Part shown: positions 1-64,000 of the stretch, piece by piece
How positions within the stretch are numbered: the first letter of the stretch is position 1
Layout: each line of letters opens with the position of its first letter
Origin: Methanobacteriota archaeon
GTDB taxonomy: Archaea > Halobacteriota > Bog-38 > Methanoflorentales > Methanoflorentaceae
Reading direction: 5' to 3'
Assembly (NCBI GenBank): GCA_963720465.1
Contig: OY970393.1
Span: 352,001-416,000, forward strand
Length of the DNA stretch: 64,000 nt
Notes under the pieces: generated by a model
The model's input: only the letters and a program-made list of their open reading frames with translations
Database searches by the model: none
Told to the model about the DNA's origin: nothing
Made by a program: the position numbers and the translations under genes

Positions 1-6
1 GCCGCG

Positions 7-909
7 TTATGAATTCTCCACCTGCCAGAGCGCTTGCGCGAGCATCTCATAGACTTCCGCCGTTTCACCCTGATGCGGCATTCTGCCGAGCTGCTCTGCG
101 GCTGAAGCTAAGCGTCTGAGCACATCAGGGATAGCTTTCTCCGGAACCGATCGCACCTTTGCACCGCGGTAGTTGCTCAAAATGGCTTGTATCGCCTTTG
201 GAAGACGTCTTACGTCAATACTTCCGTCTTCCAGCATGAAAGGCAGTTTCCACGTCGCGGGCCGATTTGCATCTCCGACATAAGCAAAGCACTGTGCGGG
301 AAGGCAATATTTTGGATGAAGCAGTTGCGCACTTGGATCCTCTCCTGTGCTCGCTACTGGTGTGACTGATGCTGATTTAAGGAGTGTAAGTGGCTCACCC
401 TCTGGCCCCGTGCGCGGTCGGTAGACGCCGTGCTCGCTAAGCCACCACAAGTCGTTATGAGGCTCCTTAGATTCCAAAGAGACAAAGACTCGGTCGCGTA
501 AGCCACCTCCCTCGATGTTAGCAGCATAAAACATCATTCCATCGCTAACGGCAATGCATTTCACTTTCTGCTCGTCTGCATAGCGACGCACTTGCTCAAG
601 GGCGCTATGCACAGCAGCTCGGTTCCATGCAAGAGCACCGGGGCGTTTCGTCTCGACGATGCAGTATTTAATTCCAAGACGCGTGACGACAATATCAGCG
701 TAGTCGACCTGATTGTTTATGTCACCAAGATTCCATCCGAGGGCTATCGTGAAGAGATCTTCCACGATATTCTCAGCAACGCGCTCTGATGCCTCGCCAA
801 AGCGACCCTGCTGTCTAAGGCGCTCGCTCCGCTTCGCGCTGAAGGCCGGCCAGTTTGTAGTAAGGTGCGTCTCAAAGCGCTTGTACGAGGCGAGGTTTCG
901 ATATGACAT
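7..909 (-). CDS. Putative PD-(D/E)xK nuclease-fold protein (type I restriction enzyme R N-terminal-like)
   Basis: 300-aa ORF with 'YADIVV...IVETKRP...ALEQVRRYA...IAVSDG' motifs resembling HsdR_N-type domains. Confidence 0.55.
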   Translation of the reverse strand: MSYRNLASYKRFETHLTTNWPAFSAKRSERLRQQGRFGEASERVAENIVEDLFTIALGWNLGDINNQVDYADIVVTRLGIKYCIVETKRPGALAWNRAAVHSALEQVRRYADEQKVKCIAVSDGMMFYAANIEGGGLRDRVFVSLESKEPHNDLWWLSEHGVYRPRTGPEGEPLTLLKSASVTPVASTGEDPSAQLLHPKYCLPAQCFAYVGDANRPATWKLPFMLEDGSIDVRRLPKAIQAILSNYRGAKVRSVPEKAIPDVLRRLASAAEQLGRMPHQGETAEVYEMLAQALWQVENS

Positions 910-1096
910 GGTCTGGTATTAATGGTCGAGCGAGATAAAGCGTTTTTCGATTTGAGTTTGGCTTGAGCTAATCTTGATAGTTTGGCTCCAACGTTAAGTA
1001 GGATGGCGCGACGAACAACTTATGTCAGTCGTTGCCAAGATCTCTGTGTTCTTCGCAGCTAATCTCAAGTCATACAAACAGGGGGGGTGAGATCCA

Positions 1097-2149
1097 ATGA
1101 ACCGCAAAGGAGTTTCCTACGACGTTGGGCGCGTGATGGGTGGCAATTGGCACCCTACATTTGACCTGAAAATAATCCACCGTGAACTTGAGATAATTAA
1201 AAATGACCTGCACTGTAATGCCGTCAGAATCTGCGGCCTAGATATCAATCGGCTGATGAAGGCGAGCGAAGTCGCACTCAACCAAGGCTTGGAAGTGTGG
1301 CTTTCGCCGGAGATGTGGAACAAAAGTCAAACAAAGACGCTCAACTATATTGTGAGGGCCGCGGCGGCGGCTGAAAACCTGCGCGGAGAGCGGCCAGAAC
1401 AACTATTTTTGAGCGTTGGTTCTGAACTCACACTTTTCATGCAAGGCATCGTGCCGGGCAATACGTTCATGAAGAGGCTCCGGAATCCATCACTGAGGGA
1501 GATTGTCAATGCCGGCGAACACAACAAGCCGCTCAATGCGTTCTTGGCCGGCGTGAAAAACTCAGTAAGGAAAGTCTTTCACGGGCAACTCACGTATGCG
1601 TCGCTACCGTGGGAGGCGGTTGACTGGAGCCTGTTCGACTTCGTGGGCGTCGACCATTACCGGGATGCGGGCATTGAAGACCGGTATGTCGACATGCTCA
1701 AGCCGCTTTTTGCTTATGGAAAGCCGGTCATCATCACGGAGTTCGGCCATAACACTGTTCGAGGCACCACAGGGTCAGGCGCCATAGGATCGCAGATGAT
1801 AGGAAATGTCGACTATAAAACGCTGTTCCTGCATCGCATACCATTATTGGGCCGATTTGTGCGACCACGGCTAAACGGTGAATACGTGCGCGACGAAGCG
1901 TTGCAAGCGCGCGAACTGATTAAGACGCTCGGCATACTTGATGCCACGGGCGTTGACGGCGCGTTTGTGTTTACCTTTGCTTTCCCTATTTACACGTATG
2001 ATAGCGATCCCCGATACGACCTCGACATGGCCAGCACGAGCTTAGTTAAAAGTTATGGCGATGGCAAACACGGTGCAACCTATCCAGACATGCCGTGGGA
2101 ACCAAAGGAGTCGTTCAGAGCTTTGGCCGACTACTACGGCACGCATTAA
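1097..2149 (+). CDS. Glycoside hydrolase-like TIM-barrel protein, function unknown
   Basis: 350-aa ORF with RBS GGGGTGA; 'LSVGSEL', 'FDFVGVDHY', 'KPVIITEFG' resemble clan GH-A catalytic motifs. Confidence 0.6.
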   Translation: MNRKGVSYDVGRVMGGNWHPTFDLKIIHRELEIIKNDLHCNAVRICGLDINRLMKASEVALNQGLEVWLSPEMWNKSQTKTLNYIVRAAAAAENLRGERPEQLFLSVGSELTLFMQGIVPGNTFMKRLRNPSLREIVNAGEHNKPLNAFLAGVKNSVRKVFHGQLTYASLPWEAVDWSLFDFVGVDHYRDAGIEDRYVDMLKPLFAYGKPVIITEFGHNTVRGTTGSGAIGSQMIGNVDYKTLFLHRIPLLGRFVRPRLNGEYVRDEALQARELIKTLGILDATGVDGAFVFTFAFPIYTYDSDPRYDLDMASTSLVKSYGDGKHGATYPDMPWEPKESFRALADYYGTH

Positions 2150-2750
2150 GCTTAGAGTTGCGTAATCCCGTAAAGAAGATAGCTAAATCGGCAACGCTTC
2201 TTCAGGCGTTGGAGAACGCCGTTCGCCCATTCCGGCGCGCAAAATGCGCTGTCTTTTTCGTGCGCGGGTGCGCAGAGTAACACACTAAAGTTGTTATAAA
2301 TCTTAAAATAGCTACATGCGCTAGTGCATGTTGCCTCGGTTAAATCACTAAGGTCGTTAACGGAACCTCGGTTGATTCCACAGAAAGGGTCGATGCATGG
2401 GTTGTCTCACGCTTATCGTGAGCTTGTTGGTTCTGTGGAAAAAGAGACACGTTGGCTATGTCGCGAAGGGCAAAAAGTTAACGACCTTAGACTATTTCTC
2501 TAATTGTCGGTCGAAGTGACAACGCTGTAGTTCTCACGTGTTCTTGTGCCACAACAAGCGCTGCAATCCTATCTGATCGGTGGGGCCTGCAAAAGGAACA
2601 CTCTACGGGCCCCAATCGCTGAATTGGAGATCCAAAATGACACTAGAAGGGTCATCCGCTGACTAGGAGCGCACATATTAAACACCCCTACTCTCAAGCT
2701 CGCGCAGATACAATCGGTGCCTTTGAGCGCTCTGATTCAGGGAGTATCAT

Positions 2751-3311
2751 TCAGCGTAGAAGGCTTACGCTTTTAAGCTCCTTAACGATTCGATCGACCG
2801 CATTAGCCGCATCTTCGGGCTTTCGGCAGCCGGTTATAACCAGTTTGCCGGAACCAAACAAAAGAATCACTACTTTAGGATCCGATAACCGGTAGACGAG
2901 GCCGGGAAACTGTTCGGGCTCGTACTCAATGTTCTCAAGCCCGAGACCGATGGCAATTGCGTTCAAATCCAAAACTGAGTGAAGATCTGCTGTCGCGACG
3001 ATGTTTTGCACCTTAATCTCCGGCGTCCCCTTCACGTCGATTCCGATATTTCGTAGACTTTGAAATACGTTTTCAACGCCTTTATGAACCTCATCTATGC
3101 TCTTTGCACCCGTACAGACAATTTTTCCCGATCGAAAAATTAACGCGGCGGTCTTCGGGTCCTTGGTGCGGTAAACGACGCCCGGAAACCGTTCAGGATC
3201 ATAATCTGCATCCTCTAACGCAAGCGTGGCTTGCTTGAGGTTTATCTCTATTCCGATGCCGGTTGAGGCTACCACATTTACAATCTTAATAGTGTCCCGC
3301 GGTTCAACCAT
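2751..3311 (-). CDS. tbp: TATA-box binding protein
   Basis: Two TBP repeats (NVVAS...YDPERFPGVVYR...LIFRSGKIVCTG; NIVAT...YEPEQFPGLVYR...LLFGSGKLVITG). Confidence 0.97.
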   Translation of the reverse strand: MVEPRDTIKIVNVVASTGIGIEINLKQATLALEDADYDPERFPGVVYRTKDPKTAALIFRSGKIVCTGAKSIDEVHKGVENVFQSLRNIGIDVKGTPEIKVQNIVATADLHSVLDLNAIAIGLGLENIEYEPEQFPGLVYRLSDPKVVILLFGSGKLVITGCRKPEDAANAVDRIVKELKSVSLLR

Positions 3312-3825
3312 ACGCTCCCCATGTTGGTTTATAAAGGCTTAAGCTAGGGAGCATGGAGAGCTGCGCGCGTTTGATACGTCGAAAAAGAAGGGAGTTATCC
3401 AAACTGCCTTAGCGTGCACGCTGTGCGCTCACACTTTGAGATAAACGCCGTCTAAACGGTCGCGTATACATCCTTCTTTTGTGCCGAAAATAGTCTATAA
3501 CGCCGTGATATTGGGCACAATCGTAGCACTTTAGCCGTATCTGACCACTGAAAACGGCCCGAAAAATCGCGGAGCCCGCGACGGCCTTAGTCACTTCTCA
3601 AAATAGTGAAAGAGTTCGCAAAAACGGCCTCTTGTATATGCTATATTGTATACCTCTATTTTATGTATCCGGCCTCGTTGCGTGTTCTTTTCGCCAGTTC
3701 TTGGCTCCTAACTCGTTATTTTGATTAGGTCATAGCGAATTTATAGTTTGGCGCAAAATATTAAGCAATTCATTACTGTCGCTGCTATTCAGGTTTGTAT
3801 CAGATTGAATTTAGGGGAAGAACGC

Positions 3826-5865
3826 ATGGAAATAAAATACGTGCCGACAACGTGTCCCTATTGCGGGGTCGGCTGCGGACTTAACCTGGTGGTTAAGGAC
3901 GGCGACCTCGTCGGGGTTGAGCCGTGGAAGAGAAGTCCCGTAAATGAGGGAAAACTCTGTCCTAAAGGCCTCTCATGCTGGGAATTCGTGCACGATGAGG
4001 ATAGGCTCACGACTCCGTTGATCCAGAAAGATGGCGAGTTTGTTAAGGCTACTTGGGACGAAGCGCTCGATCTTGTGGCTTCGCGATTAACGACAATTCA
4101 CGAAGCAAACGGCCAGAACTCGGTCGCGTTTCAGGTGTCGTGCAGAACCACGAACGAAGAATGCTACGAGATGCAAAAACTGGCGCGCGTCGGATTCAGG
4201 ACCAACTACGTCGATAATTGCGCGCGCATTTGTCACGGTCCCTCTGTCGCTGGACTCTCGTTATCCTTCGGTTCGGGCGCGGCAACAAATGGTTTTGCAG
4301 ACGCTCTGAACGCGGATTGCATCTTCATGATCGGCTCAAATGCGTTAGAAGCGCACCCGCTCGCTGCGCGAAGGATTATCCAGGCCAAAGAAAAGGGCGC
4401 GCACCTAATCGTCTGCGATCCACGGTACTCAATGACGGCGAAGCAGGCGGATACATACATGCGTTACAAGCCTTCCTCTCAAATTGCCTTGCTTAATTCA
4501 ATGATGTATTGGATTATTGCGCAAGACTTGCACGATAAGGACTTCATCGCAAATCGGACGAAGGGATTTGAAGACCTAAAGGCGACGGTTCAGAAGTACG
4601 CAGACGTGAAAGCTAGAACAGGGGTGCCTACTGAGTTAGTGAAAGAAGTGGCGCGGAAATACGCGGCCGCTAAAAATGCCGTAATTATCTACTGCCTCGG
4701 CATTACCGAGCAAACAACTGGGACGGATAACGTTATGTCGCTCGGGAATCTTGCGATGTTGACGGGAAACATCGGAAGACCCGGGGTTGGCGTCAATCCG
4801 CTTAGAGGTCAAAACAACGTCCAGGGCGCCTGCGACATGGGGGCCTATCCGAATGTGTATTCCGGCTATCAGAAATGCGAAGTTCCTGAGAATCGCGAGA
4901 AGATGGAGAAGGCGTGGGGCGTCGAGGGACTTCCTGGTGAATATGGGTTGACCCTGACCGAGCAAATAGACGCATGCGGCGACGAGATAAAGGCTATGGT
5001 CATCATGGGTGAAAACCCGATGATGTCGTTCCCAGATTCCAACCACGTCCGCAGGCAACTTGAGAAACTCGATTTTCTTGTGACGTTGGACATCTTTCCA
5101 ACAGAAACGACGAAACTCGCCGATGTCATACTCCCGGGCGCGTGCTTTGCGGAAAAGGACGGCACGTTTACCAGTGGTGAACGCCGAGTGCAGCGTATAA
5201 GAAAGGCAGTTGATCCGCCAGGCGAGGCCAAAGCTGACTGGGAAATTTTAACGGATCTCGCTCACAAACTCGGCTTAGAGGGCTTTGAGTTCACAAGTGT
5301 CGAGGACGTCTTTGACGACATGCGAAAAGTGACGCCTTCGTACGCAGGGATATCTTATCAGCGACTCGAGAAACCCGAAGCCCTTATATGGCCGTGTCCA
5401 ACGGTAGAACATCCAGGAACGCCGATTCTCCACAAAGAGAAATTCGCGTCGCCGGACGGGCTAGGGGCCTTCTATGGCATAGAAGACAGACTTCCTGCGG
5501 AGCTGCCAGATGCCGAGTACCCGTTTGAACTCATGACGGGCCGGATCTTGTTCCACTACCACACCGGAACTATGACGAGGCGATCACCAACGCTTGACCA
5601 TGAAGTCCCAACGGGATATATTGAGATCAGTGTTGAAGATGCGAAAGAGCTTGGCATACAACAAGGTGACCGCGTAAAGCTTCGAAGTCGTCGCGGTGAG
5701 GCTGAAACGCTTGCACGCGTCACGAGCGATATGCCTAAAGGCGTGCTGTATATGAGTTTCCACTTCAGCGAAGGCCCTGCTAACGTTCTGACGAACACGG
5801 CACTGGATCCAATGTCAAAGATGCCAGAGCTGAAGTACTGCGCTGTGGCGCTTGAGAAAGCGTGA
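3826..5865 (+). CDS. fdhA: Formate dehydrogenase alpha subunit (Mo/W-bisPGD, Cys form)
   Basis: TTCPYCGVGC Fe-S motif, GKLCPKG, CARICHGPS (Cys, not Sec), PLRGQNNVQGACDMG; start set at ATG 3826 after GGGGAAG. Confidence 0.95.
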   Translation: MEIKYVPTTCPYCGVGCGLNLVVKDGDLVGVEPWKRSPVNEGKLCPKGLSCWEFVHDEDRLTTPLIQKDGEFVKATWDEALDLVASRLTTIHEANGQNSVAFQVSCRTTNEECYEMQKLARVGFRTNYVDNCARICHGPSVAGLSLSFGSGAATNGFADALNADCIFMIGSNALEAHPLAARRIIQAKEKGAHLIVCDPRYSMTAKQADTYMRYKPSSQIALLNSMMYWIIAQDLHDKDFIANRTKGFEDLKATVQKYADVKARTGVPTELVKEVARKYAAAKNAVIIYCLGITEQTTGTDNVMSLGNLAMLTGNIGRPGVGVNPLRGQNNVQGACDMGAYPNVYSGYQKCEVPENREKMEKAWGVEGLPGEYGLTLTEQIDACGDEIKAMVIMGENPMMSFPDSNHVRRQLEKLDFLVTLDIFPTETTKLADVILPGACFAEKDGTFTSGERRVQRIRKAVDPPGEAKADWEILTDLAHKLGLEGFEFTSVEDVFDDMRKVTPSYAGISYQRLEKPEALIWPCPTVEHPGTPILHKEKFASPDGLGAFYGIEDRLPAELPDAEYPFELMTGRILFHYHTGTMTRRSPTLDHEVPTGYIEISVEDAKELGIQQGDRVKLRSRRGEAETLARVTSDMPKGVLYMSFHFSEGPANVLTNTALDPMSKMPELKYCAVALEKA

Positions 5866-5879
5866 GGAGGTACACAAAG

Positions 5880-7028
5880 ATGGTTAAAGTAGGTGATATG
5901 TTCTACGCGCAAGCAGCCGATATTTCCATTCAGAAAAAAGGTGAGTGTGGCGGCGCCGTTACCGCGACGCTGAAGTACCTGCTCGAGAACAAGCTTGTCG
6001 ACGGGGTGCTCGCGATGAAACGCGGTGTGGACATCTATGACGGCGTGCCGACGCTCGTTACCGATCCGGCGAGGATTACAGAGCTTTCGGGGTCGCTGCA
6101 CTGCGCTCCTGTCATTCAGTCAAACGTGCTTTTCAAGTACCTCAACGGCGCTCAGGACATGAAGCTCGCTGTCGTTGGCGTCGGGTGTGATTCGCTCGCT
6201 ATGCAAGTACAGATACGAAAAGAAGAATTGAACGCTGACAACCTCGTCCGTATTGGCCTCAACTGCGGGGGAACCTTCCCACCGGTGCAGGCCCAGGAAA
6301 TGATCCAGAAGTTCTACGAGACCGATCCGATGGACGTCGTCAAGAGTGAGATTGCTAAGGGGAACTTCATCATCGAGACGAAGGACCACGAGCACAAGGA
6401 GTTTAAGATCGACGATCTTGAAGAGCAGGGCTACGGCCGACGGGCAAGCTGCCGCCGTTGTGAAGAGAAGATCCCGAGAACGATGGACCTCGCGTTCGGG
6501 AACTGGGGAGTCATCGGTCCTGACGCGGGTAAGGCCACATTTGTCGAGGTCTGCTCTGCGGCGGGGGCGCAACTGCTCGAGGACGTTGTCAATGCTGGTG
6601 CCCTGACGACGAAGGATCCACTTCCAAAGGGGATTGAGATTCGAGCAAACGTCGAAAAGGCGATGCTTAAGCTCGGGGCCAAGTGGCAGGCGCACGACTT
6701 CCTGAGCGGTGAGGAGCGCGATGAGTTCTGGCTCGAGCAGTTCGCGAAATGCATAAAATGTGGAGGCTGCTGGAAGGCGTGTCCCGTTTGTACGTGCGAT
6801 GATTGCAAACTTGAGAGCTGTGAGCCGCGCTGGGTTGAAAGCGGTATTCCTCCTTCGCCGAAGCTGCAGTACACTCGGGCGGCACTTATGGATGCCGACT
6901 GCGTGGACTGTGGTCAGTGCGAGGACGCATGTCCTATCGAGATTCCCCTTTCGTCGTTCTTCCACCAATCGACCAAGAACACGGCTAAGCTCTTGGCGAG
7001 ATTCGATGAAATAACCGCCACTCGATAA
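5880..7028 (+). CDS. fdhB: F420-type formate dehydrogenase beta subunit (FrhB/FdhB family)
   Basis: GECGGAVT, GSLHC, IGLNCGGT, CRRC and two C-terminal CxxCxxCxxxCP motifs; follows fdhA with RBS GAGGAGG. Confidence 0.92.
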   Translation: MVKVGDMFYAQAADISIQKKGECGGAVTATLKYLLENKLVDGVLAMKRGVDIYDGVPTLVTDPARITELSGSLHCAPVIQSNVLFKYLNGAQDMKLAVVGVGCDSLAMQVQIRKEELNADNLVRIGLNCGGTFPPVQAQEMIQKFYETDPMDVVKSEIAKGNFIIETKDHEHKEFKIDDLEEQGYGRRASCRRCEEKIPRTMDLAFGNWGVIGPDAGKATFVEVCSAAGAQLLEDVVNAGALTTKDPLPKGIEIRANVEKAMLKLGAKWQAHDFLSGEERDEFWLEQFAKCIKCGGCWKACPVCTCDDCKLESCEPRWVESGIPPSPKLQYTRAALMDADCVDCGQCEDACPIEIPLSSFFHQSTKNTAKLLARFDEITATR

Positions 7029-7228
7029 AGAACGTCGATTTAGCAGACTTTGGGAGCCTTCTGTCCCCGGTTGATTTGTTAGAATTGTATGTCTCATGCT
7101 GGGCGCTTCGCGCGCTTGTTTATGTTTAGCCGCGGAAGGCGAATCATACCGATTAAGTGAGCAGTGCCGCTATCGCGGTTACTATGTTAGTTGCAGATCA
7201 TTACCAAGATCTTCGTCGTGATTATGCC

Positions 7229-7598
7229 ATGCCGAACTGCGAGCTGCTTGAGATTCATCGGAGCAAAATCTCGCTCCACCACGCCAAGGCAGGGTACGGC
7301 TACCCCGTAATACGCCTTCCCTTTACAGTCTCAAAGCTTGCAGGACTGTGGACGCGTATCTATCAGACGGTTCACGATGGGGCTCGCATTTCTTGTCGTT
7401 GTCTCTGGCGCAACCACAGAAAAAGGTGCTAACCAGTCTGAAGACGCCGTCCTAAGCGCCAAATTGCCCGTCTTGACATCGCGGAGGTCGCCGGTTCGAA
7501 TCCGGCCGAGCCCACTGTCCTTTTTCAAATCGAACACGCTACAGCCGTCTGTTTGGCATTTGTCGGGCGTGAGGATTGTGGCGAAAAAGGCACCATAG
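7229..7598 (+). pseudogene. Frameshifted element-associated ORF running through a tRNA-Val fragment (possible integrase N-terminal/att-associated remnant)
   Basis: ORFs 7157-7432 and 7338-7598 join by a frameshift near 7380 (…YQTVHDGA/LAFLVVVS…); reading frame crosses the tRNA 3' half. Confidence 0.45.
7472..7515 (+). mobile_element. 3' half of tRNA-Val(GAC), att-site remnant
   Basis: CTTGACATCGCGGAGGTCGCCGGTTCGAATCCGGCCGAGCCCA: GAC anticodon loop, T-arm GCCGG-TTCGAAT-CCGGC, acceptor 3' strand; no 5' half upstream. Confidence 0.8.
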
Positions 7599-7670
7599 GG
7601 GTGCGGCGTACTCCTGAGCGTCTTTGCCGCCCGCGGATTCATCTTTTCACTGCATCACTTGCAATCGCTG

Positions 7671-8381
7671 TCAGCCGCCGATCAGCAATCCTATCAGGAC
7701 ACCCGCGATAGCTGCGGCGGTTGCGATGGCTAGGGTCTCCAGTACCGTCCTTCCCACCGCGCGTTTGCCTATCCTTGCCCTGAAGAGACCGAGCAGGATC
7801 AGGAGGGTAGCGGTTCCCATGATACAGATTATCCGGGCCTCGGCAAACGGCAGAAATACGAAAGGTATCACTGGGGTGAATCCGGCTGTAAGATCCGTGA
7901 TCCCCATCCAGCCGGTTTGCACGAGCGCGGAGTCTTTCCCGGAGGTGGAGGTCTCCTCACTGGCGACCGCGTCCTCGAATGTGCAGATCGCCAGGGGGTT
8001 AGCCTGTATATCAGTCCGGATCGTATCGAGGCATTTACTGCTCAGGCCTGCCCCCTGCAGCACGCCCATCAGCTCGTTCACTGCATGGTCAGGATCACGA
8101 CGGATCTCGGCTTCCCGTTGCTTTGCTTCCACCCGGGCTTCGTCTCTCTCGGACTCGAGATCGAGGTAAAGCCCCGCCATCATCGAGACCGACGCCGCAA
8201 CGGCGGCCGTAGCACCTGCAAGAAACACGGCACTTCCGGACTGGGCGCCTACTGCGACACCGAGCACGAGCCCGAAGATCGAGACGGCACCATCCTCCAT
8301 GCCGTATACGATGTCCCCCGCAGAGCCGCTGAGTGATTCCCTCATCCGGCTGAGGAATGACGGGCTGGTTACTTCGATCAT
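7671..8381 (-). CDS. VIT1/CCC1 family metal transporter
   Basis: 'DIVYGMEDGAVSIFGLVLGV', 'SVSMMAGLYL' VIT1 motifs, multiple TM helices. Confidence 0.88.
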   Translation of the reverse strand: MIEVTSPSFLSRMRESLSGSAGDIVYGMEDGAVSIFGLVLGVAVGAQSGSAVFLAGATAAVAASVSMMAGLYLDLESERDEARVEAKQREAEIRRDPDHAVNELMGVLQGAGLSSKCLDTIRTDIQANPLAICTFEDAVASEETSTSGKDSALVQTGWMGITDLTAGFTPVIPFVFLPFAEARIICIMGTATLLILLGLFRARIGKRAVGRTVLETLAIATAAAIAGVLIGLLIGG

Positions 8382-8622
8382 GCCCGGATCAACCTCAACA
8401 TATCAAAATCATAGCTCCCCGTCCGCTCTGCAAACCCCCCGGACGCTTGCGCTGTGGGTGTAGCGCTTACCGGCATGACAAGCACCGCTGAACCGAGCAG
8501 CACGCTGATGACAACAAGTGCAGCAATAGTTTGTCTCTTCATCGTAGGTCATCCCATCATCTTCTTTCATCAGGCGGCTGCGATGCTGCAACCGCCGATT
8601 TGGCAAGCTAGAAATCATGATG

Positions 8623-8680
8623 CACTCGTTTAATAAACGTTGCCGTGCCTTATTTTGTCAATATTGCCTTATTTTGTCAA
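8623..8680 (-). promoter_or_regulatory. TATA-like promoter with tandem TTGACAAAATAAGGCA repeats
   Basis: Two 16-bp direct repeats at 19-bp period next to a TTTATTAA box; near-identical module at 13955-14011. Confidence 0.55.
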
Positions 8681-9404
8681 TTTAACGCCTTAAAGAGGCT
8701 TTTCTCGCACTGCTGTAACGCCACGAAAGCCTCGCCATTTTTACACAATACGGCTAACCAAACAATACGGCTAACCAATAGCCGCTTCACACGACCATCG
8801 AAGTGAGCGTTTCGACCATACTTTTGCGGTCAATCGACCCTGAGCGTTAGGTAGGCCGTCGCAACAATCACAGTGCCTGTAACTCCTGTATCAGATTCTG
8901 CACCTGCGGATAGAGCTGACCTTGCGCGGCACACGTCCGCACCCAGTCGTCGCTGCCCGGCTTTCCGGTCTTGGCACAGCCGTCCATCCGTGGCAGCAAG
9001 GCGCTCTTGAGTTGAGCATGCTGCACTACTAACGGAAAAGGCCCGATTCATATAGTAAACATTGGACATATATGCCGAAGACCAACTGATGCTCCTCGCC
9101 GCTTAGAGTTGAAGCTTTAGGTCACCGTGTTCGGAGATTATCGGAAAACACTTCTCTTTCGTTGTTCCCCAAAAACGAGCGCCAGCAAAGGTGGAGATCC
9201 TCCCCATGTAACCCCCCACTGCGAGGGTTCTCAGAGAAGAAAGAGGCACTAAGGAAGATTTCGTCCAATGTTCTAGTGACGCTAACACTCAGTCTTCGCG
9301 TGAAGCTGAGGTCTCTGATGAACTCTTCGAGGCTCTGAACAGCGGCGTTAAGACTGACCTAGACCTGTCCAAACCCTCGCCGCGTCTGTCACATCGATTC
9401 TGAC

Positions 9405-10121
9405 TTAGGCGCGCGGGCGCATAGACGCCGAAGGTTCTGCCGACCTCCTCGCCCAGCGGACGACGACATACTCGATCGGAGGAAGGAGCAGGTAAACCGC
9501 TGTGCTCCACGTCTTCCCCGTCAGGGCAAGAAGGACCGCGAGGAGGGAGACAAAAGGAACGACCAGGGCGCGGGCGCCAACCTGCCGGACAAAACCGGGG
9601 GTCATTCCGGGTTCAACCAGGCGATCTTTCCCCGTGGCGTACTTCCATTGCAGGAACATCCCCATCCCGAGTGCAAAAAGGTTCAGCTCGAATACGATCT
9701 GTCCGAGGGGGACATTAGGAAAAGCACCCGAAAACTGGGTGGAGAAAGGAAGGAGGGCGACGAACATAAGGGTCCCCATATTGAGCCAGACATACGTCCG
9801 GTTCAGGCGACTCACGGGGTGGAGCTCGATATGGTGGCTAAGCCAGAATGCCCCGAGGATCAGGAAGGCCAGCACATAATGGAAAAAATCAGAGTACAGC
9901 GAGAGGAGAAGGTTCGCAACGAAGGGTGTTGACTGGACCAGGTCCGCCTTCGCCGGTATGCTGATGCCTATGACAAGCAATGTCATCGAGAAGGCAAAGA
10001 TCCCATCCGTCAGGGCTTCCAGGCGGCTTTTGGTAAGGTGCATCACCTCACCTTCCAGATACCGGCTTTTGGCAAGGTCCACAGCCTCACCTAGCAGATT
10101 TTCTTTTTTCATGAAAAGCAA
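9405..10121 (-). CDS. TMEM175 family (DUF1211) membrane protein / K+ channel
   Basis: 'RLEALTDGIFAFSMTLLV' signature, 'FWLSHH', 'LLPFST'. Confidence 0.88.
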   Translation of the reverse strand: MLFMKKENLLGEAVDLAKSRYLEGEVMHLTKSRLEALTDGIFAFSMTLLVIGISIPAKADLVQSTPFVANLLLSLYSDFFHYVLAFLILGAFWLSHHIELHPVSRLNRTYVWLNMGTLMFVALLPFSTQFSGAFPNVPLGQIVFELNLFALGMGMFLQWKYATGKDRLVEPGMTPGFVRQVGARALVVPFVSLLAVLLALTGKTWSTAVYLLLPPIEYVVVRWARRSAEPSASMRPRA

Positions 10122-10936
10122 CCTAGGCTGTTAATTCCTGAAGGATTAATCTTTTGTTTTTCTCCCGCAACAGGTCAGACATGCGGGGATTTCGACGTCA
10201 TTCCCCCGTCTCAGGACAACGCCAGGGGCGCAAGGGATCCTGAGAAGTGCATGCCATTCTGACTGCGATCCACTGAAGACGGCACCCCACAGGTTGCTTG
10301 GCGGGACCCTGTCTTAAGCTGGTGCGATTGCGGTCGGAATAGCTCCATCGCAGCTCGCAGAAATCAGTAAACGATATCGTAAGCAGACAAGGAATCGTCG
10401 CAGCAACCGCCCATGCCCAGTCCCGATTCTCGCTCCAGCGGCGTCTACGTATTGCTGCACCTCAAAAAAGCACGGGATATGTGACGCAGACAAACTCGAC
10501 TGCAGCGTGAGCGTTCAGTGTCCCTCAGGATGAACCGTCTCCGAGGGCAAGCAGTAAACAAGTCGCGACGTTATGGGGGGTTGATCAACGAGTCGTTAAC
10601 GACCGCAGCAGCCACTGCGCACCGCCGTAATTTTCGGTCTCAACCTTTGGCTGCTACGCTGACGTGGCCGCCGAAAAACTTTTTAGGAAGTGCTCTACCA
10701 GTTGGGAAGCTTACCAATACCTGCGGGACCGTGTGCATGACGCTTGGCTACCTAATGGTACACGCCAGCAGCTTCGGCAAATTCTTAAAAGGATAGAAGT
10801 GCAGGTATATCAAAGTCGGGAATATGGGTGGGCGTATGAACAGTCGTGAGTATTCCGCACGCGTCTTCTAAGCTTTCGGCGCTTATCCCTGTTTTTTCAC
10901 CTTTTAGCCCCGGCAGGAGAGAGTAAAGCCACGATA

Positions 10937-11365
10937 CTACGGCACTAAGACAGTATCAATAATGTGGATGACACCGTTGCTGCCTTCAATATCGGCCTCT
11001 TTTACCACCGCGTCATTGACCTTTATGCCGTGGCGCAACCAGCGCTGCTCCTCAATCTTGAGCGTTGCGCCTTGCATGGTAGTAACGCTTTTTTCTTTGC
11101 GCAAGTTCGAGGTCACAAGCTTCTCTGGAACGACGTGATAGGTCAAGATGTTCTTCGCTTTGTCAGCGTCTTCGAGCGCACTCATTATCGTGCTTCCTTG
11201 AAGCTTATCGAATGCTTCGTTCTCAGGAGCAAAAAGCGTAATCGCTTCGGCATTTTTAAGGGTATCGGCTAATCCCGCCATCACAATCGTACTGTGGACT
11301 CTCGATAGTTCATCGATGTGCGACACAATCTCAACGACATCTAAGTTGAATTTCATCTTAATCAC
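10937..11365 (-). CDS. Fasciclin (FAS1) domain protein
   Basis: 'TLFAPENEAF', 'ILTYHVV', 'NGVIHIIDTVL' FAS1 motifs. Confidence 0.92.
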   Translation of the reverse strand: MIKMKFNLDVVEIVSHIDELSRVHSTIVMAGLADTLKNAEAITLFAPENEAFDKLQGSTIMSALEDADKAKNILTYHVVPEKLVTSNLRKEKSVTTMQGATLKIEEQRWLRHGIKVNDAVVKEADIEGSNGVIHIIDTVLVP

Positions 11366-11746
11366 CTGCTTTGCTGACCAGCCATGCTGGATTTGCCTCT
11401 AAGACTTGTACATTTAAGAAGTTTTCTCAAACTCTTGAAGGAAGCGCCCGTAATCGCTTGCGAGTCTCTTTTTTTGCCAAATTCATCTTTTGAATTGCTA
11501 TCTATATCCCAGCTAGCAAATCTTCTGGTGCACCAGAATAGTTGTAGACAGCGGTCTTTTTGTTCACTTTAACCTCCTTTGTAACGGAATCAAAAGAGTA
11601 AAATGGGGGTTCAATAGTTTAAGGTTGCTGTTTTAGCTGCGCACGCTTGATACGTCGAAGAAGAAGGGACCTCGTAAGCGACGCTGCCGAATTCAAAACA
11701 CTACTCTTAAGCTTTGTTAGATAGCCTTCTATACGATTCATTTTCA

Positions 11747-11884
11747 ATGGCTAAAGCTAAGGATACGCAGTCCAAAAAATCGGCAATCGTTAAGCCGCTA
11801 ACTGGCACTATGTCAGTCGATGAGTGGCTTGCGGCGCCAAAGAAACGGCGCACAAAAAAGCGGAAGCGAAGAAGTAAGAAGTAA
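11747..11884 (+). CDS. Small highly basic protein (45 aa)
   Basis: Manual translation MAKAKDTQSKKSAIVKPLTGTMSVDEWLAAPKKRRTKKRKRRSKK*. Confidence 0.4.
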   Translation: MAKAKDTQSKKSAIVKPLTGTMSVDEWLAAPKKRRTKKRKRRSKK

Positions 11885-12517
11885 GCCCCGGTGCCCTGGT
11901 GATGCGTCTATTTTGCCAGGGTGTTATCATCCTGAAAATATGGGCTTTTTGTCTCTGTACAATTAAGATAATTCCGACCGGACGTCACGGGAAAATAACG
12001 ACGCAACGCGCCCCGTTTATCCCGACCAGGAAGGGGCGATATATCTATAGACTGCCTCGACCGACTCAATGAGATATAAAACTCACACTAAGCGACCACC
12101 ACCAAAATCCGAATCTCAACGAACGCCGTGGCAGCCGTAACGACTTCTCAAAACAACGAAAATGTATCCTCTTGTACATGCTTCGTTATATGCTATCATC
12201 TAGCGAAATTGGCACCTACAGAAGTGCGTTGCCCCCCAGCTTTTTTGAGACGCGTAGCCTTCCACTAGGTTACGATCGCCGTTGTCATCTGGATGATATT
12301 GTCGTACTGTGTGAGCTCGTGTACTGTCACTGAACCGCCTAATAGGCTGCCCTCCGTGTACGTATACTCCATGTAAACGCTGGGGTCATGGCCCGTCGCG
12401 TCGTAATAAACGTAGCTAGAGCTACTGTTTTGGTAATCCAACAACGTACAGCAGAGCGAGTCCCTTATTGCGAGTATTATCGTAGGCCGCGCCGCTTGCC
12501 AGACTGACGGTTGCGCG

Positions 12518-12751
12518 TTACGCGACTCGTCGAAGCGCGAAATACGCACCCATGTAGAAGATATCGTCTGACCCGAGTGCGTATTCCGCAATCGCATCAT
12601 CTAGCAATGGGTGTATCCGTTCAATAAAAGTATCCCACCACACCTCATTGCTGACATTTTCAACTCCTATAGGGTCTTGACTTTTCATTTCCGACGTGAT
12701 GCGGTCAACGAGTCTTTGAAGGAGTTCTGCTCGTTCCTTATCAATTCTCAT
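12518..12751 (-). CDS. Hypothetical protein
   Basis: 77-aa ORF just downstream of integrase copy 1; no recognised motif. Confidence 0.35.
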   Translation of the reverse strand: MRIDKERAELLQRLVDRITSEMKSQDPIGVENVSNEVWWDTFIERIHPLLDDAIAEYALGSDDIFYMGAYFALRRVA

Positions 12752-12845
12752 ATTCCCATCTTTTGCCGTGTTTTTTCAGACATATGTAGAACGAGTATTT
12801 CGACTTAAGCATTTTCTTTGCATTGTAGCAGGCCCGGCAATCTAC

Positions 12846-13961
12846 TCAGACTGCGAAGCGTACGCCACCCCAGTACTGCATATACACATCATAAACCGAA
12901 TCAGGAAGCGGGTGCTTGTAGCATCGCCAATCTACCCCTGAAGCACCATGCGTCAAAATATATGCCCTATTCGAATGCTCCCATTGAATGATATCACCGT
13001 GCTGCTCAGCAAATTTTCGCAGGTCACCCATTACGAAACGAGCATTGCATTGAGACAGCAGTATCTTGTGTATCTTGTGTTCCCGCAGCCACCTTTGAAA
13101 GGATAATTGCTCAAAAATAAACTTGTCATCATCTCGACCGTCGAGAAGCGGGCGGAAAGCGTCAACGACTTGGGGATGGAATGGGCAGTAATGCTGCATT
13201 CTGATTTTATCACACTCTGGCGGGATATCGAGTACAGGCGTATCCTGGCTTATCGCCTGATTAAATTGGCCTACCGTGAGTTGCGCTATCGTTGCTAGAG
13301 GCCTCTGTCCGGTGAACGCGCCGAATAGCACGATTGCTCGGTAGTTGATACGGTGATACTCGTCTATTTCATCTTTTTCAGCAGCTTGTTCGATAGCGAT
13401 GAGCACATTTTCGATATCTTGTTTGGTGACGATTCGAGCAGTGATACGCTTACGTTCTTTAAGCGCTTTCGGCATTTAGAGGAATAGTTTGAACGCTTCG
13501 TATCGTGTATCGACCCGCGCTTTTGCTAAATAACTGAAGAATGCTTTCGAGAAGTTGATGACTTTCCGCTTGGCGTAAATGTCGACGTATTTACGCAGCA
13601 CGTATTGGCGCAATACATCTACAGTCGTTTTGCTTATCTCTCCCTTTGTGCAGTCCCAAAGAATCTCCGCAGCCTTTCGTAGCCAGATTATTGTTTTTCT
13701 GCTTAGTCCGACTGCCCGCCTATCAGTATAACTTGTTAACTGGCTTTTGGAAAACGTTAGTATGAGCGTTTCCAGTGTGTCGCAATTGTTGTTCGGCGAA
13801 CAACGGCCGCTTGAATTGCAGTCTGCGCAAGAAGGCCTAGAATCAGCTAAAATGCCTAAATAAGCCCTGTTGAGGCTCCGACTCGGGCGCTTCATTTTTG
13901 TATTTAATATAGGGACGGGGCACTGCTTAGCAAAAATGCGAAAGATTAGTCCGATTGACAA
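12846..13961 (-). pseudogene. Tyrosine recombinase/integrase copy 1, single in-frame TAA
   Basis: ORFs 13476-13961 and 12846-13475 are in frame, separated only by TAA (…FL*MPK…); box I 'GAFTGQRP', 'DKIR', 'DLRKF', 'ILTHG', 'YKHPLP'. Confidence 0.85.
13863..13891 (+). mobile_element. Degenerate tRNA-Asp 3'-half att remnant (T-arm deleted)
   Basis: AGCCCTGTTGAGGCTCCGACTCGGGCGCT matches 35178-35220 apart from a deletion between the two CCGACTCGGG repeats and one loop substitution. Confidence 0.7.
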
Positions 13962-14011
13962 AATAAGGCAGTATTGTCAAAATAAGGCACGATAATACGT
14001 TTATACGAGTG
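13955..14011 (+). promoter_or_regulatory. TATA-like promoter with tandem TTG(A/T)CAAAATAAGGCA repeats
   Basis: Direct repeats followed by CGTTTATA upstream of CDS 14080; homologous to 8623-8680. Confidence 0.55.
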
Positions 14012-14079
14012 TGGCACTTTTTGTACAGTTTCCAAAAAAAAACATCGAATGTGCAACGACGAGCACCCGATGCGGATGA

Positions 14080-14757
14080 ATGATTGACATGCATTTGAAC
14101 TATAAAATGGTGAGTCTGGCAATTGCCGCGCTTGTAGTATTTTCGGTATTTTCCGGAGTTGCAGCTATTGCCACAACGGCGGCAGCAAAGAAAGGAACTG
14201 AGGTTGCGGTGACCGTAAGCAGTGACCCCGCTGGCGTGGTGTCAGGTCAAGTCGCTAACCACACGAAACTCAAGCTCCCTGCGGCAACAGTGAATAGCGT
14301 CACGTTCACGGCAACGGAAAGCGGTGTTTGGAGTGTGACCCGTCCATCAGGGGCATCGTCGATGTCACCGTCTCAGCCCGCGATGACAATTTACACGCAG
14401 GTCTCCGGCGTTTATACCGTTAGCTTGACTCCATCAGGCTCCACCAAGCCGATTTGGTCCGCGACAATAAAGGTCCCGTTTTCGGTGACCGTAAGCAGTG
14501 ACCCCGCTGGCGTGGTGTCAGGTCAAGTCGCTAACAACGCGCAAATCGACCTTCCTTCAGGAGCGGTGAATTCAGTCACGTTCACGGCAACGGAAAGCGG
14601 TGTTTGGAGTGTGACTAATCCATCAGGGGCATCGTCGATGTCACCGTCTCAGCCCGCGATGACAATTTACACGCAGGTCTCCGGCGTTTATACCGTTAGC
14701 TTGACTCCATCAGGCTCCACCAAGCCGATTTGGTCCGCGACAATAGCGGTGGTCTAA
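14080..14757 (+). CDS. Secreted Ser/Thr-rich protein with two near-identical 92-aa beta-rich domains
   Basis: Signal peptide; 276-bp internal tandem duplication (14207-14469 vs 14483-14745). Confidence 0.8.
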   Translation: MIDMHLNYKMVSLAIAALVVFSVFSGVAAIATTAAAKKGTEVAVTVSSDPAGVVSGQVANHTKLKLPAATVNSVTFTATESGVWSVTRPSGASSMSPSQPAMTIYTQVSGVYTVSLTPSGSTKPIWSATIKVPFSVTVSSDPAGVVSGQVANNAQIDLPSGAVNSVTFTATESGVWSVTNPSGASSMSPSQPAMTIYTQVSGVYTVSLTPSGSTKPIWSATIAVV

Positions 14758-14906
14758 AAACTCAAAGATGCTCAGCTCAGACAAGAGATACAGATATTTC
14801 AGGGTTCGTGAAAGGGTTTACCCCTTTTCTTCTTTCTTTGAAAATTAATCATGCGTGTAGCGGTCTGTGTTCAGCACTTGTGTGGCGACTCTAAAACTTG
14901 TGGAGT

Positions 14907-14975
14907 TCAACTCTTAAACGACACATCTCCCCAAGATCTTATATACACGTCTTAAACCTGCTCAGGCAGCGGATG
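14907..14975 (-). repeat. Integrase 3'-tail copy T1
   Basis: Translates HPLPEQV*DVYIRSWGDVSFKS*. Confidence 0.8.
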
Positions 14976-15035
14976 CCAGCAGGTACTCCATTCCCACCTG
15001 CCATTTTGTGAGTTGCAATAGGGTGCCTAGCCAAG

Positions 15036-15218
15036 CTACCTGAAAATGTGAACCCAGAGGTTGATCGCCATAGGTACCATCGTCACTACGATAACCAAGA
15101 TGACGAACAATGGCGTTATTTTTGCTTTTCCACTCCAGACAACATAAAACTCGAGAGCATCGGTGACTGCGACGATGATGGTAGCGATGATAAGAGCTCT
15201 CACAAAGAGGTCGAGCAT
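15036..15218 (-). CDS. Small two-TM membrane protein
   Basis: 60-aa hydrophobic ORF with RBS AAGGAG, sole gene between tails T1 and T2. Confidence 0.65.
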   Translation of the reverse strand: MLDLFVRALIIATIIVAVTDALEFYVVWSGKAKITPLFVILVIVVTMVPMAINLWVHIFR

Positions 15219-15273
15219 GGTTTTACTCCTTACGCTTCAGTCGATATTTGATTCAAAAACTGCTAGTGACAGT

Positions 15274-15342
15274 TTACTTGCCTAGCTGGGTATTTTGCCA
15301 ATACTTTATATAAACGTCATAAACGTGCTCAGGCAGCGGATG
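15274..15342 (-). repeat. Integrase 3'-tail copy T2
   Basis: Translates HPLPEHVYDVYIKYWQNTQLGK*. Confidence 0.85.
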
Positions 15343-15434
15343 TCGAGAATGCTCACCTCCGCGGCGTCAATCTTCCTTTTTTCGCTCATGCCGAGGGTCG
15401 CTAATAAATACTGAAGGCAGGATCAGCGAAACAG

Positions 15435-15857
15435 GTGAAGATTTTGGCCATAGGAGAGAAGCTATTTGAGGAAAAAGTCACTCCAAGAGGGTTTGCCATA
15501 AAATCCGTAGGATCCGAAGGCGTTGAATCTGAGTATAGCGTAACTGGCGAGATTACCGGCTTTGGGAAGGCCGAAGGCATCAAGGCCACCAATATGGGAA
15601 CCATGTGCAATCTTGTGCGGCCCACTGGCATAACAACGGGCACCGCGCAAGGGATCATGACCACGACTGACGGGGATTCTGTAGTCTGGAAACTCTGCTA
15701 TGCGGGCAAATCCTCTGGCGCAGGAGGGAAGTTCACGGGCACCGTGACCTTCACGACGATGTCTGAGAAGCTTGCTTGGCTCAACCGCACCATCTGCGTC
15801 ATGGAAGGCGCGGGCGACGCTAAGGTCGGAACCGACGTGTTCTACGAGTGGAGTTGA
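15435..15857 (+). CDS. Hypothetical beta-rich protein
   Basis: 140-aa ORF between tails T2 and T3; its stop overlaps the end of T3. Confidence 0.7.
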   Translation: MKILAIGEKLFEEKVTPRGFAIKSVGSEGVESEYSVTGEITGFGKAEGIKATNMGTMCNLVRPTGITTGTAQGIMTTTDGDSVVWKLCYAGKSSGAGGKFTGTVTFTTMSEKLAWLNRTICVMEGAGDAKVGTDVFYEWS

Positions 15858-16015
15858 ATACGCACATCCTTCCAATACTTCATGTAGACATCGTACACTG
15901 AATCAGGTAGTGGGTGGCGATAATTGCTCCATTCGACGCCGAAACGCCGTGAGTTAGGATATAAGCGCAGTTTGACTCATTCCACCCGACGAAGTCGTCG
16001 CGTTGTTCGGCAACT
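15842..16015 (-). repeat. Integrase 3'-tail copy T3
   Basis: KVAEQRDDFVGWNESNCAYILTHGVS / (frameshift) GVEWSNYRHPLPDSVYDVYMKYWKDVRIQLHS*. Confidence 0.85.
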
Positions 16016-16207
16016 TTGAGCAAATTAGAGAGCTTTTTACCGTGGCGCTCAAATATGCCAAGTTTGATCTGTACGCCTTTCGAGGCGCAAATACCAGTCA
16101 TATGGTATGAGGGTGTACTATATGGCCAAATGTTGGTTAGTCTAAAAATAACGAACCTATTGGGAGTTTGAGAGTTACTGGGCTCCCGACCTGAGTGTTA
16201 CGCAACA

Positions 16208-17008
16208 CTAAACTCGCAGGTACACGACGTTCATCGCTCTATTTCTGTCGGAGAGATCCATCCATCTCGTGACTGACCTACCCCACGCAGGGTCTCGTGG
16301 AATGGTGTTGAACAGGGGAAACTGATTCAAAATTTTGATGCGATTATCCCATTTTGTTATCGTGCGTGCATCCTTGAGGGCCCATTTCGTGGCGGTCATC
16401 CCCATCTTCCGCATACCCCAGTTGCTCCTTAACTTGGCGAATCTTGACTGGATATTAAACACAATCTCCGCTCCCGGAAGACCATCTGCGAGCGATGAGA
16501 AGAACGATTTTATGTCAAACCCTTGAAAGAATATGAGCACTCCGGCCGCTATCATAAATACGCCGTTTTCAGTATCAATAATGTCGTCAAGCCAACTGGG
16601 ATCCAGCAACGATTTTGCGATGCACGTCGACCGGGCAGTTTCGGGGATCAGTCGCCGTCGAAGGTCGATGACCGCAGGAAGGTCAAGGTCGTACCAGTGG
16701 ATCGATCCGTTGTCGACCCGGTAATATGTGGTGTCTAGACCCGCCCCAAGATCAATGACCGACGCTTTGGGATGCTCAGCGATGAACGCGCGGGTCTTGT
16801 CGTCGACATGCTTCGCTATTGCCGCGAACATGAGATTTCCGAGTACGCCGAGAGTTTTGTCGAACCTTGCAAAATCGTAATTAAGCTGTTCAACGAGTTC
16901 AATAGCCTTCATATCGTTAAGGATGGAGGGGTTCTCTCGACTGAATTTTGCCCGCCCCCACAGAGGAACGAGTAACGTCTCCTCTACGCCACTCAGATCA
17001 AGTTTCAT
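16208..17008 (-). CDS. Class I SAM-dependent methyltransferase (LCM/TcmP-like)
   Basis: 'ETLLVPLWGRA', 'VIDLGAGLDT', 'WYDLDLPAVI', 'AAGVLIFF'. Confidence 0.9.
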   Translation of the reverse strand: MKLDLSGVEETLLVPLWGRAKFSRENPSILNDMKAIELVEQLNYDFARFDKTLGVLGNLMFAAIAKHVDDKTRAFIAEHPKASVIDLGAGLDTTYYRVDNGSIHWYDLDLPAVIDLRRRLIPETARSTCIAKSLLDPSWLDDIIDTENGVFMIAAGVLIFFQGFDIKSFFSSLADGLPGAEIVFNIQSRFAKLRSNWGMRKMGMTATKWALKDARTITKWDNRIKILNQFPLFNTIPRDPAWGRSVTRWMDLSDRNRAMNVVYLRV

Positions 17009-17119
17009 CGTGCGTACCTGGCGAAACGTCTTCCGATATACACCAAAATGGGTGGGTAAATAAAAACGTTGTGCATTGACCGAGCTGGGAGAGATCCAGA
17101 GGAAGCTTAACTAACGAGC

Positions 17120-17350
17120 TTAGATCGTTAAACGCACATCCGCCAGTACCTCATGTGCACATCATACGCTAAATCGGGCAGTCGGTGGCGATATTACTTC
17201 CACTCAACGCCTGAAACGCCGTGCGTCATTACGTAAGCGCGTTTCGACTCACCCCACGCTATAACGCCGCCCCGATACTCAGCGAACTTACACTGATCCA
17301 ACGTGCCAAAATGGCTTGAACACCGCACCAAGGGTATTTTCTGGCTCAGC
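17120..17350 (-). repeat. Integrase 3'-tail copy T4 (degenerate)
   Basis: KIPLVRCSSHFGTLDQCKFAEYRGGVIAWGESKRAYVMTHGVSGVEWK*YRHRLPDLAYDVHMRYW. Confidence 0.8.
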
Positions 17351-17513
17351 GTGTCGCACCTGCCGTCATTGATGTAGGATAATATTGATCACTTTAAACG
17401 AAGGCCGCCGTTAGGTGTGACACAAAGGCCCTGTCACGGTTTCCCACACACACGACATGTCACGGTTTTACACGAAATCACTGCCTCACGCGGCCTTATG
17501 AAACCACGCGCAC

Positions 17514-17738
17514 TTGGGATCGGAGATGAACGTCATGGCAACGAACGTAACGGGCAAAAGAAATGTGGCCTGCTGGTATGGCCTCCACATCGGCTGCTTG
17601 GACACAAACGATCCGAACTGCACCAAGTGTGCAGAGCGCCTCTTCCACGCCGTGAACAGCGTGGTTCGCCCCCCTGCTCAGGAATGGGCGCAATCCGTTG
17701 ATACGCAAGAGCGAAGACGCGCATTGCTGGAGGCGTAG
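17514..17738 (+). CDS. Small Cys-containing hypothetical protein
   Basis: 74 aa, C-x7-C...CxxC; stop directly abuts the TrmB start. Confidence 0.45.
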   Translation: MGSEMNVMATNVTGKRNVACWYGLHIGCLDTNDPNCTKCAERLFHAVNSVVRPPAQEWAQSVDTQERRRALLEA

Positions 17739-18614
17739 ATGGATGACGATGCAGAATTCATCACCCGGCTCATTGGCTTCGGACTCAGCGAGAAAGAGGT
17801 GCAAGTTTATCTGCACTTGCTAAAGCACGGCCCTAAGACGCCGTCTCCCATAGCTAAAACGCTCAAGACGTACCCCGTAGACATCCACCGCACGCTTATG
17901 AGTCTCATTGAAAAGGAGTGGGTGCGTGCCGCACACGATTCACCTACAGTTTACGCAGCGGTTGAGCTTTGTGCGGCCCTTGATTCTACCTTGAAGAAGC
18001 ACGAGAGCGAACTTCGCGAGATGGAGGCACGAAAGCTGGGGTTGCAGGAACTCGCAAAGCAACAACAGTTCTGCCCCTCCGATGACGTAGCGACGTTCAA
18101 GATCATCAAGAGTAACAAGGAACTCATCGCTGCTGTTATACCACTTTTGGACTCGATGAAGCAGGAATGGCTTGCAGCCGTACCTGGATTGGCGACGGTC
18201 ATTGCCTCATTGTTTGGCATCAACGATGCCGCCGCGGAGTTCATTCAGCGCGGAGGCAAAGTAAAAACGATAGTCGATATCTCGCATCCAATTATCGATA
18301 ACGTGCGGGAGCTGTTGCAGATTGGTGAAGAAGTGCGCCACATCGATGAACACGGCTTGATGTTCGTCGTGTTCGACCGAAGACATAGCATGACAGTGAT
18401 AAATATCGCCGAGAGCAGCTCACTGAACGCGCCGATGACAGCTCTTTGGACCGACGATCCTACCTATGCCGAATATCTCGCAGCTACGTTCGAAATGCTG
18501 TGGAAAAAGTCAGTTCCGGCTGAAGAACATATACAAAAGCTGCTGAAACAAGGCCCTCCGCCCGATACGGAAGAGACTGCTCTTGGCCATCTCGACTCTT
18601 TGGAACTGGAATGA
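17739..18614 (+). CDS. TrmB family transcriptional regulator
   Basis: 'FGLSEKEVQVYLHLLKHGP' wHTH, coiled coil, C-terminal effector domain. Confidence 0.85.
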   Translation: MDDDAEFITRLIGFGLSEKEVQVYLHLLKHGPKTPSPIAKTLKTYPVDIHRTLMSLIEKEWVRAAHDSPTVYAAVELCAALDSTLKKHESELREMEARKLGLQELAKQQQFCPSDDVATFKIIKSNKELIAAVIPLLDSMKQEWLAAVPGLATVIASLFGINDAAAEFIQRGGKVKTIVDISHPIIDNVRELLQIGEEVRHIDEHGLMFVVFDRRHSMTVINIAESSSLNAPMTALWTDDPTYAEYLAATFEMLWKKSVPAEEHIQKLLKQGPPPDTEETALGHLDSLELE

Positions 18615-18690
18615 ACGATGAACATGGTTCGACGAACTCAGACAGCTCCTTTCTGAGCCGCCCCTGTTTGACGCTTCAAGAATGTATCTG

Positions 18691-18925
18691 CTAAGTCGTG
18701 AGAAATTTAGTATCTGCCCAATACTGCATATACAAGTCATATATGTGTTCGGGCAGGATGCTTGTAATGCTTCCAATCGACTCCGCTGACTCCATGCGTC
18801 ATTATATACGCTCGGTTTGACTGATCCCACCCTATTGCATCGCCGTATTGTTCACAAAACTTACGGAGATCACCGAGCACGAAGTGCCTCTTGAACCGTG
18901 ATATGGGGATCTTCCGTCGTTTGGC
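18691..18925 (-). repeat. Integrase 3'-tail copy T5
   Basis: RRKIPISRFKRHFVLGDLRKFCEQYGDAIGWDQSNRAYIMTHGVSGVDWKHYKHP… then frameshifted tail. Confidence 0.85.
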
Positions 18926-18972
18926 CCGCATCCCAAAAGCTATAGTGAAAAACAGCTTCATCGTCTCCTTTT

Positions 18973-19988
18973 TTGCGTCTGTTTGATGAACGGAGCTCGC
19001 CAGCTCCAGGAAAAAAGTGTAAACTCGAGTGTAAACTTTCATCCAAGTATAGCCACACTAGCATGTCGGATCTCGCGCTAACATTCACGCTTGAGGACTT
19101 ACAGGCATATCTCACGCAGCGAGCAGCAGGACTGGCACGCAAGACCGTTATATGGTTGGAAAAGGCGGCAGAACTGTTATGGAATGCAACGAAAGGCATC
19201 GTGAGCGTATCCAGGCTACAAAACTTGCGTAACTACGTACTTAAAAAATATCGCGATATCGACGCCAAACGCAAAGTCCCACCGTTTGCACGTGCATTTC
19301 TCCACTACATGTCAAAAATCAGCTTCGACCAGCGGTACGCCGCGTTTGACTTGTTCTTACAGCTCCCACGGTCGGTCAAGGAGCGCAAGCACGTCACAAG
19401 TCGCATTGTGACTAAAGACGACGTTAAAAAGTGCTCAAAGCGATAGAACAAGCACATAGGACTGGGCGAGTTGACAACTACCTTTATCTCAACTACAAAG
19501 CCTTGGTGCTATTTGCCGCGTTTACGGGACAACGACCCTTGGCAACAATCGCACGACTTACGGTGGGGCAGTTCCAGGAAGTCGTGAAACTGGAAAAGCC
19601 CATCGTCGAAGTCCTTCCACAGCAAGACAAAATACGAATGCAGCACTACTGTCCGCTCCATCCACAAGTTGTTGAGGCGATAGTGCCCCTGCTGGACGGT
19701 CGATGAGATGAAGAGCTAGTTTTTGAACAACTGTCCTTTCAGCAGTGGCTTAAGCACAACGAAGTTCGCGTTGCACAGTAATGCTTTATGGTTAACGGAG
19801 ATTTAAGGAAGTTCTGTGAACAAATGGGCGACATATTGCAGTGGGATCAGTCAAACCGAGCGTATATAATGACGCATGGAGTCAGCGGAGTCGATTGGAA
19901 GCATTACAAGCACCCATTGCCGGAAAATGTGTATGACGTTTATATGAAATATTGGACGCAGACTGAGTTCAGAACGCAGGTATTATGA
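18973..19988 (+). pseudogene. Tyrosine recombinase/integrase copy 2, frameshifted
   Basis: Three consecutive ORFs (18973-19446, 19431-19706, 19788-19988) colinear with copy 1; AFTGQRP, DKIR, DLRKF, THG, YKHPLP. Confidence 0.85.
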
Positions 19989-19999
19989 CGTGCGTGGAT

Positions 20000-20755
20000 T
20001 TATTTCCACTTTGTGAGTATTTCTTCCCTTCGGAAGGTGGCCCTGCTCACGTAAAACAAAATCGCGTCAAGAGCGAGAATAATCGCAGAAATGATCAGCA
20101 AGTTAGCAGGAGTGAGTGATACGAAAGCTATCTCAGTCGCAAGATATATCGCCGCCAAGGGGAGCACGATCAGCGCGCCGAACTGCTGGGCCGCGCGTAC
20201 GTCACTGACTCGTGCAGAGATGATGACGTTGAACTCAGTGCTTAAGATGCTGATGAGTGGCACGGTTATCAAGAGGATTACCGCCACGGTCCAATTCGGG
20301 AAATAGACGTAGCCGAGTTTGGTACTCGTCACTGCGTCCATAAGCACCATAAAAATCACCGCACCGGCATAGACCGCGCTAACGGATGGCAGAAATGCCG
20401 CGATAACTTTTCCCAGCAGGATCTCACCGTCAGTCGTAGGCGTTGCTAACAGGGGTTCGAGGGTTTTCTCAAGCTTCTCGCCGACGATGCTGTAAGCACC
20501 AATACTTATGGGGAGGAAACCTGCCAAGATGACAAAGAAAAAGGAGAAGGCGTTGAACACGTCATTAAGCCCGCTTATGATAGCTGGCAATTGTGCAGGA
20601 GGAATGGGGGCGCTTCCAATGCCAAGCCAAATGAGAGCGGGCAGTCCGATCGATAAGAACAGCGGCGTAACGACCAACGAGTAGATGACGTATCGTTTCG
20701 TCCTAAACGTGGAGAAGTCCTTCCGCGCGATCACCCACGACTTCCACAGCTTCAT
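20000..20755 (-). CDS. ABC-2 type transporter permease
   Basis: 'YSIVGEKLEKTLEPLLATP...ILLGK', several TM helices. Confidence 0.9.
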   Translation of the reverse strand: MKLWKSWVIARKDFSTFRTKRYVIYSLVVTPLFLSIGLPALIWLGIGSAPIPPAQLPAIISGLNDVFNAFSFFFVILAGFLPISIGAYSIVGEKLEKTLEPLLATPTTDGEILLGKVIAAFLPSVSAVYAGAVIFMVLMDAVTSTKLGYVYFPNWTVAVILLITVPLISILSTEFNVIISARVSDVRAAQQFGALIVLPLAAIYLATEIAFVSLTPANLLIISAIILALDAILFYVSRATFRREEILTKWK

Positions 20756-21672
20756 TGTTCATCCCTCACGAGTTTCAGGTAGACCTCCTCGAGCGTTGCG
20801 TGCTTCTCAGTAATAAACTGGATGTGGCCGCCCGCTGCGACAATGGCTTCCATGATGCCGGGATTCTCCTTCTCAGGATCGCGCACATCGATCACCAATC
20901 TGTTGCCATCAGCCACGACGTAGCGCAACCCCAGCCGCTCTACCGCGGCGGTGACCGCAGGAGTAACCTGCTGAAGCTGAACTTCCGTCTTCCTTCCCTC
21001 GAGCGACCCCATCAGTTGTTCCGGTGTCCCTTCGGCCACGAGTTTTGTGTTCAGTATCCCGATTCTATCACAGATACGCTGTGCCTCATCGAGATTGTGC
21101 GTGTTGAGAAAGATCGTCCGCTTCTCGTGTTTGAGTTCGAGGATGAAGTCGCGCACAGTTTTTTGAAACTCCGGGTCCAAGTTTGCTGTCGGCTCGTCCA
21201 AAAAGAGAACCTGAGGCTCGTGGACCAGGGCACGGACGATGGCAAGTTTTTGTTTCATGCCTTTGGAAAACGTTCTAACCGCTCGATCCCTCACATTCCA
21301 AAGCCCCAACATCTTGAGGAAATGCTCGATCCTATCCTCCCGCTGTGCTACCGTGCACTCGTAAAGCCGTCCATAGAAGTCGAGGTTCCTGTAAGCGCTC
21401 AGGTCTTCATAGAGACCAACGTTGTCAGGCACTAACCCGATGATCTTCCTGATCTTCAGGGCATCGGCATCGTTCCCAATCTCGTAATTGCCTATTCGTG
21501 CTTCTCCGCTGGTCTTTGATATCAGACACGCTAGCACCCGAACAGTAGTGGTTTTCCCCGCGCCGTTCGGTCCAAGAAAGCCGAAGACTTCTCCCTCGTC
21601 TACACGAAGGGTCAGGTCCTCAACTGCCGTCACGTCACCAAACGTTTTCGTAAGGTTATTCGTTTCAATCAA
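20752..21672 (-). CDS. ABC transporter ATP-binding protein
   Basis: GPNGAGKTT, FSKGMKQK, LFLDEPT; 4-bp overlap with permease. Confidence 0.95.
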   Translation of the reverse strand: MIETNNLTKTFGDVTAVEDLTLRVDEGEVFGFLGPNGAGKTTTVRVLACLISKTSGEARIGNYEIGNDADALKIRKIIGLVPDNVGLYEDLSAYRNLDFYGRLYECTVAQREDRIEHFLKMLGLWNVRDRAVRTFSKGMKQKLAIVRALVHEPQVLFLDEPTANLDPEFQKTVRDFILELKHEKRTIFLNTHNLDEAQRICDRIGILNTKLVAEGTPEQLMGSLEGRKTEVQLQQVTPAVTAAVERLGLRYVVADGNRLVIDVRDPEKENPGIMEAIVAAGGHIQFITEKHATLEEVYLKLVRDEQ

Positions 21673-21754
21673 ATGCCAACACCTTGCCGGCCCGAAGATT
21701 CACAGCAATCAACTGGTGAATTAATCTGATCTCTTAAAGCTTGTAGTCATCGAC

Positions 21755-21835
21755 ATTGATTGGAAGCACTATAAGCAGCATCCTTTGCCCGAAAACGTTT
21801 ACAGCACGTACATGCGATACTGGGGCGATGTCTAA
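21755..21835 (+). repeat. Integrase 3'-tail copy T6 (plus strand)
   Basis: Translates IDWKHYKQHPLPENVYSTYMRYWGDV*. Confidence 0.85.
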
Positions 21836-22252
21836 CTTGCTGGTTGATGCGTCATCGTGCCGAACGTATTTAAGGAGAAGGCGCAGGTGCTGAGTGAGCA
21901 ATCGCAGCCTATTCAGAAGTTAAGAAATAACTCGGTCAGCTCGGTTTTCACTTCGTAAGTCCCTTTTTAGTGCTTGCTGTGCGTCGGGTAGGTTTATAAG
22001 CCGCGTGAGGCAGGGATTGTGTGGGAAAGCGTGACAGCGCGTTTGTGCCACAGTTAACGGTGGCTTTCGCTGGAACGGGCAACGACTCGGAACTATTAAG
22101 CCGAGCGCTTGGAGAGGTCAAGGCAAAATTCTATGAGAAGTCGTACAGTCTACACGTTCTACGGCGCTCTCGCAAGCAAGTTTATTGAGGCTCTGCATTG
22201 AGAGTGCTACGTTCTAATGGCAGTACTAATGTCAGTTATTGCTTAGCCATCA

Positions 22253-23095
22253 CTACCCACTTTCCACGAGCGCTCTAATGCGCTCTGCCCCATCAACGGC
22301 CTGCTTCCACACGAGCTCATAGTGATACATGAGATGTCGCGCGTAGGTAGGACTTTCGCATACGAATACCGTAAGTGACGTGTCTTTGAACAGAGAGCGC
22401 GCGGGGTCGAATCTGATAAGTACAAAACTCGTTATCGCATCATAGACAGTAAACCGCATACCACCCGGCGGTTCAAGGTGGCGCAGCTCCACGCCGCGCT
22501 CAAGGGCATAGCGTGCTTCTTCAAGATTGGCGCGCGAGATGTCTGTTATGAGGCGCGTGCGCACCCCGCGGCGCAGTAGGTCGGGCACCACATCAAGTTG
22601 ACCGGTCAAAAAGAATACGCCTAACATGGGCCCCAGCATAAAGGATGAAATGTTAGAGGTCGCCTCTGAATTAAGCTTTTTCGAGACGGCATCTACCTGC
22701 TTCGGGCCGCTCAGCACCCTATAGCGACACCCCGCCGATGCTGACAGGGCGTCGTCCACCCTTATCACCTCGGCGAGCTCCACCAGCTCTCGCTTAAGTG
22801 TTGCTTTCTTCCGTTGCTCCAGCTTGTGCTCGAAGAAGACCGCATCGAGAGCCGTTTCGGGGGGCATTGCAACATAGACCGTCGGCGCGCTTAACGACTT
22901 AGCCACTATGCCCTTCTCTAAAAGGGCGTTAAGCGTCCGGTGCACGTCCTCCCTATACGTATGCATGTGCCGCGCTATGACCACCGGCGGCTGCGCTCCG
23001 TACTTGAGCAGGTTACAATAGAGCCGCGCCTCTTTGTCGTTGAGTCCGAAGTCGCTGAGTCGTGTGATATATTCGAATTCGTCGTCGTCCGACAT
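22253..23095 (-). CDS. TrmB family transcriptional regulator
   Basis: 'FGLNDKEARLYCNLLKYG...TYREDVHRTL'; paralog of 17739 and 35373. Confidence 0.85.
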   Translation of the reverse strand: MSDDDEFEYITRLSDFGLNDKEARLYCNLLKYGAQPPVVIARHMHTYREDVHRTLNALLEKGIVAKSLSAPTVYVAMPPETALDAVFFEHKLEQRKKATLKRELVELAEVIRVDDALSASAGCRYRVLSGPKQVDAVSKKLNSEATSNISSFMLGPMLGVFFLTGQLDVVPDLLRRGVRTRLITDISRANLEEARYALERGVELRHLEPPGGMRFTVYDAITSFVLIRFDPARSLFKDTSLTVFVCESPTYARHLMYHYELVWKQAVDGAERIRALVESG

Positions 23096-23341
23096 CGCTC
23101 GGTACGTTCAACAAATGAGATATAAAGGTTAGTTACACGTGCGTGTTATGAAGTCAAGCAAAGAGCAGTGCACCGAGCGCTATGCTCCGTTTGACTTTGC
23201 CCTGCACGCACGATGGCTGGCTACCCGACGTTGTTCGTCAGCAGTTGCGACGAATTATCAAAAGGACACAAGTGCGATTGTTTTAGAGCCGCGAATACGG
23301 CAGCGCATAGTTTCCCGTATCTTTTGCCGCACCCAGCAAAT

Positions 23342-23557
23342 TCAGTCATTTTTTACCTCAACTTTGAGAGTAACAAGCTTTTCATACTTCTGCTGATAAG
23401 TGAGGTATGGTAAGATGTGCGATAGTACCTGCTCCGCGGTGCATGTGCGCTCAATGCCTTTCGAGCTTGTCTGAATCCACCCGCTTTTCTCTTTTCTAAA
23501 GCTCTGCACACTGCCATTCTTCGTTGTAAAGTAAATTATGCACTCGCTGTTTTTCAT
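23342..23557 (-). CDS. Hypothetical protein
   Basis: 71-aa ATG ORF with normal composition. Confidence 0.5.
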   Translation of the reverse strand: MKNSECIIYFTTKNGSVQSFRKEKSGWIQTSSKGIERTCTAEQVLSHILPYLTYQQKYEKLVTLKVEVKND

Positions 23558-23794
23558 TTATTCATCCACTTTTCTTCCGCCGGTCGTCTTTTTTCCAAGA
23601 AGACGTCTTGAGATGACTCGATAATAGTTAAGCTCTACAGAAATATTTTCTATTTGTGCGCCTCTACATTAATCGACCCCGCCCAAAGGCTGTCGTGATT
23701 TTTGGGCAGGCCCTCTGGGCAATCCGCAACGATACATACATTGACCTTATTATAATTACAAGCATTACCTTATAGCCGAAGCCGGATAAGGAGA

Positions 23795-23998
23795 ATGGTG
23801 AAAATGGTGAGCGTGCAAGATAAAACGACAATAACCGTCTCGAGGGATACGAGAGAGTGGCTTACTCTGCTCAAACTCAAGATACAGGAGACCGAAAAGC
23901 AGGAACTATCCCAAGATGATATAGTTCGGCTGGCCCTCGCCTGCTTAGACGACCATCAAAATGAGGCTGACATGTCGTGCCTTATTAGAGAGTCATAA
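23795..23998 (+). CDS. Small putative DNA-binding (ribbon-helix-helix-like) protein
   Basis: 'TTITVSRDTREWL…SQDDIVRLAL' pattern; RBS AAGGAG and AT-rich upstream box. Confidence 0.55.
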   Translation: MVKMVSVQDKTTITVSRDTREWLTLLKLKIQETEKQELSQDDIVRLALACLDDHQNEADMSCLIRES

Positions 23999-24014
23999 GA
24001 AAAGCTGGCATAGC

Positions 24015-24060
24015 ATGAAGTTATAGGCTATATTCGCGTCCCGACTGAAGACAATACAAG
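24015..24060 (+). pseudogene. Serine recombinase/resolvase N-terminal remnant
   Basis: ATG followed (with 1-nt shift) by VIGYIRVPTED, matching the YxRVST motif with Ser->Pro. Confidence 0.45.
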
Positions 24061-25446
24061 GAAGACGTACTTCTCGAGGGCACAAAATGCCATTAGATAT
24101 ACTATTTTTTAATCCAACAGCGTACAGCATATATGCTTATTTCGGCCCTAGAAGCTCATCACACCCTTCTTTTTCGAGCTGCGCTTTACAGTCATAGAGA
24201 TATAGCATACAAAGCGCGCTGGCGGGACAAAATGAATCAAAAGCGCAAAACGGCGGCGTGATAGCTTAAGTGTTGTTGTTCAGCTGCACGACGTTTGGTA
24301 CATCGGACGCGCCCACCCTCTCTTTTTTTGCGAGTACCCCTGGGCCATGAAAGCATAATGTTCTGTGACCCTATCAGTACCCGTACTTGTCTTTGGTCTT
24401 GGAAGAGCGCACTGGCCTGTCGGCCTCCTTATGCTGGTTGCTTCATGTGTTTCACGCAATCAGTGAGGGCAGCTTCCGCATATGTACAACAGGCGTCCCA
24501 AAACTTTGTTTCTGCGACCGCACGCCGCGCATCCGCCCAGTCAAACCAACACAGATTTTCCACGTATCTGCACGGCGGGTTGGCCTGGTCGGACAAAATC
24601 AACGCGAAGCTCGTTATCTCGCGTTCTGCCCTCTCGAATTCCTGCCACTCGCGCTGCTGAGCTTCCTGTCTTCTGCGTTTCGCGTCTGCTAGCGCTAGTT
24701 TTTGTGCTTTACAATCTATAGTACCACCAGCTGCAAAAACGAGTCTGTGACACCCATGACAACTAATTCGGAGGGCATGACCAGTATCGTATTTGCTCAA
24801 CCTTGAAATAGATGTGTAACAGTGTGGAGTCACAGTATGGACGAAAAAATGAAGAAGTCTCTTCGCGTTGTCTCGCTACCAACAATAGTGGCTGTTACTA
24901 GTTTTTCCAGGTATAGATAACGAATGTAAGTGAGCGATTCAGTGAACCCGTTAATGATGGACTGTCGCAGATGCATTAGATTCGTCGGCTGCAAGTTATC
25001 GCGACTGTGAGAAAAGCAACAGCGTGAGTCGTGCTCCCCTCTATGAGACCAACTTGTATCAAGACGGCAAGGAAGGCAAGTAACGTTGCCAGCGCGCAGA
25101 GCATTCTCAAGAAAAACTCGATTCGCTTCGTATTTTTTTCTGCGATGTATTCACTCCAGACCGCTTAAAAACGAGTGTTATGTTTTAGTTTTACTAATTT
25201 GAGTTGGGGCTGTGGCTTTTGGCTAATGGAGTGGCGCAACACTCTCCCATTTCTGTGCAGGCCCGAGCTAGGATAGCATAGCGTGTTCCTTCTGACCTTT
25301 CCTTATCTCCTAGCTCATTTCAATGCCTGAGAGCGATAAATACGGCCTCTCGGTGTTAGTGTCAGACCGCAGCCTTTAAATGGCATCATCTCGGTACTTC
25401 GCGTGGGACAGGCTAAAACCCGCCCAAAAAGAAAAGAGGTGCAGAT

Positions 25447-25995
25447 ATGGAAAAAATGCCATTCGTTATAGAAGTTTCGGCAGAAATGCAAGCGCCGCCC
25501 AAAAAGAAAGGAGGCACAGCTACAAGCAAAATGGCAGTAAGGAAAATGGCTGCCGTTCTAGTAGTAGCGGCGGTAGCTTTTTCAGTCTTCGGCGTAGTGG
25601 GCGCAGTCGCACAAATGTCGTCAAGCTCAACGACAATGACGACGACGACACCAACCACAGGATGCGCTGCAACCACAACACCAACCACAGGATGCTCTGC
25701 AACCACGACACCAACCACAGGATGCTCTGCAACCACGACATGCTCGGGATGCTCTGCAACCACGACATGCTCGGGATGCTCCGCAACCACGACACCAACC
25801 ACAGGATGCGCTGCAACCACGACATGCTCGGGATGCTCCGCAACCACGACACCAACCACAGGATGCGCTGCAACCACAACACCAACCACAGGATGCTCCG
25901 CAACCACGACACCAACCACAGGATGCGCTGCAACCACGACACCTACGTCTAGCATGAGCAGTTCAACGATGACGACGGGGTGTTCGGCGAAATAA
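25447..25995 (+). CDS. Secreted Thr/Cys-rich tandem-repeat protein
   Basis: Signal peptide then TTTPTTGC(A/S)A and TTTCSGCSA repeats; true start may be a later ATG (25531 or 25546). Confidence 0.7.
   Translation: MEKMPFVIEVSAEMQAPPKKKGGTATSKMAVRKMAAVLVVAAVAFSVFGVVGAVAQMSSSSTTMTTTTPTTGCAATTTPTTGCSATTTPTTGCSATTTCSGCSATTTCSGCSATTTPTTGCAATTTCSGCSATTTPTTGCAATTTPTTGCSATTTPTTGCAATTTPTSSMSSSTMTTGCSAK
25645..25945 (+). repeat. Coding tandem repeat (30-nt and 27-nt units)
   Basis: ACACCAACCACAGGATGC(G/T)C(T/C)GCAACCACG units interspersed with ACATGCTCGGGATGCTC(T/C)GCAACCACG units. Confidence 0.9.
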
Positions 25996-26349
25996 GGGCG
26001 TAACTGGATACGTTACTTCCGGAATGAAGAGTTCTGGAAAGGCGACGAACCTCGCAGAATACGCGCAGATGTTTCCCCTTTGTGCCGAAAAGAGGCTCAG
26101 CGCTGAGCGGGCGATTTTTATTAACCTGGCGGCAGGCCGGTCGTCGGCTGCGCATCGTGCGCAAAAATCGGACAGGGCAGCCAGGGAATAACCTAGCTTT
26201 TTCTTTTTCTGTGTTTTGCAGTTCAGGGCTCATAAATCAAAGGCAATCGAAAAAGAAAGAACGGTGGAGGCTCTAGTGCTCTCCAACCTCTCTTTCTTTA
26301 CACGCAGTGGCGTGCTGAAACGCTAGGAAACTGCACGGGCGCGCCTAGC

Positions 26350-26464
26350 TCAGATTTTTAAGCTCACGCCTCCCCAGTACTTCATGTAAACGTCATAAAC
26401 CGAATCAGGTAGCGGATGCTTGTAAAATCGCCAGTCAATTCCGCTGACTCCGTGCGTGAGTATG
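26350..26464 (-). repeat. Integrase 3'-tail copy T7
   Basis: Translates ILTHGVSGIDWRFYKHPLPDSVYDVYMKYWGGVSLKI*. Confidence 0.9.
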
Positions 26465-26487
26465 ATTCGACAGTTTTAAAGACTTAG

Positions 26488-26904
26488 ATGCCTGTCTATT
26501 TCTGGGGCACAATGCGGGAAGAACATGAAAGTGTCGGTGATTTGACCTTCCATCTTGACGATCAGGTGCAAACTGGGCAGGGCTTTGCTAGATGCTCAAT
26601 CAACCGAGATGAGATACACGCGGGGACTTTGGAAAACCCAAGGGCCACGGCTAACGGACTTGCGGACATATACGGCGTAATTTTCCTTCATCCCAAGGAA
26701 GACCAGAGGTTGTTGCCACAGCTCTACCAGCATCTTAAAACTGACAAGCAGATTCACCTTGAGGCTGACTTCATAAACAGGTATACAGATGCGTTTATAC
26801 CGTTGAGGCTCGTGGTTCATCTCTTTCGAATCGACATGTCAAGCTCTGAAACCATCGTTTGCGAATTTGACTCAGCTCATATATCAATAATCAGCAGGGG
26901 CTAA
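26488..26904 (+). CDS. Hypothetical protein
   Basis: 138-aa ORF starting just beyond T7. Confidence 0.55.
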   Translation: MPVYFWGTMREEHESVGDLTFHLDDQVQTGQGFARCSINRDEIHAGTLENPRATANGLADIYGVIFLHPKEDQRLLPQLYQHLKTDKQIHLEADFINRYTDAFIPLRLVVHLFRIDMSSSETIVCEFDSAHISIISRG

Positions 26905-27145
26905 CTAACATTTGAGTGACTCACAGTATTTTTTTTAGATATCTACGTAAGGCCGATCTAGGTTCTCACTAGAATGTTTGAAGCCGATCCTAATGCGCTA
27001 ACTGCGGACAGCCTCCACGCCGGCTTCAAACACGAAGGCGGAGCGTAGTGAAAGGAATCCACGATAACACTAAAACGCTGCAGTATATTGAAACCTATGT
27101 CCGAAGAAAAAAAAGAGATTCTATGTATTCAGAGTTATGACTGAA

Positions 27146-27307
27146 CTATTTTGTGAACAAGGCAGCAATTCCACCTAGGAATAATATGATAACTGCCAAC
27201 CAAGCTAGCCAAATTACTAAAAATGGAAACAACGCTAAGAGGATTGCGAGTATGATAGCGAGTCCTATCATCCCACCCGCACTCAATTGTCTTGTCTCCG
27301 CCATCAT
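27146..27307 (-). CDS. Small membrane protein (53 aa)
   Basis: Manual translation MMAETRQLSAGGMIGLAIILAILLALFPFLVIWLAWLAVIILFLGGIAALFTK*; strong RBS AGGAGGTGA. Confidence 0.7.
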   Translation of the reverse strand: MMAETRQLSAGGMIGLAIILAILLALFPFLVIWLAWLAVIILFLGGIAALFTK

Positions 27308-27383
27308 TTCACCTCCTGTTGAATTTTAGTCCAATCTTTGTTTCAGTGTAATCATTATTTGTTTGTCTGCGATCATCTAAATA

Positions 27384-27446
27384 TTAGAACTCGACATCGC
27401 TCCAATACTGCATATAAACATCATACACGTGCTCAGGCAGCGGATG
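27384..27446 (-). repeat. Integrase 3'-tail copy T8
   Basis: Translates HPLPEHVYDVYMQYWSDVEF*. Confidence 0.88.
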
Positions 27447-27652
27447 TATTGCGCCTATTTGGTTTGATCTAGAGCTTCTGTCGGAGTCTGTATGAGGCTC
27501 CGGTTGCCGTGTCGAATTCTCGCGTCGAACGGAAAATGTTTTGCTAAGAAGTCGGAACCTTAATGGGCCTCCACTGACGTGGAATTTTGCAAATAGTCTG
27601 AAAGAAAAAGCATAATGTAAATTACATCACGAGATTATTCTGATATACAAAA

Positions 27653-28435
27653 ATGAGCGAAAATACATTAAATCTTGGTAAAATGGAAGAAAAAGACCTG
27701 TATCCTACCGTATTCCAGCGGAAGTCCATTAGAAAGTACGATTTAGACCGCCTCGATGAAGATACGTTAAAGGAGATCAGAGATCATCTTCAAACTTTAA
27801 AACCGTTGCATAAGGACATTAAAATTGAATTCAAGATTTTATCTCCCTATGTTGTTAAAAGACGGACGATGAGAGAAGCACTGCACTATATAGCTGTTTT
27901 TTCAGAGGTAAAAGAGGGGTATCTAAGCAACGTAGGGTTCATGCTGCAGCAGATGGATCTATTTTTTTCTGCTAATGGACTGGGTAGTTGCTGGCAGGGG
28001 ATCCCTACTCTCAAAAAAGAAGGTTTGGCAAGTTCACGTCTGAAATTTATCATGTTAATGCCGTTTGGAAAGCCCCAGGAAACGTTACACCGAACAAAAA
28101 CTTCCCAATTCAAAAGAAAATCACTCCAGGAGATAAGTGACATTAAAGGCGCAGATGATTTACTGGAAACAGCTCGTCTTGCTCCTTCTGCACGCAATGC
28201 ACAGGAGTGGTTTTTTACGGGTGATGAACATTTAATTCATGCATATTACCGTAAACCAAGCTTCATCCCGGGACTTTTAATCAAAAAATATCCTCCCATG
28301 GATGTGGGAATTAGTCTTTATCACTTGAAACTGGGTGCAGAACATTTTGGCAAGGAAACTGAAATTATATTTGATAACCCGGAGGATGATACTCTCAATG
28401 ATTATGAGTATGTTGCCAGTTTGCGCTTAAAATGA
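27653..28435 (+). CDS. Nitroreductase-family protein (two domains)
   Basis: 'RKSIRKY', 'GLGSCWQG', 'ARLAPSARNAQEW', 'MDVGISLYH'; visibly AT-rich. Confidence 0.85.
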   Translation: MSENTLNLGKMEEKDLYPTVFQRKSIRKYDLDRLDEDTLKEIRDHLQTLKPLHKDIKIEFKILSPYVVKRRTMREALHYIAVFSEVKEGYLSNVGFMLQQMDLFFSANGLGSCWQGIPTLKKEGLASSRLKFIMLMPFGKPQETLHRTKTSQFKRKSLQEISDIKGADDLLETARLAPSARNAQEWFFTGDEHLIHAYYRKPSFIPGLLIKKYPPMDVGISLYHLKLGAEHFGKETEIIFDNPEDDTLNDYEYVASLRLK

Positions 28436-28512
28436 CTCAATGCGCTTCTCCAATACAAGCATTTAAACAGAATTGCATACGCAATCTGGATAGAAGCAAT
28501 CGGTGACAGACA

Positions 28513-29656
28513 ATGCTTTACCGGAAGATGAAAAAGGCCGCACCCAACCTCTCTATCCTCGGGTTCGGGTGCATGCGGCTCCCCCTGAAAGAGAGCGGGC
28601 AGATTGACGAGGAAAAAACAACCGGGATGATGCGGTATGCGATCGACCACGGTGTGAATTATATCGATACCGCGTATCCCTATCACAACGGTGAAAGCGA
28701 ACCAGTCGTCGGGCGTGCACTCGCCGGCGGGTACCGCGAAAAGGTGCACCTGGCGACCAAGCTCCCCAGCTGGCTGATAAAATCCCGGGAGGATATGGAC
28801 AAGTATCTCAATGAGCAGCTTGCGCGGCTCAGAACCGACTCCATCGATTTCTATCTCCTGCACGGGCTCGTGCAGCCGTTCTGGGAGAATCTCTCGGCTC
28901 TCGGCGTTACGGACTTTCTAGATGACGCCATCGCGGATGAGCGGATCCGCTATGCTGGATTCTCATTTCATGACAACACGAAGGTCTTTAACGAGATCGT
29001 GAAAAGTTACGATTGGACATTCGCCCAAATCCAGTGACAATTTCATGGACGAACACTACCAGGCAGGGACGAAGGGGCTGAAATACGCGGCGAAGAAAGG
29101 GCTCGGCATCGTGGTCATGGAGCCGATCCGAGGCGGTTTGCTTGCCAGGGATCTTGCTGGTATCTCAGAGATCTGGAAGAAGGCACACGTTCAACGTCCC
29201 CCCGCAGAATGGGCGCTTCGCTGGGTCTGGAACCATCCGGAAGTGACCGTCGTCCTTTCCGGGATGTCGGCACCGGAGCAGGTCAGGCAGAATGTCGATG
29301 CCGCAAAAAACGGGTTGCCGAACTCCTTGACAAAGGCAGAACTCACCCTGTTCAAGAACGTAAAAAAAGAGTTAGAGAAGCGGATTGTAATCCCCTGCAC
29401 CGGATGCAAGTACTGTATGCCGTGTCCGCATGGTGTCAGCATCCCAGAGTGCTTTGAATATTATAACCGCGGGCACATGTACGAAGACGAGGAACAGACC
29501 CGGCGGATCTATTTGGCCTTCCTCGGTGGTGTGTTAGACGGCAATCCAAGGTACGCGTCCTTCTGCGAAGAGTGCGGGGAATGCGAAGAGAAATGCCCCC
29601 AGAGTCTCCCGATCCGAAATAACCTGAAGAACGTAGTGGAATATTTCGGGAAATAA
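28513..29656 (+). pseudogene. Aldo/keto reductase with C-terminal Fe-S domain, 1-nt frameshift
   Basis: 'LGFGCMRLP', 'NYIDTAYPY'; CAG TGAC AAT TTC ATG at ~29032 where QYNFM is expected; CTGCKYCMPCP and CEECGECEEKCP. Confidence 0.85.
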
Positions 29657-29755
29657 TATGAAGTGGGGCGCGATATCCGCGCCAAATGTATAAAGTCCAG
29701 CACCAATTGCGGTTTTGTTATACACTTAGCTAAACGATCAGGAGGCGCTCTGATT

Positions 29756-29899
29756 ATGACGGCTATGATTCCGCAATGTTACTTCTGTAAGCTCCACGAG
29801 CAAGGTATTAAATGCGCCAAATATGACCAAATCGCCCCCGAAATATTGGTTAACCTTAGAAAGTGCGCGTTTAAAGAAGATACCACCCCGGATAGGTAA
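29756..29899 (+). CDS. Small Cys-rich protein (47 aa)
   Basis: MTAMIPQCYFCKLHEQGIKCAKYDQIAPEILVNLRKCAF…; RBS AGGAGG. Confidence 0.5.
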   Translation: MTAMIPQCYFCKLHEQGIKCAKYDQIAPEILVNLRKCAFKEDTTPDR

Positions 29900-30149
29900 A
29901 CGATGACGGTAATAGAGAGCGCAGTAAAATACGGATCTATCTTCTCTATTGGCCCCACCTTAACAGAGGGTGGCATTTGCGGCCTTATACCCAAATTCGG
30001 TTTCTATTCGGCACGCTCTGAATTCTAGAAACACGAGCCAAACTTTTCGAAGCGTCACCTTTAATAAAAGCTAAATTCTGCTGCAAATGCGGGAACAGCC
30101 TCTCTAATTGACTATCTTTTTGCGGGTTTGTTGAAGGCGCGTCCGCGTA

Positions 30150-30268
30150 CTAACTAAGGTCGTCGAAGGTGACATGTTTCCAGTACTGCATATACAGATC
30201 ATAAACGTGGTCAGGCAGTGGATGCCGATAATTGCTTCACTCAACACCGCGAACGCTGTGTGCGCATA
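30150..30268 (-). repeat. Integrase 3'-tail copy T9
   Basis: Translates …GVE*SNYRHPLPDHVYDLYMQYWKHVTFDDLS*. Confidence 0.85.
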
Positions 30269-30407
30269 ACGGCCTTGACTCGGACTAGAACTGTAACACA
30301 AGTTAGTTACAGCAATGCTTATTTACGCCGAGCGTATAGTGTCTGGTTTCAAAAAACGGCGGTTGAGTAATCAATGCGGAGACCAACACACGCATGGAAG
30401 TGATAAG

Positions 30408-30719
30408 ATGTCCAAGTTTTTCATACGATGGCACGTTGACAATTTCAAGATGCCCGCTACTCCTGAAGAGACTGGGAAGCTCTTTATATCGATGCTCGAA
30501 ACGGTGGAAGCCGGTTTGCACACTGGCAAGCTTAAGGACTGGGGACAGCTCGGCAACGGACGGGACGGATATGCGATTAGTGAGTTAAACGAAGAGGAGC
30601 TTTTCGCTTGCATGCTCCAGTGGATGCCGTTTATAACGTTTGAGGTATTTCCGGTGGTCAGTGCCGACCAGTCGATGGAAGCACTAGACAAAGCAGTTGC
30701 GACGCTGCAGTCTCCGTAA
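30408..30719 (+). CDS. Small dimeric alpha/beta-barrel-like protein (DUF3303-like)
   Basis: MSKFFIRW…LKDWG…GYAISE…WMPFITFEVFPV; sole gene between T9 and T10. Confidence 0.65.
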   Translation: MSKFFIRWHVDNFKMPATPEETGKLFISMLETVEAGLHTGKLKDWGQLGNGRDGYAISELNEEELFACMLQWMPFITFEVFPVVSADQSMEALDKAVATLQSP

Positions 30720-30788
30720 AAAAGTGCTTCGGCGGTGGAGGAGAAAAGAGGAGCGACCTTACACTTTAAGCGGATGAGCTGCGACTGT

Positions 30789-30927
30789 TCACAGACTAGA
30801 GCGCACGTCTTTCCAATATTTCATTTACACGTCATACACGTTCTCTGGCAGCGGATGCCGATAATGTGCTCATGAAACGTCCCTAGCGCCACGCGTAAGA
30901 ACGTAACGCAATTTGACTCACTCCACG
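30789..30927 (-). repeat. Integrase 3'-tail copy T10
   Basis: Translates …YVLTRGARDVS*AHYRHPLPENVYDV*MKYWKDVRSSL*. Confidence 0.85.
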
Positions 30928-31175
30928 TAGCAACGCCCCTCTGGCAGCAAGTTTTCTCTTGGCTCTCAAGAAGGGCCACTGTGCTTTTATGGCCGACTAC
31001 AAAGCTTATTAATGCACCGCACCGCTCGCAATCACCGCGAGCGAGACAGGTTTATATAGATCCCTCTCGAAATGAAACAAGAAAAACAGGGTGTATGGAG
31101 GATCTCTCGTACACCTTTGCTGTTTATGTCCCATAGGCGCCCGTAAGCTAGGAAGAATCGCTTGCTGCCCCTCTC

Positions 31176-32999
31176 TTGGTGCCCACGATGGCAAAGAAAA
31201 AGCAGACTAACGTCCTTCTTGTTGAAGATAATCCGTCCGACGCTCGGCTTGTTCAAGACCTGTTGCGCGATGCCCAGCACGAACGCTTTACCGTTATCAT
31301 TGCTCCCACACTATCCAAAGGCCTTGACCAGGTCTCACGAGATGCCTTCGATGTCATCCTCTTAGACCTCGGCTTGCCCGACAGTCAGGGGCTTGACACA
31401 TTCCATGCCGTCCACGAGCACGCACTACAGCTGCCTATTGTCGTGTTGACGGTCTCGGACGACGAGGAACTTGGGCGGAAGGCGGTGCAGGAAGGAGCAC
31501 AGGGGTTCCTCCTGAAGGACGTAGTATTAGTCAGCGAGTCGTATGCCGGGATATCCACTCGCATGATACGGCACGCCATTGAACAGAAGCGGGCAGAAGC
31601 AGCGTTCAATGCAAGCGAGGAGCAATTTAGAACCCTCTTCAACGACTCACCTGTTGCACAGGTGCGCTACGATGCCGATGGGCGTCCCGTTGAGGCAAAT
31701 AAGGCAGCTTATACCTTCCTCGGCATTAGTAGCATAGCCGACATCCAGGACTGGACGATTTTCACCAGTCCGCGCGTCTCAGACCTTGGCAAAGCACAAT
31801 TGCGAGGAGGACGTTCCATAAGATACGAACTGTGTTACGACTTTGCCGTTCTCCGAGAGAGCAACTATTTCCCCACAAGCCACTCAAGTGTGCGATACGC
31901 CGATATCCATACGGCCCCTCTCTTCAATGCGGAAGGTAGCGTCGCAGGATACCTCGCGCAGATTATTGACATCACCGACAGTAAGAACGCAGCGGAAGAG
32001 CGCGATAGCATTGCTCGATTCCCTGAGGAAAATCCCGATCCCGTGCTTCGCATCGGCTCTGCCGGGCAAATCCTCTATGCAAACGCGGCAGCCGAAGCCC
32101 TATTGCAGGCGTTGGATCACCGTAAGGATGATGCCATTCCCACAGAGTGGATGACATCGGTGGACGAAACATACAGGCGCAGGAAGCTGCTCACCGAAGA
32201 CATCATGGCAGCATCGCGCGTGTTCCAGATGCGCTTCGTACCGGTGCCCGACGAAAGCTATGTGAACGTTTACGGCATGAATATTACCGCGCTAAAACAG
32301 GCAGAAAAAGCACTTGAAGACGCGCAACATCTCGCAGGTGTCGGCGAAACGGCAGCGATGATCGGGCACGATCTCCGCAACCCTCTGCAGGTACTCCAGT
32401 ACATCGTCGATCTCCAGAAGCTGCGCGTCGAACGCCTCTCTCCTGATCAGCGTAATTCTGACGAATGGAAGAAACAAGCCCAGCTCTTTGACAAGATAAG
32501 CGAACAGGTTTTTTACATGGATAAGATCGTCGGCGACCTGCAGGACTATGCCCGTCCGATTACGCCAGAGTACGAAGCGCTCTCGGTTGGTAAGCTCATC
32601 AACGATGTGCTTGAATCGACCCCCCATGCCGAAAGCGTGCGCATCGCCACAGACATCCCTGATCTACAGATGATGGCTGATCCGCATCTCATGCACCGTG
32701 TGTTCGCCAACCTCATCCTAAACGCGCTTCAGGCGATGCCCGAGGGAGGGACGCTCACTATCATTGTCTCTGCCTTCGATCACGCGGTTGTTATAAACGT
32801 CCACGACACTGGTGTCGGCATTCTAGAGGAGATGAAAGACAAGCTCTTCTCACCGCTGATCACCGGCAAAGCAAAGGGCACTGGGTTGGGGTTAGCAGTC
32901 GTGAAACGGATAGTCGACGCTCATGGCGGAACGATTGCCTTCGAGAGTGAAGCGGGTAAGGGCACGACGTTCACAGTACGATTGCCATTGAGCTCTTGA
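31176..32999 (+). CDS. Hybrid sensor histidine kinase (REC-PAS-PAS-HisKA-HATPase)
   Basis: VLLVEDN, LLDLGLPD, PAS motifs, GHDLRNPL, NLILNALQA, DTGVG, GTGLGL. Confidence 0.93.
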   Translation: MVPTMAKKKQTNVLLVEDNPSDARLVQDLLRDAQHERFTVIIAPTLSKGLDQVSRDAFDVILLDLGLPDSQGLDTFHAVHEHALQLPIVVLTVSDDEELGRKAVQEGAQGFLLKDVVLVSESYAGISTRMIRHAIEQKRAEAAFNASEEQFRTLFNDSPVAQVRYDADGRPVEANKAAYTFLGISSIADIQDWTIFTSPRVSDLGKAQLRGGRSIRYELCYDFAVLRESNYFPTSHSSVRYADIHTAPLFNAEGSVAGYLAQIIDITDSKNAAEERDSIARFPEENPDPVLRIGSAGQILYANAAAEALLQALDHRKDDAIPTEWMTSVDETYRRRKLLTEDIMAASRVFQMRFVPVPDESYVNVYGMNITALKQAEKALEDAQHLAGVGETAAMIGHDLRNPLQVLQYIVDLQKLRVERLSPDQRNSDEWKKQAQLFDKISEQVFYMDKIVGDLQDYARPITPEYEALSVGKLINDVLESTPHAESVRIATDIPDLQMMADPHLMHRVFANLILNALQAMPEGGTLTIIVSAFDHAVVINVHDTGVGILEEMKDKLFSPLITGKAKGTGLGLAVVKRIVDAHGGTIAFESEAGKGTTFTVRLPLSS

Positions 33000-33016
33000 C
33001 TGCAGAGTCGAAAGAA

Positions 33017-33130
33017 TTATGCCGTCCTGAATTCGATCTGGCCCCAATATCTCATATAGATGTCATAGACAGGCTCCGGCAACGGATGTTTGCAGTGCTT
33101 GCTTTCAATTCTGCGGACTCAGTGCGTCAT
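33017..33130 (-). repeat. Integrase 3'-tail copy T11
   Basis: Translates MTH*VRRIESKHCKHPLPEPVYDIYMRYWGQIEFRTA*. Confidence 0.85.
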
Positions 33131-33243
33131 AGCTATTCTCGACTAAAGCAGAACTAGAAAAAAATTAGCGACCAAACAAAAGTTCATTTCGTCTGGCCGC
33201 AGAGTTGCGGTCCGAAATTACCGCTTCGTTTCTTCCATTGCTT

Positions 33244-33266
33244 CTGCTCAGGCAGCGGGGCTTGAA
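33244..33266 (-). repeat. Possible minimal integrase-tail core T12
   Basis: CTGCTCAGGCAGCGG matches the PLPEQ core of T1; very short. Confidence 0.4.
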
Positions 33267-33346
33267 GTCATGAAAAGAGCTTGCAGCCCAGTAAAAAAGC
33301 GGTAGCTTCTGCTAAGGTGTAGGTTGCTTAATTTATAATCGAAGAG

Positions 33347-34144
33347 TTAAGGAGAGGCTCCGTTTCTGCATACCCCTTTTTTCGCCCTTAAATAACTCTT
33401 TTGAATCACGCTTGTATTGCCTCTTAACAACACGGGGTAAAGGCTGAAGTGCTTCGCACATCTGTCAACGTTTGCGTCAAAGTCTGACTCATAGGAAAGA
33501 CCGGTATCCACTTTGGCGATCTTCTTAAATCGCGCATGCTTCATTAACGTGAAGTCCTCGCTTAGATCTTGCCACTGAGCAGCAACCATGGGCGTCAAAA
33601 ACAGCATGATGTTGTTGTTGGTGAGCATGTTCGCATATGCCTGATTCCCACCAAGCGCAAGGGCGATGCAGTCATCAACCGTTGCCCCGTCGTCGTCGGC
33701 GAGGAAGAAAAGTTGACATGTACTGCCGTTGAAATCGTGCTCGAGAGTCCTAAGGGCATCACAAATCCCATAGAGCACAAAGATCCCGTCTGAAAAGTTT
33801 GACATGCGCTCGATCTGGTGGTATACCTCTTGCTTAAGGAGCTTGCTATCGACGTGAAGCCTCAACGGAAAAACGTGGACAACGACAGCAAGATCGTCTC
33901 CGCTTCGACGGCGAAGCAGCTGCTGAAGAACGCCACGTCTTTTTGTCAAATGTCCGCTAGAATGCGCCCCTTGTCTATGCTTCTTAACGAGATTAAAGGC
34001 CCCTTCAAAATCCTTAATAAGAAATGGGCGGTTCTGTGATCGTAACTTTCGTGCTAGCTCTTGCTGTTCTGTGCTGTCAACGATAACAAGCTGCTTGATG
34101 TCGTCGTCATCGGCAAGAACAGAGGTGAGCTCATCTTCGAGCAT
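33347..34144 (-). CDS. DUF1638-like protein
   Basis: '(IISCR)MLEDEL', 'LRLHVD', 'LYGIC', 'VDDCIALALGG', 'KVDTGL'; true start probably slightly upstream. Confidence 0.75.
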   Translation of the reverse strand: MLEDELTSVLADDDDIKQLVIVDSTEQQELARKLRSQNRPFLIKDFEGAFNLVKKHRQGAHSSGHLTKRRGVLQQLLRRRSGDDLAVVVHVFPLRLHVDSKLLKQEVYHQIERMSNFSDGIFVLYGICDALRTLEHDFNGSTCQLFFLADDDGATVDDCIALALGGNQAYANMLTNNNIMLFLTPMVAAQWQDLSEDFTLMKHARFKKIAKVDTGLSYESDFDANVDRCAKHFSLYPVLLRGNTSVIQKSYLRAKKGVCRNGASP

Positions 34145-34180
34145 TCTGCATGAAATGATACTTAAGATGGGAATGTGGGG

Positions 34181-35174
34181 TCACCTTGTGAACACTACTT
34201 TTTTCCAATACTAGATATAAACATTATAAACCTGCTCAGACAGCGGATGCCGGTAATTGCTCCACTCGATCCACACGCCATGCGTAAGAATTTAGGCGCG
34301 ATAAGATTCATTCCACCGCACTATGTCGCCGTGCTGCTCAGCGAACTTTCGTAGATCTGACGTGACAAAGTGGCTATTGCATCGTGCTAAGGGAATCCGC
34401 CGCTTCTGCAGCCACTTGCGGAAGCTTTCCAAGATAAACATCGATTCGGCGCCTTCTCTGCCATCGGACAGACCCTCCATTACATCCGCAGCTTGCGGGT
34501 GTACAGGCGCATAATGTTCCATCTTGATTTTGTCTTGTGCGGGTTCGACGTGGACAACCGGTTTCTCAAGCTCCAGCTTCCCTAAACTGTTCAACCCTCA
34601 ACTGTTTTATCGCACTGTAAGGGCGTTGACTCGTAAAAGCCCCGTACAACACAACCCCTGCAAACTGCCGAGCATCTTCTTCGTCGATCGAACCGTGTAA
34701 CATCTGCTGCTTGATAACAGCCAGCGTGTGCTCAATACCGTCTTTTGTGATCACTTGCGCCGTCATTTTCTTCTTTATCTTACGCACCCTTGGTTTCTCA
34801 AGAAACATGTCGAAAGCTAGGTAGCGAGGATCGAGTGTCAGCTTCGCCTGATACTTCAAGAAGCCCTTAGTAAAATTCAGCACCTTGTTTTGAGCGTAGA
34901 AGTCATCGTACTTCTTGAACAGAACCGTACGAAGCTGTTTCAAGCTACCTTTGCTGATCGAACCCTTGGTATGTGACCAGAACACCTCTGCAGCTTTCTT
35001 GATTCAGGCGCTGGACTTGTGCGTTAATCCAGCCGTTCGCCGCGTGGGATAGCTATCAAGCTCCTTCTTCGTATACTTGAACTTCAAGGTCGCCAGCGTT
35101 TCACTCTTTGGAGGCTTTAATTCTGCAAGATGAATATTAGTTTCTTGAGCTTCAAACAGTAAACGAGCTTCCAT
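34181..35174 (-). pseudogene. Tyrosine recombinase/integrase copy 3, several stops and frameshifts
   Basis: MEARLLF…RRTAGLTHKSSA*IKKAAEVFW, GAFTSQRP, DKIK, DLRKFAEQHGD, degenerate YRHPL…YWKK tail. Confidence 0.85.
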
Positions 35175-35177
35175 AAG

Positions 35178-35220
35178 CTGTCGAGGCTCCGACTCGGGTT
35201 CAAATCCCGACTCGGGCGCT
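35178..35220 (+). mobile_element. 3' half of tRNA-Asp(GTC), att-site remnant
   Basis: CTGTCGA-GGCTC-CGAC-TCGGG-TTCAAAT-CCCGA-CTCGGGC-G: anticodon loop, T-arm, acceptor 3' strand; 3 bp from the integrase ATG. Confidence 0.82.
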
Positions 35221-35372
35221 CCTTTTTTGCTTTTGCGGAGCGTCTAATTGAGAAAACAATATGACTTCAAAGCACCGAACTACGCGCATTAACGCGAGAC
35301 ACTGCGTGTTTGATCGCCGCTTTTTCTAGGCCAACCTATATCTATTATTTGGCTCACATGCGTTTTTGATAA

Positions 35373-36209
35373 TTGATGACCAGTGACGACGAGTTTACCA
35401 GCCGTTTGATTGGTTTTGGTCTCAGTGAAAAGGAGGCACAGCTGTATTTGCACTTGCTCAAGTACGGCCCAAAGTCTCCGTCCCCCATCGCCAAATCGCT
35501 GAAGACGTATCGGGAGGACGTGCATCGTACACTCACCAGTCTTATCGAGAAAGGCATGGTGCGCCCCTCGCTCGACGCGCCCACCATCTACGCTGCGGTT
35601 GATCTTGATGCAGCGCTCGAAGCCGCGCTGAAAAAGCACGAGAGCGAACTTCGCGAGATGGAGGCACGAAAGCGGGAGCTGCAGCAGCTCTCGCAACAAC
35701 AACAATTCAGGCCCTCCGATGAAGTCGCCACGTTCAAGATCCTCAAGACTATGAAAGAACTCCTCGCTGTCAGCGCGCCAGTAATTGACGAGATGCAAAA
35801 GGAATGGCTGATGGTGACTCCTGCTTATTTGAGTGTCATAGCCTCCCGCTTTGGAGTCAACGACGCTGCGTCTGCGTTTATCAAGCGCGGCGGAACGGTG
35901 CGAGTCATCATCGACATTTCGCATCAATATATTGAACCGGTGCGAGAGATGATAGCCATCGGTGAAGAAGTGCGCCACGTAGATCAACATGGGATCACGT
36001 TCACCGTATACGATAGAAGAATCTCTATATCCACGATCAACAGAGAAGTCGAGAGCTTCTCTCTCGAAGCGCCCATCTGTGCACTCTGGACCGACGACCC
36101 CGCCTACGCTGCGTACCTCGCCTCCACATTTGAGATGCTATGGGCACAGGCAGTTCCGGCAGAAGAGCGAATACGCGAGCTTTTGGAACAGGCGCCCCCG
36201 CAGGCATAA
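35373..36209 (+). CDS. TrmB family transcriptional regulator
   Basis: Close paralog of 17739-18614. Confidence 0.87.
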   Translation: MMTSDDEFTSRLIGFGLSEKEAQLYLHLLKYGPKSPSPIAKSLKTYREDVHRTLTSLIEKGMVRPSLDAPTIYAAVDLDAALEAALKKHESELREMEARKRELQQLSQQQQFRPSDEVATFKILKTMKELLAVSAPVIDEMQKEWLMVTPAYLSVIASRFGVNDAASAFIKRGGTVRVIIDISHQYIEPVREMIAIGEEVRHVDQHGITFTVYDRRISISTINREVESFSLEAPICALWTDDPAYAAYLASTFEMLWAQAVPAEERIRELLEQAPPQA

Positions 36210-36329
36210 ACCAAGCTTCACTTCGGAAATGCCCATCTTGCTTAATTCTGGGAGACTTTTTTAGCTGATCTGAAGTTACGTAGATGGTGTCACGTACCTT
36301 TATAAACTTAGAGCTCCTGCAGCTTTTTA

Positions 36330-36794
36330 ATGGCACGCGAGATAACCATTAAAAACGTCAAGGATGCCTTAGCCGCAGGTTCAAATATTATAGAATCTGC
36401 GCAGAACGAAGTGGTGTGGATTCTCCCACCTAACTACTTGGCTTACTCGTTTCAATTCAGCATACCTGAGAAGTCCAAAATGCTGATTGAAAAAGGTGGA
36501 CGCGTACGAGGGATCACCAAGATTTCAGGAGCCTATCTTGATCCTGTGCGCAAACTCTTGGACAGCGGCGAAGAATTACGCCACATCGATCAGTTTCCGG
36601 GAGCGTTTATGCTCGTCGGAGATAACAAAGAAAGCATCAGTTCGATGAACATAAATGCCGAGAATCTTACGCTTGACGATCCGACAGTGGCCCTCTGGAC
36701 CGATAATAAAGCCCAAGCCGAGTTCCTCACGACCACTTTCGAGACTGCGTGGAACGAAGCAGTGGATGCAAAAAAGCGGCTGAGAGAACTGTAA
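36330..36794 (+). CDS. Stand-alone TrmB-type C-terminal effector domain protein
   Basis: Aligns with the C-terminal half of neighbouring TrmB (GGRVRGI, GEELRHID, ALWTD, TFE..W) but has no HTH. Confidence 0.75.
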   Translation: MAREITIKNVKDALAAGSNIIESAQNEVVWILPPNYLAYSFQFSIPEKSKMLIEKGGRVRGITKISGAYLDPVRKLLDSGEELRHIDQFPGAFMLVGDNKESISSMNINAENLTLDDPTVALWTDNKAQAEFLTTTFETAWNEAVDAKKRLREL

Positions 36795-36929
36795 AGCGCA
36801 GCACAGCAATCATTGCATCGATCAACGCGTCCATTCCACCAAGAACGCATGGATTATGGGTCTTGCAGTCAGGGGCAAAGAAACGAGTGCCTCGTTTAGT
36901 CTTCCTAAACCAATTAAATAGAGGAATTG

Positions 36930-37644
36930 TACTGCAGCGTCCTTGCGGAGCTTGTTCACATCTAGCAGCAACCAAGCGGCAGGCAACCACATCACAAACG
37001 ACCAACGACAGCAAATATTACGGCTTCTGCTTCAGCATCTGCTTCGGTAACGCCATCAGTAACGCCATCCGCTACACCATCCGCAACGCCGAATGCAACT
37101 CCAACGCCGACCTCCTCGCAGATAGCTATCTGAAAGTCTGATAATCATTTTCCAGCAGCCGCACCTACGGCGCGATTCTGAACACTCAAGATATAAGGTC
37201 ATGAGCAAACAAACCAAGAAGCACGGTTAAAACGTGAGCCGATAACGAACGCAGCGAACGCAGTGGTTCTCCTTCTCATTCTGCTTGTGGCCTTCAGCGC
37301 CGCGCGCCTGGTATTATGGGCGTGGTGGACTCGCATCCGCAGGGCGAGGATGAATAGATACGACGAACGGTGGTTAAAAAGATGACCTTTAATGTTCAGC
37401 GTGTTGTAGGGCACCCTTAGAACCGTAATCACGGGTAGTGTGTGCAGTCACGTCAACGGGTGGCTACGGGGGTTATAGCTTCCTTGAGAACGTAGCCCTC
37501 GGCCAGCATGAGGTTGCCGTAAGCTTTCTAGGAAACGCGCAATACGGGCCTTTGACGTTTACCGGATATTTTAGCGTCGTAACGTACCTGACGTCGCGAC
37601 GCCTACCAACACCAACCAGCTACATCACAGATAGCAATTCTTAA
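36930..37644 (+). pseudogene. Degraded secreted/lipoprotein-like gene fragments
   Basis: SASASASVTPSVTPSATPSATPNATPTP linker at ~37020-37110 and a beta-rich fragment (…VAVSFLGNAQYGP…) at 37438-37644. Confidence 0.35.
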
Positions 37645-38417
37645 GCTTCATTGACCCCTTCCTACGTATTTGTTTTTACTTATAAGGGGATGAAGTATAA
37701 TGACAAAGGAGTGCATGACGTGTGCGCACTTCAAGCCCGGCGATGACGGCTTCAGGTGCGAGCTTGAGCTTCAAATGCCAACGGAGTCCAGCAAGACGTG
37801 CTCGGCTTGGGAAATCTGGCATGGTGAATAACTTTTGATTTATGGATTAGCTCCCGCGGTGACGTTTTGACGCGATTTATACATGGCGCGAGTGCGAAGC
37901 GCTGCAGCGCCTGCACCTCCTCCTTAAATACGTTCGGCACGATAATGCATCACTCTTTCTTGGGGCTTTACACCGAGCGATGCCGGGGTGTCCGGCCCTT
38001 CTATCTTGCGGAGTCGGAGCCTGTATAAGGCCTCTCTGACATGCTTTTGTCCAATCTGTCCTGCGAGGCCTTCTAAGTGCTAAATATCAAGTATCTTTGG
38101 GGCAAACTCTGCTAAGTGGTGAGATCAGGCATTTTTAGCCGAAAATAACAAAGATGATCGCCGCTCCAGAGCTGCGGATCTCACATCATCCATCTTGCTT
38201 TACGCGGGCAATCGCTTATTCGAATGCCGCCCTGTCAGAGCCTCTATAGGGCTCCCACTCTTCAAGACGATGTTCACATTATAGAAGAAGGGAAGGGAGC
38301 GCGCATAGGCAGGTGAGCACACTTATGTACGCGTGGATGTACGCGCACATCATCATGCAATAATCACTTCTTTCCTGGTACTGGACATACCAGCACTACT
38401 ATACAACGGGGTGAAAA

Positions 38418-38640
38418 ATGAAAGTAGTATTCGGTGATGAAGAATTTTCGTATCAGCTTGTCAGAGCGCTTGAGTGCGCGCCATACAAAGGGGCAGATAT
38501 AAGGGAGTGCTTACAAACAGCGTATGGCATAATTGAAGGAGATTTTGAGAGTTGGCATCGCGAATGGCTCAAGACGGCAGAACGCATCTACGCAACAGCA
38601 GAAACAAGCTTGAAAACCGGCAACAACAAGAGTGCGAAAG
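38418..38640 (+). pseudogene. Truncated N-terminus of an alpha/beta hydrolase
   Basis: 'F.DEEFSYQLVRAL…YKGADIRECL…GDFESWHREW…AER' then loss of similarity. Confidence 0.55.
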
Positions 38641-39033
38641 AGAGGCGACTCCTTGCTATCCTCTGTTTTTCATTTTTTGCCTCTGCCTCTCGCATCATGA
38701 TTCACTCCTTTTGTTTAACACAGAGGGCTTGGGCCCATTCAGATGCTTACAGCAGAGCCAAAGCAAAAAAAAAAGAAGCCAGGTCATCCCTGGCTTAAAT
38801 CGAATTCGATTTTAACTTTTGCGGTTGCCCTGATTAATGACTGATCCTATCAGGTCGCTCGTAAGCGATGATCGTTTGCGAATCACTGATATCAGGGCAC
38901 TCGCTTTTTTTTCTTTTCTCCAATGCTCCCAGTTTTTGTAGCAGCGCCTACAGCTGAGATCAACTGTAGGCACTCGCCGTCGCTTTTACAGCAGGGCTGT
39001 ATCACGACCTGCTGTCATCGCTCGTAGACTTGC

Positions 39034-39597
39034 TTAGCTCTTCGCGATTGCTGTTGCGTTGCCCCAGGCCACGGCAGGGCTAGTGTTGATGTCTTTGATG
39101 ACGATGTTGCTGTTGACAGCAGTGTTGCTCTGGCCGGTTTGGATCGGGGCGCCTACCGTACCGTCATCGACTGGCAGCCGACGGACGGTGTTGTTGTCGC
39201 CAGTAACTGATTGGGTGTTTGTCTGGATGATTGTCTGCGTGGATGCAGCTGCTTGGCTGTTTCCACTCGCGCTCGCGGCCGCGCCACCCTTGGCAGCGAC
39301 TGCGGCTGCAGGCGTAACGACTGTCTTAACGGGCATTGGCTTCCAGATGGGCATCGCCCAGACTGCTTTGACCGCACAGCACTGAGTGACGACGCAGCAC
39401 GCGACTGTTGGACAGCAGCACGTCGTGGGGCAGCAGCTGCTGCAGCACGTTGAGGTCACGCAGCTCGTGCACTGAGCGCAGGTCGTGGCAGCGCAGGTGC
39501 TTGTCGTGGCCTTGGCGGCGCACTGGGCTGAAACTGTGCCCGTCGCTGCAAGTGCCACAAAAGCGAGCACTAATAGAGAAACGATAACTTTCTTCAT
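39034..39597 (-). CDS. Secreted Cys-rich / Gln-Asn-Thr-rich protein, copy A
   Basis: Signal peptide, CC/CCC cluster, RBS GAGGAG; paralog at 43651. Confidence 0.85.
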   Translation of the reverse strand: MKKVIVSLLVLAFVALAATGTVSAQCAAKATTSTCAATTCAQCTSCVTSTCCSSCCPTTCCCPTVACCVVTQCCAVKAVWAMPIWKPMPVKTVVTPAAAVAAKGGAAASASGNSQAAASTQTIIQTNTQSVTGDNNTVRRLPVDDGTVGAPIQTGQSNTAVNSNIVIKDINTSPAVAWGNATAIAKS

Positions 39598-39930
39598 GAT
39601 TCATCTCCTCTTAGGCTAACCGAGTTTCGGCTAACGTTTTTTCATTAAAGCAAATTATTATAAGGCTTTTTCGATTCTCACGTCATTTACTCGGTCTTGC
39701 GGGCGTAGCGGTGCTGAGTGAGGACTAAAAACACCGATCAACTCGGTTAGCCTCGCGTTTTGATGCTGCTTACGCGACTACTCACAAGATGCCGGGGTCC
39801 GGCTGACTTGCCTGTGAGAAAATCACTTCAATCATCTAATCAGGACTACAGCGTACGGTTTAAAACAATGACGACACATTGCCACAATGTGAGACAACAT
39901 GTCAATGGAGAATATTCTTATGGCTGAGAC

Positions 39931-40610
39931 GTGACATTTTGTGCGGCCTGTGGTCGCAAAGTCGCTTTAGACCCGCGCTTCCGTGCTTGGTGCGGCGCTG
40001 ATCTAGGCGCTCCTGAAAAACAGAATGTCCAACGAGACGCGGTCACGGGAGAGGCCGCAGTCGGTTGGGCGTCCGGCGTGGTTATCAGCAATAAGTGGGG
40101 CATTGGTAATCGAATGCTGCTATTCACAACAGCCGGACGGTGGTGGCGTACTCCAGCGAACGGGCGAACGCAGTAGTGCGATATAAAGACGAGCTCCACC
40201 GGAACGAATGGCAAGCAGAGCGAATGGCTTTTGACGCAGAGGCAATCAAAATGCTCTCTGAATACGCTCCGGCACAAGAACTGCATGATGATCGACCTGT
40301 ATTTGGAAACACACGAATAATTGATGAACTCCTCTCCGAGAATAAGACAAACGCCATTCTTCATTCAGAGATTGCACAACTTCGCGTCAAACTGCCCAGT
40401 GTGTTACATAGGGGAATAGTGACTCTCACAACGGCACAAGGAGAGAACGTTTTCAGGATTCTACAAAAGGCCACCCCAATAAAAGCACTATCTTCTTCGA
40501 AGCAGGGCATTCCACGCTTAAATCCGTACCCAGCTGATTGGGAATTCCTGAAGTCTCCGCCTCCTAAATTAGCTGGGAAACTGTGGTTGAAGGCCCGCTG
40601 CGTTACGTAA
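39931..40610 (+). pseudogene. Zinc-ribbon domain protein, probably frameshifted
   Basis: FCAACG…WCGADL N-terminus and overlapping ORF 40140-40610. Confidence 0.4.
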
Positions 40611-40875
40611 GGGGACAAAGGCCAGTGGCACATAGCGGAATCAAAACGCTAGGCTTAAAACTGAGCTGAGTGGGGTATTTCTCACTTATGAATAGGCTGC
40701 GATCGCTCCCTGAACACCTTGTACCTTCTCCTTCAACACGTGAACACGACGAGGCATCAATCTTTCTTGGGGCTATACGCTGAGCGACGATTCAGCGGGT
40801 AAACTTCATTAAACGAACAACGCATACCAAAGCAGTCTAAAGCGGTACGCAGACTGTCTGTGGGAGAAAGAGAAC

Positions 40876-41649
40876 ATGAGAAAACACCTCATTTTAGTGC
40901 TCGTTGTGATAGCGGGTGCAACGGTTATGATCGCAGGATGCACATCATCGTCAAGCCCGAGTCCGAGCCCGAGCGCAAGTGCAACGACAACGGCCGTTAG
41001 TAGCGCAACGGTCGCTGCTGACGCAGCAGCCGCGCTTGGTGGTAACGCAAGTAATGCAACCAACCTCACCGCCGTGCAAGGGCAGAATTTTATGATCCAA
41101 CTGCCATCGAATTCATCGATCGGCAACGGCAACCACTGGGCGCTGTCCCTTTATGACGCCTCGTCCGTAACGTTGGTCAATCAAACGTACGTGGGCGGCA
41201 GCGTATCAGCGCCCGGACCGCGCGCCGACGTATTCACCTTCCAGGGAACTAAGACCGGAACCAGTGTCATTACGTTCAACTGCGTAAGCCCTACCAACCA
41301 AATTGAAAACACCGTGAAGTACACGATTAATTGTACAACGCTCAATGTGCCCACGGTGAACGCAGTATATATCTCACACGGCCAGGACTTTGCGATCCGG
41401 CTGCCATCGAATCCATCGACCGGCTACCACTGGGAGCTGTCCCTCTATGACAACTCGACCCTTAAGTTGGTCAATCAGACCTTTGCGAGCAACGTCAGCA
41501 CATCGAGCACAGTTGTCGGGGCGGGCGGCACAGACGTGTTCACCTTCCAAGCAACTCAGGCGGGAACCGGTGGCATCGCGTTCAGCGAGATGAGCCCAGC
41601 GAACCAACCAACAAGCGCAGTCGTTTATTCGGTGGTCATCGCGTCGTAA
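40876..41649 (+). CDS. Lipoprotein with two chagasin/I42 protease-inhibitor domains
   Basis: Lipobox IAGC; 'LPSNPSTGYHW' and 'VVGAGGTDVFTF' I42 motifs, duplicated. Confidence 0.85.
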   Translation: MRKHLILVLVVIAGATVMIAGCTSSSSPSPSPSASATTTAVSSATVAADAAAALGGNASNATNLTAVQGQNFMIQLPSNSSIGNGNHWALSLYDASSVTLVNQTYVGGSVSAPGPRADVFTFQGTKTGTSVITFNCVSPTNQIENTVKYTINCTTLNVPTVNAVYISHGQDFAIRLPSNPSTGYHWELSLYDNSTLKLVNQTFASNVSTSSTVVGAGGTDVFTFQATQAGTGGIAFSEMSPANQPTSAVVYSVVIAS

Positions 41650-41659
41650 GTCCCCCCTT

Positions 41660-41790
41660 TGCTTGACGCCTCTTCGTACTCCGTGTAGACGTCGTAATGA
41701 CGTAGCCCCGCTGCTTAGCAAACTTGCGAAGATCTGAACGAACAAAATAGCAACAGCACCGTGATCGATATCTTCTATTTCTGTGTCCAC
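41660..41790 (-). repeat. Integrase 3'-tail copy T13 (internally deleted)
   Basis: …YFVRSDLRKFAKQRGYVI joined directly to YDVYTEY. Confidence 0.7.
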
Positions 41791-42008
41791 ATTCGGAAGC
41801 TTTCAAGAGTGACAATACGTTCTTTGTCTTCACTGCCGTCACAAAGAGTTTCTAGAACCCAGCGAATCGCTTCCAAATGTTTCTACTCGCTATGGAGGCC
41901 TGAGCACCTTTCATCCTGCGACTCTTAGAAACTTTCTCGGCGGCAATCTGGTTTACCCTGAAAAGGGTATCAACGTTGAGCCGCCGAGACCAGCAACGGC
42001 AAAACGGT

Positions 42009-42914
42009 TCATAGAAAAAGCTCGCGCAGATTGATTTTGAATTCCCCCATTTTTCCGCCGTAGTTACCTGCGGAAATTCTGGCCACACCATCGACGTTAA
42101 AGGTAGCTTCAATTCCTCTTTTCATCGCTTCTCTAACTGCGTCAAGAGAGGTTCCGTTAATCACTATTTCGGGAATATATCGAACGCCCTCTGGAACCTT
42201 GGAGACCAACCTGTGCTTAAGCGAAGGACAAAATGGATCATTTGTGGTTGGACCTATCAATGGAAAATGGGTTTCAGGCTTTGAACCTGCGGCACACACA
42301 TCGAAAGGGGTCACCACACCCGTTACGCGGTGGATGGCACGCAGGGCCTTCTCTCCGGCTTTTCTTAGAGCCTCTTTTGTTTCGCACATGACCCAGAAAT
42401 TCGCGCCCATCACACCGTGAGCGTACCCTAGACGTTTTTCTATGATGAAATCTGGGACCATAAGTGGCACAACAACAACGCTTCTGCCAAAGCGTTTTTC
42501 CACCCATTCATATCCGTCACCACAATGTCCAATCCGCTCCATCATGTCCATCTCACCCTCTGCGTCCGCTAGCGCATCGAAGACCGCGGTGAAGGGTTTA
42601 ACAAGTATGTCTTGGCGAATCCTGTAAGAAAGTTCAGCCTCAAACTTCTTTAATGAAGCGGTCAACGCTTTCTTCTCGTCTAAACCCGCCCAGAACTGCA
42701 GGACAGCGCCCTTGCGCTTATCTGGAGTCGAATTTTCGTCAAGCAACTTCTCAACGCCGCCCTCTACTCTGCCGATCACAACTGAAGGCGTTGCCGTTGA
42801 GTCTTCAGCTGCACTGCGCAAAGTTGCGTCGTCGTCGGCTGTAATTATGACTCGGCAAAAAATACCTGCAAATGCCTCGGCATAAGTGTCTTCAATTTCA
42901 ACATTGAACGCCAT
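42009..42914 (-). CDS. ftr: Formylmethanofuran:tetrahydromethanopterin formyltransferase (Ftr family)
   Basis: 'IEDTYAEAF', 'TPDKRKG', 'GDGYE', 'GVMGANF', 'EIVING', '[11 protein letters not shown]'. Confidence 0.88.
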
Positions 42915-43224
42915 TTCTCATCCGAGCCTCCCAACAGATTCTCCTCTGACCTTTTGTCTTAATTCGCTGCTTTCTTTCACGGGTGATTCCTTATTCTCAG
43001 CGGTGACTATTTGAAGCTTGGGTAACTCGTGAGGATGCAACTGGAAGATTCGAGAGCAGAGCGTGACTGATCGCGCTAAGCGCAAGAGACACGCGACCTT
43101 GACGAACGCCGATGCAAGGTCTATTGATTTGCACGTATGCTGGAAACATCAGCGATTATTGCTGTACTCAAGCAGGTTTCGAGGCCGTGGACGTTTGGTT
43201 AATGAGCTGCAACTGTTCATAGAG

Positions 43225-43350
43225 CACAACGCACATCTTTCCCGTATCTCACATAGCATCTTATAGGTGTTCGGGCAATGTGTGGCGATAATCGCTCCAC
43301 TTTACACCTCTTACCGTGTAACTGAGAACGTACGCTTGACTCGGTTTGCG
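43225..43350 (-). repeat. Integrase 3'-tail copy T14 (degenerate)
   Basis: …AYVLSYTVRGVKWSDYRHTLPEH… followed by a GKDVR-like end. Confidence 0.65.
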
Positions 43351-43650
43351 GCCATAGTCCATGCTTAAAGCACGACTAAAGCAAAAAAAGAAGCCAGGTC
43401 ATCCCTGGCTCAAATGGAATTCGATTTTAGCTTTTGCGACTGCCCTGGATAATGATTGGCCTATTAAAAGGTCGCTCGTAAGCGATGATCGTTTACAGAT
43501 CACTGAGATAAGGACACTCGCCTTTTTTCTTCTATCTGTTCACTCTCTGTGGTTTGCAGGCAAGACCTACAGCTGAGATCGACTGTAGGTACTCGCCGTC
43601 GTTTACAGCAGGGCTGTGCCACGATGTGCTGTCATCGCTCGTAGACTTAC

Positions 43651-44223
43651 TTAGCTTTTCGCGATTGCTGTTGCGTTGCCCCAGGCCACGGCAGGGCTAG
43701 TGTTGATGTCTTTGATGACGACGTTGCTGTTGACAGCAGTGTTGCTCTGGCTGGGTTGGATCCTGTCTGACGTACTTGGAGCGACTGGTAAGAGCAGCCG
43801 ACCGACGGTGTTATTGTCGCCAGTAACTGATTGGGTGTTTGTCTGGGTGATTGTCTGCGTGGTTGCAGCTGCTTGGCTGTTTCCACTCGCGCTCGCGGCC
43901 GCGCCACCCTTGGCAGCGACTGCGGCTGCAGGCGTAACGACTGCTGGCATTGCCTTGTAGACTGGCTTCCAGACGGGCATCGCCCAGACTGCTTTAACTT
44001 CACAGCACTGCGTGACGACGCAGCACGCGACTGTTGGACAGCAGCATGTCGTGGGGCAGCAGCTGCTGCAGCACGTTGAGGTCACGCAGCTCGTGCACTG
44101 AGCACATACCGTCGCTGCACTAGTGCTTGACGTGACCTTGGCGGCGCACTGGGCTGAAACTGTGCCCGTCGCTGCAAGTGCCACAAAAGCGAGCACTAAT
44201 AGAGAAACGATAACTTTTTTCAT
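43651..44223 (-). CDS. Secreted Cys-rich / Gln-Asn-Thr-rich protein, copy B
   Basis: Highly similar to 39034-39597, flanks included. Confidence 0.85.
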   Translation of the reverse strand: MKKVIVSLLVLAFVALAATGTVSAQCAAKVTSSTSAATVCAQCTSCVTSTCCSSCCPTTCCCPTVACCVVTQCCEVKAVWAMPVWKPVYKAMPAVVTPAAAVAAKGGAAASASGNSQAAATTQTITQTNTQSVTGDNNTVGRLLLPVAPSTSDRIQPSQSNTAVNSNVVIKDINTSPAVAWGNATAIAKS

Positions 44224-45739
44224 GATTCATCTCCTTGTTAGGTAACTAAATTTTTGACTAACGTTTTTTCACTGGAGCAGATTCTTATAAGGCTTTTTCG
44301 ATTTTGACTCATTCAGCGGCCTTGCGGGATTCTGAACTCCCAGAGCACTCGCTCGCTCTTGAGAGAAACTACAAATCACCCTTGGATAAAACCTAGAAGA
44401 AACACGAAGAACCGCGCTCAAAAGGTGGATTAAGAAAGGGACAACAAATTGGGAACACGAACTCTCTTGCGAAATTCGTGCAAAATTGAGGTGTATAAGG
44501 TTATTGAAAGAGCGCCTATGTTGAGAACAGAATTATAGGAAGATTCGCAAGTAACGAAGAACCCGCAAGCTAAACGACCCGTTATTAGCGCAGAGGCTAA
44601 TTTATGAGCCTGACCCATAAGAAACGTACGTTGAAAACGCTGGATTATCGCCACAAAAAGCCCAATCGGCTGGCCTTATGTGGCAGGATAGGGGCTTCAG
44701 TCTTTTTGATCGGGCTGTTTTCTTTCGCTTATATTCAAAAACTCCCGAATGGCACTCAACATCTGTCAAAATTCTTATTTTAGCAAGCGTTATAATTGAA
44801 CCGTGTAATTTCTTCTTAGCGGCCCTCGATTTGGCGCTTTCGCTCAGTCGAACTTGATTCGTCTCTTTTGGTGAATGTTTGATTAGAGTTCATATGCCAC
44901 GATATCGGAACAATAAATCGTTTATATCAACCAACTCTTTGTTCCCCCGCGCTGGCACTGAGATTCAAGGAATCAGTGCCAAAGAAAAGCCTTTCGAAAG
45001 AATACGAGTGGACAGAATAAGGAGGGACAGTCGGTAAAAGCCCACAATGACCTGTCACGACGTCGCGAATACGACGCACCATGCAAGCGGAGACAACTGG
45101 CCCAGGGATTGACGAAAAAAAAAGATGGACCCCCATCTAACCACCCTTGAAATTGAAACTGCTAAAAACCTGTGCGACTCATTCAATAGGATTGAGGGGG
45201 GGCTGAGAAAGGTTAGCCGCATCATCGCACGGCCCCCGCTTCCGAATCGACGACGTGGAGCTTCAGGGGGCCGTCTCTGGTACTCCTTGACGAAGCTGCA
45301 CAGGTGAAGAGCTCCTCCACTCGGTGAGGTCCGCGCTCGCTGTTTCACAGGGGTTTGATCCTTCTCACCACGCAACAAGGCAAACAGAGCACATTTTGCC
45401 ACGGGTGGAACCAAGAACCGTACTCGAACAAGGTCAAATGATCGCGGACTAATCCCCCCGCAGCAGTCAACGATCCCCATCTTGTGTCTCGTGACGTATG
45501 ACCTGAGCCAGGAACTGATCCACTATCTCAGTCAACCGAGCATCGATTGTAGCTACGGTCGGGATTTGATATGAACGTGGCAATCCTTCGGTAAGTTCCT
45601 AGCGGGTCACCTCTTTTTTCGATTTTCTTTGCTAGCTCCTAACGAAAAGAACTAAGAAAACTAATTATTGTATAAGAAAAGGGCCCCTTTGAGTCTTCTA
45701 AATTGCAATTAGAAGATCGACAGGCAAGCCGTTTGTGCG

Positions 45740-45898
45740 CTATTCCTTCGATTCCCCGCACTTTCCTCCATCTTCCGTTTCTGCATCGTTTGTTTTGCTT
45801 GTTTGACCGATCCGAAATACGCGCCAGAGATAGCTCACAATAGCGGCGATCACGGCTACTGCGGCAACGGCTAGGGCTACTGTGATTCGTTTTCTCAT
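45740..45898 (-). CDS. Small single-TM protein (52 aa)
   Basis: Manual translation MRKRITVALAVAAVAVIAAIVSYLWRVFRIGQ…KE*; RBS GAGG. Confidence 0.45.
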   Translation of the reverse strand: MRKRITVALAVAAVAVIAAIVSYLWRVFRIGQTSKTNDAETEDGGKCGESKE

Positions 45899-46315
45899 TA
45901 CTTCGTTTCCTCTTCTACACTTTTCTTCGTTGTGCTAGTCGTACCGTTCGACTTCGAAATCCAAAAGAAATTACAGCTTCATACCTTTGGCGGTGGCAAT
46001 TTTGGCCTACGAATCCGTCGTCTTTGGGGGCTTCTCGTCTACGCGTGCCGCGACGTCCGAGATCGAAACGATCCCCCAGGGGTTGGAGACGGGTAGCTTT
46101 ATCGGACTCTCGACGGTTGCACAGACTGCGGACCGCTTGAGGGTGTTCATTTTACGACCTGGAGTGAAACTGAGCGGCCATCGTCTCGCCTTTTTTCCAA
46201 TCCTAATCATTGACGCCTTCGGAAGTTGAATCCTGAGACGTGCGCTACATTTTCCAAATTTGCAAGCATTTGTGTCGCTCGTTTAGCTGGCACGCGGTGC
46301 GTCGACGCAGTCTCG

Positions 46316-46555
46316 TTACGTATCTGAGAGTTCAGCGCCAACGACGGTGTGGGTGATTGTAACCCCTTGCACATCGCGGATCACGTCTACCGTCTTGCTG
46401 AGGAGGGGCAGGCCATCGACTTCAATGATCACCAAGAAATCATACTCCCCAAACACATGATGCAGTTCTCTAATCCCAGGGATCTCGCCGAGTTTGTCAA
46501 AAACGCGTCGCTCCTGGCCAGGAACCACGTTTACTAATGTGACTCCGACTACCAT
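46316..46555 (-). CDS. Lrp/AsnC ligand-binding (RAM) domain protein
   Basis: 'LVNVVPG', 'VFGEYDFLVIIE', 'IRDVQGVTITHT'. Confidence 0.88.
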   Translation of the reverse strand: MVVGVTLVNVVPGQERRVFDKLGEIPGIRELHHVFGEYDFLVIIEVDGLPLLSKTVDVIRDVQGVTITHTVVGAELSDT

Positions 46556-46875
46556 AGGTTCTTTGATCTAAAGATGGGGTGCGTCTATTTAGAGCTAACT
46601 CGCAAAAAAAGGCGGGGTTTAGGTCGGTCGTTGCGAAAGCGAAGTGCTTTGCATCCTCTGGCCTCGGTGCGAGGGGCCGTTTTTTGAGCCGGACCGGCCA
46701 AACTGATGCCATATCTTTGCTGTGCAATATTCGAGTGCGCGCGGCGATAGCTCGATCAAATAGCCATGAGCGTTTAATACAAGGCGTGTTTCACCTGGTT
46801 GCGTACAAACAGGCGCATCGATATTTGGAGGCTCCACATTTTTTTTCGGTCACCTTGTCTTTGGTCGTTTGTCTA

Positions 46876-47835
46876 TCAGGTTAACCTTGACAGATTGTAA
46901 ATCTTCGCGAGCTTCGGCAGGTCGTTCACCACGTACACAAAAGCCATCCACGCCCACTTGCCCCAGCGGCCACGCACGGCTTGTGCCACCGCGTCGATTT
47001 CTTGTCTGGGGTGTTTGGGTTTGCGTCCGAGCAAAAGCTCGCTCATGATGACCACGCTCCACACGTCAAGCGGGACGGAGCCTTGACCAACGATCAGACC
47101 TGCCGAGTACGCGCCAATGCCTGGGATTTCCATCACATTTTTTACAGCTTCTGTCTCGGGCTGTCGGTCTAGCTCTCTTAGTGACATCGGATGTTCCATT
47201 AGATAGCGCGCCGCCTTAACCAGCCGCTCCGCTCGGTAGCCGAGCTTCGCTTCTCGCCTCAGCTCGGTGGGGTCTCGCTTAGCGATATTGGAAGGTCTTG
47301 GCCAGAGGACGACTTCACGACCATCGAAAGCAATGTTCGTTCCGTATCGATCGAGTAGTCTTGCCATCATGTCTTGGCTTCGTTTGAGCGGGGCCATCTG
47401 GAGGGTTGTAGCAAGAATCACCCGACCGAACAAGTCATCTAGCCGTCCAACGCGCATACCGTAGAGGTCTTGAACTGCGATTGAGAGCACCTCGTCATTG
47501 TGGGCGAATGCGTAAAAAGCGCTAAGGTCTTCGTTCTCACCCAGTCCGATTCTGATCGACGTCTGCAGCGCAGCTTCTTCGTTGTTAGTGAGATGCGATT
47601 GAACGTAAACGCTTACGATTACACTCTCGTTGACTGCGGACAGTTTCAATCCGACCGGCTTGCCATTTAGATAGGTGCCGCTCCACAGCGTACCGTCTCT
47701 AAAAACTTCTCTCGGAGTTGACCAATGCCAGCCAGCCGGTTTAGCGACGGTGAGCGAAAAATCAAACGGCTCAGGCGTAACGATTTCAAACTGGCCGGAC
47801 GCGTGGTAACTGCGGGGCTTATTCATGGTTTCCAC
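46876..47835 (-). CDS. HhH-GPD DNA glycosylase (AlkA/Ogg-like)
   Basis: 'LGYRAERL', HhH 'IPGIGAYSA', 'VPLDVW'. Confidence 0.85.
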   Translation of the reverse strand: METMNKPRSYHASGQFEIVTPEPFDFSLTVAKPAGWHWSTPREVFRDGTLWSGTYLNGKPVGLKLSAVNESVIVSVYVQSHLTNNEEAALQTSIRIGLGENEDLSAFYAFAHNDEVLSIAVQDLYGMRVGRLDDLFGRVILATTLQMAPLKRSQDMMARLLDRYGTNIAFDGREVVLWPRPSNIAKRDPTELRREAKLGYRAERLVKAARYLMEHPMSLRELDRQPETEAVKNVMEIPGIGAYSAGLIVGQGSVPLDVWSVVIMSELLLGRKPKHPRQEIDAVAQAVRGRWGKWAWMAFVYVVNDLPKLAKIYNLSRLT

Positions 47836-48053
47836 TTGGCACCTAGGCAGGCCTGCTAATTATGCGTAATACGTGGTTTTGTGTTTTGCTTGTTGGACCG
47901 AGTGATTGCTGCTCGGCGCCCCAAGCGATATGCATAAACCCTTGACAGCGCGGTATGCGCCAAAGAAGGCGGTGGTCGCTTAGCACGTTGAATCCTCGTA
48001 ATGAAAGGCGTGTGGCTTAGAGCTGGGTCGAACTGTTTGGGTGAAGATCCGCG

Positions 48054-48467
48054 TCACGTGTAGTAGACTGTGAGATAAATGATAATGCCGAGGGCGAAGG
48101 CGACCAGCCATACCCCTAGAGCAGTCCGCATGGCGTCCTTGCGTTTGACGACGGGCCGGATGACGTGTTCGACTTCTAGGTTAACGTAGATGAAGATCGC
48201 GATCAGCACAAGCCCCAAAATGTGATGGACGAGGAGCTCAGGATACAGGAATGGAATCGGCGGAATGTTTGAAACGTATCCGAGTAGCGAAGGCAGCATC
48301 ACTACCAATATCGCAATGATTTGGACGACGACGGCTCCTCGTACGATTGTGCAATGTCGTTTTACCCTTCCCCTGCGCGCAAGATAAACGGCACCTAGGA
48401 TGAGCGCGATAAGCACGAGCTGAACAACCAGGTTCGCTGTGGCCAATGTTCGTATATCAATTGCCAT
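48054..48467 (-). CDS. Four-TM membrane protein with conserved His residues
   Basis: 137-aa hydrophobic ORF ('KRHC', 'VHHILG'). Confidence 0.7.
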   Translation of the reverse strand: MAIDIRTLATANLVVQLVLIALILGAVYLARRGRVKRHCTIVRGAVVVQIIAILVVMLPSLLGYVSNIPPIPFLYPELLVHHILGLVLIAIFIYVNLEVEHVIRPVVKRKDAMRTALGVWLVAFALGIIIYLTVYYT

Positions 48468-48660
48468 ATAGCCCCTCGCTATTCTCTCCTATCCTCTATG
48501 AAAGCGTTGCGTTTCGACATTTCGTAGAACTTGCAGACGGCCAAATGCTATCGCAAGCTGGACATATGCCCAGCAACGTCGGTGCGACGATGCAGCGGGC
48601 AAACTTCATTAAACGAATGATGCATAAAAGCTGCCAGACTGTCTGTGGGAGAAAGAGAAA

Positions 48661-49050
48661 ATGAAAAAACACCATTTTAGTGCTTGTTGTGATAGCGGGT
48701 GCGACAGTTATGATTGCAGGATGCACATCGTCCTCAAATCCGAGCCCCGGTCCGGTTACTAGCACTGTTACTAGCACTATTACTAGCACCGCGAGCCAGA
48801 ATTCAATCGCTATCCAGAATGACGCATTCAACCCGTCGACCTCACGATTCAAAAAGGGGCGAATGAGACGTGGAAAAATTATGATTCGGTCCAGCATATG
48901 ATTATTTCGGATTCATCGGCGTTTTCATCGCCACTTCTTAATACCGGTGCCACTTACACATATCAGTTTAACAACTCAAGGTCGTTCCCCTACTATTGCA
49001 GCATACATCCCTTTATGAAAGGAACGATCGTAGTCAAATTATACGATTGA
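48661..49050 (+). pseudogene. Cupredoxin (plastocyanin/azurin-like) lipoprotein, frameshifted
   Basis: Lipobox IAGC, 'IQNDAFNPST', and in another frame 'SPLLNTGATYTYQF…YYCSIHPFMKGTIVV' copper-ligand motif. Confidence 0.75.
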
Positions 49051-49509
49051 CGAAGAGGACTTTCTTCAAACGAAAATCGATCGATTGTGGTCACGTTCTG
49101 TAAAGCAAGCAGTAAACGGAACGGAAACATTTCACAAGACAGTTTGTGCCCTCTTTCGACTTGTGACACTTACGAAAAAGGCCTAAGGCTAAGTGATGCA
49201 CTAAGTGTTCTTTCGAAGCTAACCAAAGTGACTGTGGTCGCAAGAAGTCGTCTGGCAGACATCTGAGCGCTTAGAAAAAAGCGTTGTGAGTTCAGAGCGA
49301 CTGCGTGGCCTACGTAAAAGAAGGTAATACATCGTGTCAAAAAGGCGAAATTCGCTGTCGAATGATCAAGCTCCAGATTCGTTGGTCAGCAGTTTTATTC
49401 AGGCACTGCACGACTACTTTAATCCGCTCCTTCAAGTGATAGAAGAACTTCAGAGCGATGCCAAGAAGAACCGCAAAAAGTGAGCTAAGTCAGCGGAGGT
49501 TCACGAATG

Positions 49510-50406
49510 CTACACTTCCAGGCGATCGAGCCACTCGTTGACTAAGCAGTTAAACACAGTCTCCTGCTCGACTTCCAGGCCGTGCCCGGCCCTATCCAAG
49601 ATAGCAACTGTCCCGCGGGAGTAATTCGCAGCGATTTTTAGTGAGTCACGATACCCCACTGATGCGTCTTGGCGGCCAACAAGGATAAGGGAAGGCCGGT
49701 CGAAGGGATGCGAAAGCTCATCGATGTCGAAGGAAAAACTGTACCCGCGGTTTTCAAATCGCTCAAGAAACGCCTTATCTTTTGCGTTCATCCCTGGAAT
49801 AATATCCTGCGTGAAGCGATCCCATCGCGGTTTATCCTGCACCACAAGCACACGCTCAAACAATTTTTTCTGGTCGTTAGGTGCGATGCTAGCTAAGAAC
49901 GATTCATCCCTGACGAACACACGTCGGGGGGGCAGATCGCGCCGATTTCGCTCAGCTACGACAACAGGACAGATAAGGAGGACTCCTTTGAGGCGTTCGG
50001 GTATGGAACGGACCAAGCCGCGGGCCAGGTACCCTCCGTAAGATTCGCCTGCCACCAGGAACTGGTCGTTAGGAATAACGTTTTCACAAAACTTTAAGAT
50101 AACGTCCAGCATCTGATCTGCACCGTTCAACCAGCGAGGAGCGCGCGTGCGCCCCATGCCCGGTAAATCTAAATAGATGCGTTTCCATCCAGCGCGATTT
50201 GCGAAGATCGGTTCCAAGCAGCCGGTCATCACGTGGTGATCGATGCCAAACCCGTGGATCGCTAGCACTGGGTTGCCCTCGCCATGCGTCTCGTAGTAAA
50301 TGTGCAGATCGCCCATTTCGCATATCATGGATATGAAGAGAGGGGACGAGGTAAAAAAGATGGCGCCGTTTTTTGACACAGTTGACGAGGTTTCCGTCAC
50401 CTTCAA
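49510..50406 (-). CDS. Alpha/beta fold hydrolase
   Basis: 'IHGFG', 'DLPGMG', nucleophile 'GESYGG', 'GRQD', 'AGH'; true start likely an ATG near 50320-50330. Confidence 0.88.
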   Translation of the reverse strand: MKVTETSSTVSKNGAIFFTSSPLFISMICEMGDLHIYYETHGEGNPVLAIHGFGIDHHVMTGCLEPIFANRAGWKRIYLDLPGMGRTRAPRWLNGADQMLDVILKFCENVIPNDQFLVAGESYGGYLARGLVRSIPERLKGVLLICPVVVAERNRRDLPPRRVFVRDESFLASIAPNDQKKLFERVLVVQDKPRWDRFTQDIIPGMNAKDKAFLERFENRGYSFSFDIDELSHPFDRPSLILVGRQDASVGYRDSLKIAANYSRGTVAILDRAGHGLEVEQETVFNCLVNEWLDRLEV

Positions 50407-51410
50407 ATGGCGGCGCGCTTAGACATCATCGAGGAACCGCGAGCGCACTATCGAACGGCCGCTCCGCGCTATGCCATTCTGCGAGGCCTTTTGATGCCTG
50501 AAGTGGTGTACGCACCTCAGGAACGTCCACTAGAGAGAAGGTCCGATGGGACTCTCTAAATATGATGAAGAACATATACACTAGCAGACGACCGTAACGG
50601 CCTCGCAGCTTTAGTATTCACTTTTGCTGTCTTGAATTGCTGTTGGGAGGCGGTGCCGCATGGCTCCAAAATGAGGTAGTCACGCTCTGTGCGAGACACG
50701 CGGCCTTCAGTGCCTTTTCCCAACTGTTTTTCCCAAGCACGAGGTACTATTTTAACTTGTTGGATTAGTGGCAGCAGCTCTACAGCAACTCAGCGCTGGC
50801 ACCCTTTCAACGCTTAGCCAAAATATGCCGCTAGGTTGTCCCTATCCATTTGACCCACCCAGCTTTGAGCTCTCATGGACTTCGGAGATATCAGCCTGCG
50901 CAAAATCTAATCTGGTTTGCTGACCTCGCGCCTGCGGTTCGAACGTCACCGTGGAATAATGACCTTGGGGCCAGTCAGCGCCTCGCCATTATTGCACGAT
51001 TTTGTCTGGGATCACGATCGTTCCGGAGGCCTATGTATCGAAGGCACTCCCCCCACTTCGCTACGTATCACCGCCGCGAATGCGTAAACTCTGAGTGCTT
51101 CTTGGAATCTATAGGGGCCTCATAGACCTTTTGAAGAGTTACCTTAAGCAAAACCGATTGATGAAAGGTTTTGGTTCTCATTTGCATCACCATTTCGCGA
51201 AGGCGTGCTGATACTCTTTACTCAGCACGCCTTTTCAGTTCGAACGTACTGACATGACTCTGCTGTTTGTGTTTTGAATTCAAGAGATGACAGGTTTGCA
51301 GACGGAACAACCACAAATTGATGCTGTCGCGGAGAGAGCCCCGTTTAGGCTTAGCTGGCGCTTGTTCTCTCCAATGCGCGAAGCTATATATGACATAGGC
51401 ATACAGATAC

Positions 51411-51692
51411 GTGTTCAAGCAAAAAGGAGGTGACGGCGTGTATAGAGCAAACACAAGAAACAATTTCGGCGGCGGCTACAAGAGCTACGATAGCAAACCA
51501 AAGAGTGCTCCCGTAGATGTCGGAAAGCAATACGACGTAAAAATCGAGGATATTGCAAAACAGGGCGATGGGATAGCTCGCATTAGTGGATTCGTGATTT
51601 TCGTGCCACACACCAAGATCGGTGACGAAGTTAAGATTGAAATCAAGGCTGTGAAGCGCAACTTCGCTTTTGCTGAAGTAGTCGAAGAGTAA
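51411..51692 (+). CDS. Single TRAM-domain RNA-binding protein
   Basis: 'APVDVGKQYDVKIEDIAKQGDGIARISGFVIFVP'. Confidence 0.92.
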   Translation: MFKQKGGDGVYRANTRNNFGGGYKSYDSKPKSAPVDVGKQYDVKIEDIAKQGDGIARISGFVIFVPHTKIGDEVKIEIKAVKRNFAFAEVVEE

Positions 51693-51897
51693 CCAAGCTA
51701 GTTTGAGTTACGGATTGAACTGAATTGATGGATTAACTGCATTATTGTGGGAAGTTGCGCTGCGCACCTTGACTAATATGTTGTTCTTCCATCTACCTTT
51801 TTGATTAACTGGTGCATTTAGAGCACGTTTGAGTCCAGTGCGTTTCTGCATGCCTGCTCAAAAAACGCGCCTTTTTTGAAGCACATTTTTCAAGTGT

Positions 51898-52704
51898 TCA
51901 GAGAACGATACGGGCTCCACAATTGTATATTGCCGTCTTTCGAACGGTTCCGAATTCACTGAGCGCATTAGAGGGATCTATGCCATAAACCGCATCCCCG
52001 AGCATCGCTATCGACGCGCACCCGCCGCTCGCCTCTACGGCCTCGACCGCGTCTCGCGCTTTGTGACTCAGCAGTTCGGTGTCACGCGCAAATTGCCGAG
52101 ACAAACGCATGAATTCGCTAAATGTGGGCCTGGTGATCAGTTTCTTAAGCGCGGCTGATCCAAATTTCTCTATTGCAGCGAGCGCGCTTCGATCTGCCAA
52201 GATTTCAGGCGTTGAAAGTGGTCCGAACACAAGATAAGAGATTTCGAGCGGCGGAGTGGGAATTCGATCGACCGAATTTTGGCGCCTGATGACGACACCT
52301 CCAACAGCTTGAGCGATAACGTCTCCGACTCCGGTCTTATTGACAATTTCTGCGCGCTGGGCGGTCTTGCAAAGCGCGTTAAAACTGAGATTGAGCCCGC
52401 ATAGACGGTTAAGGGAAAGTGCAGTGCTTAAAGCGCCGGCACCACTCGTGCCGAGGCCACAGCTGATCGGCCCTGCGAGCTCCGTCCTTATATCGACTTG
52501 CTTCGCAGATAGAGAGGCGATGACCGTCTTTGTGGTAGGCGCGAGAGATAGCTCTTTGTTGATATACACGCTGCCATCGCCTGCGAAGGCTTCAGTCGTT
52601 GCGCCATCGGCGATGACAATGCCGCACCCTACTGAGGAGATCCCTGCCCGGTCGGGCTTCAGCGCGAAAAACCCCGTTATGTGAAAAGGGCAAAACGCTT
52701 TCAT
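51898..52704 (-). CDS. pok: Pantoate kinase (GHMP family)
   Basis: 'AFCPFHITGFF', 'GLGTSGAGAL', 'AEIVNKTGVGDV', 'AMLG'; overlaps coaBC. Confidence 0.85.
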   Translation of the reverse strand: MKAFCPFHITGFFALKPDRAGISSVGCGIVIADGATTEAFAGDGSVYINKELSLAPTTKTVIASLSAKQVDIRTELAGPISCGLGTSGAGALSTALSLNRLCGLNLSFNALCKTAQRAEIVNKTGVGDVIAQAVGGVVIRRQNSVDRIPTPPLEISYLVFGPLSTPEILADRSALAAIEKFGSAALKKLITRPTFSEFMRLSRQFARDTELLSHKARDAVEAVEASGGCASIAMLGDAVYGIDPSNALSEFGTVRKTAIYNCGARIVL

Positions 52705-53855
52705 GAGTCGTTCATTCGACGAACTATAGCGTCCATGATCTTCTGAGCGAGGAATGCCTTGTCGCCTTGGTGCCGTTCGACCTGTGAGTTGACAATGTAA
52801 ATTTCGTTATCTTCCGTGCCCATGCCTCGGAACGTTACATCGTTAGCGACTACCAGATCGACAGGGATAGATCTGGCGCATTCAATCAGAGCGTCAGGAG
52901 TTGTGTGTGTTTCTGCTTTGAAACAAACGATAAAGAGGTTTGGGTACTTAGCTCTGACGATGTCGGTGAGTTTCGGTACATTTTTCAGCGCGAGATGTAG
53001 CTCTTGACCCGATCGTATCTTCTCACTGTGTTTATCGGCTGTATAATCCGAGATGGCCGCCGCGTTGATGAAAATGTCGCACCCTTTCTCGAGCTCAGAA
53101 AGCACCGCTTGAATCATCTCCGTGGCGCTTTCCACAGGCACCTGGTTGACGAGCCGTGCTTCGCCGTTGTGCACGATAGTGACGTCCGCGCCTCTTCTAA
53201 AAGCTTCATACGCAAGCTCTCTGCCAGTTCGCCCCGAACTCCTCGTAGTAAGAATGCGAATTGGATCCAATGATTCTGTCGTTGCTCCGCTGGTTATTAA
53301 GACCCTCTTTTGTCTGAGCTCACCTTCCGAAACGAGTCGTTCGACCACGAGCACGATGTCGTCGAGTTCAGCAAGCTTTGCTTTGCCCTCTTCCAGGCGT
53401 GGCGATACGAAATGCACAAGTGCTTTCAAGCGATCGAGGTTCTCAGCGATGAACGGATGAGAGTACATGGACTCGTGCATCGCCGGGACGATAACTACGG
53501 GCTTTCCCGATCCCAGCGCCGTGGCTGCGCAAGTCGTGACCGGGGTGTCGTCGATGCCGTGCGCCACCTTGCCAATGGTGTTTGCCGTGCACGGGGCAAT
53601 CAGCAGCAAATCTGCCGATCCGCCTTTACCGAGAAATGTAACGTGTTCCACGTTTCCGGTGAGCTGGGTTATCACGGGCTTTTGTGTTGCGTATTGTAGC
53701 GCGTTTGGATGGACTATCTTGCAGGCCGCGTCTGTCATCACGCAATGTATCGTTGCGCCTTTGCGCCTGAGCTCGTGGATGAGCTTGACTGCTTCGACTG
53801 CTGCGATACTGCCAGTAACGCCAATGACGATGGTCTTGCCTTCCAAACTTCTCAT
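52701..53855 (-). CDS. coaBC: Phosphopantothenoylcysteine decarboxylase/synthetase
   Basis: GVTGSIAA, APCTANT, PAMH, 'LDPIRILTTRSSG', AAISDY, FKAET, VVAND. Confidence 0.95.
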   Translation of the reverse strand: MRSLEGKTIVIGVTGSIAAVEAVKLIHELRRKGATIHCVMTDAACKIVHPNALQYATQKPVITQLTGNVEHVTFLGKGGSADLLLIAPCTANTIGKVAHGIDDTPVTTCAATALGSGKPVVIVPAMHESMYSHPFIAENLDRLKALVHFVSPRLEEGKAKLAELDDIVLVVERLVSEGELRQKRVLITSGATTESLDPIRILTTRSSGRTGRELAYEAFRRGADVTIVHNGEARLVNQVPVESATEMIQAVLSELEKGCDIFINAAAISDYTADKHSEKIRSGQELHLALKNVPKLTDIVRAKYPNLFIVCFKAETHTTPDALIECARSIPVDLVVANDVTFRGMGTEDNEIYIVNSQVERHQGDKAFLAQKIMDAIVRRMNDS

Positions 53856-54086
53856 GTGTGTGCATCCGTTATGTTTTTTAAGCTAGTTTCCTCTCGTTTA
53901 ATTCATTAAGTTTTGCATCACACTCATCCAAATGGTGGTACACGGTTGAGTAAGCGAGCGCGGCTCGTCGTATCTAAATAGAACAAACGTCAATAGCAGC
54001 GAGTTTATTTCGGCTACTCGCACCGTAGTGCGTCTAACAAGGATTAAGCGAAATAGCTAATACGCCCCGCCTCGTCTGAGGGTATA

Positions 54087-55547
54087 ATGAAGCAAAACAT
54101 CATACGAAAGGGACGATTAGCGGAGTTCGATGAGCAGGCGCTGCGGTTCACCTCCTCGATCGCCGCGGATGCGTGGTTCTTTCGCTATGATATACTCATT
54201 GATCTCGCTCACGTAGCAATGCTGAAGAAACAAAGCATAATCACACAAACGACGTTCGAGGTGCTGACAAAGGCCCTTCTCAAAATCATGGGGCAGGGGT
54301 ACGCCAAGCTGCCACAGGACGTTGATGACGTCCACGTCGCGATTGAGACTGCGTTAACGGAACGCGCCGGAAGCGCGCAAGCAGGTTGGCTCCACGTTGG
54401 CAGGTCAAGAAACGATGAGGTTGCAACCTGCATTCGCATGGCATTGCGCCACGACTTACTGGCGCTCATGGACGCTGTTCTCGCCTTACAAGATACGCTT
54501 CTGGAACGATCCGGAAGCAACGCCACGACTATTATGCCGGGATTCACGCACTTGCAGCACGCACAACCAACCACGCTCGGGCATCATCTACTTGCGCACA
54601 GTGACGCTCTCGAGCGAGATTTGGCGAGGCTGGCCAACTCGTACGCGCGGACAAATCAATCCCCTCTCGGAGCAGCTGCGTTTGCTTCAACAGGCTGGCC
54701 GCTTGATCGTGATTTTGTTGCGTCAGCGCTTGGCTTTGACGGGATCGTAGAGAATTCTATGGACGCCGTGAGCACGCGTGATTTCGTGATAGAAGCGCTA
54801 GCCGCTGCGTCCAATGTGATGATCACGCTCAGTCGTTTGGCCGAAGAGCTGATATTGTGGAGCACCTCTGAGTTTGGTTACGTTGAAATAGATGACAAGT
54901 TCGCTTCGACAAGCTCTATCATGCCGCAAAAGAAGAACCCCGACACGCTCGAGCTCATTAGGGCTAAGACGGGTACGGTTATTGGAGATTTCACCGCTAG
55001 CGTGGTAATTTGCAAGGCGCTGCCGTTCAGCTACAATCTGGACTTACAAGAGATTACACCTCATTTGCAGCAGGCGATTGCGACAACAATCGATTGTGTT
55101 CGTATCGCGAGTGCGGTGCTGCAAACCATTTCGATCAACAAACAACGGCTTGCTGAAATGAGCTCTGTGGGTTTCACCACTGCAACTGAGCTGGCTGACA
55201 CGATCGCGCGCACCGCACACGTTCCTTTTCGAACGGCACACACGATTGTCGGGGACCTCGTGCGCGTCGGCACGTGCGACTTGGGTGCAATTGACCAAGT
55301 TGGGTTGCGACACCTCGGAAAGCCACTCTCGCTGCTTGGTCTGACGGCAGACGATGTCGCAGAGGCCCTTGACGTCAATCGGAACGTTGCAAAGCGCGAT
55401 ATCGCGGGCGGGCCCGCCGCCAGCCAGCTCAAACGAATGATGAGAGCGCGACGCAGGCGGCATCGGATGCGACAGCAACGTCTCTTGCTGCGACAGACGG
55501 CACTGCAGACGGCGGAGAAGAACCTGCTAAAAGGGTCCGGAGCTTAG
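54087..55547 (+). CDS. argH: Argininosuccinate lyase
   Basis: GRSRNDEVAT, MPGFTHLQHAQP, SSIMPQKKNPD. Confidence 0.96.
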   Translation: MKQNIIRKGRLAEFDEQALRFTSSIAADAWFFRYDILIDLAHVAMLKKQSIITQTTFEVLTKALLKIMGQGYAKLPQDVDDVHVAIETALTERAGSAQAGWLHVGRSRNDEVATCIRMALRHDLLALMDAVLALQDTLLERSGSNATTIMPGFTHLQHAQPTTLGHHLLAHSDALERDLARLANSYARTNQSPLGAAAFASTGWPLDRDFVASALGFDGIVENSMDAVSTRDFVIEALAAASNVMITLSRLAEELILWSTSEFGYVEIDDKFASTSSIMPQKKNPDTLELIRAKTGTVIGDFTASVVICKALPFSYNLDLQEITPHLQQAIATTIDCVRIASAVLQTISINKQRLAEMSSVGFTTATELADTIARTAHVPFRTAHTIVGDLVRVGTCDLGAIDQVGLRHLGKPLSLLGLTADDVAEALDVNRNVAKRDIAGGPAASQLKRMMRARRRRHRMRQQRLLLRQTALQTAEKNLLKGSGA

Positions 55548-55548
55548 A

Positions 55549-56814
55549 ATGGGCGATATAGGACACGGTGATCGCGTCAAGGTGGTGAAGGACAAAAACG
55601 AGTTTTTCGGCGTGTTAATGCCGAGTGTGACTGACTTTATCGCGATCAAACTCGACAGTGGGTACAATGTAGGCTTCGCGCCCGAGCATGTAACGATGAC
55701 GCTGGTCGAAAAGGGAGCGCCGCTCGTCGCAAAGCGATTGCCGCGGCGTGCGCGCCCTGAACTACCACAGCTGAGCATCATTTCCACTGGGGGCACCATA
55801 GCTAGCAAAATCGACTACCGAACAGGCGCGGTGACGAGTCAATTTGACGCGGATGACATTATCGACGCGATTCCAGGCTTAGCTGAAATCGCTAACATTG
55901 AAGGCACAATGCTCTTCAACGTGCTGAGCGAAAATATGCAGCCAGAATCGTGGTCAGAGCTCGCTCAATGCGTTTACAACGAAGTCCGCGCGGGAGCCGA
56001 TGGGGTACTCGTAACCCACGGGACGGACACCCTGGCGTACAGCGCCGCTGCCTTGTCATTTATGCTCCAGGTACCCGTGCCGGTTGTACTCGTCGGTTCC
56101 CAAAGATCTGCCGATCGACCGAGCAGCGACAACGTCGTTAATGCTATCTGTGCCGCAGTAGCAGCTACAAGCGACCTTGCAGGAGTGTTTGTTGTAATGC
56201 ACGAGGACGCGTCGGATGACGCGTGCCTCGTCCACCGAGGAACCCGCACCAAAAAAATGCACACGTCACGACGCGACGCGTTTCGGTCAGTCAACGCCTC
56301 GCCGATTGCACGCGTCATCTATAAGGAACGGTCGTTGCAGTTTCTAAGCGATCACACGAGTCGAGGCGGCTGCGAACTCTCCGTTCACCCGCGGATCGAG
56401 CCGAAGTGCGCTCTCGTCAAGTTCTTCCCGGGAGCGACTCCTGCTATTGTGGACTACTATGTGGCACAAGGATACAAGGGCTTGGTCATCGAAGGGACCG
56501 GTTTGGGGCACGTCGCAAGCGATTGGATTCCGCACATAAAAAAGGCTTCAGATGTTATGCCAGTCGTAATAACCTCTCAGTGTGTTTATGGGAGGGTGTG
56601 CGACAGAGTCTACGATACTGGGCGCGATCTCCTGAGCGCAGGTGTGATCGAAGGTGACGATATGCTGAGCGAAACAACGCTCGTTAAGCTCATGTGGGTG
56701 CTGGGCCAGACGTCCGATCGTTTTGAGATTGCTAGGCTTTTGAAAACTGACATCGCTGGGGAGATAAGCGCGGATGCGACTAGGACGCTAAGCACGTTTG
56801 AGGAGCTGCCGTGA
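55549..56814 (+). CDS. gatD: Glu-tRNA(Gln) amidotransferase subunit D
   Basis: KLDSGYNVG, STGGTIAS, HGTDT, GSQRSADRPSSD. Confidence 0.96.
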   Translation: MGDIGHGDRVKVVKDKNEFFGVLMPSVTDFIAIKLDSGYNVGFAPEHVTMTLVEKGAPLVAKRLPRRARPELPQLSIISTGGTIASKIDYRTGAVTSQFDADDIIDAIPGLAEIANIEGTMLFNVLSENMQPESWSELAQCVYNEVRAGADGVLVTHGTDTLAYSAAALSFMLQVPVPVVLVGSQRSADRPSSDNVVNAICAAVAATSDLAGVFVVMHEDASDDACLVHRGTRTKKMHTSRRDAFRSVNASPIARVIYKERSLQFLSDHTSRGGCELSVHPRIEPKCALVKFFPGATPAIVDYYVAQGYKGLVIEGTGLGHVASDWIPHIKKASDVMPVVITSQCVYGRVCDRVYDTGRDLLSAGVIEGDDMLSETTLVKLMWVLGQTSDRFEIARLLKTDIAGEISADATRTLSTFEELP

Positions 56815-58709
56815 AAGAGCGCGACTACAAAAAAGTCGGCCTGAAAGCAGGCTTGGAGATTCATCAACAGCTGAACACCACGTCAAAACTGTTTTGCAGC
56901 AGCCCGACCGAATTGCGGGACACAAAAGACGCGTCCTACGAGTTTCATCGCTACCTCCGGCCTTCAAAGAGCGAGATGGGTGAGATCGATCGTGCTGCAA
57001 TCGAAGAGGGGATCGGCACTCGGCGCTTTACGTATAAGGAGTACGAGAGTACGTGCCTTGTAGAAAATGATGATGAACCGCCGCTGGAAATGAACCTTGA
57101 GGGCCTAAAAATCGCGCTTCAAATAGCCCTCCTGCTGCAGATGCAACCTTTCGAGCAAGCCCATACTATGAGGAAACTGGTAATAGATGGGTCTAACACG
57201 AGCGGGTTCCAGCGAACGGCACTCCTTGCAGCAGATGGATACGTGTCGCTTGGCAGCGGTTCTGTTCGAATAGACACGCTGTCAATCGAGGAGGAAGCAG
57301 CGCAAATAGTCGACAAAGACGTTTATTCCCTCGACCGGCTCGGCATCCCGCTTGTTGAAATCGGCACCGCCCCAGACGTGACAACGCCTAAGATGGCACG
57401 AGAGCTTGCGCTTGCGATTGGAACGATCTTGCGCGCTTGTAAGGTCAAGCGAGGGATTGGAACGATCAGGCAGGATATAAATATCTCCATCGGGGGCGGT
57501 GCACGCGTCGAAATTAAGGGCGTACAGGCACTTGACCTTATTGAAGACATTGTGCACCTCGAAGTCACGAGGCAGCTGAACCTGCTAAAAATCCGAGACG
57601 AGTTACAAGAGCGCGGAGCGCGCGTAGAAAAACCAGTCGAAGTCAGTTCGATATTTGCCCATACTGCGTCAAACGTGCTTAAGAAAAAACACGTGTGGGG
57701 CCTGTTGCTTCCCGGCTTTGCCGGCCTCGTAGGCAAGGATATCCAACCTGACCGCCGACTCGGTTCCGAATTCGCGGATCACGCAAAGAAGAGAGGGGTT
57801 GCCGGTATTTTTCACACCGACGAGTTGCCGCGATACGGAATTACGTCTCAGGAAACTAAGACCCTCTTACGGTTCTTGAAAGCAGAGGAAAGCGATGCGG
57901 TTGTGATACTCGCAGACGAAAACGTTAAGAAGTGCGTCAATGCGATTTCTGCTGTCATGGGCCGCGCCAAGGCAGCCGCGGAGGGCGTGCCCGAAGAAAC
58001 GCGACGCGCGCTGACCAATGGATGTTCTGAATATATGCGGCCCCTTCCCGGAGCGGCCCGCATGTACCCGGAGACGGACGTGTCTCCCATCGCGCTTCCG
58101 ACTGCGCTCATTGACCGTATCAAAGCGCATTTGCCTGAGAGGCTCGATAATCGAATGCGTCGCTACAAGCAGGATTTTCTCCTTAACGACGAGTTAGCGA
58201 GGCAAATAGCGTGGTCTGAAAACAGCCGACTGTTTGAGCACGTCATGCGCCTCTGGGCAGGCCTAGGCGGCAGCCCCGGTCGAGACGAAATAAAAGATTT
58301 TGCAACATTCGTAGTGCGAACGCTTGAAGGAACGATCGCAGAGTTGAAAAGGGACAACGTGCCTGTCGACTGTCTAACCCGTGAAAACACACTTGATGTT
58401 TTCAGGCTTGTGAGTTCTAAGACTATATCAAAGGAAGGCGTGCCAGAAATCCTCCGTTGCCTCGCCGAATGTCCGACGAAAGCGGCAAACGATGCAGCAG
58501 CAGAGCTTGGATTTGTCATGTTGAGCGAGCGCGAGCTTCAAACGATCGTAGACGCCGTCGTGCAATCGCGACTCGAGTTTGTTAAGGCAAAAGGTGTGGG
58601 TGCTGTAGGCCCCCTTATGGGCGTCGTTATGAAGCAAGTCAGAGGCAAGGCAGACGGAAAACTGGTGAACGAAGTGCTTCACGCAAAGATTCTGTCTGTT
58701 CTTCAGTAG
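56811..58709 (+). CDS. gatE: Glu-tRNA(Gln) amidotransferase subunit E
   Basis: GLEIHQQL, IDGSNTSGFQRT, LDRLGIPLVEI, RPLPGAARMYPETD. Confidence 0.97.
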   Translation: MKERDYKKVGLKAGLEIHQQLNTTSKLFCSSPTELRDTKDASYEFHRYLRPSKSEMGEIDRAAIEEGIGTRRFTYKEYESTCLVENDDEPPLEMNLEGLKIALQIALLLQMQPFEQAHTMRKLVIDGSNTSGFQRTALLAADGYVSLGSGSVRIDTLSIEEEAAQIVDKDVYSLDRLGIPLVEIGTAPDVTTPKMARELALAIGTILRACKVKRGIGTIRQDINISIGGGARVEIKGVQALDLIEDIVHLEVTRQLNLLKIRDELQERGARVEKPVEVSSIFAHTASNVLKKKHVWGLLLPGFAGLVGKDIQPDRRLGSEFADHAKKRGVAGIFHTDELPRYGITSQETKTLLRFLKAEESDAVVILADENVKKCVNAISAVMGRAKAAAEGVPEETRRALTNGCSEYMRPLPGAARMYPETDVSPIALPTALIDRIKAHLPERLDNRMRRYKQDFLLNDELARQIAWSENSRLFEHVMRLWAGLGGSPGRDEIKDFATFVVRTLEGTIAELKRDNVPVDCLTRENTLDVFRLVSSKTISKEGVPEILRCLAECPTKAANDAAAELGFVMLSERELQTIVDAVVQSRLEFVKAKGVGAVGPLMGVVMKQVRGKADGKLVNEVLHAKILSVLQ

Positions 58710-58746
58710 AGGTGATTTCCTGCAGAGCACGGAACTGCTGTATGAC

Positions 58747-59769
58747 TTGGTGGGCATCCCGAGCACTAGCACGCACGAGCATGATATCAGTCTTTTTGTC
58801 GAAGAAATGCTGCGTGACCTCGGAATGGAAATCATGCGCTCTGGCAACAATCTTATCGGAAAGCTGGGTCGCGAGGGGCCTGTGCTAGCACTGTGCGGCC
58901 ACCTCGATACGGTGCCTCCATTTTTCCCGCCTAGAATTCAAGGGCGAAAGCTTTATGGGAGGGGTGCAGCCGATGACAAGGGTGGTCTGGCTGCTGTCAT
59001 CAACGCTGTGGCGAACACTGACCAGGAACGGCTCCGTGGCACGCTGCTTACGGCGTTCGTCGTCGACGAAGAGCTCATAAGCCGCGGCGCTCAGGAAGTG
59101 TTGCCCCAGCTGCACGCTGACTTTGGCATCGTTTGCGAGCCGACGAATCTGAAGATTGTAAACGGGCACAAAGGGCGCATAGCGTTTCGCATCCAATCCA
59201 TCGGCAAAAGAGCACATGCGAGTAAGCCTGAGCTCGGGAAGAACGCCATCGTTGAGATGGCAAAGCTTGTGTTGCGGCTCGAAAAGATTCCGCTGATCCA
59301 GCATCCGGAGCTTGGTCACGAAACGATGACGGTTAGTACTATTGCTGCTGGAGATGCCGTTAACATCGTTCCCGATCTTTGTTCGATTGACGTTGACTAT
59401 CGCTACGTGCCTCCCGACGATGCATCTAGTGTCTTAGCCAGGCTGAGGGCGAAATTGCCAGAGGCGCGAATAGAATTCGCGGACGACCCCAAAAATTTCA
59501 CGCGCCCATTCTACTTGCCCGCTCACCAGATCATCACGTGGTTGAGCGAGTCTATAAACAGGAGCGGCCTCGAGCCGCAGACGGTCACAATGGATGCGGG
59601 CACTGACGCGTCGCGCTTTAATGAGGTCGGAATACCAACTGTCGTCTTCGGGCCCGGAGGCATCGCGCAGGCTCACACGTCCGATGAATGGATAGAGCTT
59701 CGCGAAGTGGAGAAGGCAAGTGTCGTCTTTCAAGAGCTGATCAAAAGAGTTTTGACGACAAAACGCTGA
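58747..59769 (+). CDS. M20 family metallohydrolase (ArgE/DapE/LysK-like)
   Basis: GHLDTV, YGRGAADDKG, DEE, EPT, AHAS, GPG..AH. Confidence 0.9.
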   Translation: MVGIPSTSTHEHDISLFVEEMLRDLGMEIMRSGNNLIGKLGREGPVLALCGHLDTVPPFFPPRIQGRKLYGRGAADDKGGLAAVINAVANTDQERLRGTLLTAFVVDEELISRGAQEVLPQLHADFGIVCEPTNLKIVNGHKGRIAFRIQSIGKRAHASKPELGKNAIVEMAKLVLRLEKIPLIQHPELGHETMTVSTIAAGDAVNIVPDLCSIDVDYRYVPPDDASSVLARLRAKLPEARIEFADDPKNFTRPFYLPAHQIITWLSESINRSGLEPQTVTMDAGTDASRFNEVGIPTVVFGPGGIAQAHTSDEWIELREVEKASVVFQELIKRVLTTKR

Positions 59770-59950
59770 TTTGGCTGCTGTCACTCTGTTCTCGCTCTCG
59801 CGTCGCTAACGAGGGCGATTTGCACAGAGACACAAGAGTTCTTATTACAGAAAGGCTTAGAGCTATGGCGGTAGCGGGGACTTGCGAGCTGTTGACAACA
59901 TAAGACGACGCACCAGTCCGCTTTTCAAAACAGATCTTCACTGAACAACC

Positions 59951-60673
59951 ATGCTTGTCGAATCCATTTCTTTTTTGTTGCTCGCTTTTCTCATACTCGT
60001 GCTGCTCGTGTTGGGATTCGAGACCGTCGGTTTCAGATTGTCAGAAGCTGTGCTGATCTTTGTAGGATCAACTTTGTTGTTCCTGATTTCATTTCCTTCG
60101 ATATTGCTGTATTTTCGTGGTTCTTTGGGTATCGGCATTATTGACGTGCCGCTTGGGATCCTAGCATTTCAGGGTTTTTTAGTGGTGGGTCCGAGAAGCG
60201 ATCTTGCCATCGGCTTCGATGTCGCTGGTTTTCTTATCCCGTTCTTTATTTCGCTAAAGATGATGTTCGACCGGCGAAGCCCAATCCGTGAAAGTCTCAT
60301 CGGAATCGCGTTTATTGCCGTCGTTTCCTATTTAAGTTCAGCGTACGTGGCAGGAGAAGGCGTTGTTATCTCAAATATCTACCTTATCGCAATTGTCGCA
60401 AGCATCATAGGCATAGTGCTTGCAAACAGGCAATGGAGAAGCGTAGGTCCGATTGCTTACGTATCTGGTTCATTGGGAGTACTGATAGGTGCGGATCTCG
60501 TCCGAATCGGCGACATTCTAACCTACCAGCCCACAGGCTTCGCGTTTGCTTCGATTGGGGGCGCAGGCGTTTTTGATGCAATCTTTTTAGTCGGAGTTTT
60601 GGCGGTGACCATCGACGTGATCTTTGTTGAAAACGTGCGGTTGATAAATTGGATCCAAAGACGCCTGGCTTAG
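59951..60673 (+). CDS. DUF1614 family membrane protein
   Basis: 'AYVSGSLGVLIGADL', 'SIGGAGVFDAIFL'. Confidence 0.85.
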   Translation: MLVESISFLLLAFLILVLLVLGFETVGFRLSEAVLIFVGSTLLFLISFPSILLYFRGSLGIGIIDVPLGILAFQGFLVVGPRSDLAIGFDVAGFLIPFFISLKMMFDRRSPIRESLIGIAFIAVVSYLSSAYVAGEGVVISNIYLIAIVASIIGIVLANRQWRSVGPIAYVSGSLGVLIGADLVRIGDILTYQPTGFAFASIGGAGVFDAIFLVGVLAVTIDVIFVENVRLINWIQRRLA

Positions 60674-60783
60674 CTCGGCAACTCTTTCTTGCACGACCTT
60701 CGCGTATCAACACACGGGACGCAACGTGGTTAGTTCTCACGGACATCAGTGCCGAAGAAAACGTTTTATAGGTAGCTCCACAA

Positions 60784-62337
60784 TTGTGGACGTGGAGATA
60801 CGTATGCACTCGAGGGATCGTTTTCTTCATCAATTCGAGAATGAACAATGAAGTAGTCACTTTTTTTGATACGACGCTACGTGATGGAGAGCAAACACCT
60901 AACGTTTCGCTCACCAGCGAACAGAAGCTTACGATCGCAAAAGCTCTCGACAAGTTAGGCGTCGACGTGATCGAGGCCGGGTTTCCTGTTTCCTCAAAGG
61001 GAGAATATAGCGCGGTAAGAAGCATCGTCAAAGCCGATCTGGCAACGACTGTCTGTGGTCTCGCTCGCGTCATGAAACCAGATATTGACGCGTGCCTAGA
61101 TGCAGGCGTGGGGCTGATTCACGTTTTTGCCTCAACGTCAGATGTGCAGCTGAAGTATTCTATGAAAAAGACGAGACAGGAAGTGTATGATCTGTCGGTC
61201 AACGCAGTCGAATACGTTAAGGAGCACGGGACAAAATGCCTCTTCTCTGCCATGGACGCCACTCGAACTGAACCGGAGTTTCTTGATCGCGTTTGTCGCG
61301 GCGTAGAATCTGTTGGGGCGGACATCATCAACATACCGGATACCGTGGGCATTATGGCTCCCTCACGGATGTTTAACTTCATCAAGCGCATCAAGGGTGT
61401 TGTCAAGGTTCCGATCGACGTGCACTGCCACAACGACTTTGGTCTAGCCGTTGCCAATAGCCTGTCAGCGATCGAAGCCGGCGCCCATCAAGTACAAGTG
61501 ACGGTAAATGGGATTGGTGAGAGGGCTGGGAACGCTGACCTCGCTCAAATGGCGATGGGTTTGTCGAGCATCTTTGGAGCGAAGCTGAACATCAATACTC
61601 AATTCCTTCTCGAGACCTCGCGGTTAGTGGAACGATTCACGAAGATCAATATACCCCCCACGATGCCAATTGTCGGCGAGAACGCGTTCTCGCACGAATC
61701 CGGGATTCATTCTCGCGGAGTGATCGAATGCGCTGACACGTTTGAGCCAGGGATTATGACGCCCGAAATGGTCGGTCAGCGTCGCCGCCTTGTTGCTGGC
61801 AAGCATGCTGGTAAGCACGCAGTCCGCGAGATGCTTAAGGACGCTCGTTTTGACGTCACCGAAGGGGAGCTCGCGCGCATAATGGATCGCGTAAAGGGAA
61901 TAGGCGATCAAGGCCGGCGAGTCACGGACGTTGATTTATACACTATAGCTGAAGCGATCACAAATGAGGTGCTGACGCCGACAATTCTGCTTGAGGAGCT
62001 ATCTGTGATGACGGGCAATCGCATCACTCCAACTGCTACGGTGAAAGCAGTTGTAGATGGGACGATGAAAATCGGGGTCCGTATAGGCACTGGTCCAGTC
62101 GATGCCGCGATTAACGCAGTACATGACATTCTCGGGGGCACCGACGTGCAATTAAGGACATTCAGAATCGACGCGATAACCGGTGGGACTGATGCACTTG
62201 CTGACGTCGTCATCGGCGTCGAAGATTCGCACGGCAATATGGTGACTGCTCGCGCCGCGCGAGGCGATATTGTAATTGCGTCCGTTGAAGCCATGATCAG
62301 TGCGATAAATCGTCTTAAGGCTAGAGACGGTGCGTAG
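60784..62337 (+). CDS. leuA: 2-isopropylmalate synthase (LeuA/CimA family)
   Basis: DTTLRDGEQTP, HCHNDFG, NGIGERAGN, HESGIH, GPVDA regulatory domain; exact start and LeuA vs CimA not certain. Confidence 0.8.
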   Translation: MWTWRYVCTRGIVFFINSRMNNEVVTFFDTTLRDGEQTPNVSLTSEQKLTIAKALDKLGVDVIEAGFPVSSKGEYSAVRSIVKADLATTVCGLARVMKPDIDACLDAGVGLIHVFASTSDVQLKYSMKKTRQEVYDLSVNAVEYVKEHGTKCLFSAMDATRTEPEFLDRVCRGVESVGADIINIPDTVGIMAPSRMFNFIKRIKGVVKVPIDVHCHNDFGLAVANSLSAIEAGAHQVQVTVNGIGERAGNADLAQMAMGLSSIFGAKLNINTQFLLETSRLVERFTKINIPPTMPIVGENAFSHESGIHSRGVIECADTFEPGIMTPEMVGQRRRLVAGKHAGKHAVREMLKDARFDVTEGELARIMDRVKGIGDQGRRVTDVDLYTIAEAITNEVLTPTILLEELSVMTGNRITPTATVKAVVDGTMKIGVRIGTGPVDAAINAVHDILGGTDVQLRTFRIDAITGGTDALADVVIGVEDSHGNMVTARAARGDIVIASVEAMISAINRLKARDGA

Positions 62338-63080
62338 TGTTGCGATGGCATCTAGTCGATACGCATTGTCACATCGACACGCCTGCGTTTGACGACGACA
62401 GACCGTCAGTGATTCAGAGAGCGTTCGACGCGCGAATTGGACTCATTAATTCGGGCATTAGCCTCACATCGAATTTGGCGACGAGAGAATTGCTTCAGCA
62501 CGAGAACGTGTACGCCGCCTACGGCCTAAGTCCGCTTAACGTTGCTGAAAAGAAAAGTGTAGAAGAATTCATTCGGCAAAACGCAGGTTCAGCAACCGCA
62601 GTTGGCGAGGTTGGGCTAGATTTTTACCATGTCAAGTCGGAGCCGCAACGTGAGAGACAAGAAAACGCGTTTGAGCAATTCATTCAGCTGAGTCAAGAGC
62701 TCGGCTTACCTCTTGTCATTCACAGTCGCGATGCCGAAGAGCGCGTTTTTGAGCTCGTGCACGGTGTTGATCAGGCGGTCTATCACTGCTACGGGGGCAG
62801 TGTGGAGTTGCTCAAAAAGATCGTAGACTGCGGGCACTATGTTTCAATTTCAACGCGAGTGTGCCGCTCTGGGCACCACCAGAAGCTCGTTGAGAAGGCC
62901 CCCCAAGATAGGGTAGTCATCGAGACTGATAGTCCCTATCTAGCCGCGCGCCGAGGTCGAAATGAACCCTCGTTCGTAGGAGACGCGATCGTTGCCATAT
63001 CGCGGATCTGGGACACGGAAGTTGAAGATGCGGCGTCGATTATCGCGGAAAATACTCGTAGGGCTTTTAATCTTGGATAG
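62337..63080 (+). CDS. tatD: TatD family hydrolase
   Basis: DTHCH, VGEVGLD, VIHSR, ETDSPY. Confidence 0.92.
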   Translation: MLRWHLVDTHCHIDTPAFDDDRPSVIQRAFDARIGLINSGISLTSNLATRELLQHENVYAAYGLSPLNVAEKKSVEEFIRQNAGSATAVGEVGLDFYHVKSEPQRERQENAFEQFIQLSQELGLPLVIHSRDAEERVFELVHGVDQAVYHCYGGSVELLKKIVDCGHYVSISTRVCRSGHHQKLVEKAPQDRVVIETDSPYLAARRGRNEPSFVGDAIVAISRIWDTEVEDAASIIAENTRRAFNLG

Positions 63081-63174
63081 AAAGGCTCATTTCGGACGAA
63101 TAAAAGGAAAACATATATAGCACGCCGCAGTACATTATTTTACCATTTTTGCAATAGTAGGAGTCTTAGCATTT

Positions 63175-63720
63175 ATGCCTTCTATCCCCCATATTAAGGA
63201 CCGATTCAAGATTAGGACGATAATTCGACGGCGAGAACGAGCCCGTAAGGGTATTGGGCTGCTCGTTGATGGGCCTAACATGCTTCGGAAGGAATTTCAA
63301 ATCGACCTAGAAGAAATACGAAACACCCTAAAGGAATTCGGCGACATCAAGGTAGGCAGGGTCTACCTGAACCAGTATGCCTCTGAGAAACTGGTTGAGG
63401 CAATCGAGAACCAAGGATTTGAGCCGGTGGTTAGCTCGAGCGACGTCGATGTTCGACTTGCCGTTGAAGCTACTGAGCTCATTTTTAATCCTAATATAGA
63501 TATTATCGCAATAGTGACCCGAGATGCTGATTTCAAGCCTGTGCTTTCAAAAGCGATGGAGCATGGCAAAGAGACAGTCATCTTCGGAGCAGAGCCTGGG
63601 TTTTCGACCGCGCTTAAAAATCTCGCTGACGTCGTTGTAATATTGAGCGATAACAGTGTCGCTGCGAGCGAGAAGTTTGGCGCGAAAAACGAGGAAGAAG
63701 TCTACCCAAAACCCGCGTAA
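63175..63720 (+). CDS. NYN-domain protein (TIGR00288-like)
   Basis: LLVDGPNMLRKE, DVDV, TRDADF. Confidence 0.9.
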   Translation: MPSIPHIKDRFKIRTIIRRRERARKGIGLLVDGPNMLRKEFQIDLEEIRNTLKEFGDIKVGRVYLNQYASEKLVEAIENQGFEPVVSSSDVDVRLAVEATELIFNPNIDIIAIVTRDADFKPVLSKAMEHGKETVIFGAEPGFSTALKNLADVVVILSDNSVAASEKFGAKNEEEVYPKPA

Positions 63721-63753
63721 CGCTTCAAGTCTTGTCCGAACGCGGAAGATGGG

Positions 63754-64000
63754 TTATGCGCCCTGCGGCGCAGTCCCCCCTCCGAGTGCTTTTTGCAGCT
63801 GTTGCTGGAGTTGTTGAAAACGCGTTTGAACGCGTTCTTCCTGCCTTTCAAGGCTCTTTAAGCGTACATCATACGTCTCTTTTTTTTCCGTTAGCTCAAC
63901 CTTCACTTCATCTTTGTTCGCACGAACGAGGATAGTTCCTACGGTCTTGAAAATAACAGCTTTTTCGTCCAGTTTTTCGAGCTCAACGAGGGTTTGGTTA
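63754..64000 (-). CDS. pfdB: Prefoldin beta subunit (partial, 5' end outside window)
   Basis: Manual translation …ELEKLDEKAVIFKTVGTILVRANKDEVKVELTEKKETYDVRLKSLERQEERVQTRFQQLQQQLQKALGGGTAPQGA*. Confidence 0.88.
   Translation of the reverse strand, partial: NQTLVELEKLDEKAVIFKTVGTILVRANKDEVKVELTEKKETYDVRLKSLERQEERVQTRFQQLQQQLQKALGGGTAPQGA

Follow-up and report, generated by a model that had tools for sequence, protein, structure and literature searches.

Stacks of accessory genes delimited by 3′ ends of a tyrosine recombinase gene in a peat-soil archaeon

Integrase-less elements flanked by att sites accrete in CIME/ICE systems of streptococci and in IMEX stacks at dif, where non-autonomous units carrying only an attachment site pile up beside an autonomous element and can be moved in trans. 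For archaeal integrases, the portions of Badel et al. 2020 (PMC7253208) considered here propose a model in which tandem insertion reconstitutes the whole gene, and report no tandem integration in that paper's data sets. Archaeal integrons are treated by Ghaly et al. 2022 (bioRxiv 10.1101/2022.02.06.479319), considered here in part. In a peat-soil archaeon, we describe stacks of unrelated accessory genes parted by integrase 3′ ends (hereafter tails), which look like a gene-collecting platform whose putative docking site would be the integrase gene's own end. The window is the whole 64,000-nt stretch of DNA analysed, and the array discussed occupies its 12.8–43.4 kb part.

The integrase is a previously unclassified archaeal tyrosine recombinase. 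The protein matches no Pfam entry with E up to 10, hence not PF00589, and nothing in NCBIfam or among PDB sequences. Its assignment rests on the predicted fold: the AF2 model (pLDDT 82.6) best matches the PDB structures of Tn1549 Int, Cre, lambda Int, Flp and XerH (probability 0.94–1.00, E from 2.5e-3), every one of the closest named Atlas clusters is Phage_integrase (score 0.97–0.98), and matches to PHROGs integrase families have E-values of 7.6e-6 and 3e-5. Residues R157, R250, H273 and Y283 (P0001 numbering) are invariant across 24 sequences. Searches of IMG/VR, PLSDB and INPHARED returned no integrase relative and so no link to phages or plasmids. Within the family to which the window belongs, the integrase is matched in 22 of 23 genomes, with 9–89 first-look candidates in each; outside it, matching genomes gave 2–11 candidates and 18/20 had a single match. 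The expansion of the integrase is lineage-specific.

The preliminary description had placed 14 tails and three near full-length integrase copies in the array. Searching 12.8–43.4 kb of the window with an nhmmer DNA profile of integrase codons 150–304 gave 16 matches, comprising three long copies, 12 tails and one internal fragment, which confirms 12 of the 14 claimed tails; all 12 reach codon 302–303 (E-values 4.8e-8 to 3.9e-57). The copy given at 41660 is real, but it is an internal fragment (41696–41858, minus strand, codons ~205–259; nhmmer) without the tail end, and the tail given at 33244 was not recovered by HMM, by nhmmer or by eye in three frames. The three long copies were recovered by nhmmer and protein HMM, and all three are broken. 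Copy 1 (12846–13961, minus strand; nhmmer 12856–13325, protein HMM 12852–13769, tblastn) is interrupted by an in-frame TAA at 13476–13478 and lies furthest downstream (3′) in the minus-strand array. Copy 2 (18979–19973, plus strand; nhmmer 19512–19958, protein HMM 19069–19973) has one frameshift and two in-frame stops. Copy 3 (34192–35108, minus strand; nhmmer 34192–34644, protein HMM 34214–35003) has a frameshift and stops, and five co-oriented tails lie downstream of it.

As described earlier, all tails but one are on the minus strand; the exception, at 21.7 kb (21746–21837, codons ~274–303; nhmmer), shares the plus strand with copy 2 at 19.0–20.0 kb. The first minus-strand tails lie at 14917–15014 (codons ~270–303; nhmmer E 1.9e-10, tblastn) and 15286–15352 (codons ~280–302; nhmmer), the latter followed by a module for a 60-aa “membrane peptide” (15024–15343). 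Three longer ones, each found by protein HMM and nhmmer, are at 15861–16035 (nhmmer 15861–16025; codons ~244–304), 17130–17347 (codons ~230–303, frameshifted) and 18705–18979 (nhmmer 18705–18970; codons ~211–303), the last adjoining the inverted copy 2 head to head. The remaining tails, all found by nhmmer, are at 26360–26464 (codons ~268–303), 27388–27447, 30166–30262 (codons ~271–303), 30801–30926 (codons ~260–302; also tblastn), 33030–33130 (codons ~270–303) and 43229–43339 (codons ~265–302), which is the upstream-most. The tail at 27388–27447 is minimal, starting at codon 283/284 with unrelated DNA upstream. A hairpin-containing non-coding motif (27468–27512) precedes it.

The cargo identities proposed earlier were borne out by Pfam. 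They comprise an LCM-type methyltransferase (16208–17008, minus strand), three TrmB-family regulators (17739–18614, plus; 22253–23095, minus; 35373–36209, plus), a TM1586-type nitroreductase (27653–28435, plus), two ORFs of a split aldo-keto reductase/Fer4 gene (28513–29037 and 29045–29656, plus), a DUF3303 protein (30315–30719, plus), a hybrid histidine kinase with receiver, PAS, HisKA and HATPase domains (31176–32999, plus), a DUF1638 protein (33347–34144, minus), a chagasin/I42 inhibitor-domain protein (40876–41649, plus) and Ftr, the formylmethanofuran-H4MPT formyltransferase (42009–42914, minus). An ABC-2 transporter gene pair (20000–21672, minus) lies within a tail-bounded module (19827–21777, plus) that consists of tail codons ~260 to stop, the ABC genes and a partial tail of codons 273–283. 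Cargo genes thus occur on both strands, and some blocks are multi-gene.

Such an array might result from ordinary decay, if a few hotspots had taken up whole integrase-bearing elements in tandem and the integrase bodies had later been deleted, leaving tails as inert scars that are over-represented because the 3′ region is the best conserved and most detectable; we consider this unlikely. Many tails do carry stops or frameshifts (in-frame stops in at least 12 solo tails, counted by eye from the tail listing), detection of 22-codon fragments is much more efficient at the C-terminal end than in the rest of the gene, and relatives contain tandem full and near-full integrase copies (e.g. L003 and L004), all of which fit decay. 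However, the smallest tail-bounded blocks, 369–635 bp by the spacing of nhmmer matches, are far too small for autonomous elements, and under random deletion the upstream two thirds of the gene ought to be represented by more pieces. Genome-wide, we counted 60 integrase-related elements, of which 9 are full-span, 45 C-terminal-only, 3 restricted to N-terminal or middle parts and 3 others. The excess of tails (45 vs 3) persists among fragments of at least 35 codons (21 vs 3, hand count over the whole genome), a length at which fragments are found at 0.81–1.00 across all 28 start positions tested, so that decay does not readily account for it.

The elements are also clustered beyond chance: 52 of the 60 lie no more than 10 kb from another, whereas 2000 random placements gave 24.0 on average and never more than 38. 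They are co-oriented as well; of 43 pairs of neighbours spaced by up to 10 kb across the genome, 38 are on the same strand and five on opposite strands. At 78 loci in other genomes, 61 C-terminal-only fragments are co-oriented downstream of the central integrase, 18 are co-oriented upstream and 11 lie on the other strand; total flank lengths are nearly equal, and these counts are not independent because loci overlap on the same contigs and the genomes are related. The idea of a gene-capture platform behind an integrase is partly supported, tails lying mainly downstream of full integrases, but by definition this is not an integron.

Several module junctions fall exactly at codon 283|284, codon 283 being one after the predicted catalytic tyrosine and codon 284 starting HPLP, and at least six independent junctions lie within 2 nt of this boundary. 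The membrane-peptide module starts there, beside a solo tail in G000 and beside an intact integrase in G011; further cases are G_1902864/L068_12932 and L011_2978/L040_6060, and the upstream-derived matches L012/L013 and L011/L014 end at −2 and −1 nt of codon 284, respectively. That one and the same tail-plus-cargo unit is joined at codon 283/284 to different partners, and that several solo tails start at this same nucleotide position after unrelated DNA, both argue against decay. Eleven of 28 high-identity matches running at least 100 nt into cargo start between −16 and +9 nt from codon 284, a cluster partly confounded by the drop in conservation in codons 280–283, which would halt BLAST extension. 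Other junctions are dispersed over codons ~238–300. Among 35 upstream-derived matches, the end point is −2 to −1 nt in only three, −56 to −60 in five and −86 to −88 in another five, and the ABC module has its right edge of high identity between codons 283 and 284 but its left edge at codon ~260; many exchanges thus occur without one fixed point. Tail 5′ ends range over codons 159–288, with modest modes at 276, 280–281 and 283, a heterogeneity that decay would also produce. Tails delimit modules as the preliminary description had it, but given this scatter of ends and breakpoints a single precise recombination site is not established.

Because these breakpoints are spread over the most conserved stretch of the gene, a second alternative is that the integrase is uninvolved and that host homologous recombination uses the tails, as the best-conserved DNA that otherwise divergent elements have in common, to insert, delete, invert and swap modules. 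Integrase bodies that are 92–98% identical indeed bear different tails from codon 255, 264 or 283 onward, and the window holds one inverted segment whose flanking tails point in opposite directions. Nor is a DNA-level core site evident at the junction: across 47 full integrases, synonymous codon identity is 0.41–0.44 in codons 256–300 and 0.29–0.43 elsewhere, so at or slightly above the top of the rest-of-gene range, and the 15 nt past the junction vary to much the same degree whether copies are long, middle or short (on average 2.9, 2.7 and 2.5 mismatches). Homologous exchange among integrase sequences, however, cannot join unrelated DNA directly onto codon 284, and such junctions recur across loci and genomes (L068_12932, L040_6060/L053_16323, G000 379447, L020_11848, L073_4528). 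Moreover, most window tails measure 60–110 nt with ~70–85% identity in BLAST matches among them, a poor substrate for homologous recombination, and the downstream bias of 61 vs 18 is what one would expect if insertion took place at the 3′ end of the integrase gene. On balance, we regard this alternative as improbable. Homologous recombination between conserved tails, or whole-element decay, could nevertheless explain part of the pattern.

Comparison with related genomes revealed turnover of the cargo, window modules matching scattered sites in five same-genus genomes. At the orthologous ftr-side site, the array of G011, of the same genus (flank identity 84.6–86.6%), shares with the window only ftr and a 76%-identical integrase, the other cargo being different. 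Contig 1 of G009 is collinear with the window at both ends and in two cargo blocks and differs elsewhere; the tail at 43229–43339 has a counterpart there at 732–843. Ftr is kept at the orthologous array edge in both (85% in G011, 87% in G009). The ABC transporter module has been recently exchanged, since its 1951 bp are 97.1% identical to G011 1767636–1769586, where it occupies a different array, against about 86% in the flanks. The membrane-peptide module is 92% identical in G011, there fused at codon 284 to an intact integrase, and the tail-plus-methyltransferase unit (16204–17262) has an 85% identical copy in an array at genome positions 335253–336308. The tail-plus-DUF1638 unit (33362–34302) is 92.6% identical to G009 contig 1 4630–5573, where the integrase body is absent. 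At both the ABC and the DUF1638 modules, one genome thus has an integrase body and the other a solo tail; deletion of the body could equally explain this difference, as decay would have it. The preliminary description had named in advance three patterns that would contradict it, namely N-terminal and middle fragments as common as tails, tails randomly scattered and cargo fixed in relatives; we looked for all three and found tails in excess, clustered and co-oriented, with differing content at the orthologous site.

We propose, with about even confidence for and against, that the arrays are accretion stacks arising from recombination within the last ~60 codons of this archaeal tyrosine recombinase gene. 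A circular DNA carrying a partial integrase 3′ end, usually without an integrase of its own, would recombine with a tail, either that of a resident integrase gene or one that the array already contains. The resident gene would be completed by the incoming tail, and the old tail would be displaced downstream with the newcomer's cargo now in front of it, repeated rounds yielding integrase, cargo, tail, cargo, tail and so on in a single orientation, much as displaced 3′ pieces of a tRNA gene build up beside a tRNA-gene island hotspot. The preferred crossover would lie at or next to codon 283|284, with exchanges elsewhere in the conserved tail too. Integrase-less modules would then be cassette-like and may be mobilised in trans by the small number of intact integrases at other genomic sites, such as the copy at genome positions 2297507–2298418. 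The tail would serve as the attachment site, such circles would exist, and the integrase rather than host homologous recombination would presumably catalyse the exchange.

Among known systems, integrons share with this locus co-oriented arrays of small, unrelated, integrase-less modules, a repeated recombinase-related boundary between modules, content varying among relatives, and some arrays without an intact integrase nearby; in integrons the latter are called CALINs. A true integron, with IntI, attI and attC-bounded cassettes, is highly improbable here, and membership is refuted on its defining features. The integrase, which lacks PF00589, is not IntI; modules are bounded by coding fragments of the integrase and not by a structured attC, 0/10 tails beating shuffles at z ≤ −2 in single-stranded DNA folding and an Rfam search of the window finding no family; and the geometry differs, arrays lying downstream of the integrase in its own orientation, with cargo on both strands and several genes in some blocks. 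The proposed piling of non-autonomous units movable in trans resembles CIME/ICE and IMEX accretion, in which the recombinase family and host domain are different and the attachment site lies outside the recombinase gene. As far as the part of PMC4383910 considered here goes, tandem tRNA/tmRNA-gene islands (Islander-type) are similar in that the 3′ end of the target gene is restored by the incoming element, whose far end is marked by the 3′ fragment it displaced, and repeated insertion gives co-oriented 3′ fragments and no 5′ fragments; unlike those islands, the target here is the integrase gene itself, and the units are mostly far smaller and without their own integrase. Type I “suicidal” archaeal integrases (SSV, pTN3 and pT26-2 families) likewise belong to archaeal elements and have a recombination point inside the integrase reading frame, hybrid integrases with swapped C-terminal segments, relaxed or short-homology site specificity and no evident directionality factor. 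The present integrase differs from them in having no Phage_integr_3 or other Pfam match, in involving no tRNA gene and in its hosts, which are peat/bog archaea and not hyperthermophiles; stacks of many units also set it apart from the data sets of PMC7253208, in the portions considered. Its junction lies beyond the predicted catalytic tyrosine, at the very 3′ end of the gene, and its target is apparently another integrase tail, so that the gene would be restored rather than destroyed.

An integrase-like open reading frame (ORF) containing one in-frame TAA (13476-13478) occupies positions 12846-13961 of the minus strand. When the read-through translation was compared by tblastn with the single-contig genome of 2.31 Mb, in which the window spans 352001-416000, dozens of matches fell in the last ~20-110 residues of the protein and hardly any in the rest. 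We scanned the genome in six frames using a protein HMM built from 24 homologues (alignment A1), and derived a DNA profile from codons 150-304 of 47 full-length integrase genes. The DNA profile detects 16 copies in the window: three long copies, all of which are broken, 12 tails (leftover 3′ fragments of the integrase gene) that reach codon 302-303, and an internal fragment (41696-41858). The DNA profile confirms 12 of the 14 tails listed in the preliminary description; the one placed at 33244 is absent, and the one at 41660 is not a tail end. The cargo names proposed from the first reading agree with the Pfam results.

Other repeated or broken sequences were observed in the window. A ~197-bp repeat (10654-10850 and 23204-23309) is found at least 15 times in this genome (74-86% identity) and also in others of the same genus. 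An ORF with a fasciclin domain (10937-11365) lies in a block (10901-11475) that has 97% identical copies at genome positions 744232-744806 and 1701078-1701653, and 96% identical copies in the relatives G011 and G002. A 225-aa ORF (14080-14757) with only a sub-threshold Pfam match bears an internal tandem duplication (14204-14469 and 14480-14745, 92.9% identity), and region 25642-25941 contains internal tandem repeats in overlapping 180-190-aa ORFs on both strands, neither with a Pfam match. A ~1-kb block is present twice (38743-39703 and 43361-44328, 86% identity), each time with a ~190-aa ORF lacking a Pfam match; a third copy lies between two tails at genome positions 1550210-1551260 and a fourth at 2263247-2264096. 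The aldo-keto reductase/ferredoxin gene (28513-29656) consists of two adjacent ORFs that divide the reductase profile between them, and is probably a pseudogene inside a cargo block.

The integrase matches no family in Pfam or NCBIfam at E values up to 10, PF00589 included. A single-sequence search of PDB sequences gave a best match of only E 0.04 or worse, to an unrelated protein, and a profile of 24 sequences gave none. The sole matches to curated profiles are weak ones to two PHROGs integrase families (E values of 7.6e-6 and 3e-5). In an Atlas feature search, the nearest named clusters are all Phage_integrase, and the 733 hits in the protein's own sequence cluster are mostly unnamed or annotated "integrase" by JGI. 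An AlphaFold2 model built on the alignment (mean pLDDT of 82.6) was compared with the PDB using Foldseek: Tn1549 Int, Cre, lambda Int and Flp fill the top 26 ranks (probability 0.94-1.00, E values of 2.5e-3 to 4.2e-2), and XerH is also among the best structural matches. The model has a two-domain fold with a C-terminal catalytic domain like that of Cre and lambda Int; global TM scores are low (0.28-0.38), as would be expected of two domains modelled in a different relative position. Five residues, R157, K189, R250, H273 and Y283 in the numbering of the reference integrase P0001, are invariant among the 24 homologues and are the predicted catalytic residues, placed by position and motif (TGQR, DLRK, THG, Y-K-HPLP); that the tyrosine of W-x-x-Y-K-HPLP is catalytic is predicted from its position alone. 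Given the fold matches, PHROGs, the Atlas neighbours and the invariant residues, we accept the protein as a tyrosine recombinase of a family outside the curated libraries. Current profile libraries miss the recombinase family defined here.

Relatives of the integrase were found in metagenome-assembled genomes (MAGs), several of them fragmented, whose public record titles read Bog-38 or "Halobacteriota/Methanomicrobia archaeon" and point to bog, fen and peat samples; single copies occur in records of Methanoculleus, Archaeoglobus and Methanoregulaceae. Among 301 genomes drawn from the phylum, 43 match the integrase. Within the family to which the window belongs, 22 of 23 genomes match, each with 9-89 first-look candidates. 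Matching genomes elsewhere number 20, of which 18 give one match; the candidates range from 2 to 11 in all 20. No relative was found in IMG/VR (27 pattern matches, none confirmed), PLSDB or INPHARED, and a prophage or plasmid origin was rejected on these searches.

After merging of collinear HMM pieces, the genome contains 60 integrase elements: nine full-length, 45 C-terminal only, three N-terminal or middle only, and three pieces of codons 227-278. As conservation in the gene is highest at the C terminus, detection was tested on fragments cut from the 47 full genes. Fragments of 35 codons were recovered at rates of 0.81-1.00 from all 28 start positions, and those of 22 codons reliably only from codon 241 on. 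Among fragments of at least 35 codons, a hand count across the genome gives 21 C-terminal against three N-terminal or middle ones, so that N-terminal and middle pieces are rarer than tails, contrary to what ordinary decay of repeated insertions would predict. Nor are the tails scattered at random: 52 of the 60 elements have a neighbour within 10 kb (mean of 24.0 and maximum of 38 in 2000 random placements), and 38 of 43 neighbour pairs share the same strand. In 78 integrase loci of other genomes, where total flank lengths are nearly equal, C-terminal fragments are co-oriented and downstream of the integrase in 61 cases, co-oriented and upstream in 18, and on the other strand in 11, with seven N-terminal fragments; these counts are descriptive rather than independent, because of overlaps between some loci and kinship between the genomes. 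Tandem whole elements that lost their integrase bodies by deletion are a live explanation for part or all of this pattern.

Cargo order in relatives is not fixed either, so that none of the three observations named in the preliminary description as refuting its interpretation was made. The window's right flank (49185-54016) is 86.6% identical to the complete genome of the same-genus relative G011, region 46166-47871 is 84.6% identical, and the region of ftr, the gene at the array edge, 85.1% (41696-43032). G011 has an array at the same ftr-side position, with tails at 1715172-1727340, and all that it has in common with the window beyond ftr is a 76%-identical integrase. The two ends of the window array, as well as its DUF1638 and nitroreductase blocks, are collinear with contig 1 of G009, another relative, which is otherwise different; at the position of the window's third long integrase copy, it has only a tail from codon 265. 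Variation of array content between related genomes, a feature of integrons, is thus seen in both orthologous arrays, which share few blocks with the window. Cargo blocks of the window match scattered places in five same-genus genomes. Conspicuous among them is the module, or tail-bounded cargo block, at 19827-21777. It consists of a tail from about codon 260 to the stop, the pair of ABC transporter genes and part of a second tail (codons 273-283). Over 1951 nt it is 97.1% identical to G011 positions 1767636-1769586, in a different array; its right edge falls exactly between codons 283 and 284, and its left edge is the start of a G011 solo tail, i.e. a tail without an integrase body. Because this identity compares with about 86% in the flanks, it points to a recent exchange of a tail-bounded unit between lineages.

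We analyzed the localization of such borders. Of the profile hits, 282 extend to the 3′ end: about 100 of them begin at the model edge (codons 150-152) and the others anywhere from codon 159 to 288, with modest modes at 276, 280-281 and 283. Segments of 800 nt anchored on the tails, taken from this genome and from all loci, were then compared at ≥88% identity; breakpoints are BLAST end points except where alignments were inspected. Peaks of match starts at codon 259-261 and of ends at 295-299 reflect the limits of the conserved block, not recombination, and only matches extending into cargo were retained. Of these, 28 continue for 100 nt or more into cargo past the stop, and 11 of the 28 start between −16 and +9 nt relative to the first base of codon 284. 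Alignments reveal identity starting exactly at the CAT of codon 284, with unrelated DNA upstream, in several independent pairs: between position 1902864 of the window's genome and locus L068, between position 367342 and L039, and between L011 and L040, all L numbers being loci around integrases of other genomes. The module of the 60-aa "membrane peptide" (15024-15343), 92% identical between the window and G011, is joined at codon 284 to a decayed solo tail in the former and to an intact integrase in the latter. Among 35 upstream-derived matches, the end lies at −2 to −1 nt in three, at −56 to −60 in five and at −86 to −88 in another five, and integrase bodies that are 92-98% identical bear different tails beyond these end points. 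A confounder is the conservation dip in codons 280-283, where BLAST matches tend to stop for that reason alone; it does not affect the junctions onto unrelated DNA. At least six junctions fall within 2 nt of the boundary between codons 283 and 284, the other breakpoints are scattered, and free elements with an intact attP were not encountered. Neither the heterogeneous 5′ ends of tails nor the match ends show a single sharp breakpoint. Because junctions cluster at this boundary yet others scatter, exchange appears to occur within the conserved 3′ stretch at a preferred rather than a fixed point. Host homologous recombination between tails could also explain part or all of the pattern, and is a live alternative to exchange by the integrase.

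Synonymous codon identity in the 47 full genes is 0.41-0.44 in codons 256-300 versus 0.29-0.43 elsewhere, and the 15 nt after the junction have on average 2.9, 2.7 and 2.5 mismatches to the consensus in long, middle and short copies, respectively. A DNA-level core is therefore not evident, and neither measure lends support to a DNA site concealed in the codons of the tail and shared across the family. Third positions are somewhat more uniform in short tails, which may be closer kin as DNA.

Two further arrangements were observed next to tails and integrases. A ~60-nt non-coding motif with a 6-bp hairpin (GGAGCC, 7 nt, GGCTCC) lies directly 5′ of short tails starting at about codon 277-284, at window positions 27468-27512 (minus strand), at genome positions 993382-993435 and in loci L011, L016, L056, L057, L058, L068, L070 and L084. 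Searching with nhmmer gave 29 hits, 15 of them adjacent to a tail, of which 12 are the training set; the half of the motif with the hairpin also occurs alone, and as no compensatory changes were seen among the hits, we make no structural claim. A subtype of the integrase with a tail reading W.HYRNPLPEN is found at genome positions 1558492-1559568 (minus strand) and 2104314-2105364 (plus strand) and in L057, L058 and L078. In these five cases, a partial tail of the other subtype (SNKNYILTHGVSGVDWRFYKHPLPEH), with its start at about codon 243-267, comes after it at a distance of about 40-110 bp and may represent a fixed attachment site adjacent to the integrase. No solo tails of this subtype were seen in the window's genome.

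We propose that a circle with a partial tail would integrate in Campbell fashion, its target being the tail of an array member or of a resident integrase gene. The incoming 3′ part would complete the integrase gene, and the old 3′ part would be displaced downstream behind the new cargo; repeated insertion would give an integrase and, behind it, cargo-tail units that all point the same way. In each solo tail, the 5′ part would belong to the unit upstream, so that 5′ extents would be heritable but varied. This model would cover the excess of 3′ fragments, their co-orientation and downstream bias, the chimeric tails and the tail swaps among integrases. The few intact copies would have to serve the units that lack an integrase; integrases at genome positions 2297507, 1558666 and 2104314 have no internal stop. 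We infer catalysis by the integrase, the existence of circles and an origin of the first partial tails in rare illegitimate events. In its full form, which we consider possible but on balance unlikely, the reading is that Bog-38-type archaea have evolved, separately from integrons, a gene-capture platform whose dock is the last ~21 codons of a recombinase gene. The enzyme would cut one codon after the codon of its predicted catalytic tyrosine, tail-only cassettes without an integrase would be inserted, excised and traded in trans between arrays and species, and every insertion would rebuild the integrase gene, so that the platform never inactivates itself. If the proposed mechanism holds, it would explain the shuffling of regulators, transporters and redox enzymes between these genomes. 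Short-read assemblies are probably broken by the arrays, to which the 70-310 contigs of several same-genus genomes may be related.

How does this organization compare with known systems? A classical integron is rejected: there is no IntI-type integrase, there is no Rfam match in the window (Rfam may have no attC model), and 10 tails folded as single-stranded DNA gave z scores of −1.61 to +1.39, none ≤ −2, and so lack the structure of attC sites, which are imperfect palindromes that fold as single strands. The geometry is also wrong, since intI is divergent from an array at attI on its 5′ side, whereas here tails lie mainly downstream and co-oriented with the integrase (61/18/11). Type I suicidal archaeal integrases, with a site inside their gene and known hybrid genes, are among the closest known systems. 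Those of SSV, pTN3 and pT26-2 belong to Phage_integr_3 (PF16795), for which there is no Pfam match here; an Atlas cluster carrying this domain appears only at rank 27 of the feature search. They leave int(N) and int(C) at a tRNA gene, whereas the window has no tRNA gene and isolated N-terminal pieces amount to 3 of 60. A tRNA target was likewise rejected, as only two of 10 loci checked have a tRNA gene, about 5.9 kb downstream of the integrase in L044 and 94 bp away in L045. In the latter locus (Methanoculleus sediminis, 9837-9907), tRNA-Val is divergent and upstream of the start of a single-copy integrase relative, with no tails nearby and no informative flanking direct repeats. Membership in type I suicidal integrases and in integrons therefore fails on the defining features tested. 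Badel et al. 2020 report no tandem integrations in their data sets (PMC7253208), and no description of stacks of integrase tails was found in this paper or in the review PMC8371274; the family may be among the unnamed ones of that review, such as fam30-08. Our literature search found no report of such stacks, and no paper pairing "Bog-38" with "integrase". The logic that fits is that of islands in tRNA genes, which restore their target gene and leave co-oriented, displaced 3′ fragments, and no 5′ ones, downstream of an intact copy; here the integrase gene is its own target. If the mechanism holds, it would extend the idea of an attachment site within the integrase gene from a self-destroying to a self-restoring integrase, and would represent a second, independently evolved route to cassette arrays, in an uncultured archaeal lineage of peat soils.

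Follow-up and report, generated by a model that had tools for sequence, protein, structure and literature searches.

Beside the tRNA-Asp gene of a peat methanogen genome lies a row of single-gene cassettes with worn integrase 3' ends between them, and the question raised by this locus is whether one integrase assembled the row or whether the cassettes came in separately, each with an integrase of its own. The locus was studied in a window of 64,000 nucleotides; the features of the sub-array described here are collected in Table 1. The first-pass annotation had listed a tRNA-Asp half, a third integrase copy (int3), cargo genes and repeated "tails", and all of these parts were found in the order given. 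From them it had proposed sequential acquisition from different donors downstream of a single integrase platform.

Table 1. Features of the sub-array in window coordinates; tails were called by nhmmer with the integrase model (E-values 1.6e-12 to 3.5e-26), with HMM boundaries accurate to about 10 nt only.
Feature	Position	Strand	Details
Tail T7	26351-26464	-	hmm 921-1034
Hypothetical 138-aa gene unit	26465-27063	+	gene 26488-26904
267-nt repeated segment	27064-27330		contains the 53-aa ORF
53-aa membrane-peptide ORF	27146-27307	-	
Tail T8	27385-27447	-	hmm 966-1028; among the shortest in the window; begins at HPLP codons
Nitroreductase unit	27483-28440	+	AT-rich; TM1586 family gene 27653-28435
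AKR unit	28441-30043	+	aldo/keto reductase with 4Fe-4S domain, plus Cys-rich ORF
Possible tail micro-relic, ~20 nt	28450-28470	-	resemblance by eye, below nhmmer detection
Cys-rich 78-aa ORF	29663-29899	+	within a 365-nt segment repeated in many relatives
Tail T9	30162-30262	-	hmm 929-1029
DUF3303-like gene	30315-30719	+	PF11746, 2.3e-7
Tail T10	30801-30924	-	hmm 899-1023; mosaic
Hybrid histidine kinase	31176-32999	+	response-regulator/PAS/HisKA/HATPase (domain search)
Tail T11	33028-33131	-	hmm 924-1027; in-frame stop
Micro-relic	33244-33258	-	15 nt of HPLP-coding block; probably T12 of the first-pass annotation
DUF1638 gene	33347-34144	-	cargo of int3 unit; PF07796, 1.7e-26
int3	34183-35174	-	full-length integrase pseudogene; hmm 8-1033, E 1.2e-221
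att half (attR-like direct repeat)	35178-35233	+	tRNA-Asp positions 33-74 plus 14 nt of 3' flank

The tRNA-Asp att sites and the integrase family

The att half at the right end of the sub-array is identical at all 56 of its 56 positions to genome positions 347157-347212. The intact tRNA-Asp(GTC) gene (genome 347125-347198) is located 4.8 kb left of the window and about 40 kb left of this att half; no whole tRNA was found in the window by ARAGORN or Rfam. To the right of the intact gene there are two 3' halves, this one and a decayed copy at window position 13863-13900, and to its left there are two 5' fragments of tRNA-Asp. Between 326 kb and 395 kb of the genome, about 20 integrase relics occur together with partial tRNA-Asp copies. 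Partial tRNAs and integrase fragments, several in one island, are the mark of tandem-accreting elements that target tRNA genes, and both are present here. Direct repeats of part of a tRNA that bound an element, with the integrase beside one repeat, were likewise found here and at three loci in relatives (L049, L002 and L009); at L049 the repeat is 60 nt long and its copies lie 4.2 kb apart. Complete att-bounded elements in relatives measure 4.2, 5.6 and 7.8 kb and carry an integrase and small accessory genes. Among the 23 ORFs of three such elements, a search of Pfam found no replication module (primase or helicase) and no PICI-like packaging genes; there was one partial terminase-like hit (E 6.5e-8).

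The ATG of int3 is 4 nt from the att half, and its 3' end is the "tail" that adjoins DUF1638, the unit of int3 and DUF1638 extending over about 33245-35233. The int3 gene is dead, with three in-frame stops and one frameshift near 34570. The integrase family to which it belongs is confined to peat and wetland Halobacteriota MAGs and is represented in the source genome by 9 full-length copies and 52 tails in 2.3 Mb. No Pfam family matched the integrase at E<=1, Phage_integrase (PF00589) included, and no PDB sequence matched below E 0.6. With an AlphaFold2 model of the protein (pLDDT 83), the top Foldseek matches were XerA, Cre, Tn1549 Int, lambda Int and IntI, at probabilities of 0.89-1.0. All the matches listed were tyrosine recombinases or, as with YopR and MrpR, proteins sharing the fold; 9 matches had E<=0.001, and IntI (2a3v) is one among many. 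Whole-chain TM values were low (0.24-0.37) because the domain arrangement differs. The integrase is predicted to have a two-domain tyrosine recombinase fold with a catalytic domain like that of XerA, Cre and lambda Int. R157, K189, H194, R250, W280 and Y283 are invariant in 30 integrase sequences, their putative catalytic roles being assigned by order and analogy only. In two other copies, at a tRNA-Val locus and in the left arm, the integrase frame is open through the tRNA sequence; this N-terminal extension is not conserved.

Nature of the tails

Each tail is what remains of a separate integrase gene, namely its last 20-70 codons, and is not a recombination site. In translation the tails read ...DLRKFAEQHGD..W..SN.AYILTHGVSGVDW..YKHPLPE.VYDVYMQYW..stop; stops and frameshifts are present in them. 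Column entropy tracks codon phase, with 1.34-1.44 bits at third positions and 0.55-0.98 bits at first and second positions. All tails end 3' at the integrase stop, and their 5' truncation points are continuously spread. No hairpin was found in the tails, as all 12 folds of six tails on both strands were no better than shuffles (z -0.70 to +1.22). An independent repeat search returned 12 co-oriented tail copies in the window.

In the whole genome, nhmmer gave 67 hits, which comprise 52 tails, 9 full-length copies, 4 5' fragments and 2 internal pieces. The 52 tails extend into the last ~75 of the model's 1035 positions, mostly to an end at 1014-1035, and their starts run from hmm 640 to 973, denser toward the 3' end. 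The 106 loci collected from relatives and metagenomes hold 112 tails, 104 full-length copies, 13 5' fragments and 10 internal pieces. Where a locus has a plus-strand full-length copy, 64 of the 92 tails are downstream of it on the same strand, 17 are upstream on the same strand and 11 are on the opposite strand; the median spacing is 1193 nt. The truncation points are not uniform and crowd into the last quarter of the integrase gene, which would require repeated erosion or selection against longer relics.

The sub-array tails are mutually 59-79% identical, and T7, T8 and T10 have matches of 84-91% in other genomes; the tails appear to be independent in origin. The stop-side part of T10, up to GGATGC, is about 92% identical to the full-length integrase that adjoins DUF3303 in the related genome G009, a match that extends over roughly 75 nt; the inner part of T10 has no match there. 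The micro-relic at 33244-33258 is what stop-side erosion has left of an older tail, and its junction recurs in G009 with a 64-nt tail and in G002 with 41 nt.

Cargo blocks and their movement

The first-pass description of co-oriented, tail-bounded cassettes holds for the tails, which are co-oriented, and for the presence of six gene blocks with tails between them. It does not hold for the cargo, which is mostly opposite to the integrase strand: five blocks are on the plus strand and only DUF1638 is on the minus strand, and int3 reads toward the cassettes. Neither does it hold for the nitroreductase/AKR boundary (28440/28441), which has no tail detectable by nhmmer. The change of base composition noted between these two blocks is real, with GC of 0.398 in the nitroreductase unit and 0.516 in the AKR unit and GC3 of 0.37 versus 0.68-0.70 (core genes, 0.57-0.62). 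The 5' end of the nitroreductase unit has a decayed tRNA-Asp-like anticodon arm (27483-27501). The AKR gene is broken in two (28513-29037 and 29045-29656); intact relatives have 380 aa.

The blocks find their matches in genomes of the same or the sister genus one by one and in differing contexts, which supports the sequential acquisition first proposed. In G006, with core genes at 76% identity, the nitroreductase reaches 94%, and in the sister-genus genomes G018 and G022 it is 93-94% identical; DUF1638 is 92% identical in G016 against 66% for core genes, and the AKR 88% in G004 against 71%. These identities, of 88-94% versus 66-76% for core genes, show that the cassettes move separately between species. 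Different donors are also indicated, in that the closest named relatives of the AT-rich nitroreductase are from Methanobacterium and those of the AKR from Methanoregula. For the histidine kinase, relatives gave 81% or paralog-level matches only.

Homology boundaries bear on how the blocks were trimmed. Those of the nitroreductase unit fall at 27483, 27549, 27568 and 27585 on the left and 0 to 60 nt past the stop on the right; erosion seems to have stayed close to the gene. The hypothetical 138-aa unit has a sharp left boundary at 26457-26470 in five places in relatives (G009, G006, G008, G004 and L126/L127 in detail). The DUF1638 unit, matching from 33245, is 92-93% identical in G002 and G009; its integrase, full-length here, breaks off at hmm 943 in G002 but already at hmm 910 in G009, and 34242-34875 is absent in the metagenome runs X6 and X8. 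Truncation of the integrase is secondary, one lineage having been truncated independently in different genomes.

In peat metagenomes from three other studies (X5, X6 and X8; the run data are contigs, not reads), contigs join 30156 to 30805 or 30810 and have zero depth over 30438-30754, the DUF3303 cassette being missing tail-to-tail and in register. Since peat contigs skip this cassette in such a way, the relics also provide homology by which cassettes are lost or exchanged. The two joints, no more than 5 nt apart, fall right where the tails begin and outside the longest identical tail block (13 nt), which plain homologous recombination does not predict; the breakpoint of the mosaic T10 is at the HPLP block, a different tail position.

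Origin of the array and comparison with known systems

The array is best explained as a record of repeated capture of small elements and not as the work of one integron-like platform. It is probably a field of scars from integrase-plus-cargo elements that integrated again and again at the tRNA-Asp att site. Each element would consist of a Pfam-less integrase of tyrosine recombinase type and one to a few accessory genes, with a half-tRNA copy of about 40-60 nt directly upstream of the integrase. Integration would place the element between the intact tRNA and the tRNA half, and further elements entering at the same site would form a tandem array. Deletions would then take out an internal att half with the adjoining 5' part of the integrase, only the 3' end staying as a tail; the neighbouring cargo would be non-excisable and therefore captured, att loss presumably being what fixes it. 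Ongoing deletion would erode all DNA not under selection until the blocks held little beyond gene and promoter, and surviving tails would be co-oriented, 60-250 nt long and of partial identity. Recombination between tails, or between a tail and a live integrase, could give in-register cassette loss or swaps and mosaic tails, and intact integrase copies elsewhere in the genome may act in trans. Because att halves are missing beside all internal tails of the sub-array, we infer the tandem integration of each unit; the order of insertion is likewise inferred. It should be noted that int3, the most complete integrase of the sub-array, is also the outermost and should be the oldest under simple insertion at the intact tRNA, which counts against this model, as do the missing att halves, the crowding of truncation points and the position of the DUF3303 joints.

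A function that now keeps the relic tails, as portable homology for cassette exchange or as promoter or terminator of adjacent cargo, seems unlikely. Either role would account for the survival of the 3' end, in-register cassette loss and the mosaic T10 show that tails are used in recombination, four of the five sub-array tails precede the start of a plus-strand cargo gene by 24-252 nt, and the YDVYMQYW codons, reverse-complemented, read CATATAAAC-like, by eye only. However, decay of the tails is unchecked, leaving stops, indels and scraps of 15-20 nt, and their retention needs no function, because the integrase stop is 29-120 nt from the cargo stop and deletions that spare the cargo also spare the tail end. 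It is similarly improbable that an archaeal cassette system uses the worn integrase ends as its working recombination modules, a cassette being one gene plus one tail; if it did, a cassette would enter or leave an array by recombining in register with whichever tail is resident, live members of the integrase family catalysing or assisting the step, and the integrase 3' end would double as a cassette site, a gene-capture device distinct from integrons.

Integrons consist of IntI, attI and attC cassettes, attC being imperfect inverted repeats that fold as a single-strand hairpin, and archaeal integrons have been reported from MAGs. The array resembles them in its rows of gene-sized cassettes with a recurring element between them beside a tyrosine recombinase, and in having cassettes common to several genomes. 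An integron-like platform, on which one integrase beside att inserts promoterless cassettes and the tail is the equivalent of attC, would fit the regular layout of gene-sized blocks between co-oriented repeats, the separate occurrence of cassettes in other genomes, and the exact, in-register tail-to-tail presence or absence of DUF3303, whose two joints are only 5 nt apart. Nevertheless, such a platform is very unlikely, and the single integrase platform of the first-pass annotation is not supported. The recurring element is decaying integrase coding sequence with codon periodicity, a continuous spread of lengths, stops and frameshifts, and it has no attC-like structure. No fixed recombination core was found at the cassette boundaries, where tail starts are spread over hmm 640-973, and the indel joints and the T10 breakpoint differ in position. 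Beside the array there is no functional IntI-type integrase, int3 being dead, and some module boundaries lack a tail. Cargo orientation is mixed, mostly antisense to the integrase with one block inverted. Individual cargo genes adjoin full-length integrases in relatives, as DUF3303 does in G009, and the DUF1638 integrase is cut at different points in different genomes; each cassette appears to have come with its own integrase.

Local duplication of one integrase end and its neighbouring DNA, followed by divergence in place, is hardly credible, for although the genome does contain duplicates of some tail-plus-cargo blocks (window 15004-15857 with genome 331987-332837 at 90%, and window 16204-17262 with genome 335253-336308 at 85%), the sub-array tails share only 59-79% identity, several have nearer matches (84-91%) in other genomes, and the DNA between them is unrelated.

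Repeated integration at the tRNA gene, the reading we prefer, has parallels elsewhere. In bacteria, ICE, IME and CIME elements and their decayed derivatives accrete at one att site, and, as here, elements that pile up in tandem at the site and later lose their internal recombination modules merge with their neighbours into composite islands; the present units are much smaller, have no conjugation or mobilisation modules, and left far more numerous relics. In archaea, the SSV-type (type I, "suicidal") integrase has att inside its ORF, and the gene is split on integration; gene capture and these suicidal integrases were reportedly described by She et al. in 2001 and 2004. Archaeal integration at tRNA sites and integrase gene capture are treated by Badel et al. 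(2020, PMC7253208). The likenesses are integration in tRNA genes with integrase pseudogenes left behind, successive integrations and recombination of integrase fragments into hybrids, and fixation of cargo by a disabled integrase. In contrast, the present relics are 3' ends that begin at variable cut points and not int(N) and int(C) halves split at att, the att half is 4 nt upstream of the int3 start codon, and the hosts are mesophilic peat methanogens, not hyperthermophiles.

A further parallel is found in the Tycheposon-built islands of Prochlorococcus (Hackl et al., bioRxiv 10.1101/2020.12.28.424599). There, elements with a tyrosine recombinase insert at tRNA genes, earlier residents are pushed deeper by newcomers, and partial tRNAs, fragmented integrases and left-over cargo remain inside; the present array shares these traits. 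It differs in its archaeal host and in an integrase family lacking a Pfam match, and its elements are cargo-only, of 4-8 kb; examination of three found no replication module. The relics are far denser, erosion has proceeded down to gene-sized blocks, and the array extends to either side of one tRNA, the sites being 5' halves to the left of it and 3' halves to the right.

Parts and composition of the tRNA-Asp sub-array

The genome under study is a single-contig assembly of 2.31 Mb with 51.7% GC; the related records are MAGs from peat, bog, fen and wetland, labelled Methanobacteriota, Halobacteriota or Methanomicrobia archaeon. When the sub-array was read on the minus strand from 35233, all the parts listed in the first-pass annotation were found in the order stated there (see table). 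Between the blocks lie five co-oriented tails, T7 to T11, which are 3' relics of integrase, and one 15-nt scrap. The co-orientation that had been claimed for whole cassettes holds for the tails and fails for the cargo, which is mostly on the strand opposite to the integrase; the DUF1638 gene, the cargo of integrase copy 3 (int3), is the only one on the integrase strand. The change of base composition between blocks is real: GC3 is 0.37 in the nitroreductase and 0.68-0.70 in the AKR gene (aldo/keto reductase with a 4Fe-4S domain), with core genes at 0.57-0.62. No whole tRNAs or known RNAs were found within the window.

Features of the sub-array and its surroundings, cargo in minus-strand order from 35233 (window positions unless marked genome)
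Feature	Position	Strand	Remarks
att half (partial tRNA-Asp repeat)	35178-35233		56 nt identical to tRNA-Asp(GTC) positions 33-74 plus 14 nt of 3' flank
Intact tRNA-Asp(GTC)	genome 347125-347198		4.8 kb left of the window
int3	ATG at 35174, end 34183	minus	ATG 4 nt from the att half; three in-frame stops, one frameshift
DUF1638 gene	33245-34302		homology block
Hybrid histidine kinase			
DUF3303 gene	30233-30864		homology block
AKR/4Fe-4S gene	28441-30043		homology block; gene in two pieces
TM1586-type nitroreductase	about 27483-28440		homology block
138-aa hypothetical	26457-27066		homology block
Hairpin GGAGTCTGTATGAGGCTCC	27483-27501		5' end of the nitroreductase unit; resembles the tRNA-Asp anticodon arm
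Recurring segments	27064-27330; 29679-30043		76-88% identity, many copies in relatives
Decayed tRNA-Asp 3' half	13863-13900		18-nt deletion; adjoins integrase copy 1 (single TAA)
tRNA-Asp 5' fragments	genome 326096; 329859		left of the intact tRNA-Asp
Inverted integrase pair	18705-19974	minus, plus	truncated relic (hmm 756-1024) abutting a full-length frameshifted integrase
Spacer of the inverted pair	18965-18976		12 nt, identical to the 3' end of the tRNA-Asp att segment
Integrase relics beyond the second 3' half	41696-41857; 43231-43338		near the duplicated block
Duplicated block, ~0.9 kb	38768-39681; 43383-44308		84-97% identical, 4.6 kb apart, beyond the att half
TrmB-family regulator paralogs	17739-18614; 22253-23095; 35373-36209		inside or beside the island
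Tandem repeat	25612-25971		at least 9 copies of a 27-30-nt unit
Integrases followed by a tail relic	genome 1558453-1560201; 1901687-1902932; 2104169-2105373		full-length; relic within 40-70 nt

The AKR gene changes frame at 29035-29045, in a conserved IQYNFMDE stretch; intact relatives have 380 aa, and the break is either a true lesion or an assembly error. The first of the two recurring segments is also found elsewhere in the genome, at 783073 and 1696792. An ORF in one of the segments encodes a 53-aa membrane peptide and an ORF in the other a Cys-rich peptide of 78 aa, and the segments may be small array-associated genes or repeats.

Origin of the tails and the integrase family

A DNA profile of 1035 positions was built from the nine full-length integrase copies of the genome. 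Searching the genome with this profile gave 67 pieces: 9 full-length, 52 tails, 4 5' fragments and 2 internal pieces. All 52 tails extend into the last ~75 model positions, most of them ending at 1014-1035, and their starts are scattered over positions 640-973, denser toward the 3' end. Column entropy tracks codon phase, with 1.34-1.44 bits at third positions and 0.55-0.98 at first and second positions. When six tails were folded on both strands, none of the 12 folds was better than shuffled sequence (z from -0.70 to +1.22). Over a common 61-nt register the tails of the sub-array are mutually 59-79% identical, whereas other genomes contain sequences that match T7, T8 and T10 at 84-91%. From their position at the integrase end, the codon-phase variation, the lack of a fold and the mutual divergence, the tails are relics of separate integrase genes, functional once, and not nucleotide-level recombination sites. 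Beyond the cut ends, gaps of 24-252 nt precede the next gene or unit; thus the truncations are real and not merely decay past recognition. A single integrase platform, as originally proposed for the sub-array, is therefore not supported, int3 itself being disrupted. Beside internal tails an att remnant is clear only in the 12-nt spacer of the inverted pair. A T8 junction that seemed to keep the last 6 nt of att was withdrawn, as the letters fit integrase sequence equally well.

The integrase had no Pfam family at E<=1, and a sequence profile search of the PDB gave nothing below E 0.6. A structure model from 30 aligned homologs (pLDDT 83) was matched by Foldseek to XerA, Cre, Tn1549 Int, XerH, lambda Int, XerD and IntI, together with same-fold proteins. 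There are 733 family members at E<=1e-5, some annotated as 'integrase' (JGI) and most as 'hypothetical'; the named ones are all from Halobacteriota or Euryarchaeota MAGs. In metagenomes, relatives of the integrase occur at no fewer than 514 loci, and among IMG/VR viral contigs there were 9 pattern matches and no confirmed relatives. Uninterrupted frames are present in 4 of the 9 full-length copies of the genome; one intact copy lies at genome 2297504-2298421.

Three full-length integrases elsewhere in the genome are each followed closely by a tail relic; two have uninterrupted frames, and the copy at 1901687 is split into two HSPs. The junctions of these pairs are mutually homologous; the 'integrase plus old tail' module was thus propagated as such. 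At the tRNA-Val locus, an uninterrupted frame extends over some 1.5 kb from a point within the tRNA.

Cassette movement and probable loss of the DUF3303 unit

The homology blocks of the table match relatives separately and in differing contexts. A close relative, G011, has a different array: in its complete genome the nitroreductase unit comes straight after the intact tRNA-Asp, and minus-strand tails come next. The nitroreductase is 94% identical in relative G006 (core genes 76%), 90% in G008 (core genes 72%) and 93-94% in two genomes of the sister genus (G018 and G022). The AKR gene is 88% identical in G004 against 71% for core genes, and DUF1638 is 92% identical in G016 against 66%. Outside the lineage, the named relatives are Methanobacterium for the nitroreductase (62-78%) and Methanoregula for the AKR gene (76-83%). 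Separate matching, identities above those of core genes and differing named relatives support the earlier suggestion of sequential acquisition from multiple sources. Unit boundaries are close to the genes and shift by tens of nucleotides between genomes, and scraps of neighbouring tails travel with the units. The hairpin motif at the nitroreductase unit is also present upstream of this unit in G011, G010 and G009, and again at genome 993391. The motif probably represents a decayed att half that travels with the unit.

The int3/DUF1638 lineage occurs in several truncation states. Its integrase is full-length in the genome under study, cut at hmm 943 in G002 and at hmm 910 in G009, lacks 34242-34875 in the peat metagenome runs X6 and X8, and has its full length in run X5, where the additional base of the frameshift site is missing. 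In G009, DUF3303 adjoins a full-length integrase whose stop-side end is ~92% identical to T10, up to a GGATGC block. Past this block T10 and the G009 integrase diverge sharply, so one of the two is mosaic. The DUF3303 homology in G009 seemed to extend between equivalent blocks of two successive tails; its left end is a stop-side truncation of the T9 counterpart, and for this reason the homology does not count in favour of in-register exchange.

Contigs of four runs were mapped on 26000-35500; as they are contigs, frequencies and rare forms are not visible in them. In X5, X6 and X8, from three other studies, contigs join 30156 to 30805 or 30810, retaining the first 14-19 nt of T9 followed by T10, with zero depth over 30438-30754. 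Thus the DUF3303 cassette is what these contigs lack, from the beginning of T9 to the equivalent register of T10, in two joints 5 nt apart. We read these forms as deletions by T9 x T10 recombination, because T10 on its stop side matches the G009 integrase that adjoins DUF3303; insertion, the reverse event, is a possible alternative. Two further joints, 27446 to 35176 (side 30, one contig) and 30858 to 35229 (opposite strands, side 38), have sides too short to interpret.

The wider island and comparison with known systems

In 106 related loci the usual layout is an intact tRNA (Asp, Val or His), a full-length integrase and then same-strand tails. Measured from the closest full-length copy on the plus strand, tails on its strand number 64 downstream and 17 upstream, and another 11 lie on the opposite strand; the median spacing is 1193 nt. 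Terminal direct repeats, as expected of circular small contigs, were absent from all 106 loci, a weak negative because the loci are stored stretches and not always whole contigs. Three elements are bounded by tRNA-half repeats (4.2, 5.6 and 7.8 kb). They carry the integrase and small accessory genes (nitroreductase, GYD, DUF1801, DUF6338 and others); one has a partial terminase-like match, and no replication module was detected in them by Pfam.

We propose that small integrase-plus-cargo elements would integrate serially at tRNA att sites. Deletion of an internal att half with the adjoining integrase 5' end would fix the cargo and leave a 3' tail, which would be protected by the short distance, 29-120 nt, between the integrase stop and that of the cargo; repeated deletion would pare away the remainder. 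The tails would then act as short diverged repeats, among which recombination could remove or exchange cassettes and create mosaics. This model does not account for the excess of very short tails, for near-coincident joints at the tail start instead of the 13-nt identical block, or for the outermost integrase being the best preserved.

Integron criteria tested at the locus (hairpin site, fixed core, live platform integrase) all failed; the arrays look alike, but their origin is different, which calls for caution with automated integron or cassette calls in archaeal MAGs. Gene capture by archaeal integrases is reportedly a subject of She and co-workers. The closest described case is the tycheposon island of Prochlorococcus, where newer arrivals push older ones inwards and fragmented integrases and partial tRNAs persist (bioRxiv 10.1101/2020.12.28.424599). 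Archaeal 'suicidal' integrases, as described in PMC7253208, show successive integrations and hybrid integrases. The locus fits best among the tRNA-site accretion islands, as a variant that occurs in an archaeal lineage and uses this integrase family. We found nothing in print on the mobile elements of the host lineage and this integrase family: a search on archaeal integrase remnants and tandem islands gave, among the matches listed, none on this lineage in titles and abstract starts, and a full-text search for Methanoflorens, which we take to be the lineage name of the host group, with integrase found no paper.

The hosts are uncultured peat and wetland methanogens relevant to methane release, and the locus shows accessory-gene turnover in their lineage. 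A lineage-specific integrase family without a Pfam model brings cargo, either one gene or a small set, to tRNA sites. Once delivered, the cargo becomes fixed, is cut down to gene size and moves between species and genera. It offers a natural system to study gene capture, pseudogene erosion and recombination between short diverged repeats.

The intact tRNA-Asp has two 3' halves on its right, the decayed one and the att half beside int3, and two 5' fragments on its left, each followed by plus-strand integrase sequence and one then by a row of plus-strand tails. The island is thus two-sided (genome 326096-347198 on the left, window 1-35233 on the right) and centred on one intact tRNA-Asp. In the right arm, minus-strand tails and integrases end at the 3' halves, and the anticodon loop is where the tRNA halves of the two arms overlap. 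The arms have two tail-plus-cargo blocks in common (90% and 85%), in inverted orientation and swapped order. The two-sided layout recurs in another MAG (locus L002). Two of the three TrmB-family paralogs are 73% identical over 17754-18053 and 35391-35690. The tandem repeat has a strong AT skew and no Pfam match, and its ORFs are open on both strands, the plus-strand product being Thr/Pro/Cys-rich, TTPTTGC(A/S)A, and the minus-strand one VVGVVVAEHP.
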